Source: Candidatus Paralachnospira caecorum
Lineage (GTDB): Bacteria > Bacillota > Clostridia > Lachnospirales > Lachnospiraceae
Length of the DNA stretch: 64,000 nt
Assembly (NCBI GenBank): GCA_904379015.1
Contig: CAJFHG010000012.1
Location: forward strand, 40 to 64,039
Direction of reading: 5' to 3'
Shown here: one piece after another, positions 1-64,000 of the stretch
Numbering within the stretch: position 1 is the stretch's first letter
How the letters are laid out: each line of letters begins with the position of its first letter
Position numbers and translations under genes: made by a program
Notes under the pieces: model-generated
What the model was told of the DNA's origin: nothing
The model's input: the letters and a program-made list of their open reading frames with translations, nothing else
Database searches by the model: none

Positions 1-1
1 T

Positions 2-196
2 GAGTTAATTCCTGCGGTAGACCATGCGGAAAAGCTGATACGCGATGCAAAAGACCAGCCAATCTTAAACGCGGCTATTGTGTCGGATGTGGATGTTATT
101 CTCACAGGCGATAAAGATTTTCTTAGCCTGGATATGGAGCATCCAAAGTGCATGACTGTGGCACAATTTCTTGAAAGCGAGGGTATAGAGGAATAA
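2..196 (+). CDS. PIN-family putative toxin, C-terminal part (gene starts before the window)
   Basis: Manual translation from base 2 gives ELIPAVDHAEKLIRDAKDQPILNAAIVSDVDVILTGDKDFLSLDMEHPKCMTVAQFLESEGIEE*. The RDxKD...ILTGDKDFL motif is typical of PIN toxins. Confidence 0.75.
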   Translation, partial: ELIPAVDHAEKLIRDAKDQPILNAAIVSDVDVILTGDKDFLSLDMEHPKCMTVAQFLESEGIEE

Positions 197-218
197 CCTC
201 TGCGCCTTTTCTTTTGGC

Positions 219-848
219 ATGGCAAGGGCCGGGAACCTATTTGAAGGTTCCCGGCCTATGGTTTTGTATAAAACGCAGCCCTATGATCATTTACATCCCA
301 GGATTGCAACGGTTGTTCCCAACTATGCGGAAGGTATTGGAAAGGCGGTGGATTATCTCGCTTTAAGAGGCCATAAGAGAATTGCGCTGATTCCGCCCAT
401 GCGTTATCCTATTGTTGGCCTGAAGGGGACCGATTTCAGGACAGTGGGATATGTGACTGCGATCCAGAGAAACGGAATTGTCCTTGATGAAGGTCTGATC
501 TGCAAGAATACAGAATCAGAGGAGACCATATGTCAGGAAGTATTTAATATGCTGATGACGGGGCAGGAACGTCCTACCGCGTTGATAGTAGTAAATGATT
601 ACCTGGCTTCCAGAATTATGAAATTCATCAAAAAGATGGGGCTGAGAATTCCAGAGGATATTTCCATAATCGGATCAGATAACAGCGATGTTGCCAGTGT
701 GACAACGCCGGAACTCACGACAATTGATTTTTCCAAAGAAGATCTGGCCAGAAATGTTGTACAGAGATTGATGGAGCTGATCAGAGGAAATGTGGGAATG
801 GAAGAAATTTTTCTGCCCACAAAGCTGATCATTCGGGAAAGTACATGA
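219..848 (+). pseudogene. LacI/GalR-family regulator, C-terminal ligand-binding domain only (no HTH)
   Basis: AVDYLALRGHKRIALI...PTALIVVNDYLA...GLRIPEDISIIGSD...PELTTID...LPTKLIIREST is the LacI periplasmic-fold domain. The N-terminal HTH is absent and the nominal start runs through a hairpin. Confidence 0.65.
227..256. terminator. 12-bp perfect hairpin downstream of the PIN gene
   Basis: GGCCGGGAACCT-atttga-AGGTTCCCGGCC; no clear U-tract. Confidence 0.45.
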
Positions 849-1131
849 AAGAGGATCTGTTGATAAGATTGGATCACTCCGGAACAGGATCAAGAATAAT
901 TTCCTGTTGAAAAATTTCGGAAGGCTGATACAATAGAACACATAGGTCCGACGGAGGAGCGCATACTTACTCTGTCGGACTCTTTTGTTTCATAGGAAGC
1001 TGTGTTCCCTATGAAACAAAAATGCTCCGCAGGATTCTATTTTGGGGCGGCGGCCGCGGCGGCAGGGCACGGCCGGCGGGCAATAAAGCAGAAAACAGGG
1101 GAAGAATGAGAAAGACGAGGAGTGTGATGAC

Positions 1132-1800
1132 ATGAATATTTTTGAGATTCTCGGGCCGGTGATGGTAGGGCCGTCCAGCTCTCATACGGCGGGAGCGGTG
1201 CGCATCGGTCTTATGACAAGAAAGCTGCTGGCAGAACGGCCGGTCAAAGCGGTGATCGGCATGTATGGTTCCTTTGAGGCGACCGGACGGGGACATGGGA
1301 CGGACCGGGCGCTGGTGGCGGGGCTTCTGGGGATGCATCCCGATGACATGCGGATACCGGACAGCTTTGCCTATGCCAGGGAGGCGGGACTGGAATTTGT
1401 CTTTGAGACAGCGGATCTCAGAGGCGCGCATCCCAATTCTGTGCTGATCGAGGCCATCGGGGAAAATGGAAGGGATCTGGCCGTGCAGGCATCGTCGCTG
1501 GGCGGCGGGCGGATCATGGTGAACCGTCTGGACGACATCGATGTGAACTGCACCTGTGAGATGCCGACGCTGATTGTCCATAATATGGACCAGCCGGGCC
1601 ATGTGGCGGAGGTCACCTCCATGCTTTCCCATAAATCGATCAATATTGCCAATATGTCCCTTTACCGGGACAGAAGAGGCGGCCGGGCCGTGATGGTGGT
1701 GGAGACAGACCAGCCCATTCCGGGAGAGTCCATCAAATGGCTGGAGCATCTGGAGGGCGTGCTCAAGGTGACATACATTAACGTGGGAGGGGAGGTTTAG
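1132..1800 (+). CDS. sdaAB: L-serine dehydratase, iron-sulfur-dependent, beta subunit
   Basis: IFEILGPVMVGPSSSHTAGAVRIG and GRGHGTDRALVAGLLG motifs; C-terminal ACT domain. Confidence 0.95.
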   Translation: MNIFEILGPVMVGPSSSHTAGAVRIGLMTRKLLAERPVKAVIGMYGSFEATGRGHGTDRALVAGLLGMHPDDMRIPDSFAYAREAGLEFVFETADLRGAHPNSVLIEAIGENGRDLAVQASSLGGGRIMVNRLDDIDVNCTCEMPTLIVHNMDQPGHVAEVTSMLSHKSINIANMSLYRDRRGGRAVMVVETDQPIPGESIKWLEHLEGVLKVTYINVGGEV

Positions 1801-1803
1801 ATT

Positions 1804-2664
1804 ATGGCGTTTGACAGTCTGGAATCGATTCTGGAGGTGTGCCGGGAGAAGCAGACGGCTTTCTGGGAGGCCGTGCTTCTGGATGACATGAATGAGAGAA
1901 ACGCGGGCAGGGAGGAATCCTGGGAACAGATGAAAAAAATCTGGAGCGCCATGAAGGAAGCGGCGGCAGGATACGATGGAAGTCTCCGTTCCAACAGCGG
2001 ACTGGTAGGCGGAGCCGGACAGCAGATGGAGGAATATGTCCGGAAAGGGGATACGCTGTGCGGCCCCTTCGTGGGTCAGGTGATCGCCGGCGCGCTCCAG
2101 ATGGGAGAGTCCAATGCCTGTATGAAGCGGATTGTGGCGGCGCCCACGGCCGGCGCCTGCGGCGTGCTGCCGGCCGTGCTCGTACCCTGCTTCCGGGAGC
2201 GGGGCGTGCCGGAGGAGACGATCCTGGAGGCGCTTTATACGGCGGCGGGGATCGGTCAGGTGATTGCCCTGCGGGCCAGCATCGCGGGCGCGTCCGGCGG
2301 ATGTCAGGCGGAAATCGGCACAGCCAGCGCCATGGCGGCCGGGGCGCTGGTCCATCTTCAGGGCGGAAACGGAGAGCAGATCATCCACGGGGCAGCCATG
2401 GCCCTGAAGAACCTGCTGGGCCTGGTATGCGATCCGGTAGCGGGGCTGGTGGAGGTTCCCTGTGTCAAACGGAATGTGGCAGGCGCCGTGATCGCCCTGT
2501 CAGCGGCGGATATGGCTCTGGCCGGGATCCGGAGCAGGATTCCGCCGGATCAGGTGATTGACGCCATGAAGGAAGTGGGCGATCTCATGGATGAAAGTCT
2601 GAAGGAGACCGGAAGAGGCGGACTGGCCGCCACCATAGAAGGAAAAGCGCTGGCCGGGTCGTGA
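1804..2664 (+). CDS. sdaAA: L-serine dehydratase, iron-sulfur-dependent, alpha subunit
   Basis: IVAAPTAGACGVLP, GGCQAEIG and GLVCDPVAGLVEVPCVKRN motifs; directly follows the beta subunit. Confidence 0.95.
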   Translation: MAFDSLESILEVCREKQTAFWEAVLLDDMNERNAGREESWEQMKKIWSAMKEAAAGYDGSLRSNSGLVGGAGQQMEEYVRKGDTLCGPFVGQVIAGALQMGESNACMKRIVAAPTAGACGVLPAVLVPCFRERGVPEETILEALYTAAGIGQVIALRASIAGASGGCQAEIGTASAMAAGALVHLQGGNGEQIIHGAAMALKNLLGLVCDPVAGLVEVPCVKRNVAGAVIALSAADMALAGIRSRIPPDQVIDAMKEVGDLMDESLKETGRGGLAATIEGKALAGS

Positions 2665-2679
2665 CGGGACGGATACAGA

Positions 2680-3573
2680 TCAGCCATTTCCGGAGAACAG
2701 CTCTTTCCGGAACAGGAAGAGACTGACCGCGAGGTGAACGATCATGCCGATGCCGAACATGTGGGCGGCAAACCAGATGGTCGGCCGTCCGGGCCGCGGC
2801 CTGCTGATGCGGCGGCGGCCCGGACGATCGGATCTGCGAAGATCAGACCGGCTGTCCACAGAACATAAACAGAAATCAGCACCGGCTTCCATTTTCGGAG
2901 GGCGGTTTTTGCCGTGTCTTCTGTCTGAGTGCGGAGAAGCTCGTTCATGGCGAGAAAGGGCACCAGGAAAAGCCCCCAGATGATGTTGTTGATCGCCCAG
3001 TAAGTTCCCTGTCCGGACACCTCGTTTACCATGCGGCAGACCATGACGGCGTAAATGAAATTATCCAGAAAAACCTGAAGACCGGAAAAGAATCCGATCC
3101 TGCCCCATTCCCGCGCGTAATGCCGGTCAAAGCAGGGCTTTCCGGGGAGGCTCTTTTTTCTGCGCAGCAGCACGCAGGCCATGCACAGGGACAGAGAGGC
3201 ATTGATGACAAGATTGCTGAGAGCGACTCCATTGACGCCGAAAACGGGGATCAGAACTGAGAAGGACAGCAGGCAGCCGGCTGTTTTCAGCAGGGAGGCA
3301 ATCCAGATGCAGGCAGATTCCCGGTTTGCTGCGAAATAGGCCAGAGCGATGGAGGAGAAGAAGCCCACGATGAAGGCGGCAGTTTCCAGCCGGAGATAAG
3401 TCAGGATTTCACCGCTTCAGGTCGAACCATTCCATATGTCCGGAAACGGAGAATCCGCTTGTGTCCGGAATCTGGGACAGCAGTCTCATTTTCACAATAT
3501 CAGCCAGAAATGGAATCAGCAGGAATATCACGAGTGCGAAGTAAGTCTGGCGGCAGGCCTTTTGTCTGAACAT
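2680..3573 (-). pseudogene. Degraded MATE-like membrane transporter (internal deletion and frameshifts)
   Basis: The minus strand has an RBS and ATG at 3573 (MFRQKACRQTYFALVIFLLIPFL...GHMEWFDLKR*) that stops early. A multi-TM fragment follows (3368-2742), then a frameshifted tail (...MIVHLAVSLFLFRKE, to 2680). Confidence 0.55.
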
Positions 3574-3803
3574 AACAGAGCATTCCTTTTTTTATGTTTC
3601 ATGTTTCTATGGGCAGTATACTATTTTTTCCCAGGTTCAGCAATCAGAAGAAGGAGCTTGATTAACGGTGTACCGTTAACTTTTGAAGGAGTATCATAAA
3701 CATGGGATGCCGTATTGACTTTCCGCCGGAAACCATCCATAATTTGGAATATCAGTACAGCTGCGGAAAAAAGAAAACAGGAAACAGGATCAAAGGACAC
3801 AGT

Positions 3804-5024
3804 ATGGATCGATCGGAACAGTTATTTCTGTCAGTGCTTGACAGTGTGATACACCATAAACCTCTGCCGGAAATCAGAGAAGTCTCAGACTGGGAGGGGG
3901 TGTTTGCCCTTGCCAGGCGTCATAATCTGCTGGCGCTGGTGTTTGAGGCCGCCGCGGAACTGCCGGAGACGGCGGAGCTGCCGGAATACGGAATCTGCCT
4001 GCAGGAGACCATGTCCACTGTGGCCTCTCAGGCCCAGAGGACAGCGGCATTTCTGGAATTATACCGCGCTTTTTCGGAAGCGGGGCTTGCTCCGCTGGTG
4101 ATGAAGGGGATCGTGTGCCGGGAGCTTTACGGAGAATACCGGGATCACCGGCCTTCCGGAGATGAGGATCTGCTGGTTGAAAAACAGGATTTTGAACGGG
4201 CCAGGGCAGTTCTGGAGGAACAGCGGTATGTGCCGGAGATGGAGTCGGTGACAGAGCGGCAGAAGGAAGATCTGCAGGAGGTGGGATTTTACGGCCCGGA
4301 TGCCGGGCTGTATATTGAGCTCCATCTGAATCCCATCGGACATGAGAATGAGTTTCGGGTTCAGCTGGAGGAATGCTTCCGGGATGTGTTCCGGAATTCC
4401 AGAGAATTAACGGTGGACGGTTTAACCATGCGCACTATGGGCCATGATGATCACTTCCTGTATCTGATCCTTCATGCGTTCAAGCATCTGGCGGGAGAGG
4501 GCTTTGGTATCCGGCAGGTGCTGGATGTTCTGCTTTATTATGAAAAATATGGCCGGGAAATAGACGGGGACAGGCTGGACGCCATGCTGGCCCGGACAGA
4601 GGCAAAGCGGTTTTTCGCGGATCTGGTGGAGATCGGGAACCGCTGTCTGGGATTTGATCTGGGGACGCGGGGAAGGACGAAATGCCCGGAGGAGCTTCTG
4701 GAAGAGCTGATGAGAAACGGCATTTTCGGGATGGATACCCAGGCCCAGAGAACGGCCGGGCAGATGATCGGCGCGGCCGTAGCGGCAGGGAAGCGGTCGG
4801 GTGCCGGAGGAACCTTTCTGCGCACGGTTTTTCCTTCCCGGAGACAGCTTCTGAACATGCATCCGGAGCTGGCGGAACGGCCGTGGCTGCTTCCGGTGCG
4901 CTGGGCGCAGCGGTGGGGCCGATTTATGGCGCACAGCAGACAGAACGACGGAAATCTGGCGAAGGAGAGCATGGAGATCGGAAAGAGAAGGATCCGGCTG
5001 CTGAAGAAATACGGAATTCTGTAG
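3804..5024 (+). CDS. Nucleotidyltransferase family protein (uncharacterised NTase type found near PqqD/lasso-type clusters)
   Basis: PLVMKGIVCRELY...RPSGDEDLLV...YIELH...YLILHAFKHL..GFGIRQVLD motifs; AAAGGA RBS before ATG 3804. Confidence 0.85.
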   Translation: MDRSEQLFLSVLDSVIHHKPLPEIREVSDWEGVFALARRHNLLALVFEAAAELPETAELPEYGICLQETMSTVASQAQRTAAFLELYRAFSEAGLAPLVMKGIVCRELYGEYRDHRPSGDEDLLVEKQDFERARAVLEEQRYVPEMESVTERQKEDLQEVGFYGPDAGLYIELHLNPIGHENEFRVQLEECFRDVFRNSRELTVDGLTMRTMGHDDHFLYLILHAFKHLAGEGFGIRQVLDVLLYYEKYGREIDGDRLDAMLARTEAKRFFADLVEIGNRCLGFDLGTRGRTKCPEELLEELMRNGIFGMDTQAQRTAGQMIGAAVAAGKRSGAGGTFLRTVFPSRRQLLNMHPELAERPWLLPVRWAQRWGRFMAHSRQNDGNLAKESMEIGKRRIRLLKKYGIL

Positions 5025-5061
5025 CGGGCGCGGCGGGATGGAAAAGAAAGGATGAGGATAA

Positions 5062-5613
5062 ATGGAACAGATCGGAAAAGCGCTGGACTGCCGTCTTCTT
5101 TCCACCAGAAGGATCGAGGACTGCCGCGGATGGTTTCAGGTCGCCTTCTGCGCGGATGATCTCAGAGCGATGGGAATGGATTTCGGGGCGGTCTGCCAGC
5201 TGAATCATTCCTTCACGGACCATGCGGGTGTCGTGCGCGGCCTCAATTATCAGGCCGCTCCCTTTGCGCAGGCAAAGATCATTCGCTGCGTCCGGGGATC
5301 CCTTTACAGCGTTGGCGCGGATATTGACAGAAATTCGGAACATTTTGGAAAGTGGTGCGGTTTTGTCCTGTCGGCCGGAGAGCATAACCTGATGTATGTG
5401 CCCCGGGGATATGCCCATGGCTTTATCTCTCTGGAGGATCACACGGAGCTGGAATACTTCACCGACAATCAGTATTCCTTTGAACATGCCAGGAGTGTTC
5501 GCTATGACGATCCTGACCTGGGGATTGACTGGACCCTGGGCGGGAAAATCCAGGTGCGCCGGGATATTTTATCTGAGAAAAACAGAAAAGCGCCCTGTCT
5601 CAGAGAACTCTGA
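5062..5613 (+). CDS. rfbC: dTDP-4-dehydrorhamnose 3,5-epimerase family (RmlC-like)
   Basis: DCRGWF...QLNHS...GVVRGL...QAKIIRCVRG...VPRGYAHGF...RYDDPDLGIDW...LSEK cupin motifs. Confidence 0.85.
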   Translation: MEQIGKALDCRLLSTRRIEDCRGWFQVAFCADDLRAMGMDFGAVCQLNHSFTDHAGVVRGLNYQAAPFAQAKIIRCVRGSLYSVGADIDRNSEHFGKWCGFVLSAGEHNLMYVPRGYAHGFISLEDHTELEYFTDNQYSFEHARSVRYDDPDLGIDWTLGGKIQVRRDILSEKNRKAPCLREL

Positions 5614-5658
5614 CAGACAGGGACGGACGGCATTCATCAGTTTTGCGGGGAACGATCA

Positions 5659-6021
5659 ATGGAAGAGGAGAACAGAATTGCCGCGGCGGAGCGGCTGGTC
5701 AAAGCGGCAGAGGATTATCTGAACGGAACCGGATACCGGACGGAGGAGCTTCTGGAGGAACTGCTCTGGGAGACGCTGGTCCTGTTTCAGGGCTGTTCTT
5801 TTTATACGGCAAAAAAGCTGGAATTCCAGTATACCATCAAAAGAAACGAAATGTTTGTCAGCCGGAAAAACAAGTCTATCACCAGGGCCACCGTCAATGT
5901 GGCGTTCCGGAAGCTTCTGGAGCTCGGATGCGCGGTGTCCGGTCCCAAAAAGCTGGGAACCTTCGGGGCCAGCTATGTGTACGCGGTATTTCTGGGGCTC
6001 GGACTGGTCCGGGCGGAATGA
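5659..6021 (+). CDS. Conserved hypothetical protein
   Basis: 120 aa ORF in operon-like spacing after rmlC; LWETLVLFQG..FYTAK.LEFQY...GPKKLGTFGASY looks protein-like. Confidence 0.6.
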   Translation: MEEENRIAAAERLVKAAEDYLNGTGYRTEELLEELLWETLVLFQGCSFYTAKKLEFQYTIKRNEMFVSRKNKSITRATVNVAFRKLLELGCAVSGPKKLGTFGASYVYAVFLGLGLVRAE

Positions 6022-6112
6022 CAGGATCTGGAAAAGTCCGGTGTGCCGGATAAAAACTGAAAAAGAAACTTCGAAAAAATGTGCGGTTTGAATTGTGGGG
6101 GATCCCGATACG

Positions 6113-6140
6113 AAAAAGAGGCGCAGCAGTCAGCTGCGCC
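6113..6140 (-). terminator. Intrinsic terminator of the adhesin gene
   Basis: GGCGCAGC-agtca-GCTGCGCC stem (6120-6140), followed on the minus strand by TCTTTTT. Confidence 0.6.
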
Positions 6141-6199
6141 CCGGCAATATAAAATATGCTGAAGACAGAGAAACAGGATTCGGGAGGCGGCAGGCGTAA

Positions 6200-6280
6200 G
6201 CCTGCCGTTTGCTTTGGCGGCGTTGCCGTTTGCTCCGATGGCATTACCGTTTACTTCGATGGTATCACCGTTTGTCCCGG
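6200..6280. repeat. Imperfect 21-bp tandem repeat x4
   Basis: The core CCGTTT recurs at 6205, 6226, 6247 and 6268 (exact 21-bp period). Confidence 0.7.
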
Positions 6281-9200
6281 CGGCGGGCCTTTCGCTCAGC
6301 AATTTCCGCCGCGGCCAGGATTCCCAGCGAAATAACGGCGGAAATCCCGCTGAAGAAGACAAGGGGAAGAAACTGCGTTCTGTCGCCTGTTTCTGGCGCC
6401 GTCAGTGAATCCGCGGAATCATCCGCTGCGGATGCTCCGGATTCTTCCGGATCTGTTTCGGCGGCGCTGCCCGGATCGTTTTCCGGAGCAGCCCCGGACG
6501 GTTCGCCGGGGGCCGCTGCGGAATTTTCGGAGCTTTCTTCTGGTGCGGTTCCGGATTCTTCCGGAGGCTGGCCGCCGCCTGACGGCGTTGTGGGAGTTTC
6601 CGGCCCGGAGGGGGTTTCCGGAGTCTCCGGTTCCGAGGGGGCCGTGTAACGGTTGCGGAAAACGGGAGCGCTGCCGCCTTCGTATTCCACAGACGCCAGA
6701 AGGTGCCCGCTCTGATCGTCCTTTACGGTGATGGCGATCCGATAGACATTCTGGTCGTAGGTGATCCCTTCTGCGCTGCCGGATTCTTCGGAAACGGTGT
6801 AGTAATACGTACCGGGCGCGTCGAAGGTGAGTGAAGGAAAGGGAATCGTTCCGCTTTCTGTGTTGACGGCCGCTGCCGCTTCCCGACCCTGTTCATCTCT
6901 TAACAGGAAGGAGAATTCACCGGCCTGCAGGCTGCGTCCCGTCAGCTCTTTTCCGGCGGTCAGGTACACGGTGGCCGGAGCGGGGCTGTAGGAGTTGCGG
7001 AATACCAGATCCCGCGCCGTCAGGTCGGCTGAGGCCTGGAGCGCGCCGCCCTGGTCGCTGACAGAAACGGTAATTTCATAGACCGTTTGATCGTACTGAT
7101 ATCCGGCCGTGCCCAGATCTTTTTCGTAGAGCCGGTACACATAAGTTCCGGCCTGACTGTACTGAATGGTCCCGAAGGAAAAGCTGCCCGCCATGTTCGC
7201 GGTTTCGGCAGAGGCGCCTGTCCCGCCCGGCATCGGCATGTCGCCTGTTGTGGAGGAGACTGCCTCCAGAACAAAGCGGAACTGTCCGTCCTTCATGGTT
7301 CCTCCGGTCAGTTCCTTGGTGCCGGAGATCACGTAGGAGGCCATGGAAGGGTGATACTGGTTTTCAAAGGCGATTGCTGCCGCCGGAGCGCCGTCCTTCG
7401 TATAAGAAACATCTGCCTGAAGCTGTCCGCCGGCATCTGTGACCTGAACCGTTATGACAAACACGCTGCTGTCGATGAGAATGCCGCCGGCGGAGGTGTT
7501 GTTTTCCCGCACCGTATACCGGTAGGTTCCGGCTTCTGTGTAGGTGACGGGGCCGTTCAGAAGCGGGATTCTGCCGTCCGCCGCATTCGTAAGGGCCTCG
7601 TTGGCTGCGACCGGGTCGGAGGCGGGATTACTCTGGTCAGGAATCAGGCTGAAGCTGAATTCTCCGCCCTGCATGGTGTAGCTGCTGCCGCTCTGGGCGG
7701 TCACAGTTTTCCGGGCCTCCAGGCCCGTTCCGAAGACGGAAACGGGAGCAGGCGTGTAGGCGTTGGTGAATTCCACCGCGGCGTCCTGCGTCGTGATGAT
7801 GCCGGAGGCGCTGCCGGCTCCCGGCGTTACAGCGCCGTTCACGGAAACGGAGCTGAGGGTGTAGCCCGGCGGCAGATTGATTTCTGTGACCGTATACCGG
7901 CTGTGGGCGGCGATATCCGGTATGGCAATGGTCTCTCCGCCACTCAGGGTAAATTCAACGGAGCCGGAACTGCTGAAGGAGAGGGTTTCCGGGCTTGTTT
8001 CCTGTCCGTTTTTCCGGACGGCGCTGACAGACTGACCTGCTTTGGAAGGCAGAGAAAGGGAAAAGGTGAAGGTCTGGTCCGGCGCAGTCAGCCCGCCGGC
8101 CGTTTCTGTCTTTTTCCCAATGGTCAGAGAATGGCTCAGGGCGTCCGCCTGAAGGAGCCCGTTATTCCCCAGATAGACCCGGAAGGCGCCGTTTCCGGCA
8201 TAGGTGGGATAATAACAGGACTGCGCGGTGCCGGTCGTGTTGGAGGTCTTGAGTTTTTCAAAGTCCCTTAAATTGCCCAGTCTCGGCGCGCCTGCCTGAA
8301 GCTCCAGCTGTCCGCCGGGACCGGTGGGAGCCGCGGCAGGCGTTCTGTCTGTCTCGTAAAAGATGGAACCCTTGCGGGACACGACTGCCGTTTCAGAAGC
8401 GGTGCCGTCATAAAACCGGATCTGGAAATAGTAGACCGTGTCCGGATCCAGCGCCCCGTCAGCCGGATGATTCAGGTGTTCGTCCAGGTACAGAGGCGTA
8501 TTTTCCTGGACATAGTAAAAGGGATTGGTGTGTGCCGGCGTGAAGGTCACAAAGGCGTCTCCCACCGTCGCTCCGCCGTCCTGTGATCCGCCGTATCCGG
8601 GGTCTGTATCCCCGCTGTAGCGGCCGCTGTAAAAATTGACCCGGCTGTCGGAGACGTTCGCGGCAAGATAGGACTCAGACAGCGCGGCGGTATTGGCCGT
8701 GCCGTCGCTGTTCAGAACCTGGTCCTGTGTTCCGACGCTGTAAATGACCCGGATCGGATAGGCTTCGCCGGCCGTGTGGTCTGCCGCGGTGCCGTCCGCG
8801 TTCAGCGTGATCTCATTGACCCGCATGGGGATCGCGGCTGCCGGAATTTTCACGGTGAGTTCCTGGGTTTTCTCCCGGGTCAGAGGATCGGTGACAGTTT
8901 TGACGGCGATTTCGATCAGCCCCGCGTCGATCTTGCCGTATACGGGACTGTCCACCTGTCCCTGGAAGGTATAAGAGACCGTGTCGCCGGAGGTCCGGAC
9001 ATCTTTCTGGGTAAATTCTGTTCCTCCGTAGATCAGTTCCCGGATATCTTTGATCTCCATGTATGCTCCGATATAATCGGTATAAGTGATGTATCCGTCG
9101 TGGAAGGCGTCGTTTCCGGTGACTTCAGTGGGCACCTGGGCCGCGGCCACGATTTCCGAGACAATTTCTGTGAATATGGTGTTCAGTTCATCAGAATCCT

Positions 9201-10656
9201 CCGCCGAATAATAGGCGTCCGGGTAATAGAGGGAGTCCGGATTGCGTTCTGTGTCGGCGATCAGGACCTGATAGTCCCGCTCATCTCCGTTGGAACCCAG
9301 CTTTCCCCGGACTGTGGGGGTATGGCCGCCGCTGTAGTCCTCCCATGCCCGGGCGATCTGCCGGACGGCCTCATGGCTGCTTGCCTGGGCCGTATCCAGG
9401 TGAGCTTCGGGATCCAGTACGAGTCCGGCCATTTCCGCCATGCCGTCGGTCTGGAGGGCGGTGCTGAATCCGATGGTATAGACGCTGGCAGCGTCCTGGC
9501 TGTCAGGAGTCCCGTAATAGTGGGCGGTGATCTCGTTTTTCATATAGGCGGCCGTCAGAAGGGCCATAAAGCCGTTGGCGCTGTGGGGATTGGAATTGTC
9601 CCCGCCGCCGATGGCTTCGCTGGAGACGCCCTCCCACCAGGAACCGCTGCTGGTGTCGTCCCCCCGCACGTCCGTGTCGTGGGTGATGGTGCCGTGCTGT
9701 CTGGCGCTTCCGCTGTCTGTCCAGCTGGCATCCGCGGCGGAGGCGAAGGTGGTGGGCGCGCCGTCTGACATCAGCACCACATTGGGAAGCCGGGTCACGG
9801 TGCCGCCCGCGGCGGTCCTGAATTCTGTGTCCTTTGCTTCGGACAGAATGCGCATGCCTTCGTAGAGTCCGGCCTGGATATTGGTTCCGCCGGCAGTCGA
9901 GACAGTCTTCTGATTGATGCTGCTGGTGATCTGCGCCTTTCCGTCGTCCTGTCCGGTCGTGCCGGAGAACTGGCTCATGGTGAGATAGGTTCCCGAGGTT
10001 CTGACATGCCCGGGAATGTCCTTTATTTCGGTCAGTTCCAGCAGCGTGTCAGAACTGCCGTTGAATACGGCAATGGCGATCCGGTTATGGGCGCTGCTTT
10101 TTGCCAGAACGTCGATGGAGCTGTTCAGGGCTTTTACCATGGCCTGGATCCGGGAATCGCTTCCGTCCTCCAGGGAAACTTTCTGAGAATCAACGCCCCA
10201 GCACATGCTTGCCGAGAGGTCGAGGATGAATACCACGTCCGCCGGCTGTCCGGAGATGACCTTCGTGGAAGTCGCGAAGGCGGAATAGGTGACCAGGAAA
10301 TCTTCGTTTTCCAGCTTCTGGATCTGAACAGAGTCTCCCGCGTCGCCGGTAAAGGTCAGATCTTCCGTGCTGACAGACTTGTCTGTCCAGACACGGCCTG
10401 AATAACGGGTGGAATCGGTATCTCCCAGCCCGGTTTTGTAAGAGCTGCGTGTATCGCTGTCGGCGGCGGCTGTCAGTCCGGCCGCCTGCGCCAGCAGGGG
10501 GGATGCTTCCCGGGGAAACGCCGTGAACGCCAGTGCTGCGGCCAGAAAAGCCGCCGCTGCGGCGCGGAGGGTTTTCCCGCAGAAAGACGAAGCTTTGCGG
10601 TGACGCAGAGCTTTTTTCGATTTCTGGTTTACAAACCTGTTTATAAAAACGTTCAT
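6265..10656 (-). CDS. Large sortase-anchored pilin/adhesin: vWA domain, CnaB/Spy0128(FctA)-like repeats, APETG sorting signal
   Basis: N-terminal signal peptide; MIDAS DVVFILDLSASM; three K(E/T)(L/V)T...F.F.L...GTY.Y...E repeats; Pro/Glu-rich linker; APETG plus TM helix plus basic tail RKARRRDKR. Confidence 0.85.
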   Translation of the reverse strand: MNVFINRFVNQKSKKALRHRKASSFCGKTLRAAAAAFLAAALAFTAFPREASPLLAQAAGLTAAADSDTRSSYKTGLGDTDSTRYSGRVWTDKSVSTEDLTFTGDAGDSVQIQKLENEDFLVTYSAFATSTKVISGQPADVVFILDLSASMCWGVDSQKVSLEDGSDSRIQAMVKALNSSIDVLAKSSAHNRIAIAVFNGSSDTLLELTEIKDIPGHVRTSGTYLTMSQFSGTTGQDDGKAQITSSINQKTVSTAGGTNIQAGLYEGMRILSEAKDTEFRTAAGGTVTRLPNVVLMSDGAPTTFASAADASWTDSGSARQHGTITHDTDVRGDDTSSGSWWEGVSSEAIGGGDNSNPHSANGFMALLTAAYMKNEITAHYYGTPDSQDAASVYTIGFSTALQTDGMAEMAGLVLDPEAHLDTAQASSHEAVRQIARAWEDYSGGHTPTVRGKLGSNGDERDYQVLIADTERNPDSLYYPDAYYSAEDSDELNTIFTEIVSEIVAAAQVPTEVTGNDAFHDGYITYTDYIGAYMEIKDIRELIYGGTEFTQKDVRTSGDTVSYTFQGQVDSPVYGKIDAGLIEIAVKTVTDPLTREKTQELTVKIPAAAIPMRVNEITLNADGTAADHTAGEAYPIRVIYSVGTQDQVLNSDGTANTAALSESYLAANVSDSRVNFYSGRYSGDTDPGYGGSQDGGATVGDAFVTFTPAHTNPFYYVQENTPLYLDEHLNHPADGALDPDTVYYFQIRFYDGTASETAVVSRKGSIFYETDRTPAAAPTGPGGQLELQAGAPRLGNLRDFEKLKTSNTTGTAQSCYYPTYAGNGAFRVYLGNNGLLQADALSHSLTIGKKTETAGGLTAPDQTFTFSLSLPSKAGQSVSAVRKNGQETSPETLSFSSSGSVEFTLSGGETIAIPDIAAHSRYTVTEINLPPGYTLSSVSVNGAVTPGAGSASGIITTQDAAVEFTNAYTPAPVSVFGTGLEARKTVTAQSGSSYTMQGGEFSFSLIPDQSNPASDPVAANEALTNAADGRIPLLNGPVTYTEAGTYRYTVRENNTSAGGILIDSSVFVITVQVTDAGGQLQADVSYTKDGAPAAAIAFENQYHPSMASYVISGTKELTGGTMKDGQFRFVLEAVSSTTGDMPMPGGTGASAETANMAGSFSFGTIQYSQAGTYVYRLYEKDLGTAGYQYDQTVYEITVSVSDQGGALQASADLTARDLVFRNSYSPAPATVYLTAGKELTGRSLQAGEFSFLLRDEQGREAAAAVNTESGTIPFPSLTFDAPGTYYYTVSEESGSAEGITYDQNVYRIAITVKDDQSGHLLASVEYEGGSAPVFRNRYTAPSEPETPETPSGPETPTTPSGGGQPPEESGTAPEESSENSAAAPGEPSGAAPENDPGSAAETDPEESGASAADDSADSLTAPETGDRTQFLPLVFFSGISAVISLGILAAAEIAERKARRRDKR

Positions 10657-11049
10657 AAAATCGCCGTCTCCTTTGCTTAGATTGTATGTTGGCCGGACAG
10701 GACCGGAAAATCATCTGGCTGTCCGGAAGTCTGCCTCATTATACTATGGATCGTTCTGCTTCTCCATGATCACTTTCTGCCAGCGCTCCCAGCGGCTGCC
10801 AGTCCTGCCGGCGCCCGGAACAGGCGGCGGGGAAAAGGGGTGCGGCCTGGAGGAAGCCTGAGCGGCAGAAATATGAGAAGAGAAAAAATAAGAATGAATC
10901 AGGAGGGGAAGGGGAAAGAAAGCGGGGATAAAAGCACGCGGGATGAGAGAACAGAACGAATAAGCCGGCGCGATATTATGGGAAAAATAATTAAAAAAGC
11001 GCTTTTTCCCGTAAATTTCCAGATATTTCCATAATATGGAAGGTCGAGG

Positions 11050-11079
11050 TTGACAGAACCATACGGGGGGGGGTAAAAT
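11050..11079 (+). promoter_or_regulatory. sigma70-type promoter with a G9 homopolymer in an 18-bp spacer
   Basis: TTGACA (11050-55), then GAACCATAC and GGGGGGGGG (11065-73), then TAAAAT (11074-79); about 110 bp upstream of the first PqqD gene. Confidence 0.75.
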
Positions 11080-11189
11080 GGGGTGAGACATTTGAGCCGG
11101 CGAAGTCCCGCAGGGGGCCGGTGAAGCTGTCTGAAGAGGGAAACTGTTAAATTTATCCCGGAAAATGTTGTAGAGACACAGTGATAAAA

Positions 11190-11948
11190 ATGGAAAAAGA
11201 GCAGAAGCAGAAACGGCGGCAGGAGCAGCAGATCATGCGGCAGGAGAGCCATGCGGCGGAAGAACAGATGGAACAGCACAGGTCCCGGAGCCAGGAGCCG
11301 GAAAAGGAACCGTATGTACCGGTGAGGGCCGGTGTTCTGAGCCAGGAAGAGGCGGCACGCGTAAAAGAAGTTCTGGCTGCTGAGGAAACTGCCGGGGAGG
11401 CTGCCGGAAACATTGCCGGCAAAGCAGATATCCAAAAAGAGAACGTCAAAAAAGCAAACACGGAAAAAGAAAACATCGAAAAAGAATATGCCGAAGAAGA
11501 AACTATCAGAAACGATATGGTAAAAGAAGATGCGGGGACGGGAGACGCGAAGGCGAAGGCCGCGGAGGCCGGTGCAGACCGGAAAATCCGGTATAAGCTG
11601 TCGGAAGGGCTGAAAATGCGCAAGGTGGCAGGACAGACCATGATTGTTCCCATCGGTTCGGCTGTCAGGACCATCGGCCAGACAGCGGTGCTCAATCCGG
11701 AGGCGGCGTTTCTGGTCAGCCAGATGAAAGAATGGTTCACGCCTGAGGAAGTTGTCAGGAAGGGACTGGAGGTGTATGACGCCGATGAGGATAAGCTCCG
11801 CTCCGATGTCATGGAGCTGGTGGAGATACTTTTCCGTTCAGGAATGCTGATTGAGGATACAGAGGATGGACGAGGTAAGAGAGGACGGGCGTCAGGAATT
11901 GTCCGGGTTCCCGCAGGGAAGGATTTACCCGGTCCAGGCAGCCTTTGA
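11190..11948 (+). CDS. PqqD-family RiPP recognition element with a long acidic/charged N-terminal extension (module 1)
   Basis: The C-terminal half YKLSEGLKMRKVAGQTMIVPIG...LNPEAAFLV...DVMELVEILFRSGML has the PqqD fold; the first ~130 aa are E/K/A-rich low complexity. Confidence 0.8.
   Translation: MEKEQKQKRRQEQQIMRQESHAAEEQMEQHRSRSQEPEKEPYVPVRAGVLSQEEAARVKEVLAAEETAGEAAGNIAGKADIQKENVKKANTEKENIEKEYAEEETIRNDMVKEDAGTGDAKAKAAEAGADRKIRYKLSEGLKMRKVAGQTMIVPIGSAVRTIGQTAVLNPEAAFLVSQMKEWFTPEEVVRKGLEVYDADEDKLRSDVMELVEILFRSGMLIEDTEDGRGKRGRASGIVRVPAGKDLPGPGSL
11433..11537 (+). repeat. Degenerate 15-bp coding repeat in the PqqD extension
   Basis: CAAAAAGAGAACGTC/AAAAAAGCAAACACG/GAAAAAGAAAACATC/GAAAAAGAATATGCC/GAAGAAGAAACTATC encodes QKENV KKANT EKENI EKEYA EEETI. 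Confidence 0.6.
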
Positions 11949-13035
11949 GCTGACGCCGAGATGCAATTTCAGATGTAAGATGTGCTACGTCAGGCTGGAC
12001 GGCAGCGCGGTCGGGCGCTATGGCAGGGAGCTGAGCGCGGAGGAATGGATCCGGATGGGCGAGGCGGCAGCGGAGGCGGGAACGCTGAGGCTGACGATTA
12101 CCGGCGGAGAACCGCTGGTCAGAGAGGATTTTCCTCAGATTTATCAGGAACTGACGGAAATGGGTTTTCTGATCACGCTTCAGACCAATCTGTCGCTGCT
12201 GGACGGCAGGGTAATGGATCTGATCGCGGACCGGCCTCCGGTTATGATCAAGTCGACACTGTACGGTGCTTCAGAAGAGACATATGAGCGTGTGTGCGGT
12301 GTAAAGAACGGCCTGGCCAGGGTCCGGCGCGGCATTGAAAATGTGCGGCAGGCAGGGATTCCGCTGACGCTGGTGTCCACGATCATAAAGGATAATCAGC
12401 CGGAGCTGGACGCCATTCACCGTCTGGCAGCGGAGTACGGTTATCCCCTGCAGCATACCCATAATGTGCTTGACAGCCGGAGAAATGAAAATGGAGACGC
12501 CGCGTCAAAGCTGAGGATCGAGTTTGGCAGCCTGTGTCCTGAGGAAAAGGCAAAGGTGGATCTGAAGATCCATAAACCCCAGGGGAATCCGCTGGAAATC
12601 TGCGGGAATTACCGCTTCGGCGGATACTGGATCTTGTGGGATGGCCAGATGAGCCTCTGCGCCCATATGAAAATGGAGAAGCGGTATGAGCCGCTGAGAG
12701 AGGCCGGGAAAGCCGCCGAGAAGACAGAAAACAGCGGACAGAATATCAACAAACAGGGTATCAGCAGACCGGATGTCAGCAGTTTTTGGACATCTGGAGA
12801 GTCAGAAGGGCAGGAAGCCGGCGGGAATGAAATCGAGCGCTGCTTTTACAGAATGAGAAAGGATCTGGAAGAACAGTATCGGAAAAGCGGCTGCGGAGAA
12901 TGTCAATATGGTCAATACTGTACGGCGTGTCCGGCAGTGTTATATACAAGAAAGATCAGTGTCGGGACAGAGCAGTGCAGGGCGCTGGCAAAAGAGCGAG
13001 TACAGGAAAAAAGAGATAGAGATCGGAAAAGATAG
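11866..13035 (+). CDS. Radical SAM/SPASM peptide maturase (module 1)
   Basis: ELTPRCNFRCKMCY (CxxxCxxC), ITGGEP, and SPASM cysteines C...WDGQMSLC...CGECQYGQYCTACP...C. Confidence 0.9.
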   Translation: MDEVREDGRQELSGFPQGRIYPVQAAFELTPRCNFRCKMCYVRLDGSAVGRYGRELSAEEWIRMGEAAAEAGTLRLTITGGEPLVREDFPQIYQELTEMGFLITLQTNLSLLDGRVMDLIADRPPVMIKSTLYGASEETYERVCGVKNGLARVRRGIENVRQAGIPLTLVSTIIKDNQPELDAIHRLAAEYGYPLQHTHNVLDSRRNENGDAASKLRIEFGSLCPEEKAKVDLKIHKPQGNPLEICGNYRFGGYWILWDGQMSLCAHMKMEKRYEPLREAGKAAEKTENSGQNINKQGISRPDVSSFWTSGESEGQEAGGNEIERCFYRMRKDLEEQYRKSGCGECQYGQYCTACPAVLYTRKISVGTEQCRALAKERVQEKRDRDRKR

Positions 13036-13114
13036 ATAAGAGAAGCAATAAGAAAAACAGGTAAAAAGAAAAAGTAAGATAAAGTCAGAGCGTGATGCTC
13101 GAGAGGAGGAAAAT

Positions 13115-13435
13115 ATGCCTACAGTAAGTGGAATTAGAAGAAAGCCTGCGTATGGAGGAGCAGAAATTTCTTTATTTAGTGTAAATAATTCTGTTAGTCA
13201 GTCAGGTACGTTTGGTTCAGCAGAAGGTATGGTGAGTTATCACTGGTCATTATCATGGGATGAGTCTGGCTTTTCAGGTGTCGTAGGTGATTGGTATGTA
13301 GGCCCTCCAAATTATAACGTAACAAAAGCAGGAGACTTGGAAGGCCTTTCTGATTTGCATTATGGAGCCATTGCTGAATATCGAGTTAATGCGAACCATA
13401 CTAATTGTACAACTTATGAACAAACAACACCATAG
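13115..13435 (+). CDS. Putative RiPP precursor peptide 1 (106 aa, G/S/aromatic-rich)
   Basis: Strong RBS (GAGGAGGA) before ATG; lies between rSAM and kinase; shares motifs with the peptide in module 2. Confidence 0.65.
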   Translation: MPTVSGIRRKPAYGGAEISLFSVNNSVSQSGTFGSAEGMVSYHWSLSWDESGFSGVVGDWYVGPPNYNVTKAGDLEGLSDLHYGAIAEYRVNANHTNCTTYEQTTP

Positions 13436-14165
13436 TAATCTTGCGAGCTTTTGTTTTCTGATTTGTTTGACAGTACCACTGGATTCTCGATGGAGACAAT
13501 TTAATTATATAACATCGGATAATAATGATTTGATATTTACTATTGAGGAATATTCGGACCAAGGATTGATCATAAGGGATGACAATGCTGTAGTTGCAAA
13601 GTGTAAGAGCAATGGGATAGAAAATGTACATATATTTGACGATGTAGTTTATCGCCTTTGCATGGAGGTCCTCATTACCAAACCCGTACTTCATTTTCAT
13701 AGTTCGTTTGTTATGTACATTGACCAGGCAATTCTTTTCACTGGCCCGTCCGGTATTGGAAAAACAACTCAGGCCGAGTTATGGCGGGATTACGAAGATG
13801 CGATTATTGTCAATGGTGACGTCACATTGATTCGGAAAATAGATGATGTGTGGCGTGCCTTTGGTGCTCCGATCCATGGATCCAGTCCGTACTGTGAGAA
13901 TATGGATGCTCCTATAGCAGCCATTATTGTTCTGAAACAGGCAGAAGAGAACCAATTGATTCGGCTGGATGCTTTTACGGCGCTTGGTGAATGTTTTCCG
14001 GAAATTTACAGGCCGGAAATGTCGGATGAAACCTACGAGATTTTATTGGATACGGTAGATGCATTATTTTCAGAGATTCCTGTATATCAACTGAGCTGCC
14101 GTCCGGACAGAGAGTCTGTTGAATTGGTAAAACAAACATTATTTGATCAGAATCCGGAGCTGTAA
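13416..14165 (+). CDS. HPr-kinase-like P-loop protein (module 1); exact start uncertain
   Basis: FHSS...ILFTGPSGIGKTTQAELW...VNGD...GAPIHGSS...YQLSCRPD. Confidence 0.8.
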   Translation: MNKQHHSNLASFCFLICLTVPLDSRWRQFNYITSDNNDLIFTIEEYSDQGLIIRDDNAVVAKCKSNGIENVHIFDDVVYRLCMEVLITKPVLHFHSSFVMYIDQAILFTGPSGIGKTTQAELWRDYEDAIIVNGDVTLIRKIDDVWRAFGAPIHGSSPYCENMDAPIAAIIVLKQAEENQLIRLDAFTALGECFPEIYRPEMSDETYEILLDTVDALFSEIPVYQLSCRPDRESVELVKQTLFDQNPEL

Positions 14166-14264
14166 AGCCGGATTATGGCAGGAGTAACCAAGAAATACTG
14201 CAGATATCACAGACGGGTTTGATGTTGAATTTTAAATCAAACCTTAAAAAGAATGAATAAATTT

Positions 14265-14300
14265 ATTTAATAAAGATATCGAAAGGTATCTTTATTAAAT
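14265..14300. promoter_or_regulatory. Perfect 14-bp inverted repeat upstream of the module 2 promoter
   Basis: ATTTAATAAAGATA-tcgaaagg-TATCTTTATTAAAT. Confidence 0.6.
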
Positions 14301-14368
14301 TACAGAAAAAAGTGTTAAAATATGCATAAATAATCAAGAGTAATTTATCAAATATGCACAAAAATGCA

Positions 14369-14397
14369 TTGACAAAAAATGGAAGTAAAGATATAGT
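14369..14397 (+). promoter_or_regulatory. sigma70-type promoter of module 2
   Basis: TTGACA (14369-74), 17-bp spacer, TATAGT (14392-97). Confidence 0.7.
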
Positions 14398-14467
14398 TAG
14401 AGTGAATTGCAGAGGAAATAACGGATATCTGTCTAAGAAATGGAAGCATTTAGATTGGAGGACGAAA

Positions 14468-14794
14468 ATGCGGCTGAAAGACAATCTGGTTTTGAGAAAA
14501 GTCGCAGGGCAGTTTGTCATTGTGCCTGTGGGAAAGCGGGTACAGGAAATTCCTAACACAGTGTATATTTCTTCTTCGGCAGCGTTTCTTTGGGATTACA
14601 TGAAGGAAAATGAATTTACCGAAGAAATTTTAACAGATAAAATCATGGAGCATTATACTGGTGTGACCAGAGAAACGGTTCAGGAGGATATCCGGCAGTT
14701 CCTGGATGTGCTCAGAAAAAATCGAATTCTGGAAAAAGAGCCGGGAGAGAGTGAACCGGAAGGTGGTACAGTGAGGGTGGTTATCCGAAAATGA
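14468..14794 (+). CDS. PqqD-family RiPP recognition element (module 2)
   Basis: MRLKDNLVLRKVAGQFVIVPVG...SAAFLWDYM...EDIRQFLDVLRKNRILE; GGAGG RBS; ATGA overlap with the rSAM gene. Confidence 0.85.
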   Translation: MRLKDNLVLRKVAGQFVIVPVGKRVQEIPNTVYISSSAAFLWDYMKENEFTEEILTDKIMEHYTGVTRETVQEDIRQFLDVLRKNRILEKEPGESEPEGGTVRVVIRK

Positions 14795-15867
14795 TGCCGG
14801 GCAGCTTTGACAGAAAAGACTGCAGCGGGATTCCTGAAGGAAATGAATTTTACAGGGTCATGGCGGAGGAGGCCAGAAAACATGCGATTCCGCTGTCTGG
14901 GACTTTTGAATTGACGCCGCGGTGCAATTTTAATTGTAAAATGTGTTATGTTCATCTGGCAGCAGACAGAATTCCGCTGTTTGGAAAAGAACTGACTGCG
15001 GCTGAATGGATCCGTGTGGCTGAGGAAGCCAGAGACGCGGGAATGCTGCAGCTTTGCATTACCGGAGGAGAACCGATTCTTCATCCGGAGTTTGAAACTA
15101 TATACAGAGAAATTTCCCAGATGGGATTTTTTATTACGCTGCAGACAAACGCATCTGTGTTATCAGATAATATTTTGTGTCTCCTGGAGGAATACCCGCC
15201 CCAGGATGCTAAAATAACCATATATGGATCTGATAATGAAATTTACAGGGCTGTGTGCGGTGTCGAAAACGGTTTTACAAGGACAGATCAGGGCATCCGA
15301 GACCTTCTTCAGCTGGAAATTCCAGTTATGTCGGTTACGACAGTGATCAAACAAAATAAAGATGACCTGGAAAATATATATCAATATACACAGAAACTAA
15401 AAATTCCGTGGATATATACATCGGGCGTAAAGCCTTCTGTTCGAGGGGCCGAAACAAATGCCAGAGAAGTGGCGATAGATGAAGAATCGGCGACAGATTA
15501 CAGAGAAGACGTAAGACAGATGATACAAAGACCTGCGATGAAGGATGAAAAGAAACCCTGTGAATATTGCAGAGGATATCGCATGAGTTTTTGGGTCAGC
15601 TGGGATGGGAATATGCGGTTCTGTTCGTTTATGAATGAGCCGGATATTTCTGTGATGGAGCATACATTTTCAGAAGCCTGGAAACGACTGGTTGAATATG
15701 AAGAAAGGCTTCAGTGGCCGGTTTCATGCAGAACGTGTGAAATCAGACATATATGCAGACGCTGCATTGGTATGTTGGCTGCGTTCAGCGGAAGCGCTGA
15801 CAGAGTAGATGAGGATTACTGTAAATATATACAGGCATATGTTGAACAAGAAAGAAGGAGAAAATAA
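14791..15867 (+). CDS. Radical SAM/SPASM peptide maturase (module 2)
   Basis: FELTPRCNFNCKMCY, ITGGEP, and SPASM C..C...WDGNMRFC...CRTCEIRHICRRC...C. Confidence 0.9.
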   Translation: MMPGSFDRKDCSGIPEGNEFYRVMAEEARKHAIPLSGTFELTPRCNFNCKMCYVHLAADRIPLFGKELTAAEWIRVAEEARDAGMLQLCITGGEPILHPEFETIYREISQMGFFITLQTNASVLSDNILCLLEEYPPQDAKITIYGSDNEIYRAVCGVENGFTRTDQGIRDLLQLEIPVMSVTTVIKQNKDDLENIYQYTQKLKIPWIYTSGVKPSVRGAETNAREVAIDEESATDYREDVRQMIQRPAMKDEKKPCEYCRGYRMSFWVSWDGNMRFCSFMNEPDISVMEHTFSEAWKRLVEYEERLQWPVSCRTCEIRHICRRCIGMLAAFSGSADRVDEDYCKYIQAYVEQERRRK

Positions 15868-15869
15868 AA

Positions 15870-16160
15870 ATGGAAGAAGGATATGTAAAGGTAAAAGCGG
15901 CAGCAGTGAGTCTTATGTCCGCAAATGTAAATGGATCTGATTTAGAAAATGGACAAACTACAGGAACATTGGGGATACATTGGGAAGTGTATGCTGATGG
16001 TAGAGGAGGAATTTCAGGGATTGATTGGCCGGATGAAAGTCTTTATGTATCTGGAAATCCTGGACGTACTAATCAGAATATCACAAACTATATTAACGAT
16101 TTGGTGTGGACATCTGAATGGGAGCAGTTTAGAGCGAAATATGGAAGTTGTGCTGTGTAA
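15870..16160 (+). CDS. Putative RiPP precursor peptide 2 (96 aa)
   Basis: Starts 2 bp after the rSAM stop with an AAGGAG RBS; its TAA overlaps the kinase ATG (TAATG); motif similarity to peptide 1. Confidence 0.7.
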   Translation: MEEGYVKVKAAAVSLMSANVNGSDLENGQTTGTLGIHWEVYADGRGGISGIDWPDESLYVSGNPGRTNQNITNYINDLVWTSEWEQFRAKYGSCAV

Positions 16161-16933
16161 TGTATCAATACAAGTTGATCGATGAATATTTATATATAGA
16201 TCATGAAGTGCCTTTTTTAGAAAAATATAATTCTTCTAGTAACATCGATATAGCAACTGATATATGTATCGAATTAATGGTGAATCCATTCATCTGTTAT
16301 GGTATCAATGTTATTACATGTGCAAAAGATGAACTTATTTTAAAGAATCGTGAAGGGATTCTGATGGTAAATAAACTTTATGGAAACGGCAGATTATATG
16401 CGGACAAAGAAGAGGATGCCTCTCCTTTGATTATGTTGTTTTTATATTCTCATCTCATTCCCAAGCAAACGCTTCTTTTCCACAGCTCTCTTGTTGATTT
16501 TTCGGGCTCCGGAATTATGTTTCTTGGACCCTCTGGTATAGGGAAGACAACCCAGGCGGAGCTTTGGAACAAATATCTTGGTGCGGATATTCTGAACGGC
16601 GATATGGTTTTTACCCGGAAGAACGAGGATGGATTTTATGGCTATGGTTCGCCATGGCATGGATCATCGCCATATTACAAGAATGCCAAGGTAAAACTGA
16701 AGGCGCTGGTTGTTCTGGAGCAGGCGGGGGAAAACACATTAAAGCGGCTGGAAGGGTTTGATGTTTTGCAGGGCATTATGGAACAGGTATTTCTTCCCCA
16801 CTGGTATCCGGAAGCTATGGATACTTGTCTGAATACGCTGGATCTGCTGCTTGAAGAGGTTCCGGTATATCATCTTGCCTGCAGGCCGGATGAAGATGCA
16901 GTTTTATTGTTGAAACAAGAACTTGGATTATAA
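16160..16933 (+). CDS. HPr-kinase-like P-loop protein (module 2)
   Basis: FHSS...IMFLGPSGIGKTTQAELW...LNGD...GSPWHGSS...YHLACRPD; clear paralog of 13416-14165. Confidence 0.85.
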   Translation: MYQYKLIDEYLYIDHEVPFLEKYNSSSNIDIATDICIELMVNPFICYGINVITCAKDELILKNREGILMVNKLYGNGRLYADKEEDASPLIMLFLYSHLIPKQTLLFHSSLVDFSGSGIMFLGPSGIGKTTQAELWNKYLGADILNGDMVFTRKNEDGFYGYGSPWHGSSPYYKNAKVKLKALVVLEQAGENTLKRLEGFDVLQGIMEQVFLPHWYPEAMDTCLNTLDLLLEEVPVYHLACRPDEDAVLLLKQELGL

Positions 16934-16945
16934 AATATTGAAATG

Positions 16946-17012
16946 ATTCCCGGCAGTTGTTTCCCAACTTTGCTGTTGTAAGTAAAGATGGAAAACAATG
17001 CCGGGAATTTTT
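16946..17012 (+). terminator. Long imperfect hairpin after module 2
   Basis: ATTCCCGGCA...TGCCGGGAAT arms (16946-55 and 16999-17008) followed by a T run. Confidence 0.5.
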
Positions 17013-17131
17013 GGATGCTGCAGGCCGCCCTGTATGTTTCGTTGACGTGGGAGAACGATTCATGGTAGGATAGAGGTATGACTGAGGGCAAATACATTTT
17101 TGTAGGAGAGATGAAGAAAGGCGGTAATTAT

Positions 17132-18040
17132 GTGGCCCAAAAAGATATCGCGGAGAAAATCCTCGAATCCTACAACGATGTATTTTCTGACATCGTAAAT
17201 GTTCTGCTGTTTGACGGAAGAGAAGTTGTGCCGGCTGATGAGCTTGAGGATCAGGCTCCCCGTGCATATTACAAGACAGATGGAAAAATACGAGAGATAG
17301 AAAGAGATGTGGCGAAGCGCTGGAAACAGGGAGGTATACGGATTGCCTGTGTGGGTCTGGAAAATCAGACCCGGGCAGATCCGGACATGCCTCTGCGTAT
17401 AATCGGATATGACGGTGCTGAGTACAGAGCGCAGCTGCTGGCGGATCGTATGGCTGGAAGCCGTTATCCTGTGGTCACGCTGGTCCTGTATTTCGGCTGT
17501 GAAAAGCATTGGGATCAGCCTCTTAGTCTGAAGGAACGACTGGAAATACCGCCCGAATGGGACCGTTTTGTGAATGACTATAGGATCAATTTGTTTGAAA
17601 TTGCTTATCTGGATGCAAATCAGGTTGAGCTGTTTCAGAGTGATTTTCGGATCGTTGCAGATTACTTTGTGCAGAAACGGGAGAAAGGTGATTACATCCC
17701 CAGTGAACGGGAAATCAGACATGTGCAGGAGACGCTGCAGCTGCTTAGCGTAATGTCAGGGGATTACCGATTTGAAGAGGCATATTATAGTAGTGAGGCG
17801 GAAGGAGGCCTGCGTAATATGTGTGACGTGCTGGATCGAGTGGAGTCAAAAGGAATTGAAAAAGGAATTGCAAAAGGAATTGAGAAAGGTCTTAGAGAAG
17901 GCAGGATGGAGGCCAAAAGGGAAATGGCTGTTTCATTGGCAGAAATGGGATTATCTGTGGAAAAAATCGCAGAAGCTGCCAGGGTAAGCACCGAGGTGGT
18001 GAGACAGTGGATTGCCTGCGGCGGTCATCCGGCGGGATAA
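17132..18040 (+). CDS. Rpn-family recombination-promoting nuclease / putative transposase (PD-(D/E)XK)
   Basis: QKDIAEKILESYNDVFSDIVN...ERDVAK...GLENQT..D..MPLR...YD...YPVVTLVLYFG; C-terminal EKGIAKGIEKG.REG repeats. Confidence 0.8.
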   Translation: MAQKDIAEKILESYNDVFSDIVNVLLFDGREVVPADELEDQAPRAYYKTDGKIREIERDVAKRWKQGGIRIACVGLENQTRADPDMPLRIIGYDGAEYRAQLLADRMAGSRYPVVTLVLYFGCEKHWDQPLSLKERLEIPPEWDRFVNDYRINLFEIAYLDANQVELFQSDFRIVADYFVQKREKGDYIPSEREIRHVQETLQLLSVMSGDYRFEEAYYSSEAEGGLRNMCDVLDRVESKGIEKGIAKGIEKGLREGRMEAKREMAVSLAEMGLSVEKIAEAARVSTEVVRQWIACGGHPAG

Positions 18041-18248
18041 GGAATTGCAGCATATACGGCAGCAGCCAATCAAAGCGCTGCACAGATATCGGTTTGGATT
18101 TGAGGTTATATGACAAAAATGCGGAAGAAGACCAGGAATGTCGATTTTCGCATTTTTTGTTTGCGCAAGCTGCTTTCCCCGGGCCCGGGGCATATTTCCG
18201 GACTGATTTCCAGATTTTCCGGATTTTCCGGAAAATTCCTGTCGGTTC

Positions 18249-18278
18249 TTGACGCACTGTAATTTCCTGCGCTACAAT
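18249..18278 (+). promoter_or_regulatory. Putative sigma70 promoter of the ABC transporter operon
   Basis: TTGACG, 18-bp spacer, TACAAT. Confidence 0.45.
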
Positions 18279-18343
18279 AAAGTCCGTAGCCGAAGCTGCT
18301 TTGGCAGCTCCGGCAGTGATCAACAACAGATGGGAGAAATACA

Positions 18344-20107
18344 GTGTTTCGGTTCGTGAGCCGCTTGTTTCAGAAATTATTTGCGAAAAACTGGGGGAAG
18401 ATCATTTCTTCCTGGATCTGGATCTACAGCTATGTGAAGCGGTACTGGCTGCAGATCGCGGTCTATACAGTCCTGGGCCTGTTCGGAACTGTGTTCGGGC
18501 TGGCCGGCAGCGTGGTGTCCAAAAACCTGATCGACGCGGTGACGGGCTTTAATTCGGATTCGATTGGCTGGGCCTTTGGGCTCTATGTGGGCCTGGGGGT
18601 CAGCCGCGTGTTCATCAACATTGTGACAGGCAAGATTTCTCTGCTGATCTCTACCAAGGTGGCCCATGAGATCCAGGCGGATGTCTTTGACCAGGTGATG
18701 TGCACGGACTGGGAGGCCATGTCCGATTATTCCACGGGAGATCTGCTGGTGCGGACTTCCGGTGATTCGGCGGTGATCTCCAACAGCGTCCTGAGCTTTA
18801 TTCCGAGCGCCGTTACGGCCATCGCCAATTTTATCGGGGCCTTTGCCATTGTCTGCTGGCATGATCCGCTCATGGCGGTGATCGCGCTGGCCGGAGCGCC
18901 GGTGACGGTGATCACTTCCCGGTACCGGCTGGAGAAAATGCAGCAGTTCCAGAGGGAAAATCAGGATCTGTACAGCAAGAAGATGAGCTTTGACCAGGAA
19001 ACATTCCAGAATACTCAGTCCATCAAGGCCTTCGGCCTGATCAGTCAGTTCTCGAAAAAGATGCGGGAGCTGCAGCAGGAGTCGCTGGCCCTTTCGCTGC
19101 GCCAGTACCGGTATCAGTCGGTCACGTCCATTCTGGTATCCCTCACCGGCCTGGCTGTCAGCTATTCCTGTTACGGGTTTGCCGTCTGGCGGCTGTGGCG
19201 GGGGGATATTTCCTACGGCACGATGACTCTGTTCGTGTCCATGGCCTCTTCCCTGACCGGCTCCTTCAGCTCGGTGGTCAGTCTGATCCCCACGGCGATC
19301 CGCTCCGCCACCAGCGCCGAGCGGATCATGGATATCATCACCCTTCCCCGGGAGTCCTATGAGGATCAGGAGAGGGCGGAACAAATCCGGGATATCGGGC
19401 GGAAAAAAGGCGCTTACGTTCATATGGAAAACGCGGGCTTTGCCTATAAGGACGGGCGCGATGTGTACAGACATGCCGATATGGAAGCGAATCCGGGCGA
19501 GATCGTGGCTCTGATCGGGCCCTCGGGCCAGGGCAAGACCACCACCCTCCGGTTGTTTCTGGGGCTTCTGCAGCTGAAGGAAGGCCGGATCCGGGTGGGA
19601 AATCCGGGCGGAGACGAGCTTTTCGTGTCCCCTTCGACCCGGTGCCTGTTCAGCTACGTTCCCCAGGGAAACACCATGTTTTCCGGAACGGTGGCGGATA
19701 ATCTGAGGATGGTGAAGCCGGAGGCCACGGACCAGGAGCTGAAGGAAGCGCTGGAGGCGGCCCATGCCTGGGAATTTGTGGGCCGTCTGGAAAAGGGCAT
19801 GGATACCAGGGTGGGAGAACGGGGACTGGGCTTTTCTGAAGGCCAGAACCAGCGGCTCTCCATTGCCAGAGCGCTCCTGGCGGACGCGCCGCTCCTGCTT
19901 CTGGACGAGGCGACCAGCGCCCTGGATGTGGCGACAGAACGGAAGGTGCTGCGCAGCATCATGAAAAAGGACCCCTACAGGACGATTGTGGTGACGGCCC
20001 ACCGGCCCAGCGTGTTTTCCATGTGCAGCAGAGTTTATAAGATACAGGACGGCGGGATAGAGGAAGTGGACGAGCAGGGAATCAGACAGTTCCTGGAAGC
20101 ATTCTAG
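18344..20107 (+). CDS. ABC exporter, fused permease/ATPase, no C39 peptidase domain
   Basis: Six-TM N-terminal half; GPSGQGKTT Walker A; FSEGQ signature; LLLLDEATSALD Walker B. Confidence 0.9.
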   Translation: MFRFVSRLFQKLFAKNWGKIISSWIWIYSYVKRYWLQIAVYTVLGLFGTVFGLAGSVVSKNLIDAVTGFNSDSIGWAFGLYVGLGVSRVFINIVTGKISLLISTKVAHEIQADVFDQVMCTDWEAMSDYSTGDLLVRTSGDSAVISNSVLSFIPSAVTAIANFIGAFAIVCWHDPLMAVIALAGAPVTVITSRYRLEKMQQFQRENQDLYSKKMSFDQETFQNTQSIKAFGLISQFSKKMRELQQESLALSLRQYRYQSVTSILVSLTGLAVSYSCYGFAVWRLWRGDISYGTMTLFVSMASSLTGSFSSVVSLIPTAIRSATSAERIMDIITLPRESYEDQERAEQIRDIGRKKGAYVHMENAGFAYKDGRDVYRHADMEANPGEIVALIGPSGQGKTTTLRLFLGLLQLKEGRIRVGNPGGDELFVSPSTRCLFSYVPQGNTMFSGTVADNLRMVKPEATDQELKEALEAAHAWEFVGRLEKGMDTRVGERGLGFSEGQNQRLSIARALLADAPLLLLDEATSALDVATERKVLRSIMKKDPYRTIVVTAHRPSVFSMCSRVYKIQDGGIEEVDEQGIRQFLEAF

Positions 20108-20292
20108 CCGGGCTTTCCGCGGCCGGAAGACGGACATAGGGCCGGGCCGCGGATGGACGGATCCATCGAAGAATCGATCGTCAGACAGAACCTGGGACAG
20201 AGATCAGGACAGACAGGAATGGACCGGATCAGACAGAGGCGGGCCAGACAGGGACCGGCCATACAGGGACAGACCAGAACAGGAGCGGATGA

Positions 20293-20907
20293 ATGGCAGG
20301 ATTTGCGGCGGGAATTTTGAATGATGTGTTGTTGTCTTTTTATCAGCAGTTCGGGGCGGCGCTTTTGACTGCTGTTCTTTTCATGTACGTGTATATGCAT
20401 GTGAAAAAATACGGCGGAAAAGAGACGGTGCGGGCGTGGTTTGCCGGTTTCCGGAGAGAGAAGGAATTCAGAAAAGTCTTTCTGCTGGCATTTTATACCA
20501 TGATGATCCTGTTCAAGACGCTTTTGTGCCGTTCCATCTGGGTCAATCCCCTTTCAGATGTACTTGGGACCTGGGGCCTGTATGACAGCAAGGGACAGCT
20601 TTATCTGGATAATATTGAAAATCTGATGCTGTTTGTGCCCTTTGCCGCGCTGTTTCTCTGGACGGCGGGAAAGCGCGTATTCGGAGAACGGAGGAGATCG
20701 CCGGGCAGAAGCCTGGCCTGGGCCGCCGGGATCAGCTTTTTCGTGTCCCTTGGGATCGAGCTGCTCCAGCTGTTTCTCAAGCTGGGCACTTTTCAGGTTT
20801 CCGACCTGTTTTTCAACACCCTGGGCGGGGCGGCCGGAGGGCTGCTTTACTGGGGGCTGCACCGGCTCCGCATGAGGCTGGGGCGGGGCGGCCGGAAAAT
20901 CAAATAA
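20293..20907 (+). CDS. VanZ-family membrane protein
   Basis: IENLMLFVPF...SLGIELLQLFLKLGTFQVSDLFFNTLGG. Confidence 0.85.
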   Translation: MAGFAAGILNDVLLSFYQQFGAALLTAVLFMYVYMHVKKYGGKETVRAWFAGFRREKEFRKVFLLAFYTMMILFKTLLCRSIWVNPLSDVLGTWGLYDSKGQLYLDNIENLMLFVPFAALFLWTAGKRVFGERRRSPGRSLAWAAGISFFVSLGIELLQLFLKLGTFQVSDLFFNTLGGAAGGLLYWGLHRLRMRLGRGGRKIK

Positions 20908-21220
20908 GAGAGACAGAAAGGCAGGTGAGGAGTTGCTCATCTGCTTTTTGGCGCTTATAATCGGAAAATGAGGAAATCTGCCGTGATCTGCCGTCTGCTC
21001 CGCGGAAATCTGACAGAGACAGATGCGGAACGGACGGGGAAAAATGTGATAATTGAAAATTTTAGGAAAAGATTGTAAAAAAATACAATCTTTTCTGTTC
21101 TGCAAGGGTTTTCTTATTTACCGGTTTATGGTAAAATGTGCACCGAATAGTTTCATGACAAGGGTCTGGTCCGGAACCGGTCCGGACCGGCAGATTGAGA
21201 TAAGGAGTACGATACAGAGA

Positions 21221-22048
21221 ATGAAGTTTGTGAAGGCATTGGTGATCATCGCTTTTGTCGCGGCTGTCGGTGTGTTTTCACTGGCTCAGTTCCGGGAATG
21301 GAGAGGCAGGGATACTTCGGTCCCGGAAATCACCAGCGACAGAGAGGTGCTGGAGGTAACCTGCGATTATACGGAGGAGCAGCTCCTGGAGGGGCTGCAG
21401 GCCTATGATGAAAAGGACGGGGATCTGACCGGCGAGATTCTGGTGGGGGATATCTCCCGTTTTATAGAAAAAGGTGTCTGCAATGTAACCTATGTGGTAT
21501 TTGACTCATCCAACCAGCCGGCGTCCCTTGTCAGGCAGATCCGGCTCACCGACTATCATTCGCCCCGGTTCGCGCTGTCAGAGCCCCTGGTTTTTGAGGC
21601 CGGTACGGGCAGCTATACGGATACCGTCAGCAAAATATCGGCGTCGGATCTGCTGGACGGGGATCTGACCCAGTGGATCCATCAGACGGATACAGACGTC
21701 AACTATCAGATCGCGGGAACCTACCATATGACCATGGAGGTGACCAACAGCTTCGGGGACACGGCTTCGGTGGCGTTTCCGGTCCATGTGGTCCAGGAGA
21801 ATCCTGAGGGGCTGGATATCCGGCTGACCGCGCCGATTCTTTATGTCAGCCAGGGAGAGGCGGTGGATCCCGCGCAGTGGCTCGAGGGCGTTTACGACAG
21901 TGAGGGAGAGGCACTGGGAACTGAGATCGTGACCACCACCTCGGATCTTGACGTGCAGACGCCGGGCTGTTATGAGATCGCCTATTACGCAGACGACGGA
22001 GCGGGACATACCGGTGAAAACTGGCTTACCGTGGTAGTACAGGGATAA
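21221..22048 (+). CDS. Membrane-anchored protein with tandem bacterial Ig-like (DUF5011-type) domains
   Basis: N-terminal TM; three repeats of P....A.D..DGDLT...G.Y.(V/M)TY.V.D patterns. Confidence 0.7.
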   Translation: MKFVKALVIIAFVAAVGVFSLAQFREWRGRDTSVPEITSDREVLEVTCDYTEEQLLEGLQAYDEKDGDLTGEILVGDISRFIEKGVCNVTYVVFDSSNQPASLVRQIRLTDYHSPRFALSEPLVFEAGTGSYTDTVSKISASDLLDGDLTQWIHQTDTDVNYQIAGTYHMTMEVTNSFGDTASVAFPVHVVQENPEGLDIRLTAPILYVSQGEAVDPAQWLEGVYDSEGEALGTEIVTTTSDLDVQTPGCYEIAYYADDGAGHTGENWLTVVVQG

Positions 22049-22060
22049 AGGAGGCCAATC

Positions 22061-23437
22061 ATGGATCGGCAGGCAGTACATTTGGATGAGATCAGTCTCA
22101 GAGGCGCCGTAAAAGAGCTTTTGAGAAATTTCTGGATGATTCTTCTGACGGCGGCCGCGGTATGGCTGGGCGCCACGGGAGTCGGGAAACTGGTTTATTC
22201 GCCGCAGTATACGTCGTCAGCCACGCTGGCGGTGACGGAGAGAGGCGGGGGAAGCAGCTATTCCTCCCTCCTTCAGATGACAGAGATGGCGGCGGTATTC
22301 AGCGAAGTATTTGAGAGCGATGAGCTGAAGGCGACCATTTCCACGGATCTGGGAGAAAGAATGGAGGGAACGCTGTCCTGCAGCCAGATCGAGGAGACGA
22401 ACCTGATCGTCCTGAACGCGTCGGCGTCTACTCCCAGACAGGCTTATCAGTATATCCACTCGGCGCTGGAGCATTACGAGAGCGTTTCGGAGTATGTGTT
22501 CTCCAATGCCTCTCTGCAGACAGTCCAGGAGCCTTCCGTGCCGGAAAGCCCTTCCAACAGTTCCCGCCTGATCCGTCTGCGGAATCTTCTGACGGCTGCG
22601 GGGGCCGTGGGGATCTGTGCGGTGATCCTGCTGTTTTATCTGTTCCGGTTTACAGTCAAAACCCCCGAAGGCGCGGCGCGCCAGCTGGACGGAACGGTTC
22701 AGGGGATCATTCCTTATGAAAAACGGGGCAGGAAGAAAAAGAGAAAAACAAAAGAAGCGCCGCTTCTCACCTCGCCGCTGGTCAGCATGGATTATTCTGA
22801 AGCTCTGCGGCGGATGGAGGCCAGAGTGGAACGGCATATGCGGAGAAAAAAGCAGAAGGTGCTCCTGATCGTCAGTGTCGGCGAGAATGAAGGAAAATCT
22901 ACTGTGGCGGCCAATATTGCCCTGGCCATGGCGGAGAAGCATAAAAAAGTGCTGCTGCTGGAAGGGGATCTGAGAAAACCGGCTCAGCATAAGGTGTTTG
23001 ATGAGCTTTCGGTCGGACGGATTTCCTTTTCTGAGGTGCTGGCGGGAAAAGCCGGCTGGAGAGAGGCGGCAGTGAGAAATGCCAAAAACGGCGTGAGAGA
23101 GCTGTTTCAGTTCCAGCCGGTCGCGGAACCCTCCAGGATCCTGGATCTTTCCCTTCTGAAGCGCCTGCTGGAGGAAATGAAGCAGGAGATGGATTATATC
23201 ATTGTCGATACGCCGCCTACGGCGGTGGCCGCCGACGCGGAACTCTGGATGCAGGTCTGCGATACGGCGCTTCTGGTGGTCCGGGAGGACTGGTCTGATG
23301 TGCGCGCGGTCAACGATACGGTTGATCTGATCTGGCAGAGCAGCGGCGATTTTGCTGGATTTGTGCTGAACGCGTTCCGGGGGAAGACGGTCCGGAATCA
23401 GTACGGATACGGTGAATATGCAGGACATGAGCGGTGA
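22061..23437 (+). CDS. Wzz/Wzc-like polysaccharide co-polymerase fused to a BY-kinase domain (copy 1)
   Basis: DEISL..., two TMs, VSVGENEGKST Walker A, LLLEGDLRKP, IIVDTPP, short YGYGEY tail. Confidence 0.85.
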   Translation: MDRQAVHLDEISLRGAVKELLRNFWMILLTAAAVWLGATGVGKLVYSPQYTSSATLAVTERGGGSSYSSLLQMTEMAAVFSEVFESDELKATISTDLGERMEGTLSCSQIEETNLIVLNASASTPRQAYQYIHSALEHYESVSEYVFSNASLQTVQEPSVPESPSNSSRLIRLRNLLTAAGAVGICAVILLFYLFRFTVKTPEGAARQLDGTVQGIIPYEKRGRKKKRKTKEAPLLTSPLVSMDYSEALRRMEARVERHMRRKKQKVLLIVSVGENEGKSTVAANIALAMAEKHKKVLLLEGDLRKPAQHKVFDELSVGRISFSEVLAGKAGWREAAVRNAKNGVRELFQFQPVAEPSRILDLSLLKRLLEEMKQEMDYIIVDTPPTAVAADAELWMQVCDTALLVVREDWSDVRAVNDTVDLIWQSSGDFAGFVLNAFRGKTVRNQYGYGEYAGHER

Positions 23438-23464
23438 CGGCACGCAGGAAGCCGGGAGAGGAGA

Positions 23465-25042
23465 TTGGTCAACATGGAATACCGGAAAATGGAAGGCACT
23501 GTGCTGACAGAACCGGATGATGATGAGATTGAAATAGATCTGGGGGCCCTCTGGCGGGATTTCAGGCGGGTCTTCAGGCGATGGTGGTGGCTGGTGGTCG
23601 TTCTCGCCCTGGCGGCGGCGACGGCCTTTTACGGCTATCAGTATATGAATTACGAACCCATGTATGAAAGCAGCGCGACTTTTACGGTGGGAACAGGCGA
23701 TGAGGACAGCGGAAGTTATGGATTCTATTATTCGCAGACGACGGCGGACCAGCTGTCAAAATCCTTCCCATACGTGCTGGAGAGCAATTATTTCAGGAGC
23801 GTCCTTCTGGACGCGATGGATGCCGACAGCCTGAACGGCACGATCACCGCGGAGACCGTGGAGGGCTCCAACGTGGTCACCATGCGGGTGCGCAGCAGCA
23901 GGGCCGAGGACGCCAAGGCGATCCTGGACGCGGCACTGGAGGTTTATCCGGAAGCGGCCAGATTTGTCCTGGGGACGATCCAGTTCCATATGATCAGCGA
24001 ACCCCAGCTTCCCGCGGCGCCTTATAATATCCTGAGCCTGAGACGGCTCCTGGTGCTGGGAGGCGGCGCCGGAGCGGCTGCGGGGCTGCTGATCCTGATC
24101 GTGATGGCCTTTCTGCGCAGGACGGTGAGAACGCCGGAGGAAATGCAGAAGATCACCAGTATGAAATGCCTGGCGGCGGTGCCCCAGGTCCGGCAGAAGG
24201 CCAGGAAGAACAGGAAGGAAGAGCGGCTTTCTGTTCTGAACAAGCGGATGCCCTATGATTTCAGGGAAAGCATTCAGGCCCTTCAGATCCGCGCCGATTC
24301 CGCCATGAAAAAGAACGGGAAAAAGGTGCTCATGGTCACCAGCAGCATGGCCGGGGAGGGAAAGTCCACGGTGGCTCTGAATCTGGCGGAAATGCTGGCC
24401 TCCAGGGGGAACCGGGTGCTGTTGATCGACGCGGATCTGCGCAGGCAGGAGGACGCGAAGACGCTGGGCTGCGGAGACGGAACCGGACTTCAGGATCTGT
24501 TCAGCGGGACCCGCGGAGGCAGAGGACGGATCCGCTATCTGAAGGAAAACGGATTCTATTTCATCGGCAGCAGCCGTCCCCAGAAAAACCCGGCCGGAGC
24601 GCTCAGCCATCCGGGCTTCCCGGAATTCCTGGAAAAAATGAAGGGGAAAATGGATTACATCATCCTGGATACTCCGCCCTGCAGCATGTTCCAGGACGCG
24701 GTGATCCTGGCCGAATATGCGGATTCCATCCTTTATGTGGTGAAATATGATTTTGTTTCCCGGAAAAAGCTGGTGGAAAGCCTTTCCTTCCTGGAAGAGA
24801 GCCGGTCGCTGTTTCTGGGCTACGTATTCAGCGCCTATCCTCAGACAGCGGGAGACTACGGCTACGGCAGGTACGGCTATGGAAAGTATGGCTACGGAAG
24901 ATACGGATACAGCCGGTATGGATATGGCCGGTATGGGTCCGGGAAAGAGGGCTATGAGCGGCGGAGCCGCCGGAACGCCGGCGATGGGGACAGCCGGGAG
25001 GAAGCGGATATCCTGACCGGAGAAGACGGAGGCTTCGAGTAG
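23465..25042 (+). CDS. Wzz/Wzc-like polysaccharide co-polymerase fused to a BY-kinase domain (copy 2)
   Basis: EIEIDL..., TSSMAGEGKST, LLIDADLRR, IILDTPP, very long C-terminal Tyr cluster. Confidence 0.85.
   Translation: MVNMEYRKMEGTVLTEPDDDEIEIDLGALWRDFRRVFRRWWWLVVVLALAAATAFYGYQYMNYEPMYESSATFTVGTGDEDSGSYGFYYSQTTADQLSKSFPYVLESNYFRSVLLDAMDADSLNGTITAETVEGSNVVTMRVRSSRAEDAKAILDAALEVYPEAARFVLGTIQFHMISEPQLPAAPYNILSLRRLLVLGGGAGAAAGLLILIVMAFLRRTVRTPEEMQKITSMKCLAAVPQVRQKARKNRKEERLSVLNKRMPYDFRESIQALQIRADSAMKKNGKKVLMVTSSMAGEGKSTVALNLAEMLASRGNRVLLIDADLRRQEDAKTLGCGDGTGLQDLFSGTRGGRGRIRYLKENGFYFIGSSRPQKNPAGALSHPGFPEFLEKMKGKMDYIILDTPPCSMFQDAVILAEYADSILYVVKYDFVSRKKLVESLSFLEESRSLFLGYVFSAYPQTAGDYGYGRYGYGKYGYGRYGYSRYGYGRYGSGKEGYERRSRRNAGDGDSREEADILTGEDGGFE
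24853..24960 (+). repeat. Coding pentapeptide repeat (R/K)YGY(G/S) forming the tyrosine cluster
   Basis: DYGYG RYGYG KYGYG RYGYS RYGYG RYGSG KEGYE; 12 Tyr. Confidence 0.85.
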
Positions 25043-25069
25043 ACAGACCATCGCCCGCCGGGTCCTGCC

Positions 25070-25098
25070 TTGACAGAAATTTTGAGGCGTACTATAAT
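25070..25098 (+). promoter_or_regulatory. Consensus sigma70 promoter
   Basis: TTGACA (25070-75), 17-bp spacer, TATAAT (25093-98). Confidence 0.8.
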
Positions 25099-25200
25099 TA
25101 AGAAGAAATAAGTGGCACTTTTTGTAATAACTGTGTTGTTGCGAAAGTGCCATTTCTTTTCATAAAAGAATCGTCTGTGCGAAAACGAAAGGAAAGAGTC

Positions 25201-26106
25201 ATGAGATGGAATTTTAAACAGGTCACAGCAGATGATGTGAAGATCCTTCCGGCTTATTTTAAGCTGCGTCCCAACAGGACATGCGACAGTGTGTTCCTGG
25301 ACAGCTTTCTGTGGAAGGATTACTATCATGTGGAGTACTGTGTCTGTGACGGAAAAGCGGTAGAGTGGAAAATGCAGGTGAACGGAGAACACTTTGCGGC
25401 TATTCCTCTGTGCAGGGCAGAGGATCTGGAGTTTTATTTTTTCGATACAAAGAAATATTTCAATGAGGTTCTGGGGATCAGGCTTAAGATTTATCTGGCA
25501 GATGAAAACGCGGTGGAGCTGCTGGATCTGGATCCCGCTGAATTTGCCGTGGAGGAGCAGCCCGACGCGGCGGATTATCTGTATGACGGCGAGGCGCTGA
25601 GGACTCTGGCAGGAAAGAAGTATCACAAAAAGAAGAACCATGTGAACGCGTTCATGCGGGAGTATGAAGGGCGCTATGAATACCGGACGCTGAACTGTTC
25701 CAACCGGAATGATATGTGGAAATTCCTGGACCGGTGGAGGACCATGAAGGGCGCCCATGTGGAAGGAACGCTGGACCCGGAGGTGGAAGGAATCCACAGC
25801 ATTCTGAACCAGTGCCAGGATCTGGGCGTGCGGATGGGCGGCGTCTATGTGGACGGGCAGATGGAAGCCTTTTCCATGGGAAGCTACAATGAGGCGGAAG
25901 ATATGGCGATCATCCATATCGAAAAGGCCAATCCGGACATCCGGGGCATGTATGCCTTTATCAACCAGCAGTTTCTGATCCATGAATTTCCCCATGTGTC
26001 TCTGGTGAACAGGGAGGACGACGTGGGGCTGCCGGGACTGAGAAAGGCGAAGCAGTCCTATCATCCCGTCGGGTTTGCCAGAAAATTTCAGATCAGGGAA
26101 TTGTAA
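25201..26106 (+). CDS. DUF2156 / phosphatidylglycerol lysyltransferase-domain protein
   Basis: DYLYD...L.GKKYHKKKNHVNAF...HIEKAN...G.YAFINQQF...VNREDDVGLPGLRKAKQSYHP. Confidence 0.85.
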   Translation: MRWNFKQVTADDVKILPAYFKLRPNRTCDSVFLDSFLWKDYYHVEYCVCDGKAVEWKMQVNGEHFAAIPLCRAEDLEFYFFDTKKYFNEVLGIRLKIYLADENAVELLDLDPAEFAVEEQPDAADYLYDGEALRTLAGKKYHKKKNHVNAFMREYEGRYEYRTLNCSNRNDMWKFLDRWRTMKGAHVEGTLDPEVEGIHSILNQCQDLGVRMGGVYVDGQMEAFSMGSYNEAEDMAIIHIEKANPDIRGMYAFINQQFLIHEFPHVSLVNREDDVGLPGLRKAKQSYHPVGFARKFQIREL

Positions 26107-26108
26107 AT

Positions 26109-27287
26109 ATGGAAAGAGAACAACAGACGCGCCTGCTGGATGAACAGGGAAAAAAGGACGCGAGAGGGCTTTGGGAGGAAATTTTTCAGGAAGATACAAA
26201 AATGTTTCTGGATTATTATGACCGGTGGAAGCTGCCGGAAAACGAGTGCTTCGGCATTTACGGAGAGGACGGAAGGCTGGATTCCATGGTGCAGCTCAAT
26301 CCTTACCGGCTGCGGGTGAAGGGGCGGGAGGCAGAGAGCCGTTATATCATCGCGGTCGCCACCCGTCCGGAGCGCAGGCAGAAAGGACTCATGCGGCGGC
26401 TTCTGAAGGAAAGTCTGGAGTATATGAGGAGGAAGGCGATGCCCTTCGCCTTTCTGATGCCGGCCAGCGACGCCATTTACCGGCCCTTTGACTTCCGGTA
26501 TTTCTATACGATGAATACCGGGGTGATCGGTCGGGAAGAACCCAGGGGAACGCTCCGGGCGGCAGAGGCTTCCCCGGCCGGAGCGGAAGTCCGGGCCCGG
26601 GCCGCTTCCCGGCAGGATATTCCGGAGCTGATCCGGTTTTATGAGGAGACGGCCGGAGCCATGTATGATTGCTGTACCGTGCGGGATGTCCATTATTTTG
26701 AGATGCTGTTCGCCGAGCTGGAGAGCGAAAAGGGAGGCATGCTTCTTATATATGAGGGCAGACGGATCGCGGGCTGCCTGTCTTTCTGGGGGCTGGAAGA
26801 GCCGGAGATCAGAGAACTTCTGTGCAGGCCGGAGGACAGGGAAATGGTGCTGGAAGCAGTTTCCGGCTTCTTTGGCGGAAGGATCCGCGCGGAGGGCGCT
26901 TCTGTTCCGCTGGATGAACGGAAACCGGTCATTATGGGCAGGATCGCGGACGCGGAGGCCTTTCTCCGGCTGTTCGGCGCGGACAGGCCCATGACGGTCC
27001 GGCTGAGCCTGACGGATCCGTTCCTGGAAGAAAACACGGGAATCTGGATGTGGCATCTGTCCCCCGGCGGAAGCGCCGTGAGACGGGCAGGACGCGGTGA
27101 AGACGGGGAGCTTCGCGCGGAGACGGACGCGGCCGGCCTGTTCCAGTGGCTTTCCGGAGCGGTGTCTCCGGGAGACCTGATGGAGGCCGGGCTGCTGAAG
27201 GCAGAGGCTGCCGGGACCGGGACAGCGCGTGGGATTCTTTCGGCAGTGCGGGTGTGCCGCGCTCCCTGGCTCAATGAGATCGTGTAG
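26109..27287 (+). CDS. Eis-like GNAT acetyltransferase with C-terminal SCP2-like domain
   Basis: IIAVATRPERRQKGLMRRLL...FLMPA...IYRPFDF. Confidence 0.8.
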   Translation: MEREQQTRLLDEQGKKDARGLWEEIFQEDTKMFLDYYDRWKLPENECFGIYGEDGRLDSMVQLNPYRLRVKGREAESRYIIAVATRPERRQKGLMRRLLKESLEYMRRKAMPFAFLMPASDAIYRPFDFRYFYTMNTGVIGREEPRGTLRAAEASPAGAEVRARAASRQDIPELIRFYEETAGAMYDCCTVRDVHYFEMLFAELESEKGGMLLIYEGRRIAGCLSFWGLEEPEIRELLCRPEDREMVLEAVSGFFGGRIRAEGASVPLDERKPVIMGRIADAEAFLRLFGADRPMTVRLSLTDPFLEENTGIWMWHLSPGGSAVRRAGRGEDGELRAETDAAGLFQWLSGAVSPGDLMEAGLLKAEAAGTGTARGILSAVRVCRAPWLNEIV

Positions 27288-27325
27288 AAGAGAACGCGGG
27301 GGATCATGCAAAGGAGGAGATGCAT

Positions 27326-28048
27326 ATGAGCGGGAAAGAAAAACTGATGGAATGGGTGCAGAACAGTGACAATATTGTGTTTTTCGGCGGAGCGGGCGTG
27401 TCCACGGAGAGCAATATTCCGGATTTCCGGAGCGTGGACGGCCTGTATCATCAGCAGTATGATGTGCCTCCGGAGACCATTCTGAGCCATACCTATTACA
27501 GGCGTCACACAAAGGAATTTTTCCGGTTTTATAAAAACAAGATGATCTTCCCGGAGGCGAAGCCCAACGCGGCCCATCTGGCGCTGGCGAAGCTGGAGGA
27601 ACAGGGAAAGCTCCGGGCCGTGATCACCCAGAATATCGACGGGCTTCATCAGATGGCGGGCAGCAGGGAAGTCCTGGAGCTCCATGGTTCGGTTCACCGC
27701 AATTACTGTGAAAACTGCGGAAAATTCTATGACGCGGACTATATTCTCAGGGCGAAGGAAATTCCCTTCTGTGAATGCGGCGGGGTCGTGAAGCCGGATG
27801 TGGTCCTCTACGAGGAAGGATTGGATTACGGCACTCTGCAGAAGGCGACGCGGTATATTTCAGAGGCAGAGGTGCTGATCATCGGAGGCACGTCCCTGAC
27901 GGTCTATCCGGCCGCCGGGCTGATCGATTATTACAGGGGAAACAAGCTGGTGCTGATCAATCAGAGCGCCACCCCCATGGACGGACGGGCGGATCTGATC
28001 ATCACGGAACCCATCGGGGAGACCCTTTCCGTGTTTCTGCAGGAATAG
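27326..28048 (+). CDS. cobB: NAD-dependent protein deacylase (Sir2 family)
   Basis: GGAGVSTESNIPDFR, TQNIDGLH, ELHGS, KPDVVLYEE, GGTSLTVYPAA. Confidence 0.92.
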   Translation: MSGKEKLMEWVQNSDNIVFFGGAGVSTESNIPDFRSVDGLYHQQYDVPPETILSHTYYRRHTKEFFRFYKNKMIFPEAKPNAAHLALAKLEEQGKLRAVITQNIDGLHQMAGSREVLELHGSVHRNYCENCGKFYDADYILRAKEIPFCECGGVVKPDVVLYEEGLDYGTLQKATRYISEAEVLIIGGTSLTVYPAAGLIDYYRGNKLVLINQSATPMDGRADLIITEPIGETLSVFLQE

Positions 28049-28105
28049 TCAAAGAGCCTCTGTCCTGTCCCGGACCGGGACCGGCAGAGGGAACAGGAGG
28101 CAGGT

Positions 28106-28309
28106 ATGGATTTTCAAATTGGAGATATGGTAAAACTGAAAAAACCTCATCCCTGCGGGAGCAGCGAGTGGGAAGTGATCCGCGTCGGCATGGATTTTAA
28201 ACTGAAATGCGCGGGATGCGGACATCTGATCATGGTTCCCAGGAAACTGGTGGAAAAGAACTGCCGGGGCGTCCGCCGTCCGGACAGCGGAGACGGAACA
28301 GACAGATGA
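28106..28309 (+). CDS. DUF951 family protein
   Basis: GDMVKLKKPHPCGSSEWEVIRVGMDFKLKCAGCGH. Confidence 0.85.
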   Translation: MDFQIGDMVKLKKPHPCGSSEWEVIRVGMDFKLKCAGCGHLIMVPRKLVEKNCRGVRRPDSGDGTDR

Positions 28310-28329
28310 GAGAAATGGCGAAAAAAAGC

Positions 28330-28358
28330 TTGCAAACCCTGCCGAAACATGGTAGAAT
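28330..28358 (+). promoter_or_regulatory. Promoter of rpsF-ssb-rpsR
   Basis: TTGCAA, 17-bp spacer, (TG)TAGAAT. Confidence 0.6.
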
Positions 28359-28379
28359 CAATGTCTGTGACAGTAAAAC

Positions 28380-28437
28380 CTGTTTCCTTGCTCCCCGATG
28401 AAAAAGCAGGGGGCCAGAGACCAAAAGGAGGTAAAAC
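28380..28437 (+). promoter_or_regulatory. Putative S6:S18 autoregulatory leader
   Basis: TCCTTGCTC...GAGACCAAAAGGAGG. The TCCTT can pair with the AAGGA Shine-Dalgarno, consistent with rpsF leaders in Firmicutes. Confidence 0.4.
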
Positions 28438-28440
28438 AGC

Positions 28441-28728
28441 ATGAACAAATATGAATTAGCACTTGTGCTGAGTGCGAAGCTGGAAGAGGAAGAAAGAGCG
28501 GCCGCGCTGGAAAAGGCCAAATCTTACATTACCCGTTTCGGCGGCACCATCACAAATGTGGATGAGTGGGGCAAGAAGAGACTTGCTTACGAAATCCAGA
28601 AGATGAAAGAAGGATTTTATTATTTCATCCAGTTCGAGTCTGATTCTGACTGCCCGAACGAAGTGGAAAGCCATGTTCGTATTATGGAGCCTGTGATCAG
28701 ATATCTGTGCGTGAAGCAGGAAGCGTAA
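28441..28728 (+). CDS. rpsF: 30S ribosomal protein S6
   Basis: MNKYEL...VDEWGKKRLAYEI...IRYL. Confidence 0.97.
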   Translation: MNKYELALVLSAKLEEEERAAALEKAKSYITRFGGTITNVDEWGKKRLAYEIQKMKEGFYYFIQFESDSDCPNEVESHVRIMEPVIRYLCVKQEA

Positions 28729-28749
28729 AGAGGGAAAAGAGGAGATTGC

Positions 28750-29205
28750 ATGAATAAGGTTATACTCATGGGAAGACTGACCAGAGATCCCGATATCCGG
28801 TATTCGCAGGGCGGCATGGCAGTTGCCAGGTACACCCTCGCGGTTGACAGAAGATTCAGCAGGAGCAATGAGAATGGAAACGACCAGACTGCTGATTTCA
28901 TTTCCTGCGTCGCCTTCGGAAGGAGCGCTGAGTTCGCTGAAAAATATCTGCACCAGGGCATCAAGATCGCGGTGACCGGCAGGATTCAGACCGGCAGTTA
29001 CACAAACAGAGACGGACAGAAGGTTTATACCACAGACGTTGTAGTGGAGGATCAGGAATTCGCGGAAAGCAAGAACGCGTCATCTCAGAATGCAGGCGCG
29101 TCCTCCTATCGTCCGGAATCCAGACCCCAGCCCTCCAGCGCGGTGGACGATGGTTTTATGAACATTCCCGATGGAGTAGAAGATGAGGGTCTCCCGTTTA
29201 ATTAG
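28750..29205 (+). CDS. ssb: Single-stranded DNA-binding protein
   Basis: MNKVILMGRLTRDP...TADFISCVAFG...DEGLPFN tail. Confidence 0.97.
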   Translation: MNKVILMGRLTRDPDIRYSQGGMAVARYTLAVDRRFSRSNENGNDQTADFISCVAFGRSAEFAEKYLHQGIKIAVTGRIQTGSYTNRDGQKVYTTDVVVEDQEFAESKNASSQNAGASSYRPESRPQPSSAVDDGFMNIPDGVEDEGLPFN

Positions 29206-29233
29206 ATGATATTCGGATAAGGAGGTTTTAACT

Positions 29234-29497
29234 ATGGCTTACACAAAAGGCGACAGAGCGGATTCTCCCATGAAGAGGAGAGGCGGACGCAGAAGAAAGA
29301 AAGTCTGCGTGTTCTGTGGAGATAAAAACGGCGTAATTGATTACAAGGACGTTGCGAAGTTAAAGAGATACGTATCTGAGAGAGGAAAGATCCTTCCCAG
29401 AAGGATCACCGGCAACTGCGCGAAGCATCAGCGGGCGCTGACCGTTGCCATCAAGAGAGCAAGACATCTTGCCCTTATGCCTTACACAATGGAATAA
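29234..29497 (+). CDS. rpsR: 30S ribosomal protein S18
   Basis: RRKKVCVFC...IDYKD...[18 protein letters not shown]. Confidence 0.97.
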
Positions 29498-29510
29498 GAT
29501 CAGAGATCAG

Positions 29511-29554
29511 AAAAGCACAGGGCTTCCTGCCAGAGGAGGTTCCTGTGCTTTTTC
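29511..29554. terminator. Likely bidirectional terminator after rpsR
   Basis: AAAAGCACAGG...CCTGTGCTTTT. Confidence 0.65.
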
Positions 29555-29610
29555 ATTTCATGAGAAGCTCTGTTTCCTGTTCAGTCAGAACGCTCCGACG
29601 GCAGAAGATT

Positions 29611-30252
29611 CTACTGATCCCCGGAGATCATGTCGATCCCCTGCTGAAGGGTTTCTCTGTCGATGGCGCCCGCGGCGCGGGCGACAGCGTTGCCGTCGGC
29701 GTCGATAAAGTAAGTGGAGGGAAGAGAATATACGCTGTAGGCGACAGCCGCGCTGTAATCGGTATCATAATAGACCGGGAAGGAAAATCCCTGTTCCTCC
29801 ACATAGCTTCTGGCCGTTTCGAGGGTCTCCCGGGAACCGTCGGTCATGTTGACCATCAGGAAATGGATGTCTTCGCCCAGCTCGGCATAGGCCGCGTTGA
29901 AATCGGGCATTTCGCTCTTGCAGGGACCGCACCAGCTCGCCCAGAAATTCACGACCACCGGCTTTCCGCGGAAGTCTGACAGGCTGACCTGGTTCCCTTC
30001 TCCGTCGGTGACGGTGAAATCGGGGGCGGGAGAGGGGGTCTGAGCGCTTTCGGTGTCTTCTGTTGCTTCTGCTGTCCCTTCTCCGTTTTCTCCGGCCGCG
30101 CTTTCCTGGCTGGCAGAAGAGACGGTTTCGTTTTGAGCGGAAAGCCGGTCGGGGGCGTTTCCGGCGCTCAGGCGGGAGTAAAGAAAGTAAGCTCCGCCCA
30201 GAAGGGCGATCAATAGGATCACGAGGATCACAAGTACGGTGTTTTTTTTCAT
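29611..30252 (-). CDS. TlpA-like thiol-disulfide oxidoreductase, membrane anchored
   Basis: APDFT...NFWASWCGPCKSEMP (CxxC) after a TM helix and an acidic linker. Confidence 0.9.
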   Translation of the reverse strand: MKKNTVLVILVILLIALLGGAYFLYSRLSAGNAPDRLSAQNETVSSASQESAAGENGEGTAEATEDTESAQTPSPAPDFTVTDGEGNQVSLSDFRGKPVVVNFWASWCGPCKSEMPDFNAAYAELGEDIHFLMVNMTDGSRETLETARSYVEEQGFSFPVYYDTDYSAAVAYSVYSLPSTYFIDADGNAVARAAGAIDRETLQQGIDMISGDQ

Positions 30253-30265
30253 GATGTCTCCTTTA

Positions 30266-30928
30266 TCAGCTTAACAGGGTGATCAGGCGGCCCAGCGTGC
30301 CGGTGGCCATCAGGATGCCCACCAGGACCAGCAGGGAGCCGCATACCAGATTGATGATCCGGTAATGGCGCTTGATCCAGCCGAAGGCTGACTTCAGCCG
30401 GTCGATCAGGACAGCGCTGAGCAGGAAGGGAATGCCGAGTCCCAGGGAATATACGAAGAGCATCAGCATGCCCTCCGCCGCGTGGCCCTGCTGGGAAGCC
30501 AGCACCAGGGCGGAGCCGAGGAACGCGCCCACGCAGGGCGTCCAGCTCACGGAAAAGACAATGCCGAACAGCATGGCAGAGAAAAATCCCGGGTTCCGGA
30601 TTTCCATGGAACGGCTGGCGCCGCGGAACAGATGGAACCGGAATACGCCAAGAAAATTCAGCCCGAACACGATCACGATGATGCCGGAAATGAGGTTGAC
30701 GGCTGTCTGGTGGCTTTTCAGAAAGCTTCCCACGGTCCCCGCCAGAGCGCCCATGGCCACGAACAGGATGGTGAAGCCGAGCACAAAGCCGAGCGCGGCC
30801 CGCAGGGTCCTGCCGGTGTTCCGTTCCCCTCCGCCCGCGAAGTAGGAAATATAGATGGGAAGCATGGGCAGCAGACAGGGAGAGATAAATGTGATGATTC
30901 CTTCCAGGAATGAAATAAAATACTGCAT
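30266..30928 (-). CDS. ccdA: Cytochrome c biogenesis CcdA/DsbD membrane protein
   Basis: FLEGIITFISPCLLPMLP...SWTPCVGAFLG...YSLGLGIPF. Confidence 0.9.
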   Translation of the reverse strand: MQYFISFLEGIITFISPCLLPMLPIYISYFAGGGERNTGRTLRAALGFVLGFTILFVAMGALAGTVGSFLKSHQTAVNLISGIIVIVFGLNFLGVFRFHLFRGASRSMEIRNPGFFSAMLFGIVFSVSWTPCVGAFLGSALVLASQQGHAAEGMLMLFVYSLGLGIPFLLSAVLIDRLKSAFGWIKRHYRIINLVCGSLLVLVGILMATGTLGRLITLLS

Positions 30929-31210
30929 AAATACTCCTTTTTGTTTTACTATACAGAATTTGCCTTCTGCTGGCAAGCCTGTTTCTGTATTTTGCAGAAT
31001 AAGATTTCTTCAGAAGAAACAGTGGCGCAGGGAAAATTCCTGTTGAATTTATTAAAAAAGATTGATAAAAATAAAACAGCTAAGAAAAAGGAAAAATTAC
31101 TGGAAAAAATATTAAGAAAGTGTTAAAATAGAATAAAAATTTGCTGATGATAATTTCCGGCGCCGGGGGATTATTCAGGCTGAAAAAAGTAAAGGAACAA
31201 GGAGGAAACC

Positions 31211-32698
31211 ATGGCAACATTTTTAATTGGACTTGTGATTCTGATCGTCGGCGGGTTTCTGTACGGTACGTTTGTGGAGCGCGTCTTCAAACCGGACGAC
31301 AGAAAAACGCCTGCTGTAAGGCTGGAGGACGGGGTAGATTATGTCCCTATGAAGAAATTCAAAAACGCGCTGATCAATCTGCTGAATATCGCGGGAACCG
31401 GCCCGATCTTCGGACCGATCCAGGGTATTCTGTTCGGGCCCATCGCGTTCATCACCATTCCCATCGGATGTGTGATCAGCGGCGCGACCCATGACTATCT
31501 GAGCGGCATGATGTCTCTGCGTCAGGACGGCGCTCAGATGCCGCGCATTATCAGAAAGTTCCTTGGAACCGGAACCTATCAGGTGTATAACATTTTCCTC
31601 TGCTTCCTGATGCTCCTGGTAGGCGCGGTGTTCACCTACACGCCCGGTGACCTGTTCGCGGGACAGATTGTCGGCATTCAGGGCATCAATGTGTGGACCT
31701 GGGTGATCTACGCGGTGATCCTCCTGTATTATCTGGCAGCGACTCTGTTTCCCATCGACAAGATCATCGGAAGAGTTTATCCGATCTTCGGCGCGATCCT
31801 GCTGCTGTCCGCGGTAGGTGTATTCTTCGGGATCTTTATCCAGGGCTATCAGCTGGACAATATCGATTTCAGCAACGGATTCCAGGGGATCTTCAACCTG
31901 TATCCTTATTTTGAAGGCGTATCCGGTGCGACGGCAAAGGGCACTCCCTTTATTCCGGTATTCTTTGTGACGGTGGCCTGCGGCATTACGTCCGGCTTCC
32001 ATTCGACCCAGTGTACGCTGATCGCCCGTTCCGTGACCCATGAGAAAGAAGGAAAGTTCACCTTCTACGGCATGATGATCCTGGAAGGACTGATCGCCAT
32101 GATCTGGGCGGCGGCGGCCATGGGCCTTTACAACGCGGGTTCCACCAGCGGCGCGACCGCGGCGGTGGGCGAGGTGGCAAAGGGACTGCTCGGCCCGGTG
32201 GGCGGCATTATCGCCATCCTCGGTGTTATCGTGCTTCCGATCACCTCGGGAGACACGGCGCTCCGTTCCTGTCGTCTGATGATCGCGGAGTATCTGCATA
32301 TTGACCAGAAGAAAAAGAGAAACCGTGTCCTGGTGACTCTGGGAATCTTTGTTCCGGTGATCTTCATTCTGGTATTCGCGAAGCTGAACGCGCAGGGTTT
32401 CAATATCCTGTGGAGATATTTCGCGTGGAGCAACCAGACCATCGCGGTGTTTGCCTTCGCGGCGATCACTGTTTATCTGAAGGCGAAGAAAAACACAGGG
32501 AAATGGGTGCATCTGATCGCCCTGCTTCCCGGAAGCTTCTATCTGTTTATTATTTCGTCCTTCATCTGCAGTCAGTCCATAGGCTTCAATCTGCCCCTGC
32601 TGGTATCCTACATAATCGCCGCTGTTCTGACGGTTCTGTATCTTGTGGGCATTGAGGCGCTTGGAAATAAATACGCGGGAAAACATACAGAAGAGTAA
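31211..32698 (+). CDS. cstA: Carbon starvation protein A family transporter
   Basis: TPAVRLEDGVDYVPM...LLNIAGTGPIFG...TVACGITSGFHSTQ...ITSGDTALRS. Confidence 0.9.
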   Translation: MATFLIGLVILIVGGFLYGTFVERVFKPDDRKTPAVRLEDGVDYVPMKKFKNALINLLNIAGTGPIFGPIQGILFGPIAFITIPIGCVISGATHDYLSGMMSLRQDGAQMPRIIRKFLGTGTYQVYNIFLCFLMLLVGAVFTYTPGDLFAGQIVGIQGINVWTWVIYAVILLYYLAATLFPIDKIIGRVYPIFGAILLLSAVGVFFGIFIQGYQLDNIDFSNGFQGIFNLYPYFEGVSGATAKGTPFIPVFFVTVACGITSGFHSTQCTLIARSVTHEKEGKFTFYGMMILEGLIAMIWAAAAMGLYNAGSTSGATAAVGEVAKGLLGPVGGIIAILGVIVLPITSGDTALRSCRLMIAEYLHIDQKKKRNRVLVTLGIFVPVIFILVFAKLNAQGFNILWRYFAWSNQTIAVFAFAAITVYLKAKKNTGKWVHLIALLPGSFYLFIISSFICSQSIGFNLPLLVSYIIAAVLTVLYLVGIEALGNKYAGKHTEE

Positions 32699-32720
32699 TC
32701 TGAAAAATTGTGTTAAGATA

Positions 32721-32761
32721 AAAGGCATGGGGGCAGCAGGCGTCTGTTCCCGTGCCTTTTG
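32721..32761 (+). terminator. Terminator after cstA
   Basis: AAAAGGCATGGG...CCCGTGCCTTTT. Confidence 0.6.
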
Positions 32762-32825
32762 CGTGGAGTGAGCCCGGAGGGGCGTCCGCCGTGCCTGCAC
32801 AGGCAGGTATCCGGCGGAAATCAGT

Positions 32826-33761
32826 ATGAACGAGGAGGGCCTGATTGATTTGCTGGATTTTCTGAGAGAGGAAGGGATTGAAAAGACGCTGCTTGACAGG
32901 GTGGAAGCGTTTCGGAAGGCGCATCCGCCGGCGGCGGGAACAGAGGACCGCGTTCCGGTGCCGGGATACCGGTATTACGGCAGGGAAGTCTGGAGGAAGG
33001 CGCTGACCGCCATTCTCTGCGGCGAAAATATTCTCCTGACAGGGCCGAAGGCCACAGGAAAAAACGTGCTGGCCTCCAATCTTGCGGCGGTTTTCGGGAG
33101 GCCGGCCTGGGACATTTCTCTGTATCTTAACACGGACGCGGCCGCGCTGATCGGGACGGATACATTTCGGGACGGGCAGGTGACATACCGGGAGGGTCCG
33201 GTGACCCGGTGTGCCAGACTGGGCGGCTTCGGCATCCTGGACGAGATCAATATGGCAAAAAACGAGTCCCTGGCGGTGCTCCACGCGGCCCTTGATTTCC
33301 GGAGGGTGATCGATGTGCCCGGGTATGACAGGATCATGCTGGACGGTGCCTGCCGTTTTATCGGGACGATGAATTACGGATACGCCGGGACCAGAGAGCT
33401 GAATGAGGCGCTGGTCTCCCGGTTCGTGGTGATCCAGGTGCCGGAGATTTCGGCGGAGAATCTGAAAAAGCTGCTGAAGAAAGAATTCCCGGCGCTGAAG
33501 GAGAGCTGGGCCGGGCAGTTCGCCCAGCTGTTCGAGGAACTGCAGAAAAAGTGCGCCGGAGCGGAAATTTCTTCCAGGGCGCTGGATCTGCGGGGACTGC
33601 TGGCGGCCATCGGTCTGATCGAGGGCGGTCTGAGCACAGGAGAGGCCCTGGAACTGGGAATCGTGAACAAAACCTTTGATGTTTATGAGCGGGAGCTGGT
33701 GCGGGATGTGATCCGGGCCAGAATTTCGCAGAATGCGGACAGAAGGAAGCTGTTTGGGTAA
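32826..33761 (+). CDS. MoxR/NorQ-type AAA+ ATPase
   Basis: LLTGPKATGKN, GILDEINMA, IGTMNYGYAGTRELNEALVSRF. Confidence 0.85.
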   Translation: MNEEGLIDLLDFLREEGIEKTLLDRVEAFRKAHPPAAGTEDRVPVPGYRYYGREVWRKALTAILCGENILLTGPKATGKNVLASNLAAVFGRPAWDISLYLNTDAAALIGTDTFRDGQVTYREGPVTRCARLGGFGILDEINMAKNESLAVLHAALDFRRVIDVPGYDRIMLDGACRFIGTMNYGYAGTRELNEALVSRFVVIQVPEISAENLKKLLKKEFPALKESWAGQFAQLFEELQKKCAGAEISSRALDLRGLLAAIGLIEGGLSTGEALELGIVNKTFDVYERELVRDVIRARISQNADRRKLFG

Positions 33762-33794
33762 GCTGTTCGGGTAAAGCAGGCGGAAGGAAGCAGA

Positions 33795-35570
33795 ATGGAA
33801 AAGGGAGCAGGATCTGCCGCGGCGTATGAGGAATACGAGAGGCGCAGAGCGGAAAATATCATATGGAATGCGGCGGGACGCTATGATTTCCGTCCCGGAT
33901 ACGAGGCCTTTGACGAAAATGGAAGGGCAGATCTCTATTTCAATACGGTCATCGGAGCCGCCTACAGGCATTATGATTTTGACAAGCTGGACCGGCTGTT
34001 TCAGTCACTGCGGTGGGAGCCGGACGGAGAATTTTACGAAAATCTGCTGTGGCTGGGACTTGAGAACGGCGTCTACGAAAAAGAACGGCCTGCCCGTCCG
34101 GTGTTTCAGGAGCTGCGCCGGGCATATGCGGCCAGGGCGGAGGAGCAGGCAGGGGCGGCGCCGGACCAGGATCTGTTCGAGACGCTGAGAACCGCGCACT
34201 TCAGGCGCGCCCTTGGAAAAGAGGGGAAGGAGAGCAGGCGGGAATCCAGACTGCTGGACGCGCTGGAATTTGACGGAGAGATGGATACAGACGCGGTCAT
34301 AGAGCGGATGCGCCGGCTTCTGCTGGAGTTTTTCTGGACTTCTCCCGGTTATGAGGAGGAAGGGAAGAAAAAGGTCCGGCGCCGCCTTCCGCGCTTCCCG
34401 GGACGGAAGAAGTTTTCTGTGAGGCTGAGTCTCAGGCGGGTGCGCCCTATGGAGGCCGATGAGGGGAATCCGGTCCGGAACGGGGACGGAAAAGCGGGAG
34501 AAGGCGCTTCGGCCCTTCAGATGCTGTTTCACCGGGAACTCAGGGAAGCACAGGTGAAAGCGTTTGTGGAGGACTGTTTCGGCAAATCTATCTACAGTCC
34601 GGAAACAGTCCGGGAGATCGAGAACCGTCTGTGCACCGGAACGCATAGAGGATGTTTCCTTCATTTTACCAGAGGAGAGCTGCCCGGGGCCCAGGCGGCG
34701 GACCGGGCGGCGCAGGTTCAGAGGGAGCAGGTGCTCAGACAGAGAAAGAAAAACCGGGCATATTACATGGAACACCTGGCAGAAAACCGGATGAGCATCG
34801 GCAGGCTGACCGCGAAGCTGAAAAATTCTATGCTGCTGTATATGGAGTATGATCAGATCCGGGGCAGGTCCGGATCCCTGCAGAGCGACCGGGCCTGGCG
34901 TCTGGAATGTCTGTCGGACGGACGTGTTTTCATCAGAAATGAGCAGGATGAGATCGGAAATCTGACGGTGGACATTCTGCTGGACGCTTCCGCTTCCCAG
35001 AAGGAATGCCAGGAGCAGGTGGCGGCGCAGGCCTATATCATAGCAGAGAGTCTGACCCGCTGCGGCATTCCGGTGAAGGTGTACGCCTTTTCCAGCGTCA
35101 GCGGCTGTACCGTTCTGCATCTGTTCCGGGATTATGGGGAACCGGAAAAAAATGAGGCGGTCTTTGATTATACAGCGGCCGGATGGAACCGGGATGGTCT
35201 CGCACTGAGGGCGGCGGGAGACTGGATTGCGGCGGAGGCAAAGCGGGGAGGAAGGACGGGAGGAGCGGCATACAGGCTCCTGATCGTTCTTTCCGATGCC
35301 AGTCCCTGTGATGATCAGAGGATCGCGCCGGAAAAGGGAGGATTCGGTTATCGTGGATACGAGGGGGAACGGGCCGTTCAGGACGCGTGCGGGGAAGCCG
35401 GCCGCATCAGAAGGATGGGCGTGCGGGTGATGTGTGTGTTTACCGGTACCGGGAGAGATCTGCCGGCAGCCAGGAAAATCTATGGAAATGAGGTGGTCCA
35501 GATCCGGTCCGCGGACAGATTCGCGGACCGGGTCGGGGAAATGATCCTGAGTCAGATCGGCAGCCTGTAA
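33795..35570 (+). CDS. NorD/CobT-like vWA-domain partner protein
   Basis: ILLDASASQ, GWNRDG and IVLSDASPCD MIDAS elements; adjacent to the MoxR ATPase. Confidence 0.75.
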   Translation: MEKGAGSAAAYEEYERRRAENIIWNAAGRYDFRPGYEAFDENGRADLYFNTVIGAAYRHYDFDKLDRLFQSLRWEPDGEFYENLLWLGLENGVYEKERPARPVFQELRRAYAARAEEQAGAAPDQDLFETLRTAHFRRALGKEGKESRRESRLLDALEFDGEMDTDAVIERMRRLLLEFFWTSPGYEEEGKKKVRRRLPRFPGRKKFSVRLSLRRVRPMEADEGNPVRNGDGKAGEGASALQMLFHRELREAQVKAFVEDCFGKSIYSPETVREIENRLCTGTHRGCFLHFTRGELPGAQAADRAAQVQREQVLRQRKKNRAYYMEHLAENRMSIGRLTAKLKNSMLLYMEYDQIRGRSGSLQSDRAWRLECLSDGRVFIRNEQDEIGNLTVDILLDASASQKECQEQVAAQAYIIAESLTRCGIPVKVYAFSSVSGCTVLHLFRDYGEPEKNEAVFDYTAAGWNRDGLALRAAGDWIAAEAKRGGRTGGAAYRLLIVLSDASPCDDQRIAPEKGGFGYRGYEGERAVQDACGEAGRIRRMGVRVMCVFTGTGRDLPAARKIYGNEVVQIRSADRFADRVGEMILSQIGSL

Positions 35571-35585
35571 AGGCTGCGGTCTGTT

Positions 35586-35978
35586 TTACAGGATCTGGCA
35601 GAATTCGAGCTGCTCTCCGGTGGGGCTTGCAATCTTGAAATAGCGCACGCCATTTTCCCAGAAGGAGGGAATTTCTTCGATGCCGTCGGTGGTAATGGTA
35701 TAGCCCTGATCCACACAGTACTGATAATCGGCCTCAATGTCGGAGGAATCAAAGCAGTAGTGATCGATCTTTCCGGCGGCCTCCGGTCCCAGCGGAGGGT
35801 TGGCCTGATACATTTCGTAAACGATATCCCGGTTTTTCAGGAATTTTACGGGAGAACCGTCGTTTCCCTTAAAATCTCCGATCACTTCAAAGCCGAGTAC
35901 ATCTTCATACCATTTGGCGTCCTTTTCCACGTCATTGGTGGCAAGTCCGATATGTCCGTGTTTTCTGTTTTTGATCAT
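35586..35978 (-). CDS. VOC/glyoxalase family protein
   Basis: HGHIGLATND...WYEDVLGF...IDHYCF...PTGEQLEFCQ; GGGAGG RBS. Confidence 0.85.
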   Translation of the reverse strand: MIKNRKHGHIGLATNDVEKDAKWYEDVLGFEVIGDFKGNDGSPVKFLKNRDIVYEMYQANPPLGPEAAGKIDHYCFDSSDIEADYQYCVDQGYTITTDGIEEIPSFWENGVRYFKIASPTGEQLEFCQIL

Positions 35979-36097
35979 GATGAACCTCCCTTGTTGATTG
36001 GTGTAAATAAAGCAGCGGTACGCCGGGTACCCTCTGCCTTTTATTATACTGCCGGCGTTTCCGTAAATCAACGGCGGCTTTTGGAAAGGATAAAACA

Positions 36098-36709
36098 ATG
36101 AAAAAAATCAAAATATGCGGAATTACCTGCGAGCGGGAAGCGGAATATCTGAATGAAGCCGGTGTGGATTTTGCCGGGATGATCCAGTTTGTGGAAAAGA
36201 GCAGAAGGAATATTCCTCTGGAGCGGGCCGTTTTGATCATGAAGCGGCTGGATCCGTCCATTCTGCCGGTGGCTGTGACGGTCTGCCCGGAAAAAGAGCA
36301 GCTGCGCAGGATTGAAGAGGCCGGATTTGGCGCGGTGCAGATCCATGGCTCTATTCCGGAAATGCTTCTGGACGGGATCAGGATCCCGGTGATCAAAGCG
36401 TTTAATGTGGGGGATCTGTCTGACTACGGACGGTTCTGCGGTGATGACCGTATCGCCGGATTTATTTTTGACGCGCAGACGCCGGGCAGCGGAAAAACCT
36501 TTGACTGGTCATTGCTGGGAAAAATTCCTGCGGGAGAAAAGCCGGCTCTCATTGCAGGCGGCATCGGGCCGGACAATGCGGTGGAGGCGCTGACCGTCAC
36601 CGGCCTGGCGGGAGTGGATGTAAGCTCCGGCGCGGAGGGCAGCGACGGTCTGAAGAGCCGCGAAAAGATACTGGCCCTGGTGCGGAATGTGCGGGCTATG
36701 GAAAAGTGA
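36098..36709 (+). CDS. trpF: Phosphoribosylanthranilate isomerase
   Basis: IKICGIT...AVQIHG...FIFDA..PGSGKTFDW...IAGGIGPDN...GVDVSSGAE. Confidence 0.88.
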   Translation: MKKIKICGITCEREAEYLNEAGVDFAGMIQFVEKSRRNIPLERAVLIMKRLDPSILPVAVTVCPEKEQLRRIEEAGFGAVQIHGSIPEMLLDGIRIPVIKAFNVGDLSDYGRFCGDDRIAGFIFDAQTPGSGKTFDWSLLGKIPAGEKPALIAGGIGPDNAVEALTVTGLAGVDVSSGAEGSDGLKSREKILALVRNVRAMEK

Positions 36710-36763
36710 ATCCCTGCCGGGGCGGCGCGGTCTGTCATGAGCGCGCAGAGCGCCAGCATTCTA

Positions 36764-37840
36764 TTATTTTGAATATGCTTTCAGCTTTCTCACGACTTCG
36801 TCTCCGACCTGTGAGGTGGACGCGCTTCCGCCCAGATCGGGGGTGAGGTATTGTTTTTCTACCAGGATTTCTTCAATGATATCAATGAAGCGTCTGGCCC
36901 ATACCCCGTGGCCGAAGAAGTCCAGCATCTGGCTGGCGGACCAGACGGCGGCCAGAGGGTTGGCCTTTCCCTGTCCGGCAATGTCCGGAGCGGAGCCATG
37001 AATGGGCTCGAACATGGACGGGAAATTCCGTTCCGGATTCAGGTTGGCGCCGGCGGCCAGTCCCATGCCACCGGAGATGGCGGCTCCCAGATCGGTCAGG
37101 ATATCCCCGAAGAGATTGGAGGTGACCACGATCTGGAACCGCTTCGGATCCTTGACCATGAACATGCTGGCGGCGTCCACCAGGTAGGAATGGGTCTCCA
37201 CATCGGGATATTCTTTTCCCACTTCCTCGAAGATCTGGTCCCAGAACACCATGGAATAGTTGAGGGCGTTGCCCTTGCTGATGCTGGTCAGGGTTTTCTT
37301 CTGTGCCCGTGCCAGCTCGTAGGCATATCGGATGATCCGCTCACAGCCGAAGCGGGAAAAGACGCCGTTCTGGATCACAACCTCTCTGGGCGTGCCCGGG
37401 TAGAGCCAGCTGCCGCTTCCCGCGTATTCCCCCTCGCTGTTTTCCCGGACAAAGAGCATGTCGATATCCTCTCTGGCCACATCTTTTAAGGGGCACGGCG
37501 CGCCCTTTAGGAGCCGGACAGGCCGCAGGTTCACATACTGGTCAAACTGCTTGCGGATGATCAGCAGAAGATCCCAGAGGGAAATATGGTCGGGAACGCC
37601 GGGGGCGCCTACTGCACCCAGATAAATGGCGTCGAAGGCTTTCAGCTGCGAGATGCCGTCTTCTGCCATCATCCGGCCGTTTTTCAGATAATATTCACAT
37701 CCCCAGGGAAAATAGGTGAATTCAAAGGCGAAGCTTCCGTCGGCGCTGGCTGCCTGCTCGAGGGCGCGCACGCCTTCGGCGATCACCTCAGGACCGATGC
37801 CGTCGCCGGCAATGACTGCGATTTTATGGATTGTTTTCAT
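36764..37840 (-). CDS. Tartrate/D-malate dehydrogenase (decarboxylating), isocitrate/isopropylmalate dehydrogenase family
   Basis: IAVIAGDGIGPEV...FDQYVNLRP...RENSEGEY...NLFGDILTDL...FEPIHGSAPDIAG. Confidence 0.85.
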   Translation of the reverse strand: MKTIHKIAVIAGDGIGPEVIAEGVRALEQAASADGSFAFEFTYFPWGCEYYLKNGRMMAEDGISQLKAFDAIYLGAVGAPGVPDHISLWDLLLIIRKQFDQYVNLRPVRLLKGAPCPLKDVAREDIDMLFVRENSEGEYAGSGSWLYPGTPREVVIQNGVFSRFGCERIIRYAYELARAQKKTLTSISKGNALNYSMVFWDQIFEEVGKEYPDVETHSYLVDAASMFMVKDPKRFQIVVTSNLFGDILTDLGAAISGGMGLAAGANLNPERNFPSMFEPIHGSAPDIAGQGKANPLAAVWSASQMLDFFGHGVWARRFIDIIEEILVEKQYLTPDLGGSASTSQVGDEVVRKLKAYSK

Positions 37841-38069
37841 GACAGATTCCTCCCGGAACAGTTTTCTTTTCAGTATAACGCAGCCGGGCGGGAATGGCAA
37901 TGCCGGTTTCCATAAGAGAAAAACAGTGCTATAATGGACATGGATTTTCTGAAGATGGGGCTGGGATGAGCAGTATGAAAACGCGTTCGGGCAGGGCGGC
38001 GGGGCCATGGGGGGCACTGCGGCAGCTGCCGCGGGAAAGTGACGGCTGAACGGAGAAAGAGTTGACAGA

Positions 38070-39065
38070 ATGCGGAAAAAGAAAAGAATCAAGAAGATAC
38101 TGATCATTTTGGCAGTCCTTTTTATCATACTTTATGTGGCGGTCTGCAATATTCTGGTCAGCGCGGCTCTGGTCCCTTCCTTTATGGAGCGGCTGGAAGC
38201 CTTTCAGAGTCTGACAGAGCAGGGACTGGAAGCCCAGGTCCACACGGATGATATTCAGCAGAACAGGACTGAGTCGCTGTCGGAGACGGAAGAATGGGTC
38301 CAGTCGGCGGATTCGGAGGAGCTGTCTGTCACCAGTGAGGACGGCTACCGGCTGGTGGCCAGGGCTTTTTATCAGAAGGATGAAAATGGGGAGCAGAGCC
38401 ATAAATGGGTGCTCCTGCTTCACGGGTACACGGGCTGGAAGGAGGAAATGTATCCCATCGGCTGCCGGTACGCCGCACAGGGATATCAGGTGCTGGTCCC
38501 GGATCTGCGCTGCAGCGGAGAGAGCGAGGGGGATTTCATCGGTATGGGATGGACGGACCGGCTCGATAATATGCTGTGGCTGAATATGATCCTGGAAAAG
38601 GATCCGGAGGCGGAGATCGTCATTCACGGACAGTCCATGGGCGCGGCGTGTGCGCTGATGATGTCCGGAGAAGAGCTGCCGGACAATGTAAAGGCCATTG
38701 TTTCGGACAGCGCCTATACAGATGTGTACAGCATGTTCAAAAAGCAGATGAGAGACTGGTTTCATCTGCCGGCTTTTCCGATCCTCCAGGGAGCCGGGAT
38801 GATGCTCATGCTGAGAGGCGGATACAACATCTGGGAAGCTTCTGCCCTTGAAGCGGTGAAGAAGACGGATCTTCCCGTGCTGATCATTCACGGAACGGAG
38901 GATGCCTTTGTGCCGGTTTCCATGGCGCAGGAGCTGTATGACGCCGTGCCCGGGGAAAAGGAGCTGCTCCTGGTGGAGGGAGCCGGACATGTGCAGGCCC
39001 AGGACAAGGATCCGGATACTTATTATGGGACAGTTTTCTCGTTCCTGGAACAGTATGGATTTTAG
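38070..39065 (+). CDS. Membrane-anchored alpha/beta hydrolase
   Basis: N-terminal TM; HGY; GQSMG nucleophile; HGTED; GAGH. Confidence 0.88.
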   Translation: MRKKKRIKKILIILAVLFIILYVAVCNILVSAALVPSFMERLEAFQSLTEQGLEAQVHTDDIQQNRTESLSETEEWVQSADSEELSVTSEDGYRLVARAFYQKDENGEQSHKWVLLLHGYTGWKEEMYPIGCRYAAQGYQVLVPDLRCSGESEGDFIGMGWTDRLDNMLWLNMILEKDPEAEIVIHGQSMGAACALMMSGEELPDNVKAIVSDSAYTDVYSMFKKQMRDWFHLPAFPILQGAGMMLMLRGGYNIWEASALEAVKKTDLPVLIIHGTEDAFVPVSMAQELYDAVPGEKELLLVEGAGHVQAQDKDPDTYYGTVFSFLEQYGF

Positions 39066-39128
39066 CACGGATTTTCAAGAGAACACAGATGTCCGTTCAT
39101 GCGGACAGCATAAAGCGGGGAAAAGGCA

Positions 39129-39482
39129 ATGGATTTTTACAGGCGGGCGCAGGAAGTGTGCAGGAGGATCCCGCGCGGGAAGGTGGCGACCTATGGACAG
39201 ATCGCCCTTCTGTGCGGCGCTCCGAAGTGCGCGAGGCAGGCCGGGTATTTTCTGGGACACAGAAGCGGAGAGGATATTCCGGCCCACCGGGTCGTGAACG
39301 CCAGAGGTTATCTGAGCGGCGCGGCGGCTTTCAGCCATCCGGACCTGCAGCGGCTTCTCCTGGAAGAAGAAGGGGTTCCGGTCAGTCCGGAAAAGACGGT
39401 GGATCTGAAACGATACAAATGGAACAATACGATGGAGGAAGCGCTTTCGCTTCTGGAATTTTTTGAGCGGAACGGTATTTGA
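39129..39482 (+). CDS. MGMT-family alkyltransferase-like protein (Atl/YbaZ type)
   Basis: IPRGKVATYGQIA...PAHRVV; the PCHR cysteine is replaced by Ala. Confidence 0.85.
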   Translation: MDFYRRAQEVCRRIPRGKVATYGQIALLCGAPKCARQAGYFLGHRSGEDIPAHRVVNARGYLSGAAAFSHPDLQRLLLEEEGVPVSPEKTVDLKRYKWNNTMEEALSLLEFFERNGI

Positions 39483-40333
39483 GGGACAGGATGATCAAAC
39501 GGGCACTGAAGGATTTTGATATCAGACAGATTGCTGCGTCAGGACAGTGTTTCCGCATGGAGGAGAAGGAAGACGCGGTCCGGGTAATTGCCGGAAATCG
39601 GTATCTGGAGATCCGGGAGACCGGGGAATGCTCCGGAGACGGAAAACAGGAAAAGATCTTCGCGTTTTCCTGTTCTGATGAAGAGTACGACGGGTTCTGG
39701 AGGGAATATTTCGACCTGGATTATGATTATGGCAGAGTCAAAGCGGGGATCCTGCCGGAGGACCGGTATCTGAGAGCGGCTGCCGTTCACGGCGGCGGGA
39801 TCCGCATCCTGCGGCAGGATCTCTGGGAGACGCTGGTCAGCTTTCTGATTTCCCAGCAGAATCATATTCCCAGGATCCGCAGGTGTATCCGGCTGCTGTG
39901 CGAAGCCTGCGGGGAGCGGAAAGAAACGGAAGACGGAACGGTCTTTTATGGATTTCCGTCTCCGGAGAACGTGGCGGCCCTGTCCCTGGAGGAACTGCAA
40001 GGCTGCAATCTGGGGTATCGTGCCAAATATGTCAAAAAAACAGCGGAGGATGCGGCGGCCGGACGGCTTTGTCTGGAGAAGATCGGCGGGATGGGCTATG
40101 AGGAGGCCCGTGAAGCACTGAAGAAGTGCTTCGGCGTGGGAGATAAAGTGGCGGACTGTGTCTGCCTGTTTGCGCTTCATCATATGGAGGCCTTTCCTGT
40201 GGATACCCATATCCGGCAGGTACTGGAGCGGGAATATCCCCGGGGATTTCCCTTCGCGCAGTATAAGGAGACTGCCGGGATCCTTCAGCAGTATATGTTT
40301 TATTATGAGCTGACAGGGCCGGAAGGTGCTTGA
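39479..40333 (+). CDS. 8-oxoguanine DNA glycosylase (OGG1-like, HhH-GPD)
   Basis: SGQCFR...GIRILRQD.WE...GYRAKY...GVGDKVADCV.LF...FPVDTH. Confidence 0.88.
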   Translation: MRDRMIKRALKDFDIRQIAASGQCFRMEEKEDAVRVIAGNRYLEIRETGECSGDGKQEKIFAFSCSDEEYDGFWREYFDLDYDYGRVKAGILPEDRYLRAAAVHGGGIRILRQDLWETLVSFLISQQNHIPRIRRCIRLLCEACGERKETEDGTVFYGFPSPENVAALSLEELQGCNLGYRAKYVKKTAEDAAAGRLCLEKIGGMGYEEAREALKKCFGVGDKVADCVCLFALHHMEAFPVDTHIRQVLEREYPRGFPFAQYKETAGILQQYMFYYELTGPEGA

Positions 40334-40359
40334 CAGAAGCGCGGAGACTGTGCTACGAT
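40330..40359 (+). promoter_or_regulatory. Promoter of the ABC-F leader
   Basis: TTGACA, 18-bp spacer containing TG, TACGAT. Confidence 0.6.
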
Positions 40360-40435
40360 AAATGAGCTTTCAGGACAGCTGGAAGCAGACAGTTTGTCAG
40401 AAGGATCCCTCCGGATCCATGAGCAGAAGAAAAGA

Positions 40436-40658
40436 AGGGAGATGAAAGGATGAAGATGAATTCCTGCAGATAATCGATGGATGGTGCGTGGCCGACGCGC
40501 TCCGGCGCGGGATCCTGCGTTGCGGGATTGTTTGCCATGCTTGCAGGAAACGCTTCTTCCTTTCATGGTTCGTATATCATTTGCGGCGCTGTTGTGGCAG
40601 TCAGCCTGCGCGCCGCAGAATCAGTCAAAAAGGATGCAGGGATTCCTGCATCCTTTTT
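40436..40658 (+). promoter_or_regulatory. uORF-dependent transcription attenuator upstream of the ABC-F gene
   Basis: uORFs MKG* (40442-53) and MKMNSCR* (40450-73). TTCCTGCA (40461-68) and the terminator 3' arm TTCCTGCA (40643-50) are both complementary to TGCAGGAA (40542-49). A 14-bp terminator stem spans 40627-58. Confidence 0.75.
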
Positions 40659-40696
40659 GCGCACCTCCAGAACTATAAAATCAAGAATGGAGGCGG

Positions 40697-42304
40697 ATGA
40701 ATATGACACAGATTCGTGCGGAACATGTAACATTTTATTATGGCGGAAGCCATCAGGAAATTTTCAGGGATATGTCCTTTACCATCGATACGGACTGGAA
40801 GCTGGGACTGGTCGGACGGAACGGAAGAGGCAAGACCACGCTCCTGAAGCTGCTGATGGGCCTGGAGGAATACGAAGGGCGCATCGTTTCGCCGGAGGGC
40901 TTCCTGTATTTTCCTTTCCGGACAGAGACCGTTCCCGGCGAGATGACTTATGAGACGGCGGAACGGATCTTCCCGGAGCATGAGCACTGGATGCTCTGCA
41001 GAGAGCTGGGACTTCTGGATATGGATCCGGAGGTGCTTTACCGGCCGTTTGAGACCCTGAGCCAGGGGGAGCGGACCAGAGTGCTTCTGGCACTTTTGTT
41101 TTTGAAGGAGGACCATTTTCTTCTGATCGATGAGCCCACAAATCATCTGGACGAAGCGGGAAGAGCGTGTGTGAGCCGTTACCTGGGAAGGAAGAAGGGG
41201 TTTATCCTTGTATCCCATGACCGGAGTTTCCTGGATGGCTGCATTGACCATGTGATGGCAATCAACCGTCAGGGGATCCAGGTGGTGCAGGGGAATTTTT
41301 CCAGCTGGTGGGAAGACAAAAGGAGGCAGGATCTCTGGGAGCTTGAGGAAAATGAACGTCTGAAAAAGGAAATCGGACGCCTCTCGGAGGCTGCCAGGCG
41401 CGCGGAGCGCTGGTCGGAGAAAACAGAGAAAACAAAGACGGGCACGCGGATCGGCGGTCTGAAGCCGGATCGGGGCGCCATCGGGCACAAGGCGGCCAAA
41501 ATGATGAAACGGGCCAAGAGTACGGAGCGGAGAATGGAAAACGCAGTGAAAGAGAAATCGGCGCTCCTGAAAAATGTGGAGACAGCACAGCAGCTGAAGC
41601 TGTTTTCGCTGAAGCATGATAAAGAAGTGCTGGTGCGGTTCCGGGATGTATCGCTGGCCTATGGAGAACGGGAGGTCTGCCGGAATGTGAGCTTTACACT
41701 GACCGGAGAGGACCGGCTGGCGCTGGCGGGGGGAAACGGATGCGGCAAATCTACGGTCCTGAAGGCGATCCTTCTGGAGGCGGAACGGAGGGGCGGCTGC
41801 TGCGTGGGCCGGCCGCGTTCTGCGCCGGAAAATGGAGAGGCAGAGCAGCGGGCGCAGCTGAGGGTCACCGGCGGCGTCATTGAGCTGGCTCCGGCGCTGA
41901 AGATTTCCGTGGTTCCGCAGGATTCCTCTTTCCTGAGGGGCAGTCTTGACAATTATATCGAGGAGACCGGGGCGGACCCGACACTCTTTAAAATGCTTCT
42001 GCGGAAGCTGGATTTTTCCAGAGAACATTTTGAGAAGCCCATGGAGGAGTACAGCGAAGGGCAGCGGAAAAAGGTGCTTCTGGCCGGAAGCCTGGCGGCG
42101 CGCGCCCACCTGTATCTCTGGGATGAGCCGCTGAACTATATTGATGTGTTTTCCAGAGTGCAGCTGGAGGAGCTCCTGGCAGGAACCCGGCTTCCGCTGC
42201 TGTATGTGGAGCATGATAAAATCTTTGTGGAGAAAACGGCAAGTCTTGTATATCCGCTGGATTTTCAGTATAATGATAAAAAAGTAAACGTACAAGTGAG
42301 GTAA
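40697..42304 (+). CDS. Lsa-like ABC-F ribosomal protection protein
   Basis: IDTDWKLGLVGRNGRGKTT...LSQGE...LIDEPTNHLD; two ABC domains, no TM; LYLWDEP second Walker B; interdomain linker. Confidence 0.85.
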   Translation: MNMTQIRAEHVTFYYGGSHQEIFRDMSFTIDTDWKLGLVGRNGRGKTTLLKLLMGLEEYEGRIVSPEGFLYFPFRTETVPGEMTYETAERIFPEHEHWMLCRELGLLDMDPEVLYRPFETLSQGERTRVLLALLFLKEDHFLLIDEPTNHLDEAGRACVSRYLGRKKGFILVSHDRSFLDGCIDHVMAINRQGIQVVQGNFSSWWEDKRRQDLWELEENERLKKEIGRLSEAARRAERWSEKTEKTKTGTRIGGLKPDRGAIGHKAAKMMKRAKSTERRMENAVKEKSALLKNVETAQQLKLFSLKHDKEVLVRFRDVSLAYGEREVCRNVSFTLTGEDRLALAGGNGCGKSTVLKAILLEAERRGGCCVGRPRSAPENGEAEQRAQLRVTGGVIELAPALKISVVPQDSSFLRGSLDNYIEETGADPTLFKMLLRKLDFSREHFEKPMEEYSEGQRKKVLLAGSLAARAHLYLWDEPLNYIDVFSRVQLEELLAGTRLPLLYVEHDKIFVEKTASLVYPLDFQYNDKKVNVQVR

Positions 42305-42307
42305 CAA

Positions 42308-43807
42308 ATGATGACAGGTCAGTTATTAGAGCGGGGAGCGGGGATCCTGCTGCCTGTTACCAGTCTTCCTTCCCCGTATGGGATCGGGACCTTCGGAAAG
42401 GCCGCCTATGAGTTTGTGGATTTTCTGAGGGCAGCGGGGCAGAAATACTGGCAGGTGCTGCCCCTTGGGCCGACCAGCTACGGGGACAGCCCTTACCAGT
42501 CCTTTTCCGCCTACGCGGGCAATCCTTATTTTATCGATCTGGAGATCCTTGTGGAGGAAGGACTGCTGGAAAAAGAATATCTTGATCAGTTTTCCTGGGG
42601 CGGAGATGAAACGTCCGTTTCCTATGAGACGATCTATCAGAATCGCTTCCAGGTACTGCGCACGGCTTTCCGGAGCAGCGCCCATCAGGAGGCACCGGAC
42701 TTCCGTATATTTGAGCGGGAGAATGCGTACTGGCTTGGGGATTACTGCCTGTATATGGCATGTAAGGAACATTTTGGGAATGTGAGCTGGCTGGAATGGG
42801 ACGAGGATATCCGTTTCCGGCGTCCGGAGGCAGTGAAAAAGTATGAAGCCCTCCTGGAGGAGGAGATCGCGTTCTGGGCGTTCTGTCAGTATGAGTTTTT
42901 TGAGCAGTGGGACCGGCTCAGGGATTACGCGGCAAAGCAGGGGATCCGGATCATCGGGGATATTCCCATTTATGCCGCCCTGGACAGCGCGGATGTGTGG
43001 ACACATCCGAAGCTGTTTCTTCTGGATGAAAAGCTGGTGCCCAAATTCATCGCGGGCGTGCCGCCGGACGCGTTCAGCGCCACCGGGCAGCTCTGGGGCA
43101 ATCCGCTTTATGACTGGGATGCTATGGAAGAGGAGGATTTTGAATGGTGGCGGCAGCGGATCCTGGCCTCCGGCCGGCTTTATGACGCTCTGCGCATCGA
43201 CCATTTTATCGGAATCACCAGGTATTATGCAGTGCCCTGGGGGGCGAAGGACAGTGTGAACGGCATTTACAGGCCGGGGCCGGGCAAGAAGCTGACCGAC
43301 GTGATCAATGAGGCGGCGGGGTCCATGCGCATCATCGCGGAGGATCTGGGGATCGTGACACCGGAGGTGCGGAAGCTTCTGAACGATAACGGGTATCCTG
43401 GAATGAAGGTCATCGCCTTTGGATTTGACGGAGATCCGGCCAACGAACATCTGCCCCATAATTATACCACCGCCAACTGTGTGGCCTACGGCGGCACTCA
43501 CGACAACGAGACATTGGCGGGACTGTTCTGCGACAAATCAGATGAGGTGCTGAGCTATCTGTTTGATCTGATCGGGATCCGGGAGCGGTCTGAGATCGTG
43601 GAGGGGCTGTTCCGGCAGGTGTATGGCAGTATTGCCGCTGTGGCCATTTTTCAGGCGCAGGATGTGCTGAAGCTGGACAATTCCGCCAGAATGAATTTTC
43701 CTTCCACTCTGGGCGGCAACTGGGAATGGCGTCTCAGAAAGGGGCAACTCGGTGAAAAGGAGGCTGGCTGGCTCCGCTGGCTGGCGCATGTTTACAACCG
43801 CAGCTGA
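42308..43807 (+). CDS. malQ: 4-alpha-glucanotransferase (amylomaltase, GH77)
   Basis: GILLPVTSLPS...WQVLPLGPT..GDSPY...GDIPIY...RIDHF...IAEDLG...THDN...MNFP. Confidence 0.95.
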   Translation: MMTGQLLERGAGILLPVTSLPSPYGIGTFGKAAYEFVDFLRAAGQKYWQVLPLGPTSYGDSPYQSFSAYAGNPYFIDLEILVEEGLLEKEYLDQFSWGGDETSVSYETIYQNRFQVLRTAFRSSAHQEAPDFRIFERENAYWLGDYCLYMACKEHFGNVSWLEWDEDIRFRRPEAVKKYEALLEEEIAFWAFCQYEFFEQWDRLRDYAAKQGIRIIGDIPIYAALDSADVWTHPKLFLLDEKLVPKFIAGVPPDAFSATGQLWGNPLYDWDAMEEEDFEWWRQRILASGRLYDALRIDHFIGITRYYAVPWGAKDSVNGIYRPGPGKKLTDVINEAAGSMRIIAEDLGIVTPEVRKLLNDNGYPGMKVIAFGFDGDPANEHLPHNYTTANCVAYGGTHDNETLAGLFCDKSDEVLSYLFDLIGIRERSEIVEGLFRQVYGSIAAVAIFQAQDVLKLDNSARMNFPSTLGGNWEWRLRKGQLGEKEAGWLRWLAHVYNRS

Positions 43808-43823
43808 CAAAGGAGGAGTGCGT

Positions 43824-44537
43824 ATGGCCAGATCGACAAATCAGAAACTGAAGATTTTGTATATTATCCGGCTGCTTGCCGGAACGGATGAGGCCCATGT
43901 GGCGACCATGGCAGATATTCTGGAGGAGCTGAAAAGCCGCGGGATCTCGGCGGAGAGAAAAAGCATCTATGATGATATCGCCGCGCTCCGCTCCTTTGGG
44001 CTGGATATCGTGAACCGGCGGGAACGCCCGGCCGGATATTATCTGAGAGACAAGGCGAGTCTGTCTGCTGTCGGAATGGCGCCTGCGGCGGAGGACAGTG
44101 AAAGGAGCGGTCCGGCCGGAGAAACGGAATCCGCCGGTGAGGAGGGCGCGGCTGGAGGAAGCAGCCCGGCGGAAGCTGATCAGGATCATCATGGAACCGG
44201 AGGACCGGAAGAAACAGGGGAGCATGGAACCCCGGGAGAAACCGGAATAACCCTTCCGTTTCTCACAGGGAAGACGAAGGTGGAGCTGTCCTGCAGAGAA
44301 GAAGTGGCGGACAGGATCCTGCACCAGCTGGAGGGCAACGCGTCCGTCAGAGGCAAGGGCGGAAAAAAGAACAGTCCGGAAGCAGTATCTCTGAAATGTA
44401 AAGTAGAGCCGGACGAAACATTCTACGGCTGGCTGGCAGGATTTGGCTGCCAGGTAAAGATTCAGGCTCCTTCGCAGGTGATCCGGGAGTACCGCAGATA
44501 CCTGAAGGAAATCAGGAACATGTACAAAGATGAGTAG
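43824..44537 (+). CDS. WYL-family-like transcriptional regulator: wHTH plus WCX, central WYL region replaced by low complexity sequence
   Basis: QKLKILYI...TDEAH...AERKSIYDDI..L..FG.DI N-terminus; FYGWLAGFG..VKIQAP C-terminus; ~75 aa A/E/G-rich middle. Confidence 0.65.
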   Translation: MARSTNQKLKILYIIRLLAGTDEAHVATMADILEELKSRGISAERKSIYDDIAALRSFGLDIVNRRERPAGYYLRDKASLSAVGMAPAAEDSERSGPAGETESAGEEGAAGGSSPAEADQDHHGTGGPEETGEHGTPGETGITLPFLTGKTKVELSCREEVADRILHQLEGNASVRGKGGKKNSPEAVSLKCKVEPDETFYGWLAGFGCQVKIQAPSQVIREYRRYLKEIRNMYKDE

Positions 44538-44657
44538 GCAGAATAAGAAAAGCAGCAGAGAGGCAGATCAGGACGGCAGCCCCGGAAGGGGCTGCCGTTT
44601 AAGGATGAATTCAGTATATCAGAATACCGCCAGCCTGTCCAGGCAGAAAATCCAGGC

Positions 44658-45434
44658 TCAGGGCTCAGCCAGGATCAGTTCAATGCCCATTTCCCGGATA
44701 CCCGTTTTGTATTCCTGGGACAGATTGGTGTCTGATACGATGGTGCTGACCTGATCCAGAGGATAGCCGATGGAAAAGGCATTGGTGCCGAATTTTTCGC
44801 TCTGTGCCACCAGTATGGTCTGGTTGGCATGTTTCATCATAGCTTCCCGGATGCCGAAATCATCGATTCCATAATCTGACACGCCGAACTCAAAGGTAAT
44901 TCCGCCGGCGCCAATTACTGTTTTGTCAACGAATACGCTTCGTATTGTTTTCAGCGCCATGTCACCATACATATTTTTTTCGTTTGTATCCAGCTTTCCG
45001 CCCAGAACATAGATGTCAAAGTTGGTATCACTCAGCTCGTTGATCACAGCCAGGGAATTGGTCAGTACTGTCAGATAATGCAGCCGCTTCAGATGGCGGG
45101 CAACCTGCAGTACAGTGGTCCCGGCTGCCAGGAGAATGGTTTCGCCGTCATGGATCAGATCTGCCGCCGCTTTGCCGATGGCTGTCCGTTCGGCCAGTCC
45201 GCGGCTTCCGTCTTCGGTGCGGGGAATGGTGTAATCGGTCTTTCCGGGGGGTTTGACCAGGACTGCGCCCCCATAAATGCGTTTTACCAGATTCTTGTCC
45301 TGGAGCGTTTCCAGATCCCGTCTGGCGGTTTCATTGGATACGCCGAATTTGGATACAATATCGGTCATTTTGATAATGCCGCCGCTTTGTTTCAGCATTT
45401 CGATTATAATATCCTGCCGTTCTTGAGCCAACAT
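44658..45434 (-). CDS. DeoR/GlpR-family transcriptional regulator
   Basis: MLAQERQDII...FGVSNETARRDLETL...IYGGA...IGKAAA.LI.DGETI...VLTNSL. Confidence 0.92.
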   Translation of the reverse strand: MLAQERQDIIIEMLKQSGGIIKMTDIVSKFGVSNETARRDLETLQDKNLVKRIYGGAVLVKPPGKTDYTIPRTEDGSRGLAERTAIGKAAADLIHDGETILLAAGTTVLQVARHLKRLHYLTVLTNSLAVINELSDTNFDIYVLGGKLDTNEKNMYGDMALKTIRSVFVDKTVIGAGGITFEFGVSDYGIDDFGIREAMMKHANQTILVAQSEKFGTNAFSIGYPLDQVSTIVSDTNLSQEYKTGIREMGIELILAEP

Positions 45435-45586
45435 TCTGTTTGCCCTCCTGTTCCATATCTAAAAAAATTATAAGGGATTCCGAAATAAAAAGCAAGTTGG
45501 CAAAATAAATTTGAAGGAAAATGAGGAGAAATACAACTTCTTACAGGAAGAAACACACAAAAAACAAAACAAAAACCAAATAAAGG

Positions 45587-45615
45587 TTGACAAAATATGA
45601 AAATAAAATTATGAT
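45587..45615 (+). promoter_or_regulatory. Distal sigma70 promoter of the catabolic operon
   Basis: TTGACA, 17-bp spacer, TATGAT. Confidence 0.6.
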
Positions 45616-45772
45616 AAATACAATGAAAATCAAATAAAAGCGCTGGAAAAATCAGGGGATACAGTGCAGAAGCCAAAATCAAAGGAGATAAGTCCAAAAT
45701 AAAATGCTTATCTCCTTCTTTTTTTGGCGATAAGGGAAGAGAATTTTCTTCTATCTGATTTGTTATCTGGAA

Positions 45773-45875
45773 ATGTGGATGAACGAGTGAAAAACCACAT
45801 AATATTGAATCAAAACCACATTTAAATGTTGACATATACACATAAAACTGATATGATATCACTATCATTCCACAT
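45773..45875 (+). promoter_or_regulatory. Proximal promoter with repeated CCACAT boxes (candidate DeoR operator)
   Basis: TTGACA (45829-34), 17-bp spacer, TG-TATGAT (45852-57). AAAACCACAT at 45791 and 45812 (21-bp period); CCACAT at 45870; inverted ATGTGG at 45773. Confidence 0.6.
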
Positions 45876-45915
45876 TATTTGGGAAGAAATACAAAAAGGA
45901 TGGAGGTTGTTACAC

Positions 45916-47007
45916 ATGAGCGCAACAAAACTGTTTTCCCCCGGGCCGGTTATGGTGAAGGACAATGTCCGCAGATCGCTCCTGCACTATGATATTTGTC
46001 ACAGGAGCGGCGAATTTGAAGAGATGTTTGTTGATACACAGAAAAAAATCCTGAAACTTTTTAATGCGGATGATTCTTATTACAGTGTGATTGTATCCGG
46101 TTCCGGAACAGCGGCCAATGAAACAGTATTATCTTCTGTTTTTCGGGAAGGCGAAGGTGTGATGCTGATCCGGAACGGCATGTTCGGTGAGCGGCTTCTT
46201 GAGATTATTCATAAATACAACATTCCCCTTGTGGATTGCCCCTTTGACTGGGCGGAATATCCTGACCTGAAGATCATTGAACAGAAAATAGCGGAAAACC
46301 CGCGGATTAAAGTGGTGGCCATGGTATTTCATGAGACCTGTACCGGCATGATCAATCCGGTGGGGGAGGTCGGAGCGCTCTGCCGGAAATATGGAAAGCT
46401 TCTGTCGGTGGACTGCGTATCTGCCGCGGGAGGACAGAACATCGACGTGGTATCCAATCATATTGATATCGCCACTTCTGTGGGCGGCAAATGTGTGGGC
46501 GCATTTCCGGGGTCTGCATATGTATGCGCCAGAAAAGATCTGCTGGAAGGTCTGACGGCGGATCAGTGCAGAAATGTATATCTGAGCCTGTACAAACATT
46601 ATCAGAGTGCGGTCACGACTCATCAGACTCCCAATACGCCGAATGTTAATTTGTTCTGGCCGCTGAACCAGGCTTTGACCAATATTCTGGAGGATGAAAC
46701 ACTGGAGGGACGGATTTCCAGATATGAGCGCTGTGCCTCCATTATCCGCGAAGGAGTTGTGAAGCTGGGATGCCGCCTGCTTCTGGATGAACATATGTCG
46801 AGCACGGTGACAAGTGTGTTTCTGCCTGAGCATGTGGAAGTGCATCAGTTCCTGAAGGATATGGAGGACAGGGGATACACCTTCTATATCGGAAAGGGAG
46901 ATTATGCGAAGCAGGGGATGATCCAGATCGCCAATATGGGAGAGATCTATGAGCAGGACTGCCGCAATATGCTGGAGGTTTTCGGGCTTGTACTCAATCA
47001 GGATTGA
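45916..47007 (+). CDS. Class V PLP aminotransferase (PhnW/2-aminoethylphosphonate transaminase-like)
   Basis: LFSPGPV...DICHR...SGSGTAANE...HETCTG.INP...VDCVS...GGKC (PLP Lys)...TPNTP. Confidence 0.8.
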   Translation: MSATKLFSPGPVMVKDNVRRSLLHYDICHRSGEFEEMFVDTQKKILKLFNADDSYYSVIVSGSGTAANETVLSSVFREGEGVMLIRNGMFGERLLEIIHKYNIPLVDCPFDWAEYPDLKIIEQKIAENPRIKVVAMVFHETCTGMINPVGEVGALCRKYGKLLSVDCVSAAGGQNIDVVSNHIDIATSVGGKCVGAFPGSAYVCARKDLLEGLTADQCRNVYLSLYKHYQSAVTTHQTPNTPNVNLFWPLNQALTNILEDETLEGRISRYERCASIIREGVVKLGCRLLLDEHMSSTVTSVFLPEHVEVHQFLKDMEDRGYTFYIGKGDYAKQGMIQIANMGEIYEQDCRNMLEVFGLVLNQD

Positions 47008-47065
47008 TGGCGGTGAGCCATGATCATAGCAATGGCAGTGATGACTGAAAAAGGAGGTAGAGCGT

Positions 47066-48634
47066 ATGAAAAGAAAACTGGCGCTGATGTTGGTGCTGAT
47101 GATGCTGGTGACACTGTTTGGCGGGTGCGGAGGAAATGAGGAATCTGATGACGGCACTCAGGCCAGCCAGGGGGCAGAAGGGGGAGGTTCGGATTCTGAT
47201 ACACTGGTGATTCTTTCGTCAGGCGCCTTTCAGGGAGCCTGGGATCCCACAGGAAATACGATTCTTTCCAACAAACATCTGGAATGGAATGTGTTTGACC
47301 GGGCGATCCACAAGGATGCGGACGGGAATTATATTCCCGGCGTGTGCGAGAGCTGGGAGTATCAGGAGGACGGTTATACACTGCGTCTGAAGGTGAGAGA
47401 AGGCGTGAAATTCCATGACGGCAGCGATCTGACGGCAGAAGATGTGGCGGCGACCGTTGAGTGGACGACCCGTCCGGAATCAGCAAGAGTAAGCGACTGG
47501 GGATGTCAGTTCCAGGCAAATGTGATTGACGAGTATACCGTTGATATCTGGCCGGAAACAGAAACACCGGTGGCCAATCTGATCGATATGCTTGCGGCGG
47601 ACGCGATTCTGTCGGCGGATGACATTGAAAACGGCACACTGGATACAACCATGAACGGATGCGGCCCTTATAAATTCGTAAAATATGAAAATGAATGCTG
47701 CTATCTGGAAGCATTTGAGGATTACTGGGATACGGAAAACGCGGCTAAGATGCAGTACTGTGAATACCGGTATGTGTCGGAGCCGGCCACCCGTCTCGCG
47801 GCGCTGCAGACAGGAGAAGCGCATCTGATCGAACGTGTGGATATTGAACAGGTTGCTCAGATCGAAGCGGACGATTCCATTGATTATACAACGGTAGATG
47901 TGGACGAGCAGAAATATATGATCTTCAAATGTACTCAGGACGTGATGCAGGAAGAACTGGTTCGTCAGGCTATCAGCTATGCCATCGACCGGGAGACCAT
48001 TGTCAATGACATTATGGGAGGATATGCGGTTCTGGCAGATTCCTATGTGTCTCATGTGAACAATATGTATGCTCCTGCGGAGGGTATGCCGACCTATGAT
48101 CCGGAACGGGCGGCCGAGCTTCTGGCGGAAGCCGGTTATCCGGGCGGTGAAGGCCTGCCGACGATCACTTATGTCACATCGACAGGGTTCTATCCGAAAA
48201 CAAGAGAGTATGCGGAATACATCGTTTCCAATTTAAATGATATCGGCATTGATGTGGAGCTGACAGTGATGGAATCAGCAGCCTGGGAGACAGCGCTGTA
48301 TGAAGAAGATTCCTGCATGATGATTGACACTGGCTGGATGAATGTGGGCGGCGATGCCAATTTCATTCTCGGTTCTCATTACAGAAGCCCGGGACGGTGC
48401 AATTTCTCCAGCTATCCTGAGATTGACGCGGTTCTTGACAAAGAAAGCTCGCTGACAGATCCGGCAGAACGGCTGGAATGCATTCAGAATGAACTGTATC
48501 CGCTTCTGGTGGAAACCAATACCAATATGCCGCTGTTTGATTCTGTGCTGATCTATGGATATGTGAACAATCTGGAAGGACTGGAGATTCTTTCCACTTC
48601 CAATATTAATTTCGCGCAGCTGTCTTTGAACTGA
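47066..48634 (+). CDS. Opp/Dpp-family ABC substrate-binding lipoprotein
   Basis: Lipobox FGGC; LKVREGVKFHDG.DLTAEDV; GCGPYK; VRQAISYAIDRE. Confidence 0.9.
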   Translation: MKRKLALMLVLMMLVTLFGGCGGNEESDDGTQASQGAEGGGSDSDTLVILSSGAFQGAWDPTGNTILSNKHLEWNVFDRAIHKDADGNYIPGVCESWEYQEDGYTLRLKVREGVKFHDGSDLTAEDVAATVEWTTRPESARVSDWGCQFQANVIDEYTVDIWPETETPVANLIDMLAADAILSADDIENGTLDTTMNGCGPYKFVKYENECCYLEAFEDYWDTENAAKMQYCEYRYVSEPATRLAALQTGEAHLIERVDIEQVAQIEADDSIDYTTVDVDEQKYMIFKCTQDVMQEELVRQAISYAIDRETIVNDIMGGYAVLADSYVSHVNNMYAPAEGMPTYDPERAAELLAEAGYPGGEGLPTITYVTSTGFYPKTREYAEYIVSNLNDIGIDVELTVMESAAWETALYEEDSCMMIDTGWMNVGGDANFILGSHYRSPGRCNFSSYPEIDAVLDKESSLTDPAERLECIQNELYPLLVETNTNMPLFDSVLIYGYVNNLEGLEILSTSNINFAQLSLN

Positions 48635-48768
48635 TCACTTGATCAACCTGAATGGCATTATGATTGCCCGGTATATGCCTGTACCGGGCAATTTGCTAAA
48701 ACAGGGGAAGTTTTTTGCAGGTTCCCGGAGTCTTCCGGGCAATCTTAACAGAAAGGAAGTCAGAGCCT

Positions 48769-49698
48769 ATGCTCACAACGATTATAAAGCGGCTTTTGCA
48801 GGGACTTCTGGTTATCGTGATTGTGATGGTCGTGACCTTTGTTCTGCTCAGGCTGATTCCAGGCGATCCGGCCCGGACCATGGCGGGCAGTGCCGGACAG
48901 GAAGTCATTGATTCCATACGTGAGGAAATGGGGCTGAATGATCCCATTCCCATACAGTTTGTAAACTACATAAAAAATATTTTCAGGGGAGATCTCGGAT
49001 ACTCTTATTTCAACAGATCTGATGTGGCAAGCGTGATCGCCGGATCTTATAAAGCAACTCTGGTGATGTTCGCGCTGGCGCTCCCGTCGGCTATTATATT
49101 GGGACTGATACTGGGGATATTGGCAGCCGTATTTCAAAATAAATGGCCGGATAAGCTGATCAGCTCTCTTTCAGTCCTGTTTCAGTCGATGCCCAATTAC
49201 TGGGTCGCGATCATGCTGATCCAGATCGTTTCGGTACGGTTTAATCTCCTTCCCTCCACCGGATATTCCGGGGTCAAAAGCGCCATTCTGCCGGCGATCG
49301 TGCTGGGACTTCCTGTAACAGGAACGTTCGCGCGGAATGTGAGGGTCAATATGCTGGGCAGTATGCAGCAGAATTTCGCGAAGGCGGCCAGGGCCAGAGG
49401 CGTTCCCCGGTTTAAGGTGCTGATCGGGTATTCTTTCCGGAATATTCTGGTGCCTTTTCTGACCCTTGTCGGTTCTCAGCTGGGATTTATGGTAGGAAAC
49501 TGTCTGCTGATTGAAAATATTTTCGGATATCCGGGAATCGGACTTCAGACACTGAATGCGATCCTGCGCAGAGACTATTATCTGGTACAGGGACTGGTGG
49601 TTATGTTTTCCATTATTTTCATATTGATCAATACCCTGATCGACATTTCCTATCTGTATCTGGATCCCCGTATCCGCAAAGCACAGGGAGGGTTGTGA
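48769..49698 (+). CDS. Opp/Dpp ABC permease (B-type)
   Basis: RLIPGDPA...GDLGYS...AKAARARG...IENIFGYPGIG. Confidence 0.9.
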   Translation: MLTTIIKRLLQGLLVIVIVMVVTFVLLRLIPGDPARTMAGSAGQEVIDSIREEMGLNDPIPIQFVNYIKNIFRGDLGYSYFNRSDVASVIAGSYKATLVMFALALPSAIILGLILGILAAVFQNKWPDKLISSLSVLFQSMPNYWVAIMLIQIVSVRFNLLPSTGYSGVKSAILPAIVLGLPVTGTFARNVRVNMLGSMQQNFAKAARARGVPRFKVLIGYSFRNILVPFLTLVGSQLGFMVGNCLLIENIFGYPGIGLQTLNAILRRDYYLVQGLVVMFSIIFILINTLIDISYLYLDPRIRKAQGGL

Positions 49699-49699
49699 T

Positions 49700-50551
49700 A
49701 TGGCAGAAAAAATGAAACGGTTCGGAAAATTCTGCAGAAAAAATCCGTCTTTTGCGATCGGATTGGTCATTATGGTGATCATTCTGATCCTCGCTGTTTT
49801 CGCGGAATGGATCGCGCCCAATGATCCCTATCTGAATAATCCCAAGATCAGTTTAATGAAGCCGTTTACGGACTGGCAGTATCCTCTGGGTACAGATTAT
49901 ATCGGAAGGTGCCTGCTGTCCCGCATGATCTATGGGATCCGCACTTCCATGATCATCTGCCTGACGGCGGTGGCGGGCGCGGTGCTCCTGGGAGTAGGAG
50001 TGGGTATCATATCCGGCATGTCCTGTCCGGGAAAGACAGACAGCGTGCTGATGCGGATCGTAGATGTGCAGATGGGATATCCCTTTATTGTTCTTGTGAT
50101 TATTCTGATCTCCCTGTTTGGACAGTCGATTCCCAGTCTGGCGCTGGTGCTGGCACTGTCATTCTGGGCTCCTTATGCCAGAAACATCAGAGGGTCTGTC
50201 ATGATCCAGAAGGATGCCGATTACATTGCGGCAGCCAGACTGATGGGAGCGGGAAAAGGGAGGATTGCCACAAAGTATATCGGACGGGAAGTGATTCCGG
50301 GAATCATTCCTGTGGTGCCGATGGATCTTTCCAGTGCGATCATCATTGAATCGCTGCTCAGCTATATGGGACTGGGGGTCCAGCCACCGATCATCTCTCT
50401 GGGAAGCGTCATGGGCGACGGAAAAAATTATATTTCGACCAACTGGTGGATCACGGCAATGCCCGGATTTCTGATCGTTATTATGACAATCGCGCTGACA
50501 CTGATGGGAGATGTGCTGCACAGACAGTTCGATCCCAAGCTGAGGAACTGA
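49700..50551 (+). CDS. Opp/Dpp ABC permease (C-type)
   Basis: PLGTDYIGRCLLSR...YIAAARLMGA...ESLLSYMGLG. Confidence 0.9.
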   Translation: MAEKMKRFGKFCRKNPSFAIGLVIMVIILILAVFAEWIAPNDPYLNNPKISLMKPFTDWQYPLGTDYIGRCLLSRMIYGIRTSMIICLTAVAGAVLLGVGVGIISGMSCPGKTDSVLMRIVDVQMGYPFIVLVIILISLFGQSIPSLALVLALSFWAPYARNIRGSVMIQKDADYIAAARLMGAGKGRIATKYIGREVIPGIIPVVPMDLSSAIIIESLLSYMGLGVQPPIISLGSVMGDGKNYISTNWWITAMPGFLIVIMTIALTLMGDVLHRQFDPKLRN

Positions 50552-50567
50552 CGGAGGGAGGCATATT

Positions 50568-51602
50568 ATGGAGAAACTCAATCGTGCCGCGGAAGAGGAA
50601 ATGCTTCTGGAGGTGAGAGATCTGCACACTTATTTCCATATGCCTGGGGGTACAGTCATAAAGGCAGTGGAAGGTGTGAATTTTACCCTGAAAAAGGGGA
50701 AGGTCCTGGGGATCATCGGAGAGTCCGGTTCAGGAAAAAGTGTTACCTCCCGCGCGATCATGCAGATCGTGGACAAGCCGGGAAAGATCGAGAGCGGAGA
50801 GGTGATCTTCAAAGGAGAGGATCTGCTGAAGAAGAGCGGAAAAGAGATGGAGGCGCTGCGGGGATCCCAGATTTCTCTGATCTTTCAGGATCCGAATACT
50901 TCATTTAATCCTTATATGACCATCGGAAAACAGCTGGAGCAGGCTTTCCGTGTCCACAATAAAAAAGCCGGAAAGGAAGAGTGCCGTCAGGCGGTAAAAG
51001 ACGCGCTGAAGCTGGTGGGTCTGAACAACTGGGAGGAAATCATAAAATGCTATCCCTGTCAGTTTTCGGCCGGCTTCCGGCAGAGGATTTTCATTGCCAT
51101 GGCGATGATCTTCAAGCCGGATCTTCTGATCGCGGATGAACCGACGACCAGCCTGGGCATTACCATTCAGGCGGAAATCATTCAGGCGCTGGATGAGATC
51201 CGGAAACAGGTGGGCAATTCTGTGATCATCATTACCCATGATTTTGGTGTGGTATCCCAGTTCGCCGATGATATTTTTGTCATGTACGCGGGCAGATGCG
51301 TGGAATATTCGCCGAAAAAGGCGCTTCTGATCGAGCCGCGCCATCCGTATACGGTGGGGCTTCTGCGGTCCGTACCGCTCCTGGAAGCAAGAAAGACAAA
51401 AAGGCTGAAATCCATTCCGAGTTTTCCTCCGGATATGGCGAATCCGCCGGAGGGATGTCCTTTTGCGGAACGGTGTGAATGGGCGCAGGAAAAATGTTTC
51501 AGGGAGGCTCCGGAACTCCGCTCTGTGGGAGATGGGCGTCTGGCGGCCTGCCATTATCCGCTGATGGATTACAAGACGGCTGATGACACGCGTTTGGAAT
51601 GA
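50568..51602 (+). CDS. Opp/Dpp ABC ATPase (D-type)
   Basis: GESGSGKS, FSAGFRQR, LIADEPTT, C-terminal GCPFAERC. Confidence 0.9.
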   Translation: MEKLNRAAEEEMLLEVRDLHTYFHMPGGTVIKAVEGVNFTLKKGKVLGIIGESGSGKSVTSRAIMQIVDKPGKIESGEVIFKGEDLLKKSGKEMEALRGSQISLIFQDPNTSFNPYMTIGKQLEQAFRVHNKKAGKEECRQAVKDALKLVGLNNWEEIIKCYPCQFSAGFRQRIFIAMAMIFKPDLLIADEPTTSLGITIQAEIIQALDEIRKQVGNSVIIITHDFGVVSQFADDIFVMYAGRCVEYSPKKALLIEPRHPYTVGLLRSVPLLEARKTKRLKSIPSFPPDMANPPEGCPFAERCEWAQEKCFREAPELRSVGDGRLAACHYPLMDYKTADDTRLE

Positions 51603-51613
51603 GGTGAATAATC

Positions 51614-52606
51614 ATGGCAGAACCAATTCTTAAAGTTGTGAATCTGAAAAAGCATTATCCGATCCGCCGGGGAATGTTCAACAAACAGGTTGGAAACCGG
51701 CTGGTAGTGGATGGCGTGGACATTCAGATCAATCCCGGAGAGACGGTTGCGCTGGTGGGAGAGTCCGGATGCGGGAAAACAGTTCTTCTGCGGGTGCTCC
51801 TTGGCATTGAAGAGGCCACAGAAGGGGAGATCTATTATTATGGAAAGGATATCACAAAGCTCAGCAAACAGGAAAAGAAAGAGATGCGCAAAAAGGTCCA
51901 GATGATCTTTCAGGATTCCATGTCCGCGCTTCATCCCAGATTTTCCATCATGGAGTCGCTGGCGGAACCGCTGATCCTGAACGGTATGAAGGATAAGGAA
52001 CAGATTGAGAAAATTGTCGTGGAAACTCTGGAGAAAGTGGGGCTGGACGCGAAATACCGGTTCAGAAATCCGGAATCCCTGAGCGGCGGTCAAAGGCAGC
52101 GGGTGGTGATCGCGAGGGCCCTGGTGGAACGGCCGGAGCTGATCCTGGCTGACGAACCCATTTCTGCTCTGGATGTGTCTCTGCAGGCCCAGGTGCTGAA
52201 TCTTTTAATGGATCTGCGGGATGAGTATAAACTGTCCATGCTTTTTGTGGCTCATGATCTGGCTGTGGTGCGCCAGATCGCAGATTATATCGTGATCATG
52301 TACGCGGGACATACGCTGGAGGCAGCGCCGGCGGCGGAAATTTACAGCAATGCCTGCCATCCTTATACGCAGGTGCTTCTGGAATCGGCCCCCAGTATTT
52401 CAAAGGGAATCCGGGATGAAGAATTCCGTCTGAACCTGAAAATCGGAGACACGCCGGATCCGGCTCATCTTCCTTCCGGGTGCGTATTCCATACCCGCTG
52501 TGTTTATGCCGATGAAAACTGCTGCAGGAAGGTGCCGGAGCGGCACAAAATTTCACCGGGGCATTATGCCTGCTGCGACAAATATATGGAAATAGGAAGG
52601 TCATAA
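51614..52606 (+). CDS. Opp/Dpp ABC ATPase (F-type)
   Basis: GESGCGKT, LSGGQRQR, LADEPISALD, HPYTQ..GCVFHTRC. Confidence 0.9.
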   Translation: MAEPILKVVNLKKHYPIRRGMFNKQVGNRLVVDGVDIQINPGETVALVGESGCGKTVLLRVLLGIEEATEGEIYYYGKDITKLSKQEKKEMRKKVQMIFQDSMSALHPRFSIMESLAEPLILNGMKDKEQIEKIVVETLEKVGLDAKYRFRNPESLSGGQRQRVVIARALVERPELILADEPISALDVSLQAQVLNLLMDLRDEYKLSMLFVAHDLAVVRQIADYIVIMYAGHTLEAAPAAEIYSNACHPYTQVLLESAPSISKGIRDEEFRLNLKIGDTPDPAHLPSGCVFHTRCVYADENCCRKVPERHKISPGHYACCDKYMEIGRS

Positions 52607-52633
52607 GCAGAGCCGCAAAAGGAGGTGGGAAGT

Positions 52634-54097
52634 GTGAGAAGGGAATATGTGATCGCCTACGACCTTGGGACAAGCGGAGTAAAGGCAGTTCTGACGGATC
52701 TGAAAGGACATTTCATTGACGCGGCTACGGAAGAGTATTCGCTGGTCACGCCGAAGGCCGGATGGGCAGAGCAGGATCCGGAAGTCTACTGGCGGCAGGT
52801 GGGAAAGGTAACCAGGAAGGTGCTGGAGAAGTCGGGGTACCGGCCGGAGGATGCCTGCGGAATCGCTTTCGGGACACAGTGGAAAGGGATCATTCCGGTC
52901 GATGCGGATGGAACGGTTCTGCATCACAGCATAATCTGGCTGGACGCCAGAGCAGGGAAACAGGCGGAAGCTCTGAACCGATACTTCGGGAAAGAACTCT
53001 TCTGCGCGGCGGATTACTGGCCGAAGGTCATGTGGTTCAGAGAAAACTGCCCCGATCTTTATGAAAGGGCAGTGACGATTTTTGAGGCCAATTCGTTTCT
53101 CAAATGGAAAGCGACGGGGAAAGCGGCTGTGGATGTGACCAATCATTTTACCCGTTCCTTTGATCAGGAATTACAGAGGTTTTATGACGCGTATCTGGAG
53201 GCGGCGGGACTGGACGCGGAAAAATTTCCTCCGCTGGTGAAGCCTGAAGATCTGGTGGGGCATGTTACGGAGAGGGCGGCCCGTGAAATGGGGCTGGTGC
53301 CGGGGATTCCTGTATTTGGCGGATGCGGAGATATTCCGGCTATCACGATCGGATCGGGAAGCACAGACCTTGGGCAGATGCATGCTTATTTTGGATCATC
53401 GGGGTGGCTGGGCCTGGTAAAACGGCATTCGTCAGAAGATCTTTATATTTCGCCTTTTGATGAGAAGCGGGATATTGCCCTGTTTGCCATGCAGTCGATC
53501 GGTCTGTCTCTCAACTGGACAGTGAGCCAGATGTATCGCAGAGAACAGGAGGAAATGGGCGGAGAGGTATTTTCTTATTTGAATCAGGAGCTTCTGCAGA
53601 TCCCGCCGGGAAGTGAAGGGGTTCTGGCAACGCCCTGGTTTTTCGGAGAAAGACCGCCTCATTTATCACCGTCTGCCCGGGGAAATTTTCTGAATTTGAA
53701 CTCCTGCCATGACCGCAGGCATATGGTGCGGGCACTGATGGAGGGAGTCTGCTATACGCTGCGGATGAATGTAGAGGATTACTGGAAGGAATCAGGCACG
53801 CGGCCGGACCGTATCCACGCGGTGGGAGGCGGTTCCCTCAGCGACGTATGGATGCAGGCGCTGGCAGATATTCTGGATATTCCTGTCAGCGTGCCGGGGA
53901 GTCCGCGCCATGCCGGAGCCATCGGGACTGCTTACTGCGCGCTGATCGGGCTGGGATGCTGTGAGAACTTCAGGGAGGCTGCAGGGCAGATTGAGATCGA
54001 GCGGAGTTTTGAACCGCGTCCGGGAGCGGTAAAAATTTATCATGACGCATATCAAGTGTTCAGCGGCTTGTATGAGCTTTTGGAGCCGCTTTATTAA
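52634..54097 (+). CDS. FGGY-family carbohydrate kinase (xylulokinase-like)
   Basis: IAYDLGTSGVKAV, WAEQDP, IIWLDAR, GSSGW, EGV.Y, VGGGS.SDVW.Q. Confidence 0.88.
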   Translation: MRREYVIAYDLGTSGVKAVLTDLKGHFIDAATEEYSLVTPKAGWAEQDPEVYWRQVGKVTRKVLEKSGYRPEDACGIAFGTQWKGIIPVDADGTVLHHSIIWLDARAGKQAEALNRYFGKELFCAADYWPKVMWFRENCPDLYERAVTIFEANSFLKWKATGKAAVDVTNHFTRSFDQELQRFYDAYLEAAGLDAEKFPPLVKPEDLVGHVTERAAREMGLVPGIPVFGGCGDIPAITIGSGSTDLGQMHAYFGSSGWLGLVKRHSSEDLYISPFDEKRDIALFAMQSIGLSLNWTVSQMYRREQEEMGGEVFSYLNQELLQIPPGSEGVLATPWFFGERPPHLSPSARGNFLNLNSCHDRRHMVRALMEGVCYTLRMNVEDYWKESGTRPDRIHAVGGGSLSDVWMQALADILDIPVSVPGSPRHAGAIGTAYCALIGLGCCENFREAAGQIEIERSFEPRPGAVKIYHDAYQVFSGLYELLEPLY

Positions 54098-54117
54098 AAG
54101 TCAGGGGGTATAAAGCA

Positions 54118-55668
54118 GTGAAGGCGCCAGGTACAATCAGAAAGGGTTCAGAAAATGAAATCAGGTATCGCATTCTTGTCTGTGAATTTCACCAGGAGAC
54201 CAACACGTTTAATCCGCTGAACAGCGGAATCGAGCAGTTTGAAGCGATCCGTTATCTGAAAGATGAAGCGTTTTTTGATGTGTGCAGGGAACTGCCCTGC
54301 GCAGTTCATGGAATGATCGATGCGATAGAAGAGGAAGGGTGCACTGCGGTGCCCACGATCGATCTGTGTGCCCAGTCCTGCGGGCGGGTCCGGGACGACG
54401 TGTTTGAACTGCTGCTGCGGAGTATGGAGGATTATATACAGGCAGCGGGAGAGTTTGATGCCGTGTTTGCCTCACTTCACGGAGCGACCTCAACAGAGAG
54501 TCAAGATGACGCCTGCGGTGTCTTTGTGGAAAAACTGCGCGCGCTGATCGGGGAGGAAAAGGTGATAGCAGCGTCTTTTGACCTGCACGCGAATATTACA
54601 GAAAGGATGCTGAAGAATGCGGATATCATCTGCGGTTATCAGACATATCCTCATGTGGATTTTTATGAGACGGGATATCGGGCGGCAAAGCTTGGGCTCA
54701 GAAAGCTGCGGAAAGAACCGGCAGCGGTGGCCTCTACTCTGATTCCCATGATGGTGCCGCCGGTGGGCTATACATCGCTTCTTCCGCCTTTTAAGGATGT
54801 GATCGATTATGGGAAATCTCTGGTGGAAGAAGGAAAGCTGCTGGATTTTACACTGTTTCAGGTACAGCCATGGCTGGATATCAGCGAGATCGCGAGCTGC
54901 ATCATTGCCATTGGAACAGAGGAAGAACAGGCGGAGCAATATGCGCTGGAACTGGGAAAACGTCTGTTTGAAAACCGGGAAGGGTACTGGCCGGAGCTTA
55001 CGACCATTGACGCGGTCATAGACAGGGCTGAAATGCCGGAATCCCAGAAGCCGGTCATCCTGGTGGATTCAGCCGATTCTCCCAACGGAGGAGCCGTCGG
55101 GGACAGCATTGCGGCGGCCATGCGTATTTATGAGCGGAAATCGAAGATCAGGGCAGGGATGTTTGTAAAGGATCCGGAAGTAGTCCGGCAGGCTTTTGAA
55201 GTCGGTGTCGGAGGAACGGCCCGGTTTTCCATAGGAGCCAAATTTACGCCCGGAATGCCGGGACCGCTGGTGGCGGATGCCCGCGTCAGATCGCTCCATG
55301 ACGGGGTATTCTGTCAGGAGGGACCGGCAGGCAGAGGAATCTGCAATAATATTGGCCGGACGGCGGTGATTTCTGTGGGCAATATGGACATTATGGTCTG
55401 CGAAGAGCCGGCATCGTCTGGAGATCCTCAGCTTCTGCGTCATTTCGGAATTGAACCCAGCATGTATGACATGATCGTGGTAAAGGCCAATACTTCTTAT
55501 CGTGTGCCCTACAGCCATTTTGCCACAGAATTTTATGAGACCGATACGCCTGGCGCGGGCGCTGCCAATCTGAAGCGGTTTGACTGGAAGCATATACCGG
55601 AGAGTATGTATCCCTTTGATGAGCTGGAAGGCTATGAAGTAGAGCCGGCCAGGATACGCCGGAGGTGA
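54118..55668 (+). CDS. M81-family (MlrC-like) metallo-amidohydrolase
   Basis: HQETNTF, SLHGA, SFDLHANIT, YQTYPHVD, VDSADSPNGG, VVKA motifs. Confidence 0.85.
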   Translation: MKAPGTIRKGSENEIRYRILVCEFHQETNTFNPLNSGIEQFEAIRYLKDEAFFDVCRELPCAVHGMIDAIEEEGCTAVPTIDLCAQSCGRVRDDVFELLLRSMEDYIQAAGEFDAVFASLHGATSTESQDDACGVFVEKLRALIGEEKVIAASFDLHANITERMLKNADIICGYQTYPHVDFYETGYRAAKLGLRKLRKEPAAVASTLIPMMVPPVGYTSLLPPFKDVIDYGKSLVEEGKLLDFTLFQVQPWLDISEIASCIIAIGTEEEQAEQYALELGKRLFENREGYWPELTTIDAVIDRAEMPESQKPVILVDSADSPNGGAVGDSIAAAMRIYERKSKIRAGMFVKDPEVVRQAFEVGVGGTARFSIGAKFTPGMPGPLVADARVRSLHDGVFCQEGPAGRGICNNIGRTAVISVGNMDIMVCEEPASSGDPQLLRHFGIEPSMYDMIVVKANTSYRVPYSHFATEFYETDTPGAGAANLKRFDWKHIPESMYPFDELEGYEVEPARIRRR

Positions 55669-55677
55669 GGGGAAATC

Positions 55678-57099
55678 ATGGATGACAGGAGCAGGAGTAT
55701 GCAGTATTTCCGGGAGCACAGAAAAGAAATATTGACAGATCTGGACAGCCTCGTCAGAATTCCCAGTGTGGCGGCTGATTCCGGAGTGCCGGGTATGCCC
55801 TACGGCAGGGAAGCCAGGATGGTTCTTGCTGAGGCGGAAAAAATCGCCGGCAGGCTGGGGTTTTTTACGGTCATCCACGATGATGCGTGCCTGACGGCAG
55901 AACCTGCAGCGGGGAGAGATGCAAAGCTGTGCCTTCTGGCCCATCTTGATGTGGTGGAGGCGGGAGAAGGATGGACGAAGCCGCCTTATGAACTGACCGA
56001 GGAGAACGGAAAAATATTTGGCCGGGGAATCGTGGATAACAAAGGCCCTGCGGTGATGCTGCTTCATGCCATGAAAGCGGCAATGGAAATTTGTCCGGAC
56101 CTGCCGTACAGCCCCAGGATCTGGCTCGGAACCGCGGAGGAAATCGGAAGTCCCGATCTGAAGATTTATCAGAAGAAAACAAAACTGCCTCCGCTCTGCC
56201 TGACACCGGACAGTCTGGAACCGGTCGTGATCGGGGAGTGCGCGAAGCACAGGCCGGAATTTTATGTCCGCTGGAAACAGAACAGTACGGTTCCGAGCGT
56301 ATCTGCTCTGGAAGGAGGACGGGTGCGCAATGCGGTTCCCGGTTTTGCCCGGGCCCGGGTTGACGGAATCGATCAGAAAATCGCAGAGGATGCGGCAGCG
56401 CAGGCACAGAGACAGTACGGAGCGGGCTTTACTGTCGAGAAAACGGCGGACGGGGAAGGCGTCGATATCCGGACGGTCGGACGCGGAGCCCATATCGGGT
56501 GGCCGGAGAAGGGCGTCAATGCGCAGACTGCGCTGATTGGAATGCTGGCCCGGCTTCCGCTGGCGGACTGTCCTCAGACAAGGGCTGTGCAGGCGCTTGA
56601 CAGGCTTTTTCCTCATGGTGATCTGACTGGAAGAAGGCTGGGGCTTGATCTTCATGATGACACCGGGCGCGGCAGCAGCGTAAATTTCACCGTCTGTCAT
56701 ATGACAGAAACAGAAATCCGGTGTAAGCTGGATGCGCGGGGACCGCTGAACGCTTCGCCGGCAAATTTTCAGAAGATAATCGACCATGCGCTGGAAGCGG
56801 CAGGATTTCAGGTCGTTCCGTCCGAGATGGAGCCGGCCCATTATACGCATGAGACTGTTCCCCTGGTGCAGACAGTTAAAAAGGTTTATGAACAGTATCT
56901 TGGATGTCCGGTAACGTGCCGGACCAGTCTTGGCGCCAGTTATGCTTATTATATTGCCGGAGCAGTTTCCACAGGCCCGGCTTTTCCCGGCACAGATACC
57001 AGGCTTCACAGGACAGACGAGTTCATGTATATTTCAGATCTGATGCGTCTTGGCGAGATTTATACAGAACTCATCTTAAAACTGTGTGACCGGGACTGA
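55678..57099 (+). CDS. M20-family (PepV/Sapep-like) dipeptidase/amidohydrolase
   Basis: LVRIPSV, AHLDVV, GRGIVDNKGP, AEEIGS, LHRTDE. Confidence 0.85.
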   Translation: MDDRSRSMQYFREHRKEILTDLDSLVRIPSVAADSGVPGMPYGREARMVLAEAEKIAGRLGFFTVIHDDACLTAEPAAGRDAKLCLLAHLDVVEAGEGWTKPPYELTEENGKIFGRGIVDNKGPAVMLLHAMKAAMEICPDLPYSPRIWLGTAEEIGSPDLKIYQKKTKLPPLCLTPDSLEPVVIGECAKHRPEFYVRWKQNSTVPSVSALEGGRVRNAVPGFARARVDGIDQKIAEDAAAQAQRQYGAGFTVEKTADGEGVDIRTVGRGAHIGWPEKGVNAQTALIGMLARLPLADCPQTRAVQALDRLFPHGDLTGRRLGLDLHDDTGRGSSVNFTVCHMTETEIRCKLDARGPLNASPANFQKIIDHALEAAGFQVVPSEMEPAHYTHETVPLVQTVKKVYEQYLGCPVTCRTSLGASYAYYIAGAVSTGPAFPGTDTRLHRTDEFMYISDLMRLGEIYTELILKLCDRD

Positions 57100-57181
57100 A
57101 AGGCAGGTTGGAAAATGGAACCGTTTATGGTAGAATAAAAGAAATGCCGGAATCAGACAGGCAGAGAGGAGATGGCAGACG

Positions 57182-57472
57182 ATGAGAAAGAAAACATATC
57201 GTTTTACAGCAGCATGGCTGTGCCTGCTCCTGCTTTTCTGTTTTGGCGCGGCGGCCTGCAGCAGCAGGGAAAAATCGGCGCTGATCGAGGGGGATTATAC
57301 AGAAATTGATATGGAAAATGAGGGCGTCACGGAGCTGTATACAGAGGAAAATACGGAACCTCTGACAGAGGAGCATACAGAAGAGCCGGAAGACGCATCT
57401 GATTTGTCCGGGAAAGAGGAAAGCACCGGTCTGCCGGAGGATTTTACCATGTGGAGCGAAGACGCGGAATGA
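57182..57472 (+). CDS. Small acidic lipoprotein, hypothetical
   Basis: Basic N-terminus, hydrophobic stretch, AAAC lipobox, Glu-rich body; GGAG RBS. Confidence 0.6.
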   Translation: MRKKTYRFTAAWLCLLLLFCFGAAACSSREKSALIEGDYTEIDMENEGVTELYTEENTEPLTEEHTEEPEDASDLSGKEESTGLPEDFTMWSEDAE

Positions 57473-57529
57473 CAGGGGAGAAAAACGGAAAAGCAGAATT
57501 CAGATTCTGAGGAGAACGAACGGAATAAT

Positions 57530-57578
57530 GGGCGTGTCGCATGCGGGAGGCATTCTCCTGTGTGACACGCTCTTTTTT
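57530..57578 (+). terminator. Probable intrinsic terminator
   Basis: GCGTGTCGCA...TGTGACACGC followed by TCTTTTTT. Confidence 0.5.
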
Positions 57579-57809
57579 CGCCGGAAATATTCTGATTTGT
57601 GGGATTGATCCGGCTGGTCCGTGTGCAAAAGTCCTGGACTTTGAAAAACGATTCTGATAGTATTAACTACATATTGTACAGATCGGGACATTTTCGGACG
57701 ATGCGCGGCCGGCTCGCGGGAAGGCAGGTCTGCGCAGGACAGACAGGGGCCGCGCGGTGCCGGACAAAAGGCGTTCTGACGGGACTGATAAAAGGGAGAG
57801 AAGTATGAC

Positions 57810-59321
57810 ATGTATGAGATTATGAGTTCGGATGAGGCAATCCGCCTGATCCGGGATGGAGATTGTATCTGCGTAAATTCATTTGTCGGCATCGAGAATC
57901 CGGTGGAGCTGCATGAGGCCATTTACCGGAGGTATCAGAGGATGCAGTCTCCGAGGCATCTGACGGTGATTTCCAGCGCCGGGTTCGGCGTGTGGGATGA
58001 GGAGCGCAATGCGGAAGGCTATATTCGGGAAGGCGCGGTGGACCGGCTGATCTGCGGTCATTTCGGAGCGATGCTGAGTACGAAAAAGCTGGTGCTGGAG
58101 GATCGGTTCGAGGCGTATAATCTGCCGCTGGGCTGTATTTCCCACGCGATCCGCGCCCAGGCCGGTGGGCTTCCGGGAGCCCTTTCCAAGGTGGGACTGG
58201 ACATTTTTGTGGATCCCAGGCGGGAAGGACCCGGCATCAACCGGATTTCCATAGACGATTCCCTGGTCAGGTATGTGGAGGTGGACGGGGAAGAATTCCT
58301 CTACTATAAGCTTCCGAAGATCACGGTGGCGCTGATCAAGGGGACCGCGGCGGACCGAAAGGGAAATATTTCCTTTGATGATATGTTCATGTCGGGGGAT
58401 GCCCTGTCCATCTGTCAGGCCGTCAAGGCAAACCACGGCAAGGTGATCGTACAGGTGGACCGGCTGGTCAACACTCCGTCCCGCCCCAGAAACGCGATCA
58501 TTCCCGGCTGTCTTGTGGATGCGATCGTGGTGGCGGAACCGGAGGAGCGGAATGAAGCCTACGCGGCTTTGACCGGCAGTTTTGAGATCCCTTATGAGGA
58601 CTGGAGCATGTGGAATGAGAAGATTGACACGGCTTCCGCGAGACAGTCCAAAAACAGCGCCGTGGGCAATATCATCGGCCGGAGAGCGGCAAAGGAGCTG
58701 CGGGTGGATGATATCGTCAACATTGGGATCGGAATTCCGGAGGTGGTTTCCAGACACGCGCGGAAAAACGGAATGCTGGACATGGTCACGCTTACGGTTG
58801 AATCCGGAGGAATCGGAGGATTCCCGGTTTCCGGGGAAGCCTTCGGCGCGATGATCGGCGCTTCTTCTGTTTATGATATGGCTAATCAGTTCGACCTTTA
58901 CGACAACGGCGGTCTGGATATCTGCTTTATGGGGGCGCTGGAGGTCGACAAAGAGGGAAATGTGAATGCTCACCGGGGGACGGGAGCCTTTGCCGGGATC
59001 GGAGGTTTTGCCAATATTACGGCAAAGACGCCGACGGTCGTTTTCTGTATGACATTCAACACGAAAGGGCTGGAGGTTTCACAGAAAAAAGGGGTTGTGA
59101 CGATCCATCAGGAGGGAACAGTCCCGAAATTTGTGGATCAGGTGAGAAGCGTCAGCTTTTCGGCGAAGCGGGCCATCGCGAACGGGCAGAAGGTGCTTTA
59201 TGTGACGGAGCGCTGCGTGTTCCGGCTGACGCCGAAGGGACTGAAGCTGATTGAGGTATATCCGGGTGTGGACATGGAAAAGGATATTCTGGCCCGGCTT
59301 CCCTTTGAAGTGGAGCTGTAA
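57810..59321 (+). CDS. Acyl-CoA:acetate/propionate CoA-transferase (fused, YdiF/Pct-like)
   Basis: ICGHFG, YNLPLG, GTAADRKGNIS, VNIGIGIPE, TVESGGIGG (catalytic Glu), GGFANIT, YVTERCVF. Confidence 0.88.
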   Translation: MYEIMSSDEAIRLIRDGDCICVNSFVGIENPVELHEAIYRRYQRMQSPRHLTVISSAGFGVWDEERNAEGYIREGAVDRLICGHFGAMLSTKKLVLEDRFEAYNLPLGCISHAIRAQAGGLPGALSKVGLDIFVDPRREGPGINRISIDDSLVRYVEVDGEEFLYYKLPKITVALIKGTAADRKGNISFDDMFMSGDALSICQAVKANHGKVIVQVDRLVNTPSRPRNAIIPGCLVDAIVVAEPEERNEAYAALTGSFEIPYEDWSMWNEKIDTASARQSKNSAVGNIIGRRAAKELRVDDIVNIGIGIPEVVSRHARKNGMLDMVTLTVESGGIGGFPVSGEAFGAMIGASSVYDMANQFDLYDNGGLDICFMGALEVDKEGNVNAHRGTGAFAGIGGFANITAKTPTVVFCMTFNTKGLEVSQKKGVVTIHQEGTVPKFVDQVRSVSFSAKRAIANGQKVLYVTERCVFRLTPKGLKLIEVYPGVDMEKDILARLPFEVEL

Positions 59322-59415
59322 GGCCGGAGAGATCCTGGAGAGCCAGAAGCGTTTTCCTTGAATACACTTTTTGCGTCCTGCATAAGATGTAAAAAAGTGT
59401 ATGGGGAGAATATCC

Positions 59416-59547
59416 TTGAAAGATTATATAGAGGAAAGGGCAGTTGAAATTGCGAACTATATCATCGAGGAAAACGCCACAGTCAGACAGACGGCAAAGC
59501 AGTTTGGAATCAGCAAGAGCACAGTACATATAGAAGTAATAATATAG
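59416..59547 (+). pseudogene. spoIIID: 5' half of sporulation regulator SpoIIID, truncated after KSTVH
   Basis: GGGGAG RBS and TTG start; translation MKDYIEERAVEIANYIIEENATVRQTAKQFGISKSTVH-IEVII*. Intact SpoIIID continues KD(V/L)TERL to ~85-90 aa. The ORF is below the size cutoff of the supplied track. Confidence 0.85.
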
Positions 59548-59582
59548 AACGGTTTGTATGGATGGTGAGATAAAGAAATAAT

Positions 59583-59607
59583 GCCGGTCAGTAGACCGGC
59601 TATTTTT
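59583..59607 (+). terminator. Intrinsic terminator just inside the junction
   Basis: GCCGGTC-agta-GACCGGC followed by TATTTTT. Confidence 0.6.
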
Positions 59608-59731
59608 GTAAAAAGAAAACTTGCTAAATTAGAGATAATATTAAATAATAGAAATTAGAAACTGTCAGACCTTATGGCAGGAGAAATTGTGACTGAATAT
59701 TAGATGATTGGGAATCAAAAGGAAAAGAACG

Positions 59732-60091
59732 ATGTCTGAATGGAAGAATGTTACGGATACTTTTTCAGAGGCGCAAAGACGTTATAACGGTAAATATCTG
59801 GAAATTGATGAAGTGTATGATGATGTGGTTGAAGTCAGTGTGTTTTCAGCGTTGGATGAGCCATATGAAATATATTTCAATTATGATATATTTTTTGGAA
59901 TTGTATATGCTGAAATAGAAAATGTTTATGAAATCCGAGATGAAATGAAGCGGGAGCTGCAGGCAGAATACGAAAAGCATAAAAACGTAACAGATGAATT
60001 TATAAATATGTTTTCTGAAAAATATGGTGTAAGTATGCCGGGAGATATTTTTTCTAATTTTGATCTTTCAACATTTTTTAGTGGAATATAG
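59732..60091 (+). CDS. Hypothetical acidic protein
   Basis: AT-rich ORF with an AAGGA RBS; no recognised motif. Confidence 0.55.
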   Translation: MSEWKNVTDTFSEAQRRYNGKYLEIDEVYDDVVEVSVFSALDEPYEIYFNYDIFFGIVYAEIENVYEIRDEMKRELQAEYEKHKNVTDEFINMFSEKYGVSMPGDIFSNFDLSTFFSGI

Positions 60092-60153
60092 CACAAAGGT
60101 TGAGAGCTGAAGCAGATGGGAAGCAGAATGAAATAAACGGAGGATTTTTAATT

Positions 60154-62118
60154 ATGATTACAACTGAAGAAGCTGAAAGAATAGACGGAGAATTTGCGGA
60201 AGCATTTGCTATAGAGACTGTCAGTACCAGACAGGCTGCCGATAAAATGTATGACGCGTGGCAGAACCTGTATTCTATAATGGAGCGGGAAAATAATTAC
60301 TCGGATAAACTGGGGAGCGCTATCCTGGACTGGCAGATTGGGAACTGGGCGAATGACGTTACTATGGCGCTTCATAATGCCGGATTATATAAAGAGTGTA
60401 TTGAAGTAAACAGGCAGATACTTAAAATTTCATGGAGTCATGACAAAGATTTGTTTTATGAAAATGCCAGGAGAGATATTGCAGACGAATACAGTGACAG
60501 AGGGGATGTACGAACGTGCTTGCGGCTGTATGAAGAATATCTGAATGATGATCCCCAATGGGGATGGGGATGGATCGGGTATTTCCGGCAGTTAAATGAC
60601 CATGATGATATCAGATATGAGCAGGTTCTAAATGAACTGTATGAGAAAGTAAGATCAGGTGTGGAGTTCCGTGATAAGGAGGATCTGTATCGGGAACTTG
60701 GCGATGAATATAATACGTTGGGTAATCAGGAACGGGCAGATTTCTTTTATGGTCTGGAAGACAACGAGGAAGCGATAAGACAGAAAAATATGCTTGCGAA
60801 TACAGTTTCTACGAGTGAAACAGAGAAAGCAATCGCAAGGATTACATACAGAAGTCAGAGATTCCCAAAAGAAGCATTCCGGGTGATAACAGAGAATGAA
60901 GAAACGGCAAAACCGTATCTGAGAGAAGCGCTGGAAAAAGCGATACGGGAAAAAACGGATCTGGACAGTGACTATCAGCTGCATTTTTATGCATTGTTTC
61001 TGTTGGGGCAGTTTCAGGACAAAGAAGCATTTCCCCAAATTACAGAACTTGTATCCCTCCCGCCGGAGGTTGTCGACTATCTGATCGGAGATGCTGTTAC
61101 ATCAGGATTGTCAGATATCCTGTACAATACATACGATGGAGATCTGAATCAGTTAAAACAGATGATTGCGGATATAAAAATCGATGAGTATGTCAGGGCG
61201 GATGTGCTGGATGTAATGGGACAGCTGTATCTGGATGGGAAAATCCCGGAAACAGACTGGAAAAGTTTTCTCTCACAGAAAATTCACGGGGCACAGGGAT
61301 ATGATCACATTTATAACAGAATAGCAGATCTGATCTGCAGATGTCATTTTGTCGATATGCTTCCGGAGATCCGCTATATGTTTGATCATGATCTGATGGA
61401 CGAGGGATATCTGGGAAAATATGATTCGTGCGTGGATCTTATGTTTGAATACAGTGAGGAAGAAGAGCCGTTTTGTGCGAAATCCATGGACGCTGCTGAA
61501 TGCCTTAAGTCGTGGGCAATGTTTACAGACAGCAATACGAAAAATCCGGATATGAGTGAGAAAGACCTGGAAAAAATGTTCAGGGCAATGGAAATAGCCG
61601 TGAATCCTCCGATCCGGAAAAAGAAAATCGGGAGAAATGATCCCTGCCCCTGTGGAAGCGGAAAGAAGTACAAATTCTGTTGTATGAATAAGCCAAAAGA
61701 GCCTCTTGATGAGATTGAAACGCCTGAAGAACGGCGCAGATGGCTGGAAAGATATCCGGTTGTGGGCGATGAGCGGAAACCGGAAAGGGTATATCTGGAT
61801 GATTATTATGACAGGGAAAGCATTGAAACAGATAAAATCCTGTATCTTGGCTTGATGCACCGCCCGGGGCTGATCTGGAATCGGGATGAGCAAAAAGAAA
61901 ACCGCCGTACAAAAGAATATCTCTATCTGGCATTTCAGAGGACAGTTGAAATGGCGAACCGAGAAAGAGTGACATCACTGGCAGAGTTTGATAAAAAGCA
62001 CAGTATCCATTACCGGTGCGAAGAGTGGATTAACAGATTTTTAGAACTGTTGAAAGATGCCGGTGATCAGGCGATGTATAAAGAAGTTAATAATTGGACA
62101 AAAACGATGAAGAAGTAA
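60154..62118 (+). CDS. DUF1186-like helical protein with SEC-C zinc-binding motif
   Basis: YALFLLGQF.DKEAFP...GDAVT...EYVR central domain; KKIGRNDPCPCGSGKKYKFCC. Confidence 0.8.
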   Translation: MITTEEAERIDGEFAEAFAIETVSTRQAADKMYDAWQNLYSIMERENNYSDKLGSAILDWQIGNWANDVTMALHNAGLYKECIEVNRQILKISWSHDKDLFYENARRDIADEYSDRGDVRTCLRLYEEYLNDDPQWGWGWIGYFRQLNDHDDIRYEQVLNELYEKVRSGVEFRDKEDLYRELGDEYNTLGNQERADFFYGLEDNEEAIRQKNMLANTVSTSETEKAIARITYRSQRFPKEAFRVITENEETAKPYLREALEKAIREKTDLDSDYQLHFYALFLLGQFQDKEAFPQITELVSLPPEVVDYLIGDAVTSGLSDILYNTYDGDLNQLKQMIADIKIDEYVRADVLDVMGQLYLDGKIPETDWKSFLSQKIHGAQGYDHIYNRIADLICRCHFVDMLPEIRYMFDHDLMDEGYLGKYDSCVDLMFEYSEEEEPFCAKSMDAAECLKSWAMFTDSNTKNPDMSEKDLEKMFRAMEIAVNPPIRKKKIGRNDPCPCGSGKKYKFCCMNKPKEPLDEIETPEERRRWLERYPVVGDERKPERVYLDDYYDRESIETDKILYLGLMHRPGLIWNRDEQKENRRTKEYLYLAFQRTVEMANRERVTSLAEFDKKHSIHYRCEEWINRFLELLKDAGDQAMYKEVNNWTKTMKK

Positions 62119-62132
62119 GGCGGTGGAAAGAG

Positions 62133-63296
62133 ATGTATCTTCAATGCACAAAAAAGATGCTCGATAAAATGGATATGCAAAGAATGGAAATGATTCCGGC
62201 GGGTGCGTGTGATGACGGGGCAGACGGATTCTATTCATGGCATGTAAATTATATTACGATCAATCGGCGGAAAGCAATCGTGTGTATGAATAATCTGACG
62301 AGGTATCCGATCGTCCTGTACCGTCCCAAAGCAAAGGATATCACACGACTGGGAGAACGGATAAAAGAAGGGATCCGGGAAGCATTTCGGGAGGAAGGAA
62401 TAGCAGAGAGCATTACTGAGGACTATCTGCGAAATTGCGGCAGTGTGATATACTCCAAAACAGCGGGGAGAAGTCTTGTGGCAAGTTTAAACAAGACATG
62501 CGAGACAGTGGGGTATTATATGGATCTCCTGGATGAAGAATCTGTGATACAGAAAAGGATCAGTCTGTCGCTGGGACACTATCTCGTAAAGGTTGGAGAG
62601 AAGTATGAGTATCCTTCGGAGAAATTATTTCAGAGGCTTTGCCTGATGGAAGGAATGCCGGAAGAAAACTGGGAACAGGTACTTCAGATTGAGAATTATC
62701 AGTTGAAAATAAAGCTGATGATTGACGGGTATGATATCTGGCGCCGTATTCTGATTCCGTCCAGATGCACATTCAAACAGCTTCACCGGGTTATACAGGA
62801 AACTTTCGGCTGGTTTGATTATCATCTCCATGAGTTTACTGTACTAGACGAAACGTATATTCCGGAAGAGCATACCCCATTATATGCATGGCCGATAAAA
62901 ATCAGGATTGTCGATGGAGAAGACCCGGAAGCGGAAGAGTATCTGGAACCGGATCAGTATGAAGTGAAATACGATAACCGAACAAGTCTGAGAGAAATTT
63001 TCAGTGATATGGAACGATGTCTCTATACATATGATTTTGGAGATAACTGGGAACATGAGATTCTGCTGGAAAAAGTGATAAAGGACAGCCATAACCGTTT
63101 TCCGGTCCTGCTGGAACGTGAAGGAGAAAGACCGCCGGAAGATGTAGGGGGACCGACTGGATTCAAGGAGTATCTACGTGTCATTTCTGATCCTGAATCT
63201 CCGGAATATGAGTCCATGGCTGCATGGTCGGAAATAACAAAAGCAAAAAAGAGAACCGTAGAGGAGATCAACCGAAGTCTGCGGTATTATCACTGA
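62133..63296 (+). CDS. Plasmid pRiA4b ORF-3 family protein with an N-terminal extra domain
   Basis: IWRRILIP...TFKQLHRVIQ..FGW.DYHLHEF...YTYDFGDNWEH...PPEDVGG..G. Confidence 0.85.
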   Translation: MYLQCTKKMLDKMDMQRMEMIPAGACDDGADGFYSWHVNYITINRRKAIVCMNNLTRYPIVLYRPKAKDITRLGERIKEGIREAFREEGIAESITEDYLRNCGSVIYSKTAGRSLVASLNKTCETVGYYMDLLDEESVIQKRISLSLGHYLVKVGEKYEYPSEKLFQRLCLMEGMPEENWEQVLQIENYQLKIKLMIDGYDIWRRILIPSRCTFKQLHRVIQETFGWFDYHLHEFTVLDETYIPEEHTPLYAWPIKIRIVDGEDPEAEEYLEPDQYEVKYDNRTSLREIFSDMERCLYTYDFGDNWEHEILLEKVIKDSHNRFPVLLEREGERPPEDVGGPTGFKEYLRVISDPESPEYESMAAWSEITKAKKRTVEEINRSLRYYH

Positions 63297-63358
63297 GACG
63301 AGGATAGAGATCACGGAAAAATCTTGAAAAATAGATGTATGAGGAAAAGGAGAATAAC

Positions 63359-63868
63359 ATGATTGCACCGAGGAAGATAAAATTTGAAGCGAAGAAAAAA
63401 AGAGATGAAAATTATGAATTTCGCATTTTCTTAAAAGGGAATGCAGATGATAAGGAACTGGATGAGCAGTTCCACAGACTGCATAGAGAGCTCTTTGCCG
63501 GATATGACTGCAGCCGATGCAGAAACTGCTGCAAGATGTATCGCGGGAGTATTCCGGAAGAAGATCTTGCACGGGATGCAGAGCATATGAGGCTTACAAA
63601 TGAGCAGTTTATTGAAAGATATCTGGGAAAAAAGGATGGAGAAAACAGATACCAGACAAAAAACATTCCTTGTGATTTCCTCGGTGAGGATGGAAACTGC
63701 CGATTGGGCGACTGCAGGCCGGAAAGCTGTAAGAAATATCCATATACGGATCAGCCGGACAGATGGGCGAGCCTTTACAGTGTGCTGGATGTGATCGAAG
63801 TTTGTCCGGTTGCATTCGAAATCTACGAGAGACTGAAAAAAGAATATGGGTGGAGATACAGGAGATGA
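63359..63868 (+). CDS. YkgJ-family Fe-S/zinc-chelating cysteine cluster protein
   Basis: CSRCRNCC...PCDFL...C...RPESCKKYP. Confidence 0.8.
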   Translation: MIAPRKIKFEAKKKRDENYEFRIFLKGNADDKELDEQFHRLHRELFAGYDCSRCRNCCKMYRGSIPEEDLARDAEHMRLTNEQFIERYLGKKDGENRYQTKNIPCDFLGEDGNCRLGDCRPESCKKYPYTDQPDRWASLYSVLDVIEVCPVAFEIYERLKKEYGWRYRR

Positions 63869-63935
63869 CCTTTCCTCGCAAGGAAAGAATGAGATAATCT
63901 TTTTATAAATACAACAAAGGTGTTGAAGGATAATC

Positions 63936-64000
63936 ATGTATGCAAAACAGCCTAAAAAACTTTTGATCTTGAATATCCTGGATATTCTGCGTAAATATAC
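63936..64000 (+). CDS. N-terminus of a probable WYL-domain transcriptional regulator (runs off the window)
   Basis: MYAKQPKKLLILNILDILRKY, similar in style to the N-terminus of 43824-44537; GAAGGA RBS. Confidence 0.55.
   Translation, partial: MYAKQPKKLLILNILDILRKY

Follow-up and report, generated by a model that had tools for sequence, protein, structure and literature searches.

The region between 3.8 and 25 kb raises the question of whether two RiPP cassettes and the capsule-type tyrosine kinases behind them form one functional unit or whether a peptide cluster merely lies beside leftover capsule genes. The window analyzed here is a stretch of 64 kb, essentially one whole contig. On balance, we favor a single conserved functional unit, the product of which would act with the surface machinery.

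Gene content of the region

The first-pass annotation had listed a nucleotidyltransferase (NTase), a lone RmlC, an adhesin, two RiPP modules, a peptidase-less ABC exporter, a VanZ protein, an Ig-like protein, and two Wzc-like kinases. Pfam and NCBIfam scans matched each of these genes in its place. The cassettes (PqqD, radical SAM enzyme, small open reading frame [ORF], and HprK-like kinase) span 11181 to 14165 (cassette 1) and 14354 to 16933 (cassette 2).

3804-5024, + strand: PF14907 (NTP_transf_5) nucleotidyltransferase, candidate PsmN/LppN-like tailoring enzyme (Pfam E 9e-43; DED motif visible in the sequence)
5062-5613, + strand: lone RmlC-type dTDP-4-dehydrorhamnose 3,5-epimerase (Pfam PF00908, E 4e-49)
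5659-6021, + strand: 120-aa ORF conserved in conspecific strains, without a Pfam match
6265-10656, - strand: sortase-anchored adhesin of 1463 aa with VWA, DUF7601/SpaA-like, and three FctA isopeptide domains (Pfam), then PETG and a hydrophobic tail (sorting signal from the translation)
11050-11079, + strand: promoter-like site before cassette 1, TTGACA-18-TAAAAT (consensus scan only)
11181-11948, + strand: PqqD1, RRE domain at residues 154-223 after a K/E-rich N-terminal extension (Pfam PqqD E 2e-6; lasso_PqqD match)
11851-13035, + strand: radical SAM/SPASM-like maturase 1, likely start near 11899 (Pfam Radical_SAM E 4e-24; gene call from an identical conspecific contig)
13115-13435, + strand: pep1, precursor-like small protein of 106 aa (family A4 member; HMM match)
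13181-13630: hypervariable segment 1, pep1 core and kin1 N-terminal domain (conspecific blastn)
13362-14165, + strand: kin1, HprK-like/ScmC-family (PF27840) kinase, homology from ~13431 (P-loop GPSGIGKTT and NGD motif)
14354-14794, + strand: PqqD2, RRE (Pfam PqqD E 3.5e-11)
14791-15867, + strand: radical SAM/SPASM-like maturase 2 (Pfam)
15870-16160, + strand: pep2, precursor-like small protein of 96 aa (family alignment and HMM)
15874-16439: hypervariable segment 2, pep2 and kin2 N-terminal domain (conspecific comparison)
16148-16933, + strand: kin2, HprK-like/ScmC-family kinase (Hpr_kinase_C 6e-4; >1300 homologues with PF27840)
17078-18040, + strand: Rpn/YhgA-like nuclease/transposase-like gene between cassette 2 and the exporter (weak: TIGR01784 31.7 bits, under the cut-off)
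18344-20107, + strand: MsbA-type half ABC exporter, ABC_membrane and ABC_tran without a peptidase domain (Pfam)
20293-20907, + strand: VanZ-family membrane protein (Pfam E 6e-17)
21053-22048, + strand: membrane protein with bacterial surface Ig-like domains (Pfam PF16403)
22061-23437, + strand: fused Wzz and BY-kinase a (Pfam Wzz and AAA_31/ParA)
23465-25042, + strand: fused Wzz and BY-kinase b with a long C-terminal Tyr cluster (Pfam; Tyr-rich tail from the translation)

Visual inspection shows Walker A, A', and B motifs in both kinases, each with Tyr clusters at the C terminus. Housekeeping genes resume from 25.1 kb (LPG_synthase_C, GNAT, Sir2, and rpsF-ssb-rpsR), as had been noted before. 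The Rpn/YhgA-like gene and a drop in GC to ~40% across 13.05 to 17.0 kb had been missed; similarity to contig L003 stops at the 3' end of this gene. The lone RmlC has a paralogue, 35% identical, on contig C5, and RmlD/RmlB-like genes of the same genome lie on contigs C36 and C4.

Conservation of the unit across species

The comparison set comprised 70 informative loci of different species from Lachnospiraceae-, Oscillospirales-, and Erysipelotrichales-type genomes. Five are labeled as named isolates and not as MAGs: Sellimonas intestinalis BR72, Mediterraneibacter glycyrrhizinilyticus An427, Thomasclavelia saccharogumia DSM 17460, Faecalicoccus pleomorphus DSM 20574, and Lachnoclostridium sp. 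An181. The gene order that recurs consists of a maturation module (PqqD leader-binding protein, radical-SAM enzyme, precursor-like small protein of 90 to 150 aa, HprK/ScmC-like kinase, MsbA-type ABC exporter, and often the PF14907 NTase) followed by an envelope module (Ig-like membrane protein and two fused Wzz/BY-kinases, then a CpsB phosphatase in most species). At least one Wzz/BY-kinase lies within 10 kb of the kinase cassette in 66 of the 70 loci, and two do so in 61. CpsB, found 3' of the kinases in 27 of 42 related loci scored, is missing at the window locus.

The spacing in the related loci is operon-like, with median gaps of -9 nt between PqqD and the radical-SAM gene, 7 nt between the ABC and Ig-like genes, 13 nt between the Ig-like gene and kinase a (66 loci), and -3 nt between the two kinases. 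The gene for the Ig-like protein is always immediately 5' of kinase a. Both halves are still adjacent in an alternative order, Ig-kinase-kinase-ABC-PqqD-rSAM-peptide-kinase, where the gaps are 10 nt (kinase b to ABC) and -9 nt (ABC to PqqD). Furthermore, in a 300-genome sample of the order, an ScmC-like kinase was present in 10 of 10 genomes with the fused kinase lineage versus 33 of 290 others (Fisher p = 1.4e-9). The ABC, Ig-like, and kinase genes of the window are orthologues of this cassette-linked lineage and not of the paralogues on contig C26 of the same genome. In tblastn, the window ABC scored ~410 to 940 bits (typically 560 to 750) against the ABC in the same position of Lachnospiraceae-type loci with a complete copy, and kinase a scored 380 to 550 bits against its orthologues beside cassettes.

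Since the order recurs, the gaps are operon-like, and the second gene order keeps the halves adjacent, the linkage between cassette and kinases is real. Gene order and spacing show that the peptide maturation/export module and the envelope module are inherited together, packed like one operon. Judged from this organization, the cassette and the capsule-type kinases almost certainly work together, and the pairing is found in about 60 other species. The synteny, spacing, and genome-level co-occurrence bear out the earlier proposal that the co-polymerase/BY-kinase pair goes with the RiPP cassettes; the flanking genes indeed co-occur with the RiPP modules. Constant adjacency to a complete wzy-type EPS cluster, which would have spoken against that proposal, was not found, as a priming transferase lies within ~4 kb downstream in only 3 of 42 scored loci.

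At the window locus, co-transcription is less certain than in the relatives because the ABC gene has a promoter-like site in front of it and is separated from cassette 2 by the Rpn-like gene.

The adjacency could also have arisen without direct function, if RiPP clusters and capsule-regulator genes hitch-hike in variable surface islands and the ABC, Ig-like, and kinase genes serve polysaccharide only. The absence of the whole 3.8- to 25-kb block from the same site in 16 other genomes of the genus fits this explanation, as do the GC mosaic, the Rpn-like gene, and the C26 paralogous block without a cassette. However, the adjacency is kept in 66 of 70 loci, in three orders, and through a rearrangement, the junctions overlap or measure less than 15 nt, and the co-occurrence extends to whole genomes, so that we regard hitch-hiking as very improbable.

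Further observations run against the reading as one unit. The window NTase lies 6 kb from the cassettes, beyond the oppositely oriented adhesin, and its orthologues are 5' of or inside only about a third of the related loci (23 of 70). Additionally, a leader peptidase was not found in 3.8 to 25 kb, where the Pfam scan of ORFs of at least 85 aa gave no S24/S26 (SipW-like) enzyme. Because the C26 ABC-Ig-kinase-kinase block works without a cassette, the exporter and kinases may also serve polysaccharide alone.

The peptide module and its known relatives

By its gene content, the unit is a radical-SAM variant of the LPP/paeninodin-type phosphopeptide clusters. The hallmarks of a radical-SAM RiPP system are present, namely PF04055, the CxxxCxxC motif with an auxiliary-cluster Cys motif (CX2CX5CX2C at the C terminus of maturase 1, visible in the translation), and an RRE partner, which is of the PqqD type (PF05402) in both cassettes. 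Among solved structures, maturase 2 is closest to the sactisynthase SkfB (PDB 6efn, 4e-14), then to PqqE and SuiB. As with SkfB, the substrate family has an invariant Cys, but the similarity is low, the window substrates measure ~100 aa, and a thioether is here predicted at most. The cassette kinases give weak Hpr_kinase_C and TIGR00679 matches; their homologues carry PF27840 (ScmC), and the P-loop and NGD motif are conserved.

The precursor family is conserved along its whole length and shares a W...GGFTG.GW block and an invariant C-terminal Cys. In family A4 (56 sequences, including pep1), W38, G47, W53, and C94 are invariant or nearly so, and the leader region reads YVxVxA (or YxxP). The precursor alignment shows no conserved Ser/Thr adjacent to the invariant Cys. 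The AF2 model of pep2 (pLDDT 65) has residues 1 to 21 disordered and a modest C-terminal fold. Between conspecific strains, the precursor cores and the kinase N-domains vary together; pep1 has at least four alleles within the species, and its core and the kin1 N-domain give no blastn alignment between strains despite flanks that are 95 to 99% identical. The ABC, Ig-like, and Wzz/BY-kinase proteins are 99% conserved between strains with differing peptide cores and thus cannot read the variable core.

In the pathway that we propose, PqqD would bind the disordered N-terminal leader, and the SkfB-like enzyme would form a cross-link, probably a thioether, at the invariant C-terminal Cys. The HprK/ScmC-like kinase would then phosphorylate Ser/Thr, its variable N-domain reading the variable core, and the PF14907 NTase would extend the phosphate. 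Exported by the ABC pump, the modified peptide would act at the envelope with the Ig-like proteins and Wzz ectodomains, as a component or assembly factor of tyrosine-kinase-controlled surface-polymer machinery and not as a free antibiotic.

The SynChlorMet (SCM) cassette of TIGRFAMs/NCBIfam, which comprises ScmC, the PqqD-like ScmD, and the rSAM/SPASM enzymes ScmE and ScmF, has the same trio of a PqqD-like protein, radical SAM/SPASM enzymes, and a ScmC-family HprK-like protein. In contrast, the window radical-SAM enzymes reach only 71 to 73 bits with the ScmE model and 55 to 62 with ScmF, against a cut-off of 400, and neither kinase matches the NCBIfam ScmC model. To our knowledge, no link of the SCM cassette to tyrosine kinases has been described. 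Gram-positive Wzy-dependent capsule loci have a conserved 5' region, cpsA-B-C-D, followed by cpsE. The window unit shares with it the functions of Wzz-type co-polymerase and BY-kinase, which in the window are fused in one protein and present twice, and its relatives have the CpsB PHP phosphatase and sometimes an LCP. It differs in that, in the window and most Lachnospiraceae-type loci, a peptide maturation module replaces the priming transferase, glycosyltransferase, flippase, and polymerase.

The closest parallel is the LPP cluster lppA-K-B-S-D-N of Paenibacillus alginolyticus (Popov et al., Nat Commun 2026, PMC13381572). LPP clusters (RRE, HprK, NTP transferase, and MsbA-like pump) sit in capsule loci of Bacilli (PMC13381572), paeninodin-type clusters are likewise known near capsule genes there, and the authors state that the biological role of both is unknown. 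The window unit shares the PqqD-type RRE, HprK-like kinase, PF14907 NTase, MsbA-like exporter, and a location within or next to BY-kinase-containing capsule loci, and LPP precursors, too, are long (up to 200 aa), with a conserved N terminus. In contrast to LPP, it has no SipW-like signal peptidase, a radical-SAM/SPASM-like enzyme being the class-defining maturase instead; its precursors have the block and Cys described above in place of YxxPxVLxHQxIxFETxxS; it forms a tight operon with a pair of fused Wzz/BY-kinase genes and genes for Ig-like proteins; and it occurs in Clostridia and Erysipelotrichia, not in Bacilli.

The paeninodin/pseudomycoidin lasso clusters (PadeK; PsmK and PsmN) also have an HprK-like kinase, a related NTase, a split RRE, and an ABC pump. 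Their kinases phosphorylate the precursor Ser, in places several times, and PsmN then adds hexose to the phosphate (PMC6993621), in agreement with what the first-pass annotation had said of pseudomycoidin. Unlike them, the window unit has a radical-SAM enzyme and much longer precursors, and no lasso macrolactam cyclase (Asn-synthetase-like) or transglutaminase-like B2 peptidase domain was found in the window. Here, a radical-SAM-bearing relative shares one operon with a dedicated capsule-type tyrosine-kinase pair. The arrangement recurs across three orders, in about 60 gut species, and turns the loose notion of RiPPs near capsule loci into a testable partnership claim with defined genes.

Sugar-polymer genes and the role of the peptide

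No priming transferase, glycosyltransferase, Wzx, or Wzy gene was found in the 64-kb window. Pfam scans of every large ORF in the remaining window gave no glycosyltransferase, Bac_transf, LCP, CpsB, or Rml match, and tblastn with the polysaccharide genes of C26 gave none on the window contig; the earlier statement that such genes are absent here stands. The Wzy_C profile had no match in the whole genome, a weak negative given that Wzy proteins are very divergent. The accompanying claim that the machinery lacks a capsule is not borne out. On C26, a paralogous ABC-Ig-CpsB-Ig-kinase-kinase block heads a glycosyltransferase-rich classical polysaccharide locus, CpsB and LCP homologues were found on no other contig of the genome, and three further priming-transferase loci exist. 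Any sugar polymer of this genome must come from loci elsewhere (C26, C3, C5, and C34). Moreover, in the Oscillospirales-type order the cassette lies inside classical EPS operons, the one lineage where sugar-polymer genes are adjacent.

The first-pass annotation had suggested that phosphorylation of the peptide is followed by glycosylation or polymer extension via the NTase, the Wzc-like pair controlling export or surface assembly of a peptide-glycan conjugate. The product would be a peptide-primed or -anchored polymer and not a classical EPS. Most Lachnospiraceae-type loci indeed have a capsule front end (kinases, CpsB, and sometimes LCP) with no glycosyltransferases within ~4 to 5 kb, the other gene order places cassette and NTase immediately before a priming transferase, PsmN provides an enzymatic precedent, and the long precursors can fold in part and, like surface antigens, are hypervariable among strains. 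We nevertheless hold this suggestion as tentative and rather unlikely, as the NTase is missing from about two-thirds of the loci, the sole LPP reconstitution showed no LppN activity (PMC13381572), the invariant Cys has no conserved Ser/Thr beside it, and ordinary sugar loci exist elsewhere in the genome.

The genes upstream of the related loci point to a regulatory alternative. For 27 loci, the upstream 5.5 kb yielded 103 ORFs, with 22 matching Response_reg, 12 LytTR, 10 His_kinase, and 10 HATPase_c_5, and most related loci are preceded by a LytTR/histidine-kinase two-component system. The peptide could then be a secreted pheromone sensed by this system, and the co-transcribed tyrosine kinases and CpsB would form the regulatory output and switch polysaccharide synthesis that is encoded at other loci; a kinase/phosphatase pair is a regulatory circuit, and the hypervariable cores would be pherotypes like those of agr and com. 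This possibility is doubtful, given that no two-component system adjoins the window locus, the Oscillospirales-type cassette lies inside the EPS operon itself, and the precursors are 90 to 150 aa long, conserved over their full length, and without a dedicated leader peptidase. The upstream pair fits a signaling peptide as well as a structural one.

Returning to the peptide as part of the surface machinery, a further reading, which we consider distinctly unlikely, is that a surface polymer, assembled by the Wzc-like pair, the Ig-like proteins, and LCP where present, is primed, anchored, or capped by a ribosomal product, the radical-SAM cross-linked, Ser-phosphorylated small protein, with peptide-phosphate(-sugar) in the role of undecaprenyl-pyrophosphate-sugar. 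If so, the hypervariable cores would be strain-specific surface types. More generally, a peptide that serves the tyrosine-kinase machinery as component, primer, or ligand would represent a new principle in bacterial surface-polymer control and would explain strain-level surface diversity of gut commensals.

Among the minor genes of the region, VanZ is a sporadic companion, present in ~4 of 42 downstream regions of related loci, and the collection has the identical 120-aa protein indexed in 83 of its blocks, with the same context on the contigs read.

Linkage of the peptide cassettes and the paired kinases

The linkage of the peptide cassettes to the pair of fused Wzz/BY-kinases is real and constitutes the interesting part of the locus. 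The first-pass annotation had tentatively placed both in one pathway, and that they belong together is now supported by conserved gene order, operon-like gaps, and genome-level co-occurrence. Its interpretation is supported in part, the phospho-glycosylated surface display that it proposed being hypothetical. Its gene inventory was likewise borne out by ORF listing and by Pfam and NCBIfam scans. The window makes up nearly all of its contig, in a genome of 2.59 Mb and 55 contigs, and contains the following features, with housekeeping genes from 25.1 kb onward.

Features of the locus
3804-5024: PF14907 nucleotidyltransferase (Pfam/NCBIfam)
5062-5613: RmlC-type epimerase (Pfam/NCBIfam)
5659-6021: 120-aa ORF (ORF listing)
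6265-10656, minus strand: sortase-type adhesin, 1463 aa
11181-14165: cassette 1, with PqqD, radical SAM (rSAM), small ORF (pep1), and HprK-like protein (kin1)
14354-16933: cassette 2, with PqqD, radical SAM, small ORF (pep2), and HprK-like protein (kin2)
17078-18040: Rpn/YhgA-like gene (weak match)
18344-20107: MsbA-type ABC exporter without peptidase domain
20293-20907: VanZ
21053-22048: Ig-like membrane protein
22061-23437 and 23465-25042: two fused Wzz + BY-kinase proteins (kinases a and b), Walker motifs intact, tails Tyr-rich

The HprK-like proteins of the window belong to a family with over 1300 members and a recent Pfam model (PF27840, "ScmC"). A scan with one genome per species gave 80 loci, which were annotated by scripted profile searches. 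In the order that recurs, PqqD is followed by rSAM, small ORF, kinase, ABC, (nucleotidyltransferase), Ig-like, kinase a, kinase b, and (Ig-like); this order was found in genomes labeled Blautia, Mediterraneibacter, Sellimonas, Dorea, Ruminococcus, Thomasclavelia, Faecalicoccus, and others. Named isolates with the unit include Sellimonas intestinalis BR72, M. glycyrrhizinilyticus An427, Thomasclavelia saccharogumia DSM 17460, and Faecalicoccus pleomorphus DSM 20574. At least one Wzz/BY-kinase was present in the 10-kb flank at 66 of the 70 informative loci, and two were present at 61. The order is rearranged in the Acutalibacteraceae type (Ig, kinase, kinase, ABC, PqqD, rSAM, small ORF, kinase, (nucleotidyltransferase), priming transferase, glycosyltransferases), where the cassette half and the kinase half still adjoin. 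Gene spacing in these related loci is operon-like, with median gaps of -9 nt (PqqD-rSAM), 7 nt (ABC-Ig), 13 nt (Ig-kinase a), -3 nt (kinase a-kinase b), 10 nt (kinase b-ABC), and -9 nt (ABC-PqqD).

Furthermore, among 300 evenly drawn genomes of the order, the fused kinase lineage occurred in 10, all of which (10/10) also carried an ScmC-like kinase, compared with 33 of the 290 others (Fisher p = 1.4e-9). In 6 of these 10 genomes the two lie on one contig, ~2.5-9 kb apart. The window's own ABC, Ig-like, and kinase genes are orthologues of the cassette-linked lineage; in Lachnospiraceae-type loci whose copy is complete, scores are ~410-940 bits (typically 560-750) for the ABC and 380-550 bits for the kinases.

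Companion genes and polysaccharide loci

Pfam annotation of ORFs in the ~4 kb past kinase b at 42 loci recovered CpsB/CapC phosphatase (27), LCP (6), VanZ (4), Bac_transf (3), and GT4 (2), the remaining ORFs being unrelated housekeeping genes. Ahead of PqqD (5.5 kb, 27 loci), the 103 ORFs included response regulators (22), LytTR (12), His_kinase (10), HATPase_c_5 (10), PF14907 (3), and LCP (3). According to both tallies, the usual full unit starts with a two-component system and ends with CpsB, with the peptide module, exporter, Ig-like protein, and two kinases in between. The window's locus has neither the two-component system nor CpsB. A duplicated cassette is rare and, besides the window, was seen only in the related loci L003/L004, L008, and L082. 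A variant with two PqqD/ABC sets per locus (L005-L007, L016) runs BY-kinase, 327-aa ORF, PqqD, ABC, 41-aa ORF, 960-aa protein, LCP, and then a second set of PqqD, rSAM, 119-aa precursor, ScmC kinase, and second ABC.

Domain scans of all remaining large ORFs of the window detected no gene for a glycosyltransferase, a priming transferase, LCP, or CpsB, and no further Rml gene. The description of the locus as lacking a capsule was not borne out for the genome, which holds a paralogue of the window's ABC-to-kinase block on another contig (C26, ~20000-39900, L001/L002), found by tblastn, as well as three more priming-transferase loci on contigs C3, C5, and C34; contig C36 carries RmlD/RmlB-like genes. 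The C26 locus is a classical polysaccharide locus that extends past the contig end, with a CapD-like dehydratase, MsbA-type ABC, sortase, LCP, Ig-like, CpsB, Ig-like, and two fused Wzz/BY-kinases, followed by a Bac_transf priming transferase, sugar-modifying enzymes (aldo-keto reductase, split transketolase), GT4, and GT2/GT4. Its polysaccharide-type genes had no tblastn match on the window's contig, and the Wzy_C profile had zero matches genome-wide.

Because these sugar loci lie on other contigs, the window's kinase pair could act on a polysaccharide made elsewhere. The C26 ABC is 44% identical to that of the window, and no peptide cassette was found in the C26 block. Consequently, the exporter family is not strictly peptide-bound, and the assignment of the window's ABC as a RiPP exporter is now maintained more loosely. 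Constant proximity of homologous loci to a complete EPS cluster, an observation that the first-pass annotation had named as contrary to its peptide reading, was not found, since sugar-polymer genes adjoin the unit in one lineage only.

Precursor family, product, and related systems

An 87-153-aa ORF lies between the rSAM and kinase genes in nearly all loci, and 56 of these precursor ORFs were alignable. The alignment begins with a short N-terminal "YVxVxA" strand, replaced in the Acutalibacteraceae type by MKKKYxxPxxxL, a leader resembling the [Y/W]xxP motif that lasso RREs recognize (PMC13381572). It continues through a Gly/Ser-rich stretch and a helical NLNxxF region, with W38 and W53 nearly invariant and G47, in GGFTG, invariant, and ends with an invariant Cys 2-10 residues before the C-terminus. 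Among enzymes of solved structure, the sactisynthase SkfB is the nearest to the radical-SAM enzyme; this relationship, together with the invariant Cys, suggests that the precursor Cys may form a thioether. The AF2 model of pep2 is moderate (pLDDT 65), with the first 21 residues disordered and a modest C-terminal fold, and Foldseek of this model against the PDB returned nothing below E = 6.9. No Pfam family is recorded for the precursor proteins, the precomputed newer release included, and neither the kinases nor the precursors nor the nucleotidyltransferase could be assigned to a specific NCBIfam family. Against PDB sequences, the nucleotidyltransferase had no match and the kinase profile had P-loop-level matches only.

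Pseudomycoidin is poly-phosphorylated on its C-terminal Ser by PsmK, and the phosphate then receives one or two hexoses through the PF14907-type enzyme PsmN (PMC6993621). LPP clusters, described in 2026, often co-localize with capsule loci, their roles being unknown according to the authors, and LppN was inactive in a heterologous host (PMC13381572). An RRE, a kinase, a transferase, and a pump are common to LPP clusters and the present unit, but here a radical-SAM enzyme takes the place of the LPP peptidase, the precursor family differs, and a duplicated Wzc-like kinase belongs to the one operon. Membership in the LPP or lasso classes was rejected, as the unit lacks defining features of these classes that were tested for. 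The unit most likely works in a way related to these systems. No paper describing it was found in the literature searched.

With moderate confidence, extending to the unit and the outline of its chemistry, we regard the product as a small protein that is cross-linked, phosphorylated, and exported, and that would work together with the Ig/Wzz-kinase module at the envelope. Its exact role may be that of a structural component or primer, a signal, or a co-regulated product.

Distribution and strain variation

The block is accessory. All 16 further genomes from the genus retain the LPG_synthase_C-GNAT-Sir2 genes. In the 11 with up to 20 kb upstream readable, the block was found at that site in 0, and only two carry the kinase lineage anywhere in the genome. 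Within the species, the entire locus is kept in conspecific contigs of many metagenomes and in the NCBI MAG GCA_019116425.1. GC content drops sharply to ~40% (39-44%) exactly over pep1 to kin2 (13050-17000), against 53-60% around it, with 55% in PqqD1/rSAM1 and 58% in the ABC gene, and the conspecific contig L003 has the same mosaic.

Identity between conspecific strains is ~99% in the flanks, 95-97% in the cassette region, and 99% from ABC to kinase b. Two segments are unalignable, namely, 13181-13630 (pep1 core and kin1 N-domain) and 15874-16439 (pep2 and kin2 N-domain), and at least four pep1 alleles exist in the species. Since core and N-domain both vary while ABC to kinase b stays conserved, the kinase N-domain, and not the envelope module (the Ig-like protein and both fused kinases), probably reads the variable precursor core. 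The Wzz/Ig ectodomains as readers of that core were ruled out by their conservation across strains with different cores.

An intergenic stretch at 10889-10983, just 5' of a promoter-like site (11050-11079), is also unalignable between conspecific strains. Near the left end of the window, a 208-aa membrane-protein ORF (2742-3368, minus strand) is a truncated copy of a gene of 413-414 aa in the conspecific L126 and L127, and a LacI-type protein (219-848) has the periplasmic-binding-like domain only, with the HTH absent; in conspecific contigs, a MazE/PIN toxin-antitoxin pair and a large DUF4011 helicase lie upstream of this gene. L003 (10931-20786) matches the window at 95-99% identity between the adhesin and the end of the Rpn-like gene (window 17078-18050), past which unrelated lower-GC genes take the place of ABC-VanZ-Ig-kinases; this junction stems either from polymorphism among strains at the Rpn-like gene or from chimeric assembly of the metagenome. 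In the conspecific long-read contig L129, the adhesin, rSAM1, kin2, and ABC genes are all split or truncated, which reflects either assembly indel errors or a locus that is decaying in this strain.

Follow-up and report, generated by a model that had tools for sequence, protein, structure and literature searches.

The window, by which is meant the whole stretch of 64,000 nucleotides that was analysed, carries on its minus strand the gene for a large adhesin and, divergent from it on the plus strand, two tandem copies of what looks like a peptide-modification cassette. Between the adhesin gene and the first of these cassettes lies a promoter-like site in which half of the spacer is a run of nine Gs. 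The features concerned are as follows:

6265-10656, minus strand: adhesin gene, 1463 aa, VWA plus isopeptide pilin (FctA/Spy0128-type repeats); PF12892 FctA at E = 4e-67, VWA_2, TIGR03786
10766-10738, minus strand: adhesin promoter-like site, from the consensus scan
10994-11007, no strand assigned: palindrome AAAAAGCGCTTTTT, not conserved between haplotypes
11050-11055, plus strand: -35 hexamer TTGACA, perfect consensus
11056-11073, plus strand: promoter spacer GAACCATACGGGGGGGGG, 18 nt here and 16-20 nt in other strains
11065-11073, plus strand: G9 homopolymer abutting the -10 box; hypermutable, G7-G11 across assemblies
11074-11079, plus strand: -10 hexamer TAAAAT, 5/6 match
11086-11180, plus strand: predicted transcription start at ~11086 and 95-nt leader, placed from the position of the -10 box
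11181-11948, plus strand: PqqD-like (RRE) protein, 255 aa, first gene of cassette 1; PF05402 at E = 2.2e-6, domain residues 154-223
11899-13035, plus strand: radical-SAM enzyme of cassette 1, 378 aa in public calls; PF04055 at E = 3.7e-24
13115-13435, plus strand: small 106-aa ORF of cassette 1, candidate substrate protein; a gene call in several public contigs
13530-14165, plus strand: ScmC/HPr-kinase-like protein of cassette 1; PF27840 ScmC on the called 211-aa product
14369-14397, plus strand: tract-free promoter of cassette 2, TTGACA-17-TATAGT, 11/12 score, conserved in all haplotypes
14468-16933, plus strand: cassette 2, a second copy of the same gene set, in tandem to cassette 1

A PqqD-family RRE protein, a radical-SAM enzyme and an ScmC/HprK-like protein are thus encoded on consecutive genes, twice in tandem (PF05402, PF04055 and PF27840), and are followed on the 3' side of the twin cassettes by genes for a 320-aa protein, an ABC exporter and a VanZ-family protein. 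The ScmC-like copy of cassette 2 shows weak HprK C-terminal matches, and the 106-aa ORF of cassette 1 (13115-13435) has no Pfam family. The curated SCM equivalogs for the ScmE/ScmF radical SAM/SPASM proteins, TIGR04250 and TIGR04251, score 56-73 bits against cut-offs of 400. Judged by these domain matches, the cassette resembles the SynChlorMet-type PqqD / radical-SAM / ScmC sets in kind and is outside those families. The 255-aa PqqD-like protein is called in exactly this form on 38 public contigs; an apparent "237-aa allele" of its gene proved to be a different start call and is no strain marker. In this protein the RRE is preceded by a 150-residue N-terminal extension of low complexity, rich in Lys, Glu and Ala (11181-11640), which is unusual for a PqqD-family chaperone.

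The first-pass annotation had read positions 11050-11079 as a TTGACA and a TAAAAT box separated by an 18-nt spacer with nine consecutive Gs, and both direct reading of the sequence and a consensus scan bear this out. The spacer consists of GAACCATAC followed by the G9 run. With 11 of 12 consensus positions, this is the sole promoter-like site that the scan found on the plus strand within 10000-12500, and it stands ~100 nt upstream of the first gene of cassette 1. Other roles for the region around the tract were considered. No Rfam family matches within 10600-11300, and the 5' stem-loop predicted in the leader is no better than in shuffled sequence (z = -1.0); a riboswitch or leader RNA was rejected on these two grounds. 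Neither strand carries a conserved ORF or a Pfam family across the tract, and the ORFs that do span it are broken by an indel of ~100 bp in other haplotypes, so a coding-frame switch was rejected for both strands. An invertible element had been suspected because two contigs begin at 11036, the centre of TTCCATAATATGGAA; it too was rejected, since a search for inverted repeats gave short, weak ones only. In all, three short-read contigs from different samples start within 30 nt of the tract, two at 11036 and one at ~11085. These starts may be assembly-graph breaks caused by length heterogeneity within a sample, or may reflect poor coverage of the G run.

The tract was read, contig by contig, in public assemblies of the same species, which were found by exact-protein look-up of the neighbouring genes. 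This yielded ~25 assemblies; the lengths are assembly consensus lengths, the samples come largely from few studies and probably from co-housed birds, so that independent populations are fewer than assemblies, and short reads make homopolymers of 10-11 more difficult to call. JGI metagenome contigs were scanned for exact matches to the promoter, whatever the length of its tract, and gave none; BLAST with the intergenic region as query found no homologue in 60 related species, which makes the locus species-specific. The ~25 assemblies fall into four haplotype groups, among which the tract is G7, G8, G9, G10 or G11:

Haplotype W, G9: the window, ERZ1478584, ERZ1478595, ERZ1478606, ERZ4883047, ERZ27234807 and ERR3414581 (7 sample sets)
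Haplotype W, G7: seven assemblies of one study (ERZ21549404 to ERZ21549454) and Logan run ERR11860598
Haplotype A: G8 in ERZ21829456 (coverage 36); G9 in SRR13089951
Haplotype B1: G10 in ERZ21824288 (coverage 42); G9 in ERR9526596; G8 in ERR16044031
Haplotype B2: G10 in ERZ21824281; G9 in ERZ21819508, ERZ21824275 and ERR9525675; G8 in ERZ21824269; G11 in ERZ21827650
Mixed B haplotype: G9 in ERR9525898

The TTGACA and TAAAAT hexamers are invariant in all ~25 assemblies, and the differences in spacer length among strains are confined to the G run. Over 3.3 kb, haplotype W has the same flanks as the window; in haplotypes A and B the first protein is ~97% identical to that of the window and there is a deletion of ~100 bp upstream. 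The commonest allele is G9 (18 nt) and not G8. Within each haplotype there are 0-3 SNPs per 2-3 kb, and in each group the tract takes two to four lengths, so that the four groups together call for no fewer than seven independent changes of length. Set against 0-3 SNPs, these changes mark the G tract, as far as consensus sequences can tell, as much more mutable than any other site of the locus. Assemblies of high coverage (k-mer coverage 21-55) give G8-G11, and the length differences are thus not an effect of low coverage. It had at one time seemed odd for slippage that alleles differed by 2 nt only (G7 and G9 here, G8 and G10 at the C10 locus described below), a point dropped when further haplotypes supplied the full series G7-G11. 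The first-pass annotation had proposed a search for length variants in related genomes, naming an invariant tract as the result that would speak against it; G7-G11 were found among near-identical strains, and invariance did not occur. One further allele, in Logan contig ERR9525688, is an interrupted 9-mer, GGTGGAGGG, in which two substitutions break up the homopolymer at unchanged length; this may be a naturally locked allele with an 18-nt spacer or else an error of low coverage or assembly.

What such changes of length should do to the promoter can be gauged from the genome itself. When the sites with TTGACA and a -10 box matching at least 5/6 were counted by spacer length, there were 4 at 15 nt, 13 at 16 nt, 111 at 17 nt, 22 at 18 nt, 5 at 19 nt and 5 at 20 nt, over a background of ~4-10, and the 17-nt peak recurs under two other definitions of the motif pair. 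From this peak, the main sigma factor of the organism has a sharp optimum at 17 nt and tolerates 16 and 18 nt, with 19-20 nt not visibly used. The earlier assumption that 17 nt is best and 19 nt off agrees with this census (111 sites at 17 nt; 19-20 nt at background). Transferred to the tract, these counts suggest that G8 is optimal, G7 and G9 are reduced, and G10 and G11 are probably off; by the same census and by general promoter biology, G9, the commonest state, would be a low setting.

The tract also belongs to a small class. In the genome counted (2.59 Mb in 55 contigs, 52.6% G+C), G/C runs number 1833 at length 5, 152 at length 6, 7 at length 7, 4 at length 8, 2 at length 9 and 1 at length 10, the G9 of the window being one of only three runs of at least 9. 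Strong purging up to length 7, followed by a tail that persists, is what one usually sees where contingency tracts are retained. Among the 14 G/C runs of at least 7, four lie no more than 10 nt downstream of a perfect TTGACA, in a spacer with a recognisable -10 box at its end, and in all four the G is on the strand of transcription, never C. Given 1380 TTGACA sites and 5.2 million strand positions, ~0.04 such coincidences are expected by chance, against the 4 observed. Apart from the tract of the window, the runs that bear on this are:

C10:83631-83640: G10 tract, TTGACA-A-G10-TAATG-TATTAT, with an A/T-rich upstream element; a strong promoter
C8:76823-76829: G7 tract with a 16-nt spacer to TATGAT, before a 385-aa uncharacterised ORF
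C4:48815-48821: G7 tract after TTGACA, before the gene for an SLH-type secreted protein
C23:29630-29637: a fifth, G8 tract after the weaker box TTGAAT, before the gene for an unknown 197-aa protein
C3:17370-17378: non-promoter G9 run just after the terminator of a PRK-domain gene, beside a truncated phage-integrase gene

The C10 tract precedes the gene of a Peripla_BP_6 ABC substrate-binding lipoprotein, which is divergent from a GntR regulator gene; the 385-aa ORF behind the C8 tract we provisionally take to be an Ldh_2-type dehydrogenase. At C10 this genome and three long-read assemblies have G10, whereas two further samples have G8; at C23 the tract is G8 or G7 between strains, and at C4 it is G7 in nine of nine samples. 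Variation at C10 and C23 and constancy at C4 fit a mutability that rises with tract length. The non-promoter run on C3 is likewise G9 or G8 between strains, from which it follows that length variation alone demonstrates mutability and not function or selection; it is the placement of the tracts, rather than their variation, that argues for function. A mismatch-repair defect was rejected as the cause of slippage, MutS and MutL being present and intact.

The same layout is met sporadically in relatives. Of the 60 related genomes, 13 carry TTGACA-N(0-10)-G(7 or more), at ~18 loci altogether; the poly-C equivalent is found at 7 loci, with similarly low numbers for reversed-pattern controls. The promoters concerned stand at unrelated genes (example loci G007:C3, G055:C134, G026:C38 and G025:C6): TTGACA-N8-G9-TAAAAT before the gene for a secreted (signal-peptide) protein, TTGACA-N7-G10-TACAAT, and, upstream of the gene for another secreted protein, a spacer with a G13 run. 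In one relative TTGACAAAAAAATAC[C/T]-G(7 or more) is present five times, and the G9 copy that was examined precedes an adenylating-enzyme gene. At the loci of radical-SAM homologues in other genera there is no comparable promoter tract.

How far the influence of the tract might extend can be judged from the promoters on either side of it. The first-pass annotation had placed the promoter in an intergenic region shared with the adhesin gene, and the adhesin gene is indeed divergent; the tract lies ~300 nt from the likely promoter of the adhesin and ~410 nt from its start codon, and because of the former distance the two genes probably do not share the switch. The palindrome AAAAAGCGCTTTTT, to which attention had also been drawn, is present in the window at 10994-11007 and becomes AAAAAGAGGTTTTT in haplotypes A and B, with the upstream flank deleted; not being conserved in other haplotypes, it is no essential partner of a switch. 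Within the intergenic region between adhesin and cassette, a purine-rich stretch of ~100 bp at ~10891-10992 is deleted in two other haplotypes, and the same two lose, besides the palindrome, half of a 12-nt inverted repeat, ATATTATGGGAA / TTTCCATAATAT. The adhesin gene itself appears as 2-4 ORFs in hifiasm- and Flye-style contigs and is intact in the short-read assembly of the same study; the splits are probably indel errors of the long reads.

On the other side, the tract-free promoter of cassette 2 sits in the 300-nt gap before that cassette, together with a good ribosome-binding site, and the twin cassettes are, from this arrangement, probably separate transcription units. Because cassette 2 has a promoter of its own, the putative switch would most likely act most directly on cassette 1 only (11181-14165). 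No convincing terminator was found between cassettes 1 and 2, and read-through into the second is possible for that reason. The earlier view of the tract as a switch for the RiPP module as a whole accordingly narrows to the first cassette, which the promoter directly serves; the second has its own conserved promoter at 14369-14397.

The explanation that we favour, and consider fairly likely, is phase variation through a poly-G promoter spacer, working as a random dimmer or on/off switch. The G run would be a hypermutable simple-sequence tract within the spacer of a sigma-A (sigma-70-type) promoter, at which slipped-strand mispairing in replication would add or remove Gs. Each change would shift the -35/-10 distance within the range of 16-20 nt and so alter the use of the promoter by RNA polymerase, in a manner heritable but reversible. 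Output would be highest with G8 (17 nt), reduced with G7 and G9 (16 and 18 nt) and little or none with G10-G11 (19-20 nt), and the unit switched would be cassette 1. Two marks of homopolymer-type phase variation are found at the locus, namely an uninterrupted run of a length that slips (~7-8 nt or more) and recurrent change of length between constant flanks. The site is probably a real, functional poly-G phase-variable promoter; we infer that 11050-11079 is active, that its output tracks spacer length, and that cells of one population switch rapidly and in both directions.

Of the other readings, the one that deserves most attention, and that we nevertheless think unlikely, is a neutral mutational hotspot, at which the G run slips and the expression of the cassette is independent of it, the promoter lying elsewhere or spacers of 16-20 nt all being tolerated; the polymorphism would then be drift. 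The variable runs on C3, in a non-promoter position, and on C23, in a weak promoter, speak for this reading, as does a modal allele whose 18-nt spacer is suboptimal. It does not account for the fact that long G/C runs are purged (152 at length 6, 7 at length 7), yet four of the 14 survivors directly follow TTGACA, nor for the recurrence of the same layout at unrelated genes in relatives. With a sharp 17-nt optimum, moreover, a range of 16-20 nt cannot be neutral for a sigma-A promoter, and the consensus scan of 10000-12500 shows no other plus-strand promoter-like site upstream of the operon of cassette 1 from which it might be expressed instead.

Differences in length could also matter in another way, if the G run were itself a promoter or operator element, a G-rich spacer that sets melting or the site of a regulator, with length tuning that property and not sigma spacing. 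The bias of promoter tracts toward G on the non-template strand, which holds without exception here and as 18 to 7 for G versus C in relatives, is in keeping with such an element, as is the direct contact of the run with the -10 box in several cases. That contact is not general: the tract adjoins the -35 box at C10, C8 and C4 and the -10 box at 11065-11073. Neither a motif shared by the flanks nor a dedicated regulator was apparent, and the range of lengths matches what spacing alone explains; we regard this reading as improbable. Least probable of all, and very much so, is that homopolymer miscalls in sequencing or assembly created the length differences. Homopolymers are error-prone, GGTGGAGGG in ERR9525688 may be an error, and the long-read assemblies carry other indels at the locus (T5/T6 at ~11003 and the fragmented adhesin gene). 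Against this, the contigs of the G7 study, in SPAdes, Flye, hifiasm and Canu styles and thus from four assemblers of short- and long-read type, all agree on G7 at this site, and the long-read assemblies of that same study still give the full G10 at C10; high-coverage SPAdes contigs give G8, G9, G10 and G11, and the G7 tract of C4 is invariant in 9 samples.

Phase variation by a homopolymer in a promoter spacer is textbook knowledge for a few pathogens (Neisseria, Treponema, Bordetella and the mycoplasmas). In Neisseria meningitidis, porA has a poly-G and opc and fetA a poly-C tract in the spacer, and strain differences of 1-4 nt lead to graded or on/off transcription. The likeness to these genes lies in a sigma-70-type promoter whose -35 and -10 boxes enclose an uninterrupted G/C homopolymer. 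The differences are that the present host, a strict anaerobe among the Gram-positive commensals of the gut, has intact MutS and MutL, and that the gene controlled encodes an outer-membrane antigen there, whereas here it would be a cytoplasmic RiPP-like peptide-modification cassette. In the hifA/hifB genes of Haemophilus influenzae, the number of repeats reportedly (van Ham and colleagues, in 1993, cited in PMC11868660) sets a -35/-10 distance of 14, 16 or 18 nt and thereby switches transcription. This classic spacer-length switch resembles the present case in lying within a divergent intergenic region, and differs in being a TA dinucleotide repeat in two overlapping divergent promoters, where here there is a mononucleotide run in one promoter.

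In Treponema pallidum, the tpr genes (tprE/G/J and tprL) and tp0126 are reported to have a promoter poly-G of ~8-12 whose length varies between and within strains and modulates transcription (PMC7864442). A promoter-region poly-G of strain-variable length is common to both; the tpr tract stands at or upstream of the promoter of an outer-membrane protein gene of a spirochaete, whereas the present run takes up the 3' half of its spacer and borders directly on the -10 box. The nearest documented case in the Firmicutes is that of Streptococcus pyogenes M28, in which a polymorphic intergenic homopolymer between the genes for the Spy1336/R28 adhesin and Spy1337 is reported to affect both divergent genes and virulence (PMC7098570). 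There, too, an intergenic homopolymer lies beside an adhesin gene; that run is poly-T and acts on both genes, in contrast to a poly-G which here most likely serves the plus-strand operon only.

Searches of a literature that excludes most subscription journals turned up no example, in Lachnospiraceae or gut Clostridia, of a switch that works through a repeat in a promoter spacer, and no RiPP-like cassette under the control of a repeat; since most subscription journals are outside its range, such absence is weak evidence. Invertible promoters have until now been the main explanation given for phase variation in gut commensal Clostridia. The mechanism proposed is of a known kind; what is new, as far as the literature searched goes, is the group of the host and a peptide-modification cassette as the target.

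The population data show a tract that is hypervariable in nature and part of a genome-wide class, and that stands before an uncharacterised peptide-modification cassette and not before a classic surface antigen. A broader reading, which we put forward tentatively as conceivable and somewhat short of probable, is that this species and sporadic other Lachnospiraceae keep a small "phasome" of sigma-A promoters with strand-biased poly-G spacers, providing stochastic, heritable dosing of a modified peptide. Its members here would be, with the same reserve, the peptide-modification cassette, the amino-acid ABC binding lipoprotein, the SLH-type surface protein and the Ldh_2 dehydrogenase, and the modified peptide product is possibly surface-linked or secreted. 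If this is true, it would mean repeat-based bet-hedging in gut commensal Clostridia and a rare example of a phase-variable RiPP-like pathway. If the effect on expression is true, the natural G7-G11 alleles would be ready-made "off", "low" and "high" strains for studying the function of the cassette product; comparisons of gene content based on MAGs would overlook such differences, and in strain-level metagenomics of commensals the length of a homopolymer should be recorded as a regulatory state.

Follow-up and report, generated by a model that had tools for sequence, protein, structure and literature searches.

Gene content of the locus

The window, the whole 64,000-nucleotide stretch of Candidatus Paralachnospira caecorum DNA analysed here, contains twin cassettes of a PqqD gene, a radical SAM gene, a small gene and a kinase gene, lying 5' of an ABC exporter and, like all features described below, on the forward strand. 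The two small genes, P1 (13115..13435, 106 aa) and P2 (15870..16160, 96 aa), are each found between the radical SAM gene and the kinase gene.

In cassette 1, PqqD1 (11181..11948, start codon uncertain) is an RRE-type protein with a long K/E-rich N-terminal extension ahead of its PqqD domain at residues 154-223 (Pfam PqqD, E 2.2e-6; NCBIfam lasso PqqD chaperone, E 2.1e-6). The radical SAM enzyme rSAM1 (11851..13035; Pfam Radical_SAM, E 3.7e-24) has a CxxxCxxC motif and a C-terminal Cys-rich, SPASM-like region, and its best NCBIfam matches, PqqE, AhbD and ScmE, are all far under cut-off. HprK1 (13416..14165) is a ScmC-type P-loop protein of the HPr-kinase/PEPCK fold with a variable N-domain and a conserved C-domain; its homolog in locus L128, 82% identical, carries a precomputed Pfam ScmC match (PF27840).

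The RRE of cassette 2 is PqqD2 (14354..14794; Pfam PqqD, E 3.5e-11), whose translation probably begins with the ATG at 14468 (MRLKDNLVLRKVAG...) and whose best relative in the PDB is the lasso RRE TbiB1 (5v1u, E 0.0037). It is followed by the radical SAM/SPASM enzyme rSAM2 (14791..15867; Radical_SAM, E 3e-22), with the SPASM Cys pattern Cx12Gx4C...Cx2Cx5Cx2C, read off the translation, and with SkfB (E 4.4e-14) and then PqqE (E 1.5e-8) as best PDB matches. HprK2 (16160..16933) is again an HPr-kinase-fold P-loop protein; its profile matches the PEPCK/HprK P-loop region and the P-loop is invariant. Its AF2 model (pLDDT 88.8, pTM 0.87) has HPr kinase/phosphatase (1ko7 and 1jb1) and PEPCK as top Foldseek matches with a probability of 1.0, and we regard the HprK-like protein of the cassette as a predicted kinase on the basis of this fold.

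The MsbA-like ABC exporter (18344..20107) is conserved as the final gene of the cassette. It combines ABC_membrane and ABC_tran without a peptidase domain, and matches the exporters of syntenic loci with E-values of about 1e-220 to 1e-230. Between kinase 2 and the exporter lies an Rpn-family nuclease/transposase-like gene (17078..18040; TIGR01784, E 1.4e-7, below cut-off), which is absent at the equivalent position in the other loci and falls outside the conserved cassette.

Both small ORFs named by an earlier, sequence-only reading of this DNA are present with the signals of genes. AGGAGG, a strong Shine-Dalgarno site, lies 6 nt ahead of P1. The P2 start lies 3 nt past the rSAM2 stop, and in TAATG the stop of P2 overlaps the start of HprK2. 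The resemblance claimed between the two is real but modest: BLASTP aligns 46 residues at 35% identity (E 0.011), and the Smith-Waterman score of 56 compares with 30 +/- 5.8 for shuffles, 8 in 5000 of which attain 56. Their homology is secure because the flanking genes are also paralogous between the cassettes (39% identity for the radical SAM enzymes, 30% for the PqqD proteins and, over residues 104-260, 48% for the kinases) and because a family of about 170 representatives exists. P2 is a typical member: a family HMM from which its close relatives had been left out matches it at E 1.4e-8. P1 reaches 11.2 bits on the family HMM, not above its best shuffle, and is therefore a divergent member that is placed in the family by synteny and anchor residues; P0002, a 76% homolog of P1, is found within an identical gene order in other metagenomes. 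P1 and P2 are genuine paralogs.

The family is carried by nine of 401 Lachnospiraceae genomes, and the order PqqD-rSAM-small-kinase(-ABC) is seen in all nine. Across 80 loci the exact five-gene order occurs in 40, from Lachnospiraceae, Oscillospirales and Erysipelotrichales. An HMM-positive small ORF is found in 59 of the 80, and most of the untruncated others have a divergent small ORF in the same place. Five satellite cassettes (PqqD-small-kinase) have no radical SAM gene in cis, suggesting that the radical chemistry may be dispensable or provided in trans. The Acutalibacteraceae relatives have a true YxxP in the leader, and other Lachnospiraceae loci include radical SAM-bearing clusters with 4-Cys precursors and one locus without a radical SAM gene whose precursor is Cys-free.

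A family of small acidic proteins

P1, P2 and their relatives form an undescribed family, for which searches of Pfam, NCBIfam and the PDB gave no match. Searching 1.84 billion representatives with the profile gave 172 matches at E<=1e-3, nearly all aligned end to end; the relatives, about 170, are counted at 50% clustering, and the residue statistics below come from a 145-member alignment. Nearly all members are 95-140 aa long (typically about 120 residues), strongly acidic with a mean net charge of -10, and rich in Trp, Tyr, Gly and Asn.

Three residues, a Tyr, a Gly and a Cys, are invariant anchors of the family. The Tyr (145/145) opens an N-terminal motif Y-x-x-V/I-x-A/G, in which position +3 is V/I in about 90% of members and position +5 is A/G in 96%. 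The sequence-only reading had taken the N-terminal segment as an RRE-binding leader, and this motif, in its lasso/LPP spacing (LPP, linear polyphosphorylated peptides), makes it a likely one; the leader pattern '(I/V)SL(F/M)SxN' that it had drawn up is confined to P1 and P2. The putative RRE-docking motifs are Y13-I18 in P1 (Y-G-G-A-E-I, 13151..13168) and Y5-A10 in P2 (Y-V-K-V-K-A, 15882..15899). A Ser is found within Tyr+15..19 in 143/145 members, compared with 30-71/145 for other 5-residue windows. In P2 this is Ser23 (Tyr+18, 15936..15938), in a column that is Ser in 126/145 members and has a Ser within +/-2 in 143/145. In P1 the segment S26-S30 (S-V-S-Q-S, 13190..13204) offers S28 at Tyr+15 and S30 at Tyr+17.

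The core of the family reads W...G-F-T/S-G..W, and its columns are W in 90% and Y in 10%, G in 100%, F/I/Y in 98%, T/S in 84% and the second W in 94% of members. It corresponds to W48-W60 of P1 (W-D-E-S-G-F-S-G-V-V-G-D-W, 13256..13294) and W38-W53 of P2 (W-EVYADGRG-G-I-S-G-I-D-W, 15981..16028). Two elements picked out earlier from P1 and P2, the Trp of the 'DW' pair and the Gly of G-F/I-S/T-G, thus hold across the family, whereas the proposed pairing of the two 'HW' dipeptides was off by four residues, since P2 W38 aligns with P1 W48 (SLSW) and not with W44 (HW). Nor is His conserved or enriched: Asn is the top residue of the His column (28%), and His makes up 1.2% of family residues.

The C-termini of P1 and P2 do diverge, ending in Pro and Val respectively, and each protein has a single Cys, as had been observed; what that observation missed is that conservation across the family peaks at this Cys. 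It lies 2-8 residues from the C-terminus in 143/145 members, the two exceptions looking frameshifted, and is followed by V/I/A/L as the sole invariant residue of the variable C-terminal third. Exactly one Cys is present in 114/145 members; it is Cys98 in P1 (13406..13408) and Cys94 in P2 (16149..16151).

The conserved Trp, Tyr and Phe residues are scattered along the whole protein, over a span of 80 residues, among Gly, Pro and Leu, and look like a structural scaffold within hypervariable sequence. The AF2 model of P2 (pLDDT 67) shows residues 1-35 as coil, a beta-hairpin at 38-48 within the core motif and two helices, and structure comparison found no fold match for it. With anchors along the whole protein and a modelled hairpin and helices, the product may be a small protein with a fold of its own and not a classical peptide.

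A hypervariable block and its surroundings

In operons that are otherwise 95-100% identical, the small gene and the first ~100 codons of the kinase are 13-52% identical at the protein level, in a low-GC block with sharp boundaries. In the window this patch (13265..13750) covers P1 codons ~50-106 and the N-terminal domain of kinase 1. Its DNA identity to L128/L129 is 50-78%, against 95-100% in the flanks, and its GC content is 37-39% versus 52-60%. The small protein and the kinase N-terminal domain are exchanged among strains as a single hypervariable unit, and their identities co-vary (Spearman 0.53 for pairs with a conserved kinase C-domain; partial r 0.42). From this joint exchange it follows that the N-domain probably reads the variable body of the substrate with which it is paired.

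The cassette is also physically tied to surface genes. Within 3.5 kb, an Ig-like surface-protein gene adjoins 56 of the 80 loci and Wzz/tyrosine-kinase (BY-kinase) capsule genes adjoin 49.

A proposed pathway

The small ORFs had been called precursor-like, and as partners of PqqD/radical SAM pairs they do have this character. We propose, with a probability of roughly 55% for the model as a whole, that the P1/P2 family are dedicated substrates of a cassette of PqqD-type RRE, radical SAM/SPASM enzyme, HPr-kinase-fold kinase and MsbA-like exporter. Gut Firmicutes would thus probably subject ~120-residue acidic proteins to modification by a radical SAM enzyme and a serine kinase before exporting them. 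The RRE would dock on the N-terminal Y-x-x-V/I-x-A/G strand. The kinase might then phosphorylate the near-universal Ser ~17 residues downstream (S23 in P2; S28 or S30 in P1), a step modelled on the action of LppK in linear polyphosphorylated peptides. The radical SAM enzyme would act on the invariant near-C-terminal Cys, most likely forming one thioether staple, and the ABC pump would export the product.

By alignment and by analogy to LPP, the Ser at Tyr+15..19 is a far better phosphosite candidate than the 'SG' serine favoured earlier, whose column is Thr in 71%, Ser in 13% and Ile in 9% of members. The single Cys is the best candidate target of the radical SAM enzyme. The matches of the radical SAM enzymes to SkfB, AlbA, PqqE and ScmE are at superfamily level, far under curated cut-offs, and the reaction type is therefore a guess. 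As the cassette contains no leader peptidase, leader and core cannot be delimited. The charge of the proteins, which differs from that of most bacteriocins, counts against the model.

Comparison with known systems

The closest characterised system to the P1/P2 cassettes is that of the linear polyphosphorylated peptides, encoded by lppA-K-B-S-D-N (Popov et al., Nat Commun 2026; PMC13381572). Lasso and LPP RREs bind a [Y/W]xxPx[L/V/I/F/A] motif, and the LPP precursors share YxxPxVLxHQxIxFETxxS, in which the polyphosphorylated Ser at Tyr+18 was mapped experimentally as the target of LppK, an enzyme that does not accept Thr there (PMC13381572). Both systems have a discrete lasso-type RRE (here a PqqD domain in both cassettes, with TbiB1 as nearest solved relative), an HprK-like kinase gene immediately after the precursor gene, an MsbA-like exporter and capsular-polysaccharide genes nearby. 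In both, the precursors are long (35-200 aa) and highly variable beyond a conserved N-terminal Tyr motif, and they have a Ser ~18 residues past the Tyr, which is a mapped phosphosite in LPP and a candidate here. The P1/P2 system differs in the radical SAM/SPASM enzyme of every full cassette, in Val/Ile at +3 of the leader where LPP has Pro, and in the absence of the HQxIxFET part. It also has extra anchors (W, G-F-T-G, W, GNLN..F..W) and the invariant C-terminal Cys. For the SpI/SipW-like leader peptidase LppS, no S24/S26 peptidase is found among the ORFs of 11.1-20.1 kb, all of which are assigned, and none in the canonical five-gene loci; the NTP-transferase LppN has no counterpart either within the cassette or in the interval that separates the ABC gene from the Wzz genes. 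LPP hosts are Bacilli, whereas those of the P1/P2 family are anaerobic gut Clostridia and Erysipelotrichales.

In the paeninodin and pseudomycoidin clusters of the phosphorylated lasso peptides, an HPr-kinase homolog modifies the RiPP precursor, and a B1-type RRE and an ABC exporter are encoded as well (PMC8498205); the P1/P2 cassettes have proteins of all three kinds. However, the lasso B2 leader protease and the C lasso cyclase (asparagine-synthetase-like) are absent from the window cassette and the syntenic loci, and the paeninodin/pseudomycoidin kinases target a C-terminal Ser, a residue that ends only 21/145 members here.

The gene set of sactipeptides and ranthipeptides is present in the cassettes, namely a radical SAM/SPASM maturase, an RRE and a Cys-bearing precursor. 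The scarcity of Cys had been held against this class; the argument reverses once the single Cys is seen to be invariant and the nearest solved relative of rSAM2 to be SkfB. SkfB, the single-thioether sactisynthase of SkfA, is like the ranthipeptide enzymes an RRE-dependent radical SAM/SPASM protein and aligns to rSAM2 over 260 residues. One Cys can donate one thioether. Unlike in these systems, the RRE here is discrete and not fused, the kinase is an obligatory partner, the substrate is ~120 aa and acidic, and the thioether is a prediction from the genes.

The trio of PqqD, PqqE-like radical SAM/SPASM enzyme and HprK-related P-loop protein also recalls the SynChlorMet (SCM) cassette (TIGR04248-51), which, like the GeoRSP system, is to our knowledge uncharacterised and has a bioinformatic definition only (TIGRFAMs/NCBIfam). 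We compared the models of these systems, ScmC (TIGR04249), ScmE/F (TIGR04250/1) and HprK_rel_A/B, and every match falls well short of the curated cut-offs. Kinase relatives match ScmC in 10/16 cases, weakly (best E 4e-11), HprK_rel_B in 9/16 and HprK_rel_A in 8/16, but HprK1 and HprK2 themselves have no ScmC match at E<=0.01, and the ScmE model, whose cut-off is 400 bits, gives 73 bits for rSAM1 and 71 for rSAM2. SCM cassettes moreover have two radical SAM enzymes where there is one per cassette here, and their precursor family differs, no model covering P1/P2.

In comQXP and agrBDCA, the secreted-peptide gene and part of its adjoining partner form a hypervariable block in a conserved operon. 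The P1/P2 cassettes resemble them in having such a block with sharp recombination boundaries, but there is no homology, and the cassettes are without a sensor kinase or response regulator. A signalling role for the small proteins is purely conjectural.

Alternative explanations

The sequence-only reading had favoured aromatic cross-linking and phosphorylation of the 'SG' serine. On such a model the radical SAM enzymes would join core Trp/Tyr through C-C, C-N or C-O bonds, giving a streptide-, darobactin- or triceptide-like product, and the kinase would target the Ser/Thr of G-F-S/T-G. The two highly conserved Trp positions, the first of them always aromatic, would suit this, as would the hydroxylated T/S column and the presence of the Lys-Trp maturase WgkB among the rSAM2 matches (E 4e-18). 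Yet that match reaches 65 bits against a cut-off of 650, and the Trp residues, though conserved, have no conserved Lys or other partner beside them, whereas streptide, WGK, darobactin and triceptides have a short conserved motif with both cross-link partners. Nothing marks out the conserved aromatics as cross-link sites; they are spread as in a fold scaffold, and His is unconserved. The T/S column is mostly Thr, which LppK rejects (PMC13381572), and can be Ile, and the invariant Cys is left without explanation. We consider this chemistry unlikely.

The small protein could instead be a folded partner of the kinase N-domain, for instance a strain-specific adaptor or one half of an immunity- or toxin-type pair, and not a product. 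The radical SAM/PqqD pair would then act on another substrate. The exchange of small protein and N-domain as one block, their co-varying identities, the scaffold-like anchors and the satellite cassettes, in which PqqD, small protein and kinase occur without a radical SAM gene, would fit such a partnership, but the cassettes hold no alternative precursor candidate. An N-terminal Tyr motif alongside a discrete RRE is characteristic of a leader and its RRE, the small gene is always directly 3' of the radical SAM gene, the exporter is always attached, and the AF2 model is of moderate confidence and lacks a fold match. Taken together, this makes such a partner quite improbable.

A scaffold in the style of PQQ, mycofactocin or pearlin, from whose C-terminal G-C-(V/I) end a small molecule is built and released, seems very improbable to us. 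PqqE and the mycofactocin maturase are indeed among the top NCBIfam matches of both radical SAM enzymes, the N-terminal part, long and conserved, could be a handle, and the Cys with its V/I/A/L neighbour stands alone in its variable surroundings. However, the cluster has no protease or oxidoreductase, the stretch after the Cys varies in length, a hypervariable body is unexpected in a cofactor pathway, and the exporter and capsule-gene linkage suit a secreted macromolecule better.

That the P1/P2 likeness is due to chance and the ORFs are not genes, as the pairwise E-value and the marginal HMM score of P1 might suggest, is refuted by the ~170 representatives and the fixed position of the small ORF in >60 loci, alongside ribosome-binding sites, translational coupling and the conservation of the P1 homolog in other metagenomes.

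Two tandem cassettes and their enzymes

The window carries two tandem cassettes of four genes on the forward strand, each encoding a PqqD-type protein, a radical SAM enzyme (rSAM), a small ORF and a P-loop protein of the HPr kinase fold, which we refer to as the kinase. Cassette 1 consists of PqqD1 (11181-11948), rSAM1 (11851-13035), the 106 residue protein P1 (13115-13435) and HprK1 (13416-14165). Cassette 2 consists of PqqD2 (14354-14794), rSAM2 (14791-15867), the 96 residue protein P2 (15870-16160) and HprK2 (16160-16933). Both small ORFs have good ribosome-binding sites and P2 is translationally coupled to both of its neighbours. The paralogous pairs share 39% identity for the rSAM enzymes, 30% for the PqqD domain proteins and 48% for the P-loop proteins, the last over the C-terminal 157 residues only. 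Cassettes of other genera are closer to cassette 2 than to cassette 1. The MsbA-like ABC exporter (18344-20107, +) is separated from kinase 2 by an Rpn-like gene (recombination-promoting nuclease/transposase-like; 17078-18040, +), which looks like an insertion because in other loci the exporter directly follows the kinase.

The model of kinase 2 (pLDDT 88.8, pTM 0.87) has HPr kinase/phosphatase and PEP carboxykinase as its top structural matches, with probability 1.0, and the profile of the kinase aligns with the P-loop region of PEPCK/HprK. Relatives of the kinase show weak ScmC and HprK_rel_A/B matches, and a homolog of HprK1 has a precomputed Pfam ScmC match. The closest solved relative of PqqD2 is the lasso RRE TbiB1. 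For rSAM2 these are the sactisynthase SkfB (E 4.4e-14 over 260 residues) and PqqE, and all matches to NCBIfam rSAM models lie far below the cut-offs. Both rSAM enzymes end in a SPASM-like Cys-rich tail. PqqD1 has a K/E/A-rich, low complexity N-terminal extension of about 150 residues (11181-11640, +), for which the start codon is uncertain; it is missing from PqqD2 and from the PqqD proteins in other loci, which have about 100-120 residues.

A family of small proteins

A reading of the sequence only had proposed that P1 and P2 share a leader and core architecture. The two proteins are 35% identical over 46 residues (BLASTP, E 0.011), and their local alignment score of 56 lies 4.5 SD above shuffled controls and was reached by 8 of 5000 shuffles. 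This pairwise similarity is modest by itself, and the decisive support comes from relatives. A word-based search with P1 and P2 found near-identical copies and one P1 homolog with 76% identity, and nothing further. With the P-loop protein as query, 201 genomes from the window's own family (Lachnospiraceae) yielded closely related loci that have an unannotated ORF of 95-130 residues in the small-gene slot. A profile of seven such ORFs from syntenic loci, as the sequence-only reading had recommended, gave 172 matches at E<=1e-3 among 1.84 billion representative proteins, almost all of them 95-140 residues long and aligned end to end. The family emerged only with this profile and not by word search. 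The few long matches are unrelated low complexity surface proteins.

P2, with E 1.4e-8 in a family HMM built without its close relatives, is a typical member. P1 is divergent, with 11.2 bits against the family HMM, and its membership, statistically weak from sequence alone, rests on synteny and on the anchor residues. No Pfam, NCBIfam or PDB entry that we searched covers the family, and the family profile finds only chance antibody matches among PDB sequences. We also considered that the core motif could be a choline or cell-wall-binding repeat, but rejected this since the Pfam repeat models match none of 113 members. The P2 model (pLDDT 67) leaves the N-terminal 35 residues unstructured and has a hairpin at the W...G-I-S motif, two helices and a C-terminal strand (residue 95) that appears to pair with the hairpin. 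A fold search with this only moderately confident model gave no match (best E 1.2), which is of low informativeness.

The small protein is found in 9 of 401 Lachnospiraceae genomes (one per genus), and all nine carriers have the order PqqD-rSAM-small-kinase(-ABC). Using the kinase alignment as the query, we scanned 185,579 species genomes and obtained 80 loci in three groups. These are the Lachnospiraceae (Blautia, Mediterraneibacter, Sellimonas, Dorea and Lachnoclostridium sp. An181), a second group of Acutalibacteraceae, Oscillospiraceae and Ruminococcaceae, and the Erysipelotrichales (Thomasclavelia saccharogumia, Faecalitalea cylindroides and Faecalicoccus pleomorphus). Many of these loci are from chicken or human gut sources. 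The exact five-gene order is present in 40 of the 80 loci and an HMM-positive small ORF in 59; most untruncated loci without an HMM match have a divergent ORF in the small-gene slot.

Conserved residues

The conservation figures refer to an alignment of 145 members. Three residues are invariant, namely a Tyr near the N-terminus (P2 Y5, P1 Y13), a Gly (P2 G47, P1 G52) and a Cys (P2 C94, P1 C98). Near-invariant are an aromatic column (W 90%, Y 10%; P2 W38, P1 W48), two Trp columns (94%, P2 W53 and P1 W60; 92%, P2 W84), a further aromatic column (94%, P2 F87) and a Leu within G-N-L-N. The leader-like segment is thus real, with the N-terminal motif Y-V-x-V/I-x-A/G, and so is the G-x-S-G...W core. 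Other parts of the motif description did not hold up in the larger alignment. The (I/V)SL(F/M)SxN motif is private to P1 and P2, the HW pairing of the two proteins is off by four residues and the supposed richness in His is no family feature, His being 1.2% of residues. The composition is otherwise strongly acidic and aromatic, with a mean net charge of -10 and 3.7% W, 5.6% Y, 11.7% G and 7.9% N.

The scarcity of Cys had been taken as an argument against thioether peptides, but the Cys turns out to be the strongest signal in the family. Its distance from the C-terminus is 2-8 residues. The residue before it is Gly in 55% of members, the residue after it is V/I/A/L, and 114 of the 145 have no other Cys; the two members that lack this Cys look frameshifted. 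The rSAM enzyme would use this Cys, most simply for one thioether. An alternative is aromatic cross-linking at the Trp residues, which would suit the near-invariant Trp columns and leave aside the invariant Cys. The small protein might also serve as a scaffold for a Cys-derived small molecule.

The Ser of the core SG had been suggested as a phosphosite. This hydroxyl column, in G-F-T/S-G, is Thr in 71%, Ser in 13% and Ile in 9% of members. A better candidate is a Ser near Tyr+17: at Tyr +15 to +19 a Ser, usually followed by Gly, occurs in 143 of 145 members, compared to 30-71 of 145 in other five-residue windows. In linear polyphosphorylated peptides (LPP), the kinase LppK targets a Ser, which becomes polyphosphorylated and by the printed motif lies at Tyr+18, and rejects Thr (PMC13381572). 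We prefer the Tyr+15 to +19 Ser because it has the same offset as the LPP Ser (P2 S23 is Tyr+18 and P1 S30 is Tyr+17) and because, in the sequences we read, Tyr+18 is also a Ser in three of the five Cys-rich precursors with YxxP that come from other Lachnospiraceae loci. A C-terminal Ser as the kinase target, as in paeninodin, can be rejected for the small-protein family, since Ser is the last residue in just 21 of 145 members; for the Cys-rich precursors of the other Lachnospiraceae loci this model remains suitable.

A hypervariable block within a conserved operon

The small gene and the first part of the kinase gene vary as a block. Contigs from other metagenomes that carry the 76% P1 homolog match the window at 95-100% DNA identity in rSAM1, the initial 147 nt of the P1 gene, the kinase 1 C-domain, PqqD2 and the start of rSAM2, but at only 50-78% in the region ~13265-13750, which holds P1 codons 50-106 and the kinase 1 N-domain. 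The same is seen among 51 cassettes. In pairs with 95-100% identical rSAM, PqqD, kinase C-domain and ABC exporter, the small proteins are 14-52% and the kinase N-domains 13-37% identical. For instance, loci L077 and L086 are 99-100% identical across 7.5 kb, interrupted by a stretch of ~700 nt with about 47% identity that coincides exactly with the small ORF plus the initial ~100 codons of the kinase, and the pair L071 and L080 shows the same behaviour. At 60% identity the small proteins form 39 clusters and the rSAM enzymes 8. In pairs with a conserved kinase C-domain, small protein identity and kinase N-domain identity correlate (Spearman 0.53, partial r 0.42), the pairs being non-independent.

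The block also differs in composition. Across 49 loci the GC content is 40.6% in the small ORF and 34.3% in the kinase N-domain, against 49.6-53.2% in rSAM, kinase C-domain and ABC exporter; the corresponding values for the window are 36-39% and 52-60%. A low-GC island (33-46%) spans 13000-17000 between flanks of 52-60%, and it is lowest at both small ORFs and both kinase N-domains.

For RiPP clusters it is unusual that a substrate undergoes allelic replacement along with the recognition domain of an enzyme while the rest of the operon is frozen. This amounts to a natural experiment on substrate reading by a tailoring kinase. The variable N-domain of the kinase would recognise the variable body of its cognate small protein, the RRE would bind the Tyr motif and the kinase would phosphorylate the Ser about 17 residues past the Tyr. 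The small protein could instead be a partner of the kinase that is not a substrate; the covariation with the N-domain would agree with this as well.

Comparison with known systems and possible function

The LPP family is the nearest characterised system. Its precursors, 35-200 residues long, carry the motif YxxPxVLxHQxIxFETxxS and vary at the C-terminus, and the clusters lie within capsule loci (PMC13381572). The cassette is nevertheless not an LPP cluster, because an rSAM/SPASM enzyme is present while both the peptidase and the NTP-transferase are absent. It also differs from SynChlorMet, falling below the curated model cut-offs, and from lasso clusters, having no B2/C genes. Literature searches on the combination of HPr kinase, radical SAM and PqqD, on SynChlorMet, on GeoRSP and on ScmC found nothing relevant. 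The trio of PqqD, radical SAM-SPASM and HprK-like proteins (SynChlorMet, GeoRSP and relatives) is widespread, and we know of no reported product. The small-protein family offers a well-defined candidate substrate for one branch of this trio, with the Tyr, the Ser at +17 and the C-terminal Cys as key residues, and the cassette ties the new LPP pathway, which uses the kinase only, to radical-SAM RiPPs.

The region 3' of the exporter encodes an Ig-like surface protein in 56 of the 80 loci and Wzz/tyrosine-kinase capsule proteins in 49, and these neighbours recur in all three orders. In the window, the stretch after the exporter (20293-25042, +) encodes a VanZ-like protein, one Ig-like surface protein and two proteins of the Wzz/ParA type (tyrosine-kinase-like). 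Divergent from the cassettes and directly upstream lies a 1463 residue, pilin- or adhesin-like surface protein (6265-10656, -) with a VWA-like region, isopeptide domains of the Spy0128/FctA type and a membrane anchor at its C-terminus. Being so tightly linked to capsule genes, the cassette may act in the cell envelope or contribute to strain individuality within the gut microbiota.

The analysis establishes the homology, the synteny, the pattern of conservation, the folds, the block replacement and the capsule linkage. The chemistry and the export of the product belong to a tentative scheme, in which the exporter would release it close to the capsule machinery. The small protein and the kinase N-domain might form a capsule-linked specificity module, comparable to a serotype or pherotype, whose product would be an exported, phosphorylated and thioether-stapled acidic mini-protein in the surface or matrix. 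We give this reading a chance of roughly one in five. If it is true, the product could be, for example, a phospho-linked polysaccharide anchor or primer, or a strain-recognition determinant. Diversifying selection by phage, host or competitors would lead to wholesale allele replacement with co-evolution of the kinase N-domain, and a ribosomal, radical-SAM-modified protein would be a variable surface component rather than an antibiotic.

Variant loci and cultured carriers

A true KK-x-Y-x-x-P leader occurs in one Acutalibacteraceae type, together with G-C-(L/F) at the C-terminal end. In an Acutalibacteraceae/Oscillospirales variant (L091, L100, L102, L116, L124, L125 and L127) the order is ABC-PqqD-rSAM-small-kinase, and the small proteins of ~90 residues have a true KK-x-Y-x-x-P-x-S leader and two or three Cys, one near the C-terminus. 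These proteins form a bridge between YxxP precursors and the small-protein family. Five satellite cassettes (L051, L056, L072, which equals L033, L109 and L112) consist of PqqD, small protein and kinase without rSAM or exporter, and at least four of the five assemblies have a full cassette elsewhere too. The L033 satellite adjoins an IS21-like IstA/IstB pair.

Other Lachnospiraceae loci (L009, L012, L014, L015 and L019) have a different precursor type beside a related kinase and rSAM, with 83-99 residues, a KxYxxP leader and four Cys, ending in Ser in four of five cases. In other Lachnospiraceae loci, clusters with an rSAM have four-Cys precursors and one locus lacking an rSAM has a precursor free of Cys, a correlation that is based on n=6 loci. 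Eight further Lachnospiraceae loci (L008, L018, L020, L021, L023, L024, L029 and L030) combine the kinase with a cytoplasmic S24/S26-type signal-peptidase-like protein, and some add a PqqD protein or an ABC exporter, an arrangement that is LPP-like. On the contig shared by L006, L037 and L082, a run of N, masked sequence, fills exactly the slot between rSAM and kinase in which the small ORF is expected. Cultured gut carriers of the cassette include Sellimonas intestinalis BR72, Mediterraneibacter glycyrrhizinilyticus An427, Lachnoclostridium sp. An181, Thomasclavelia saccharogumia DSM 17460 and Faecalitalea cylindroides ATCC 27803.
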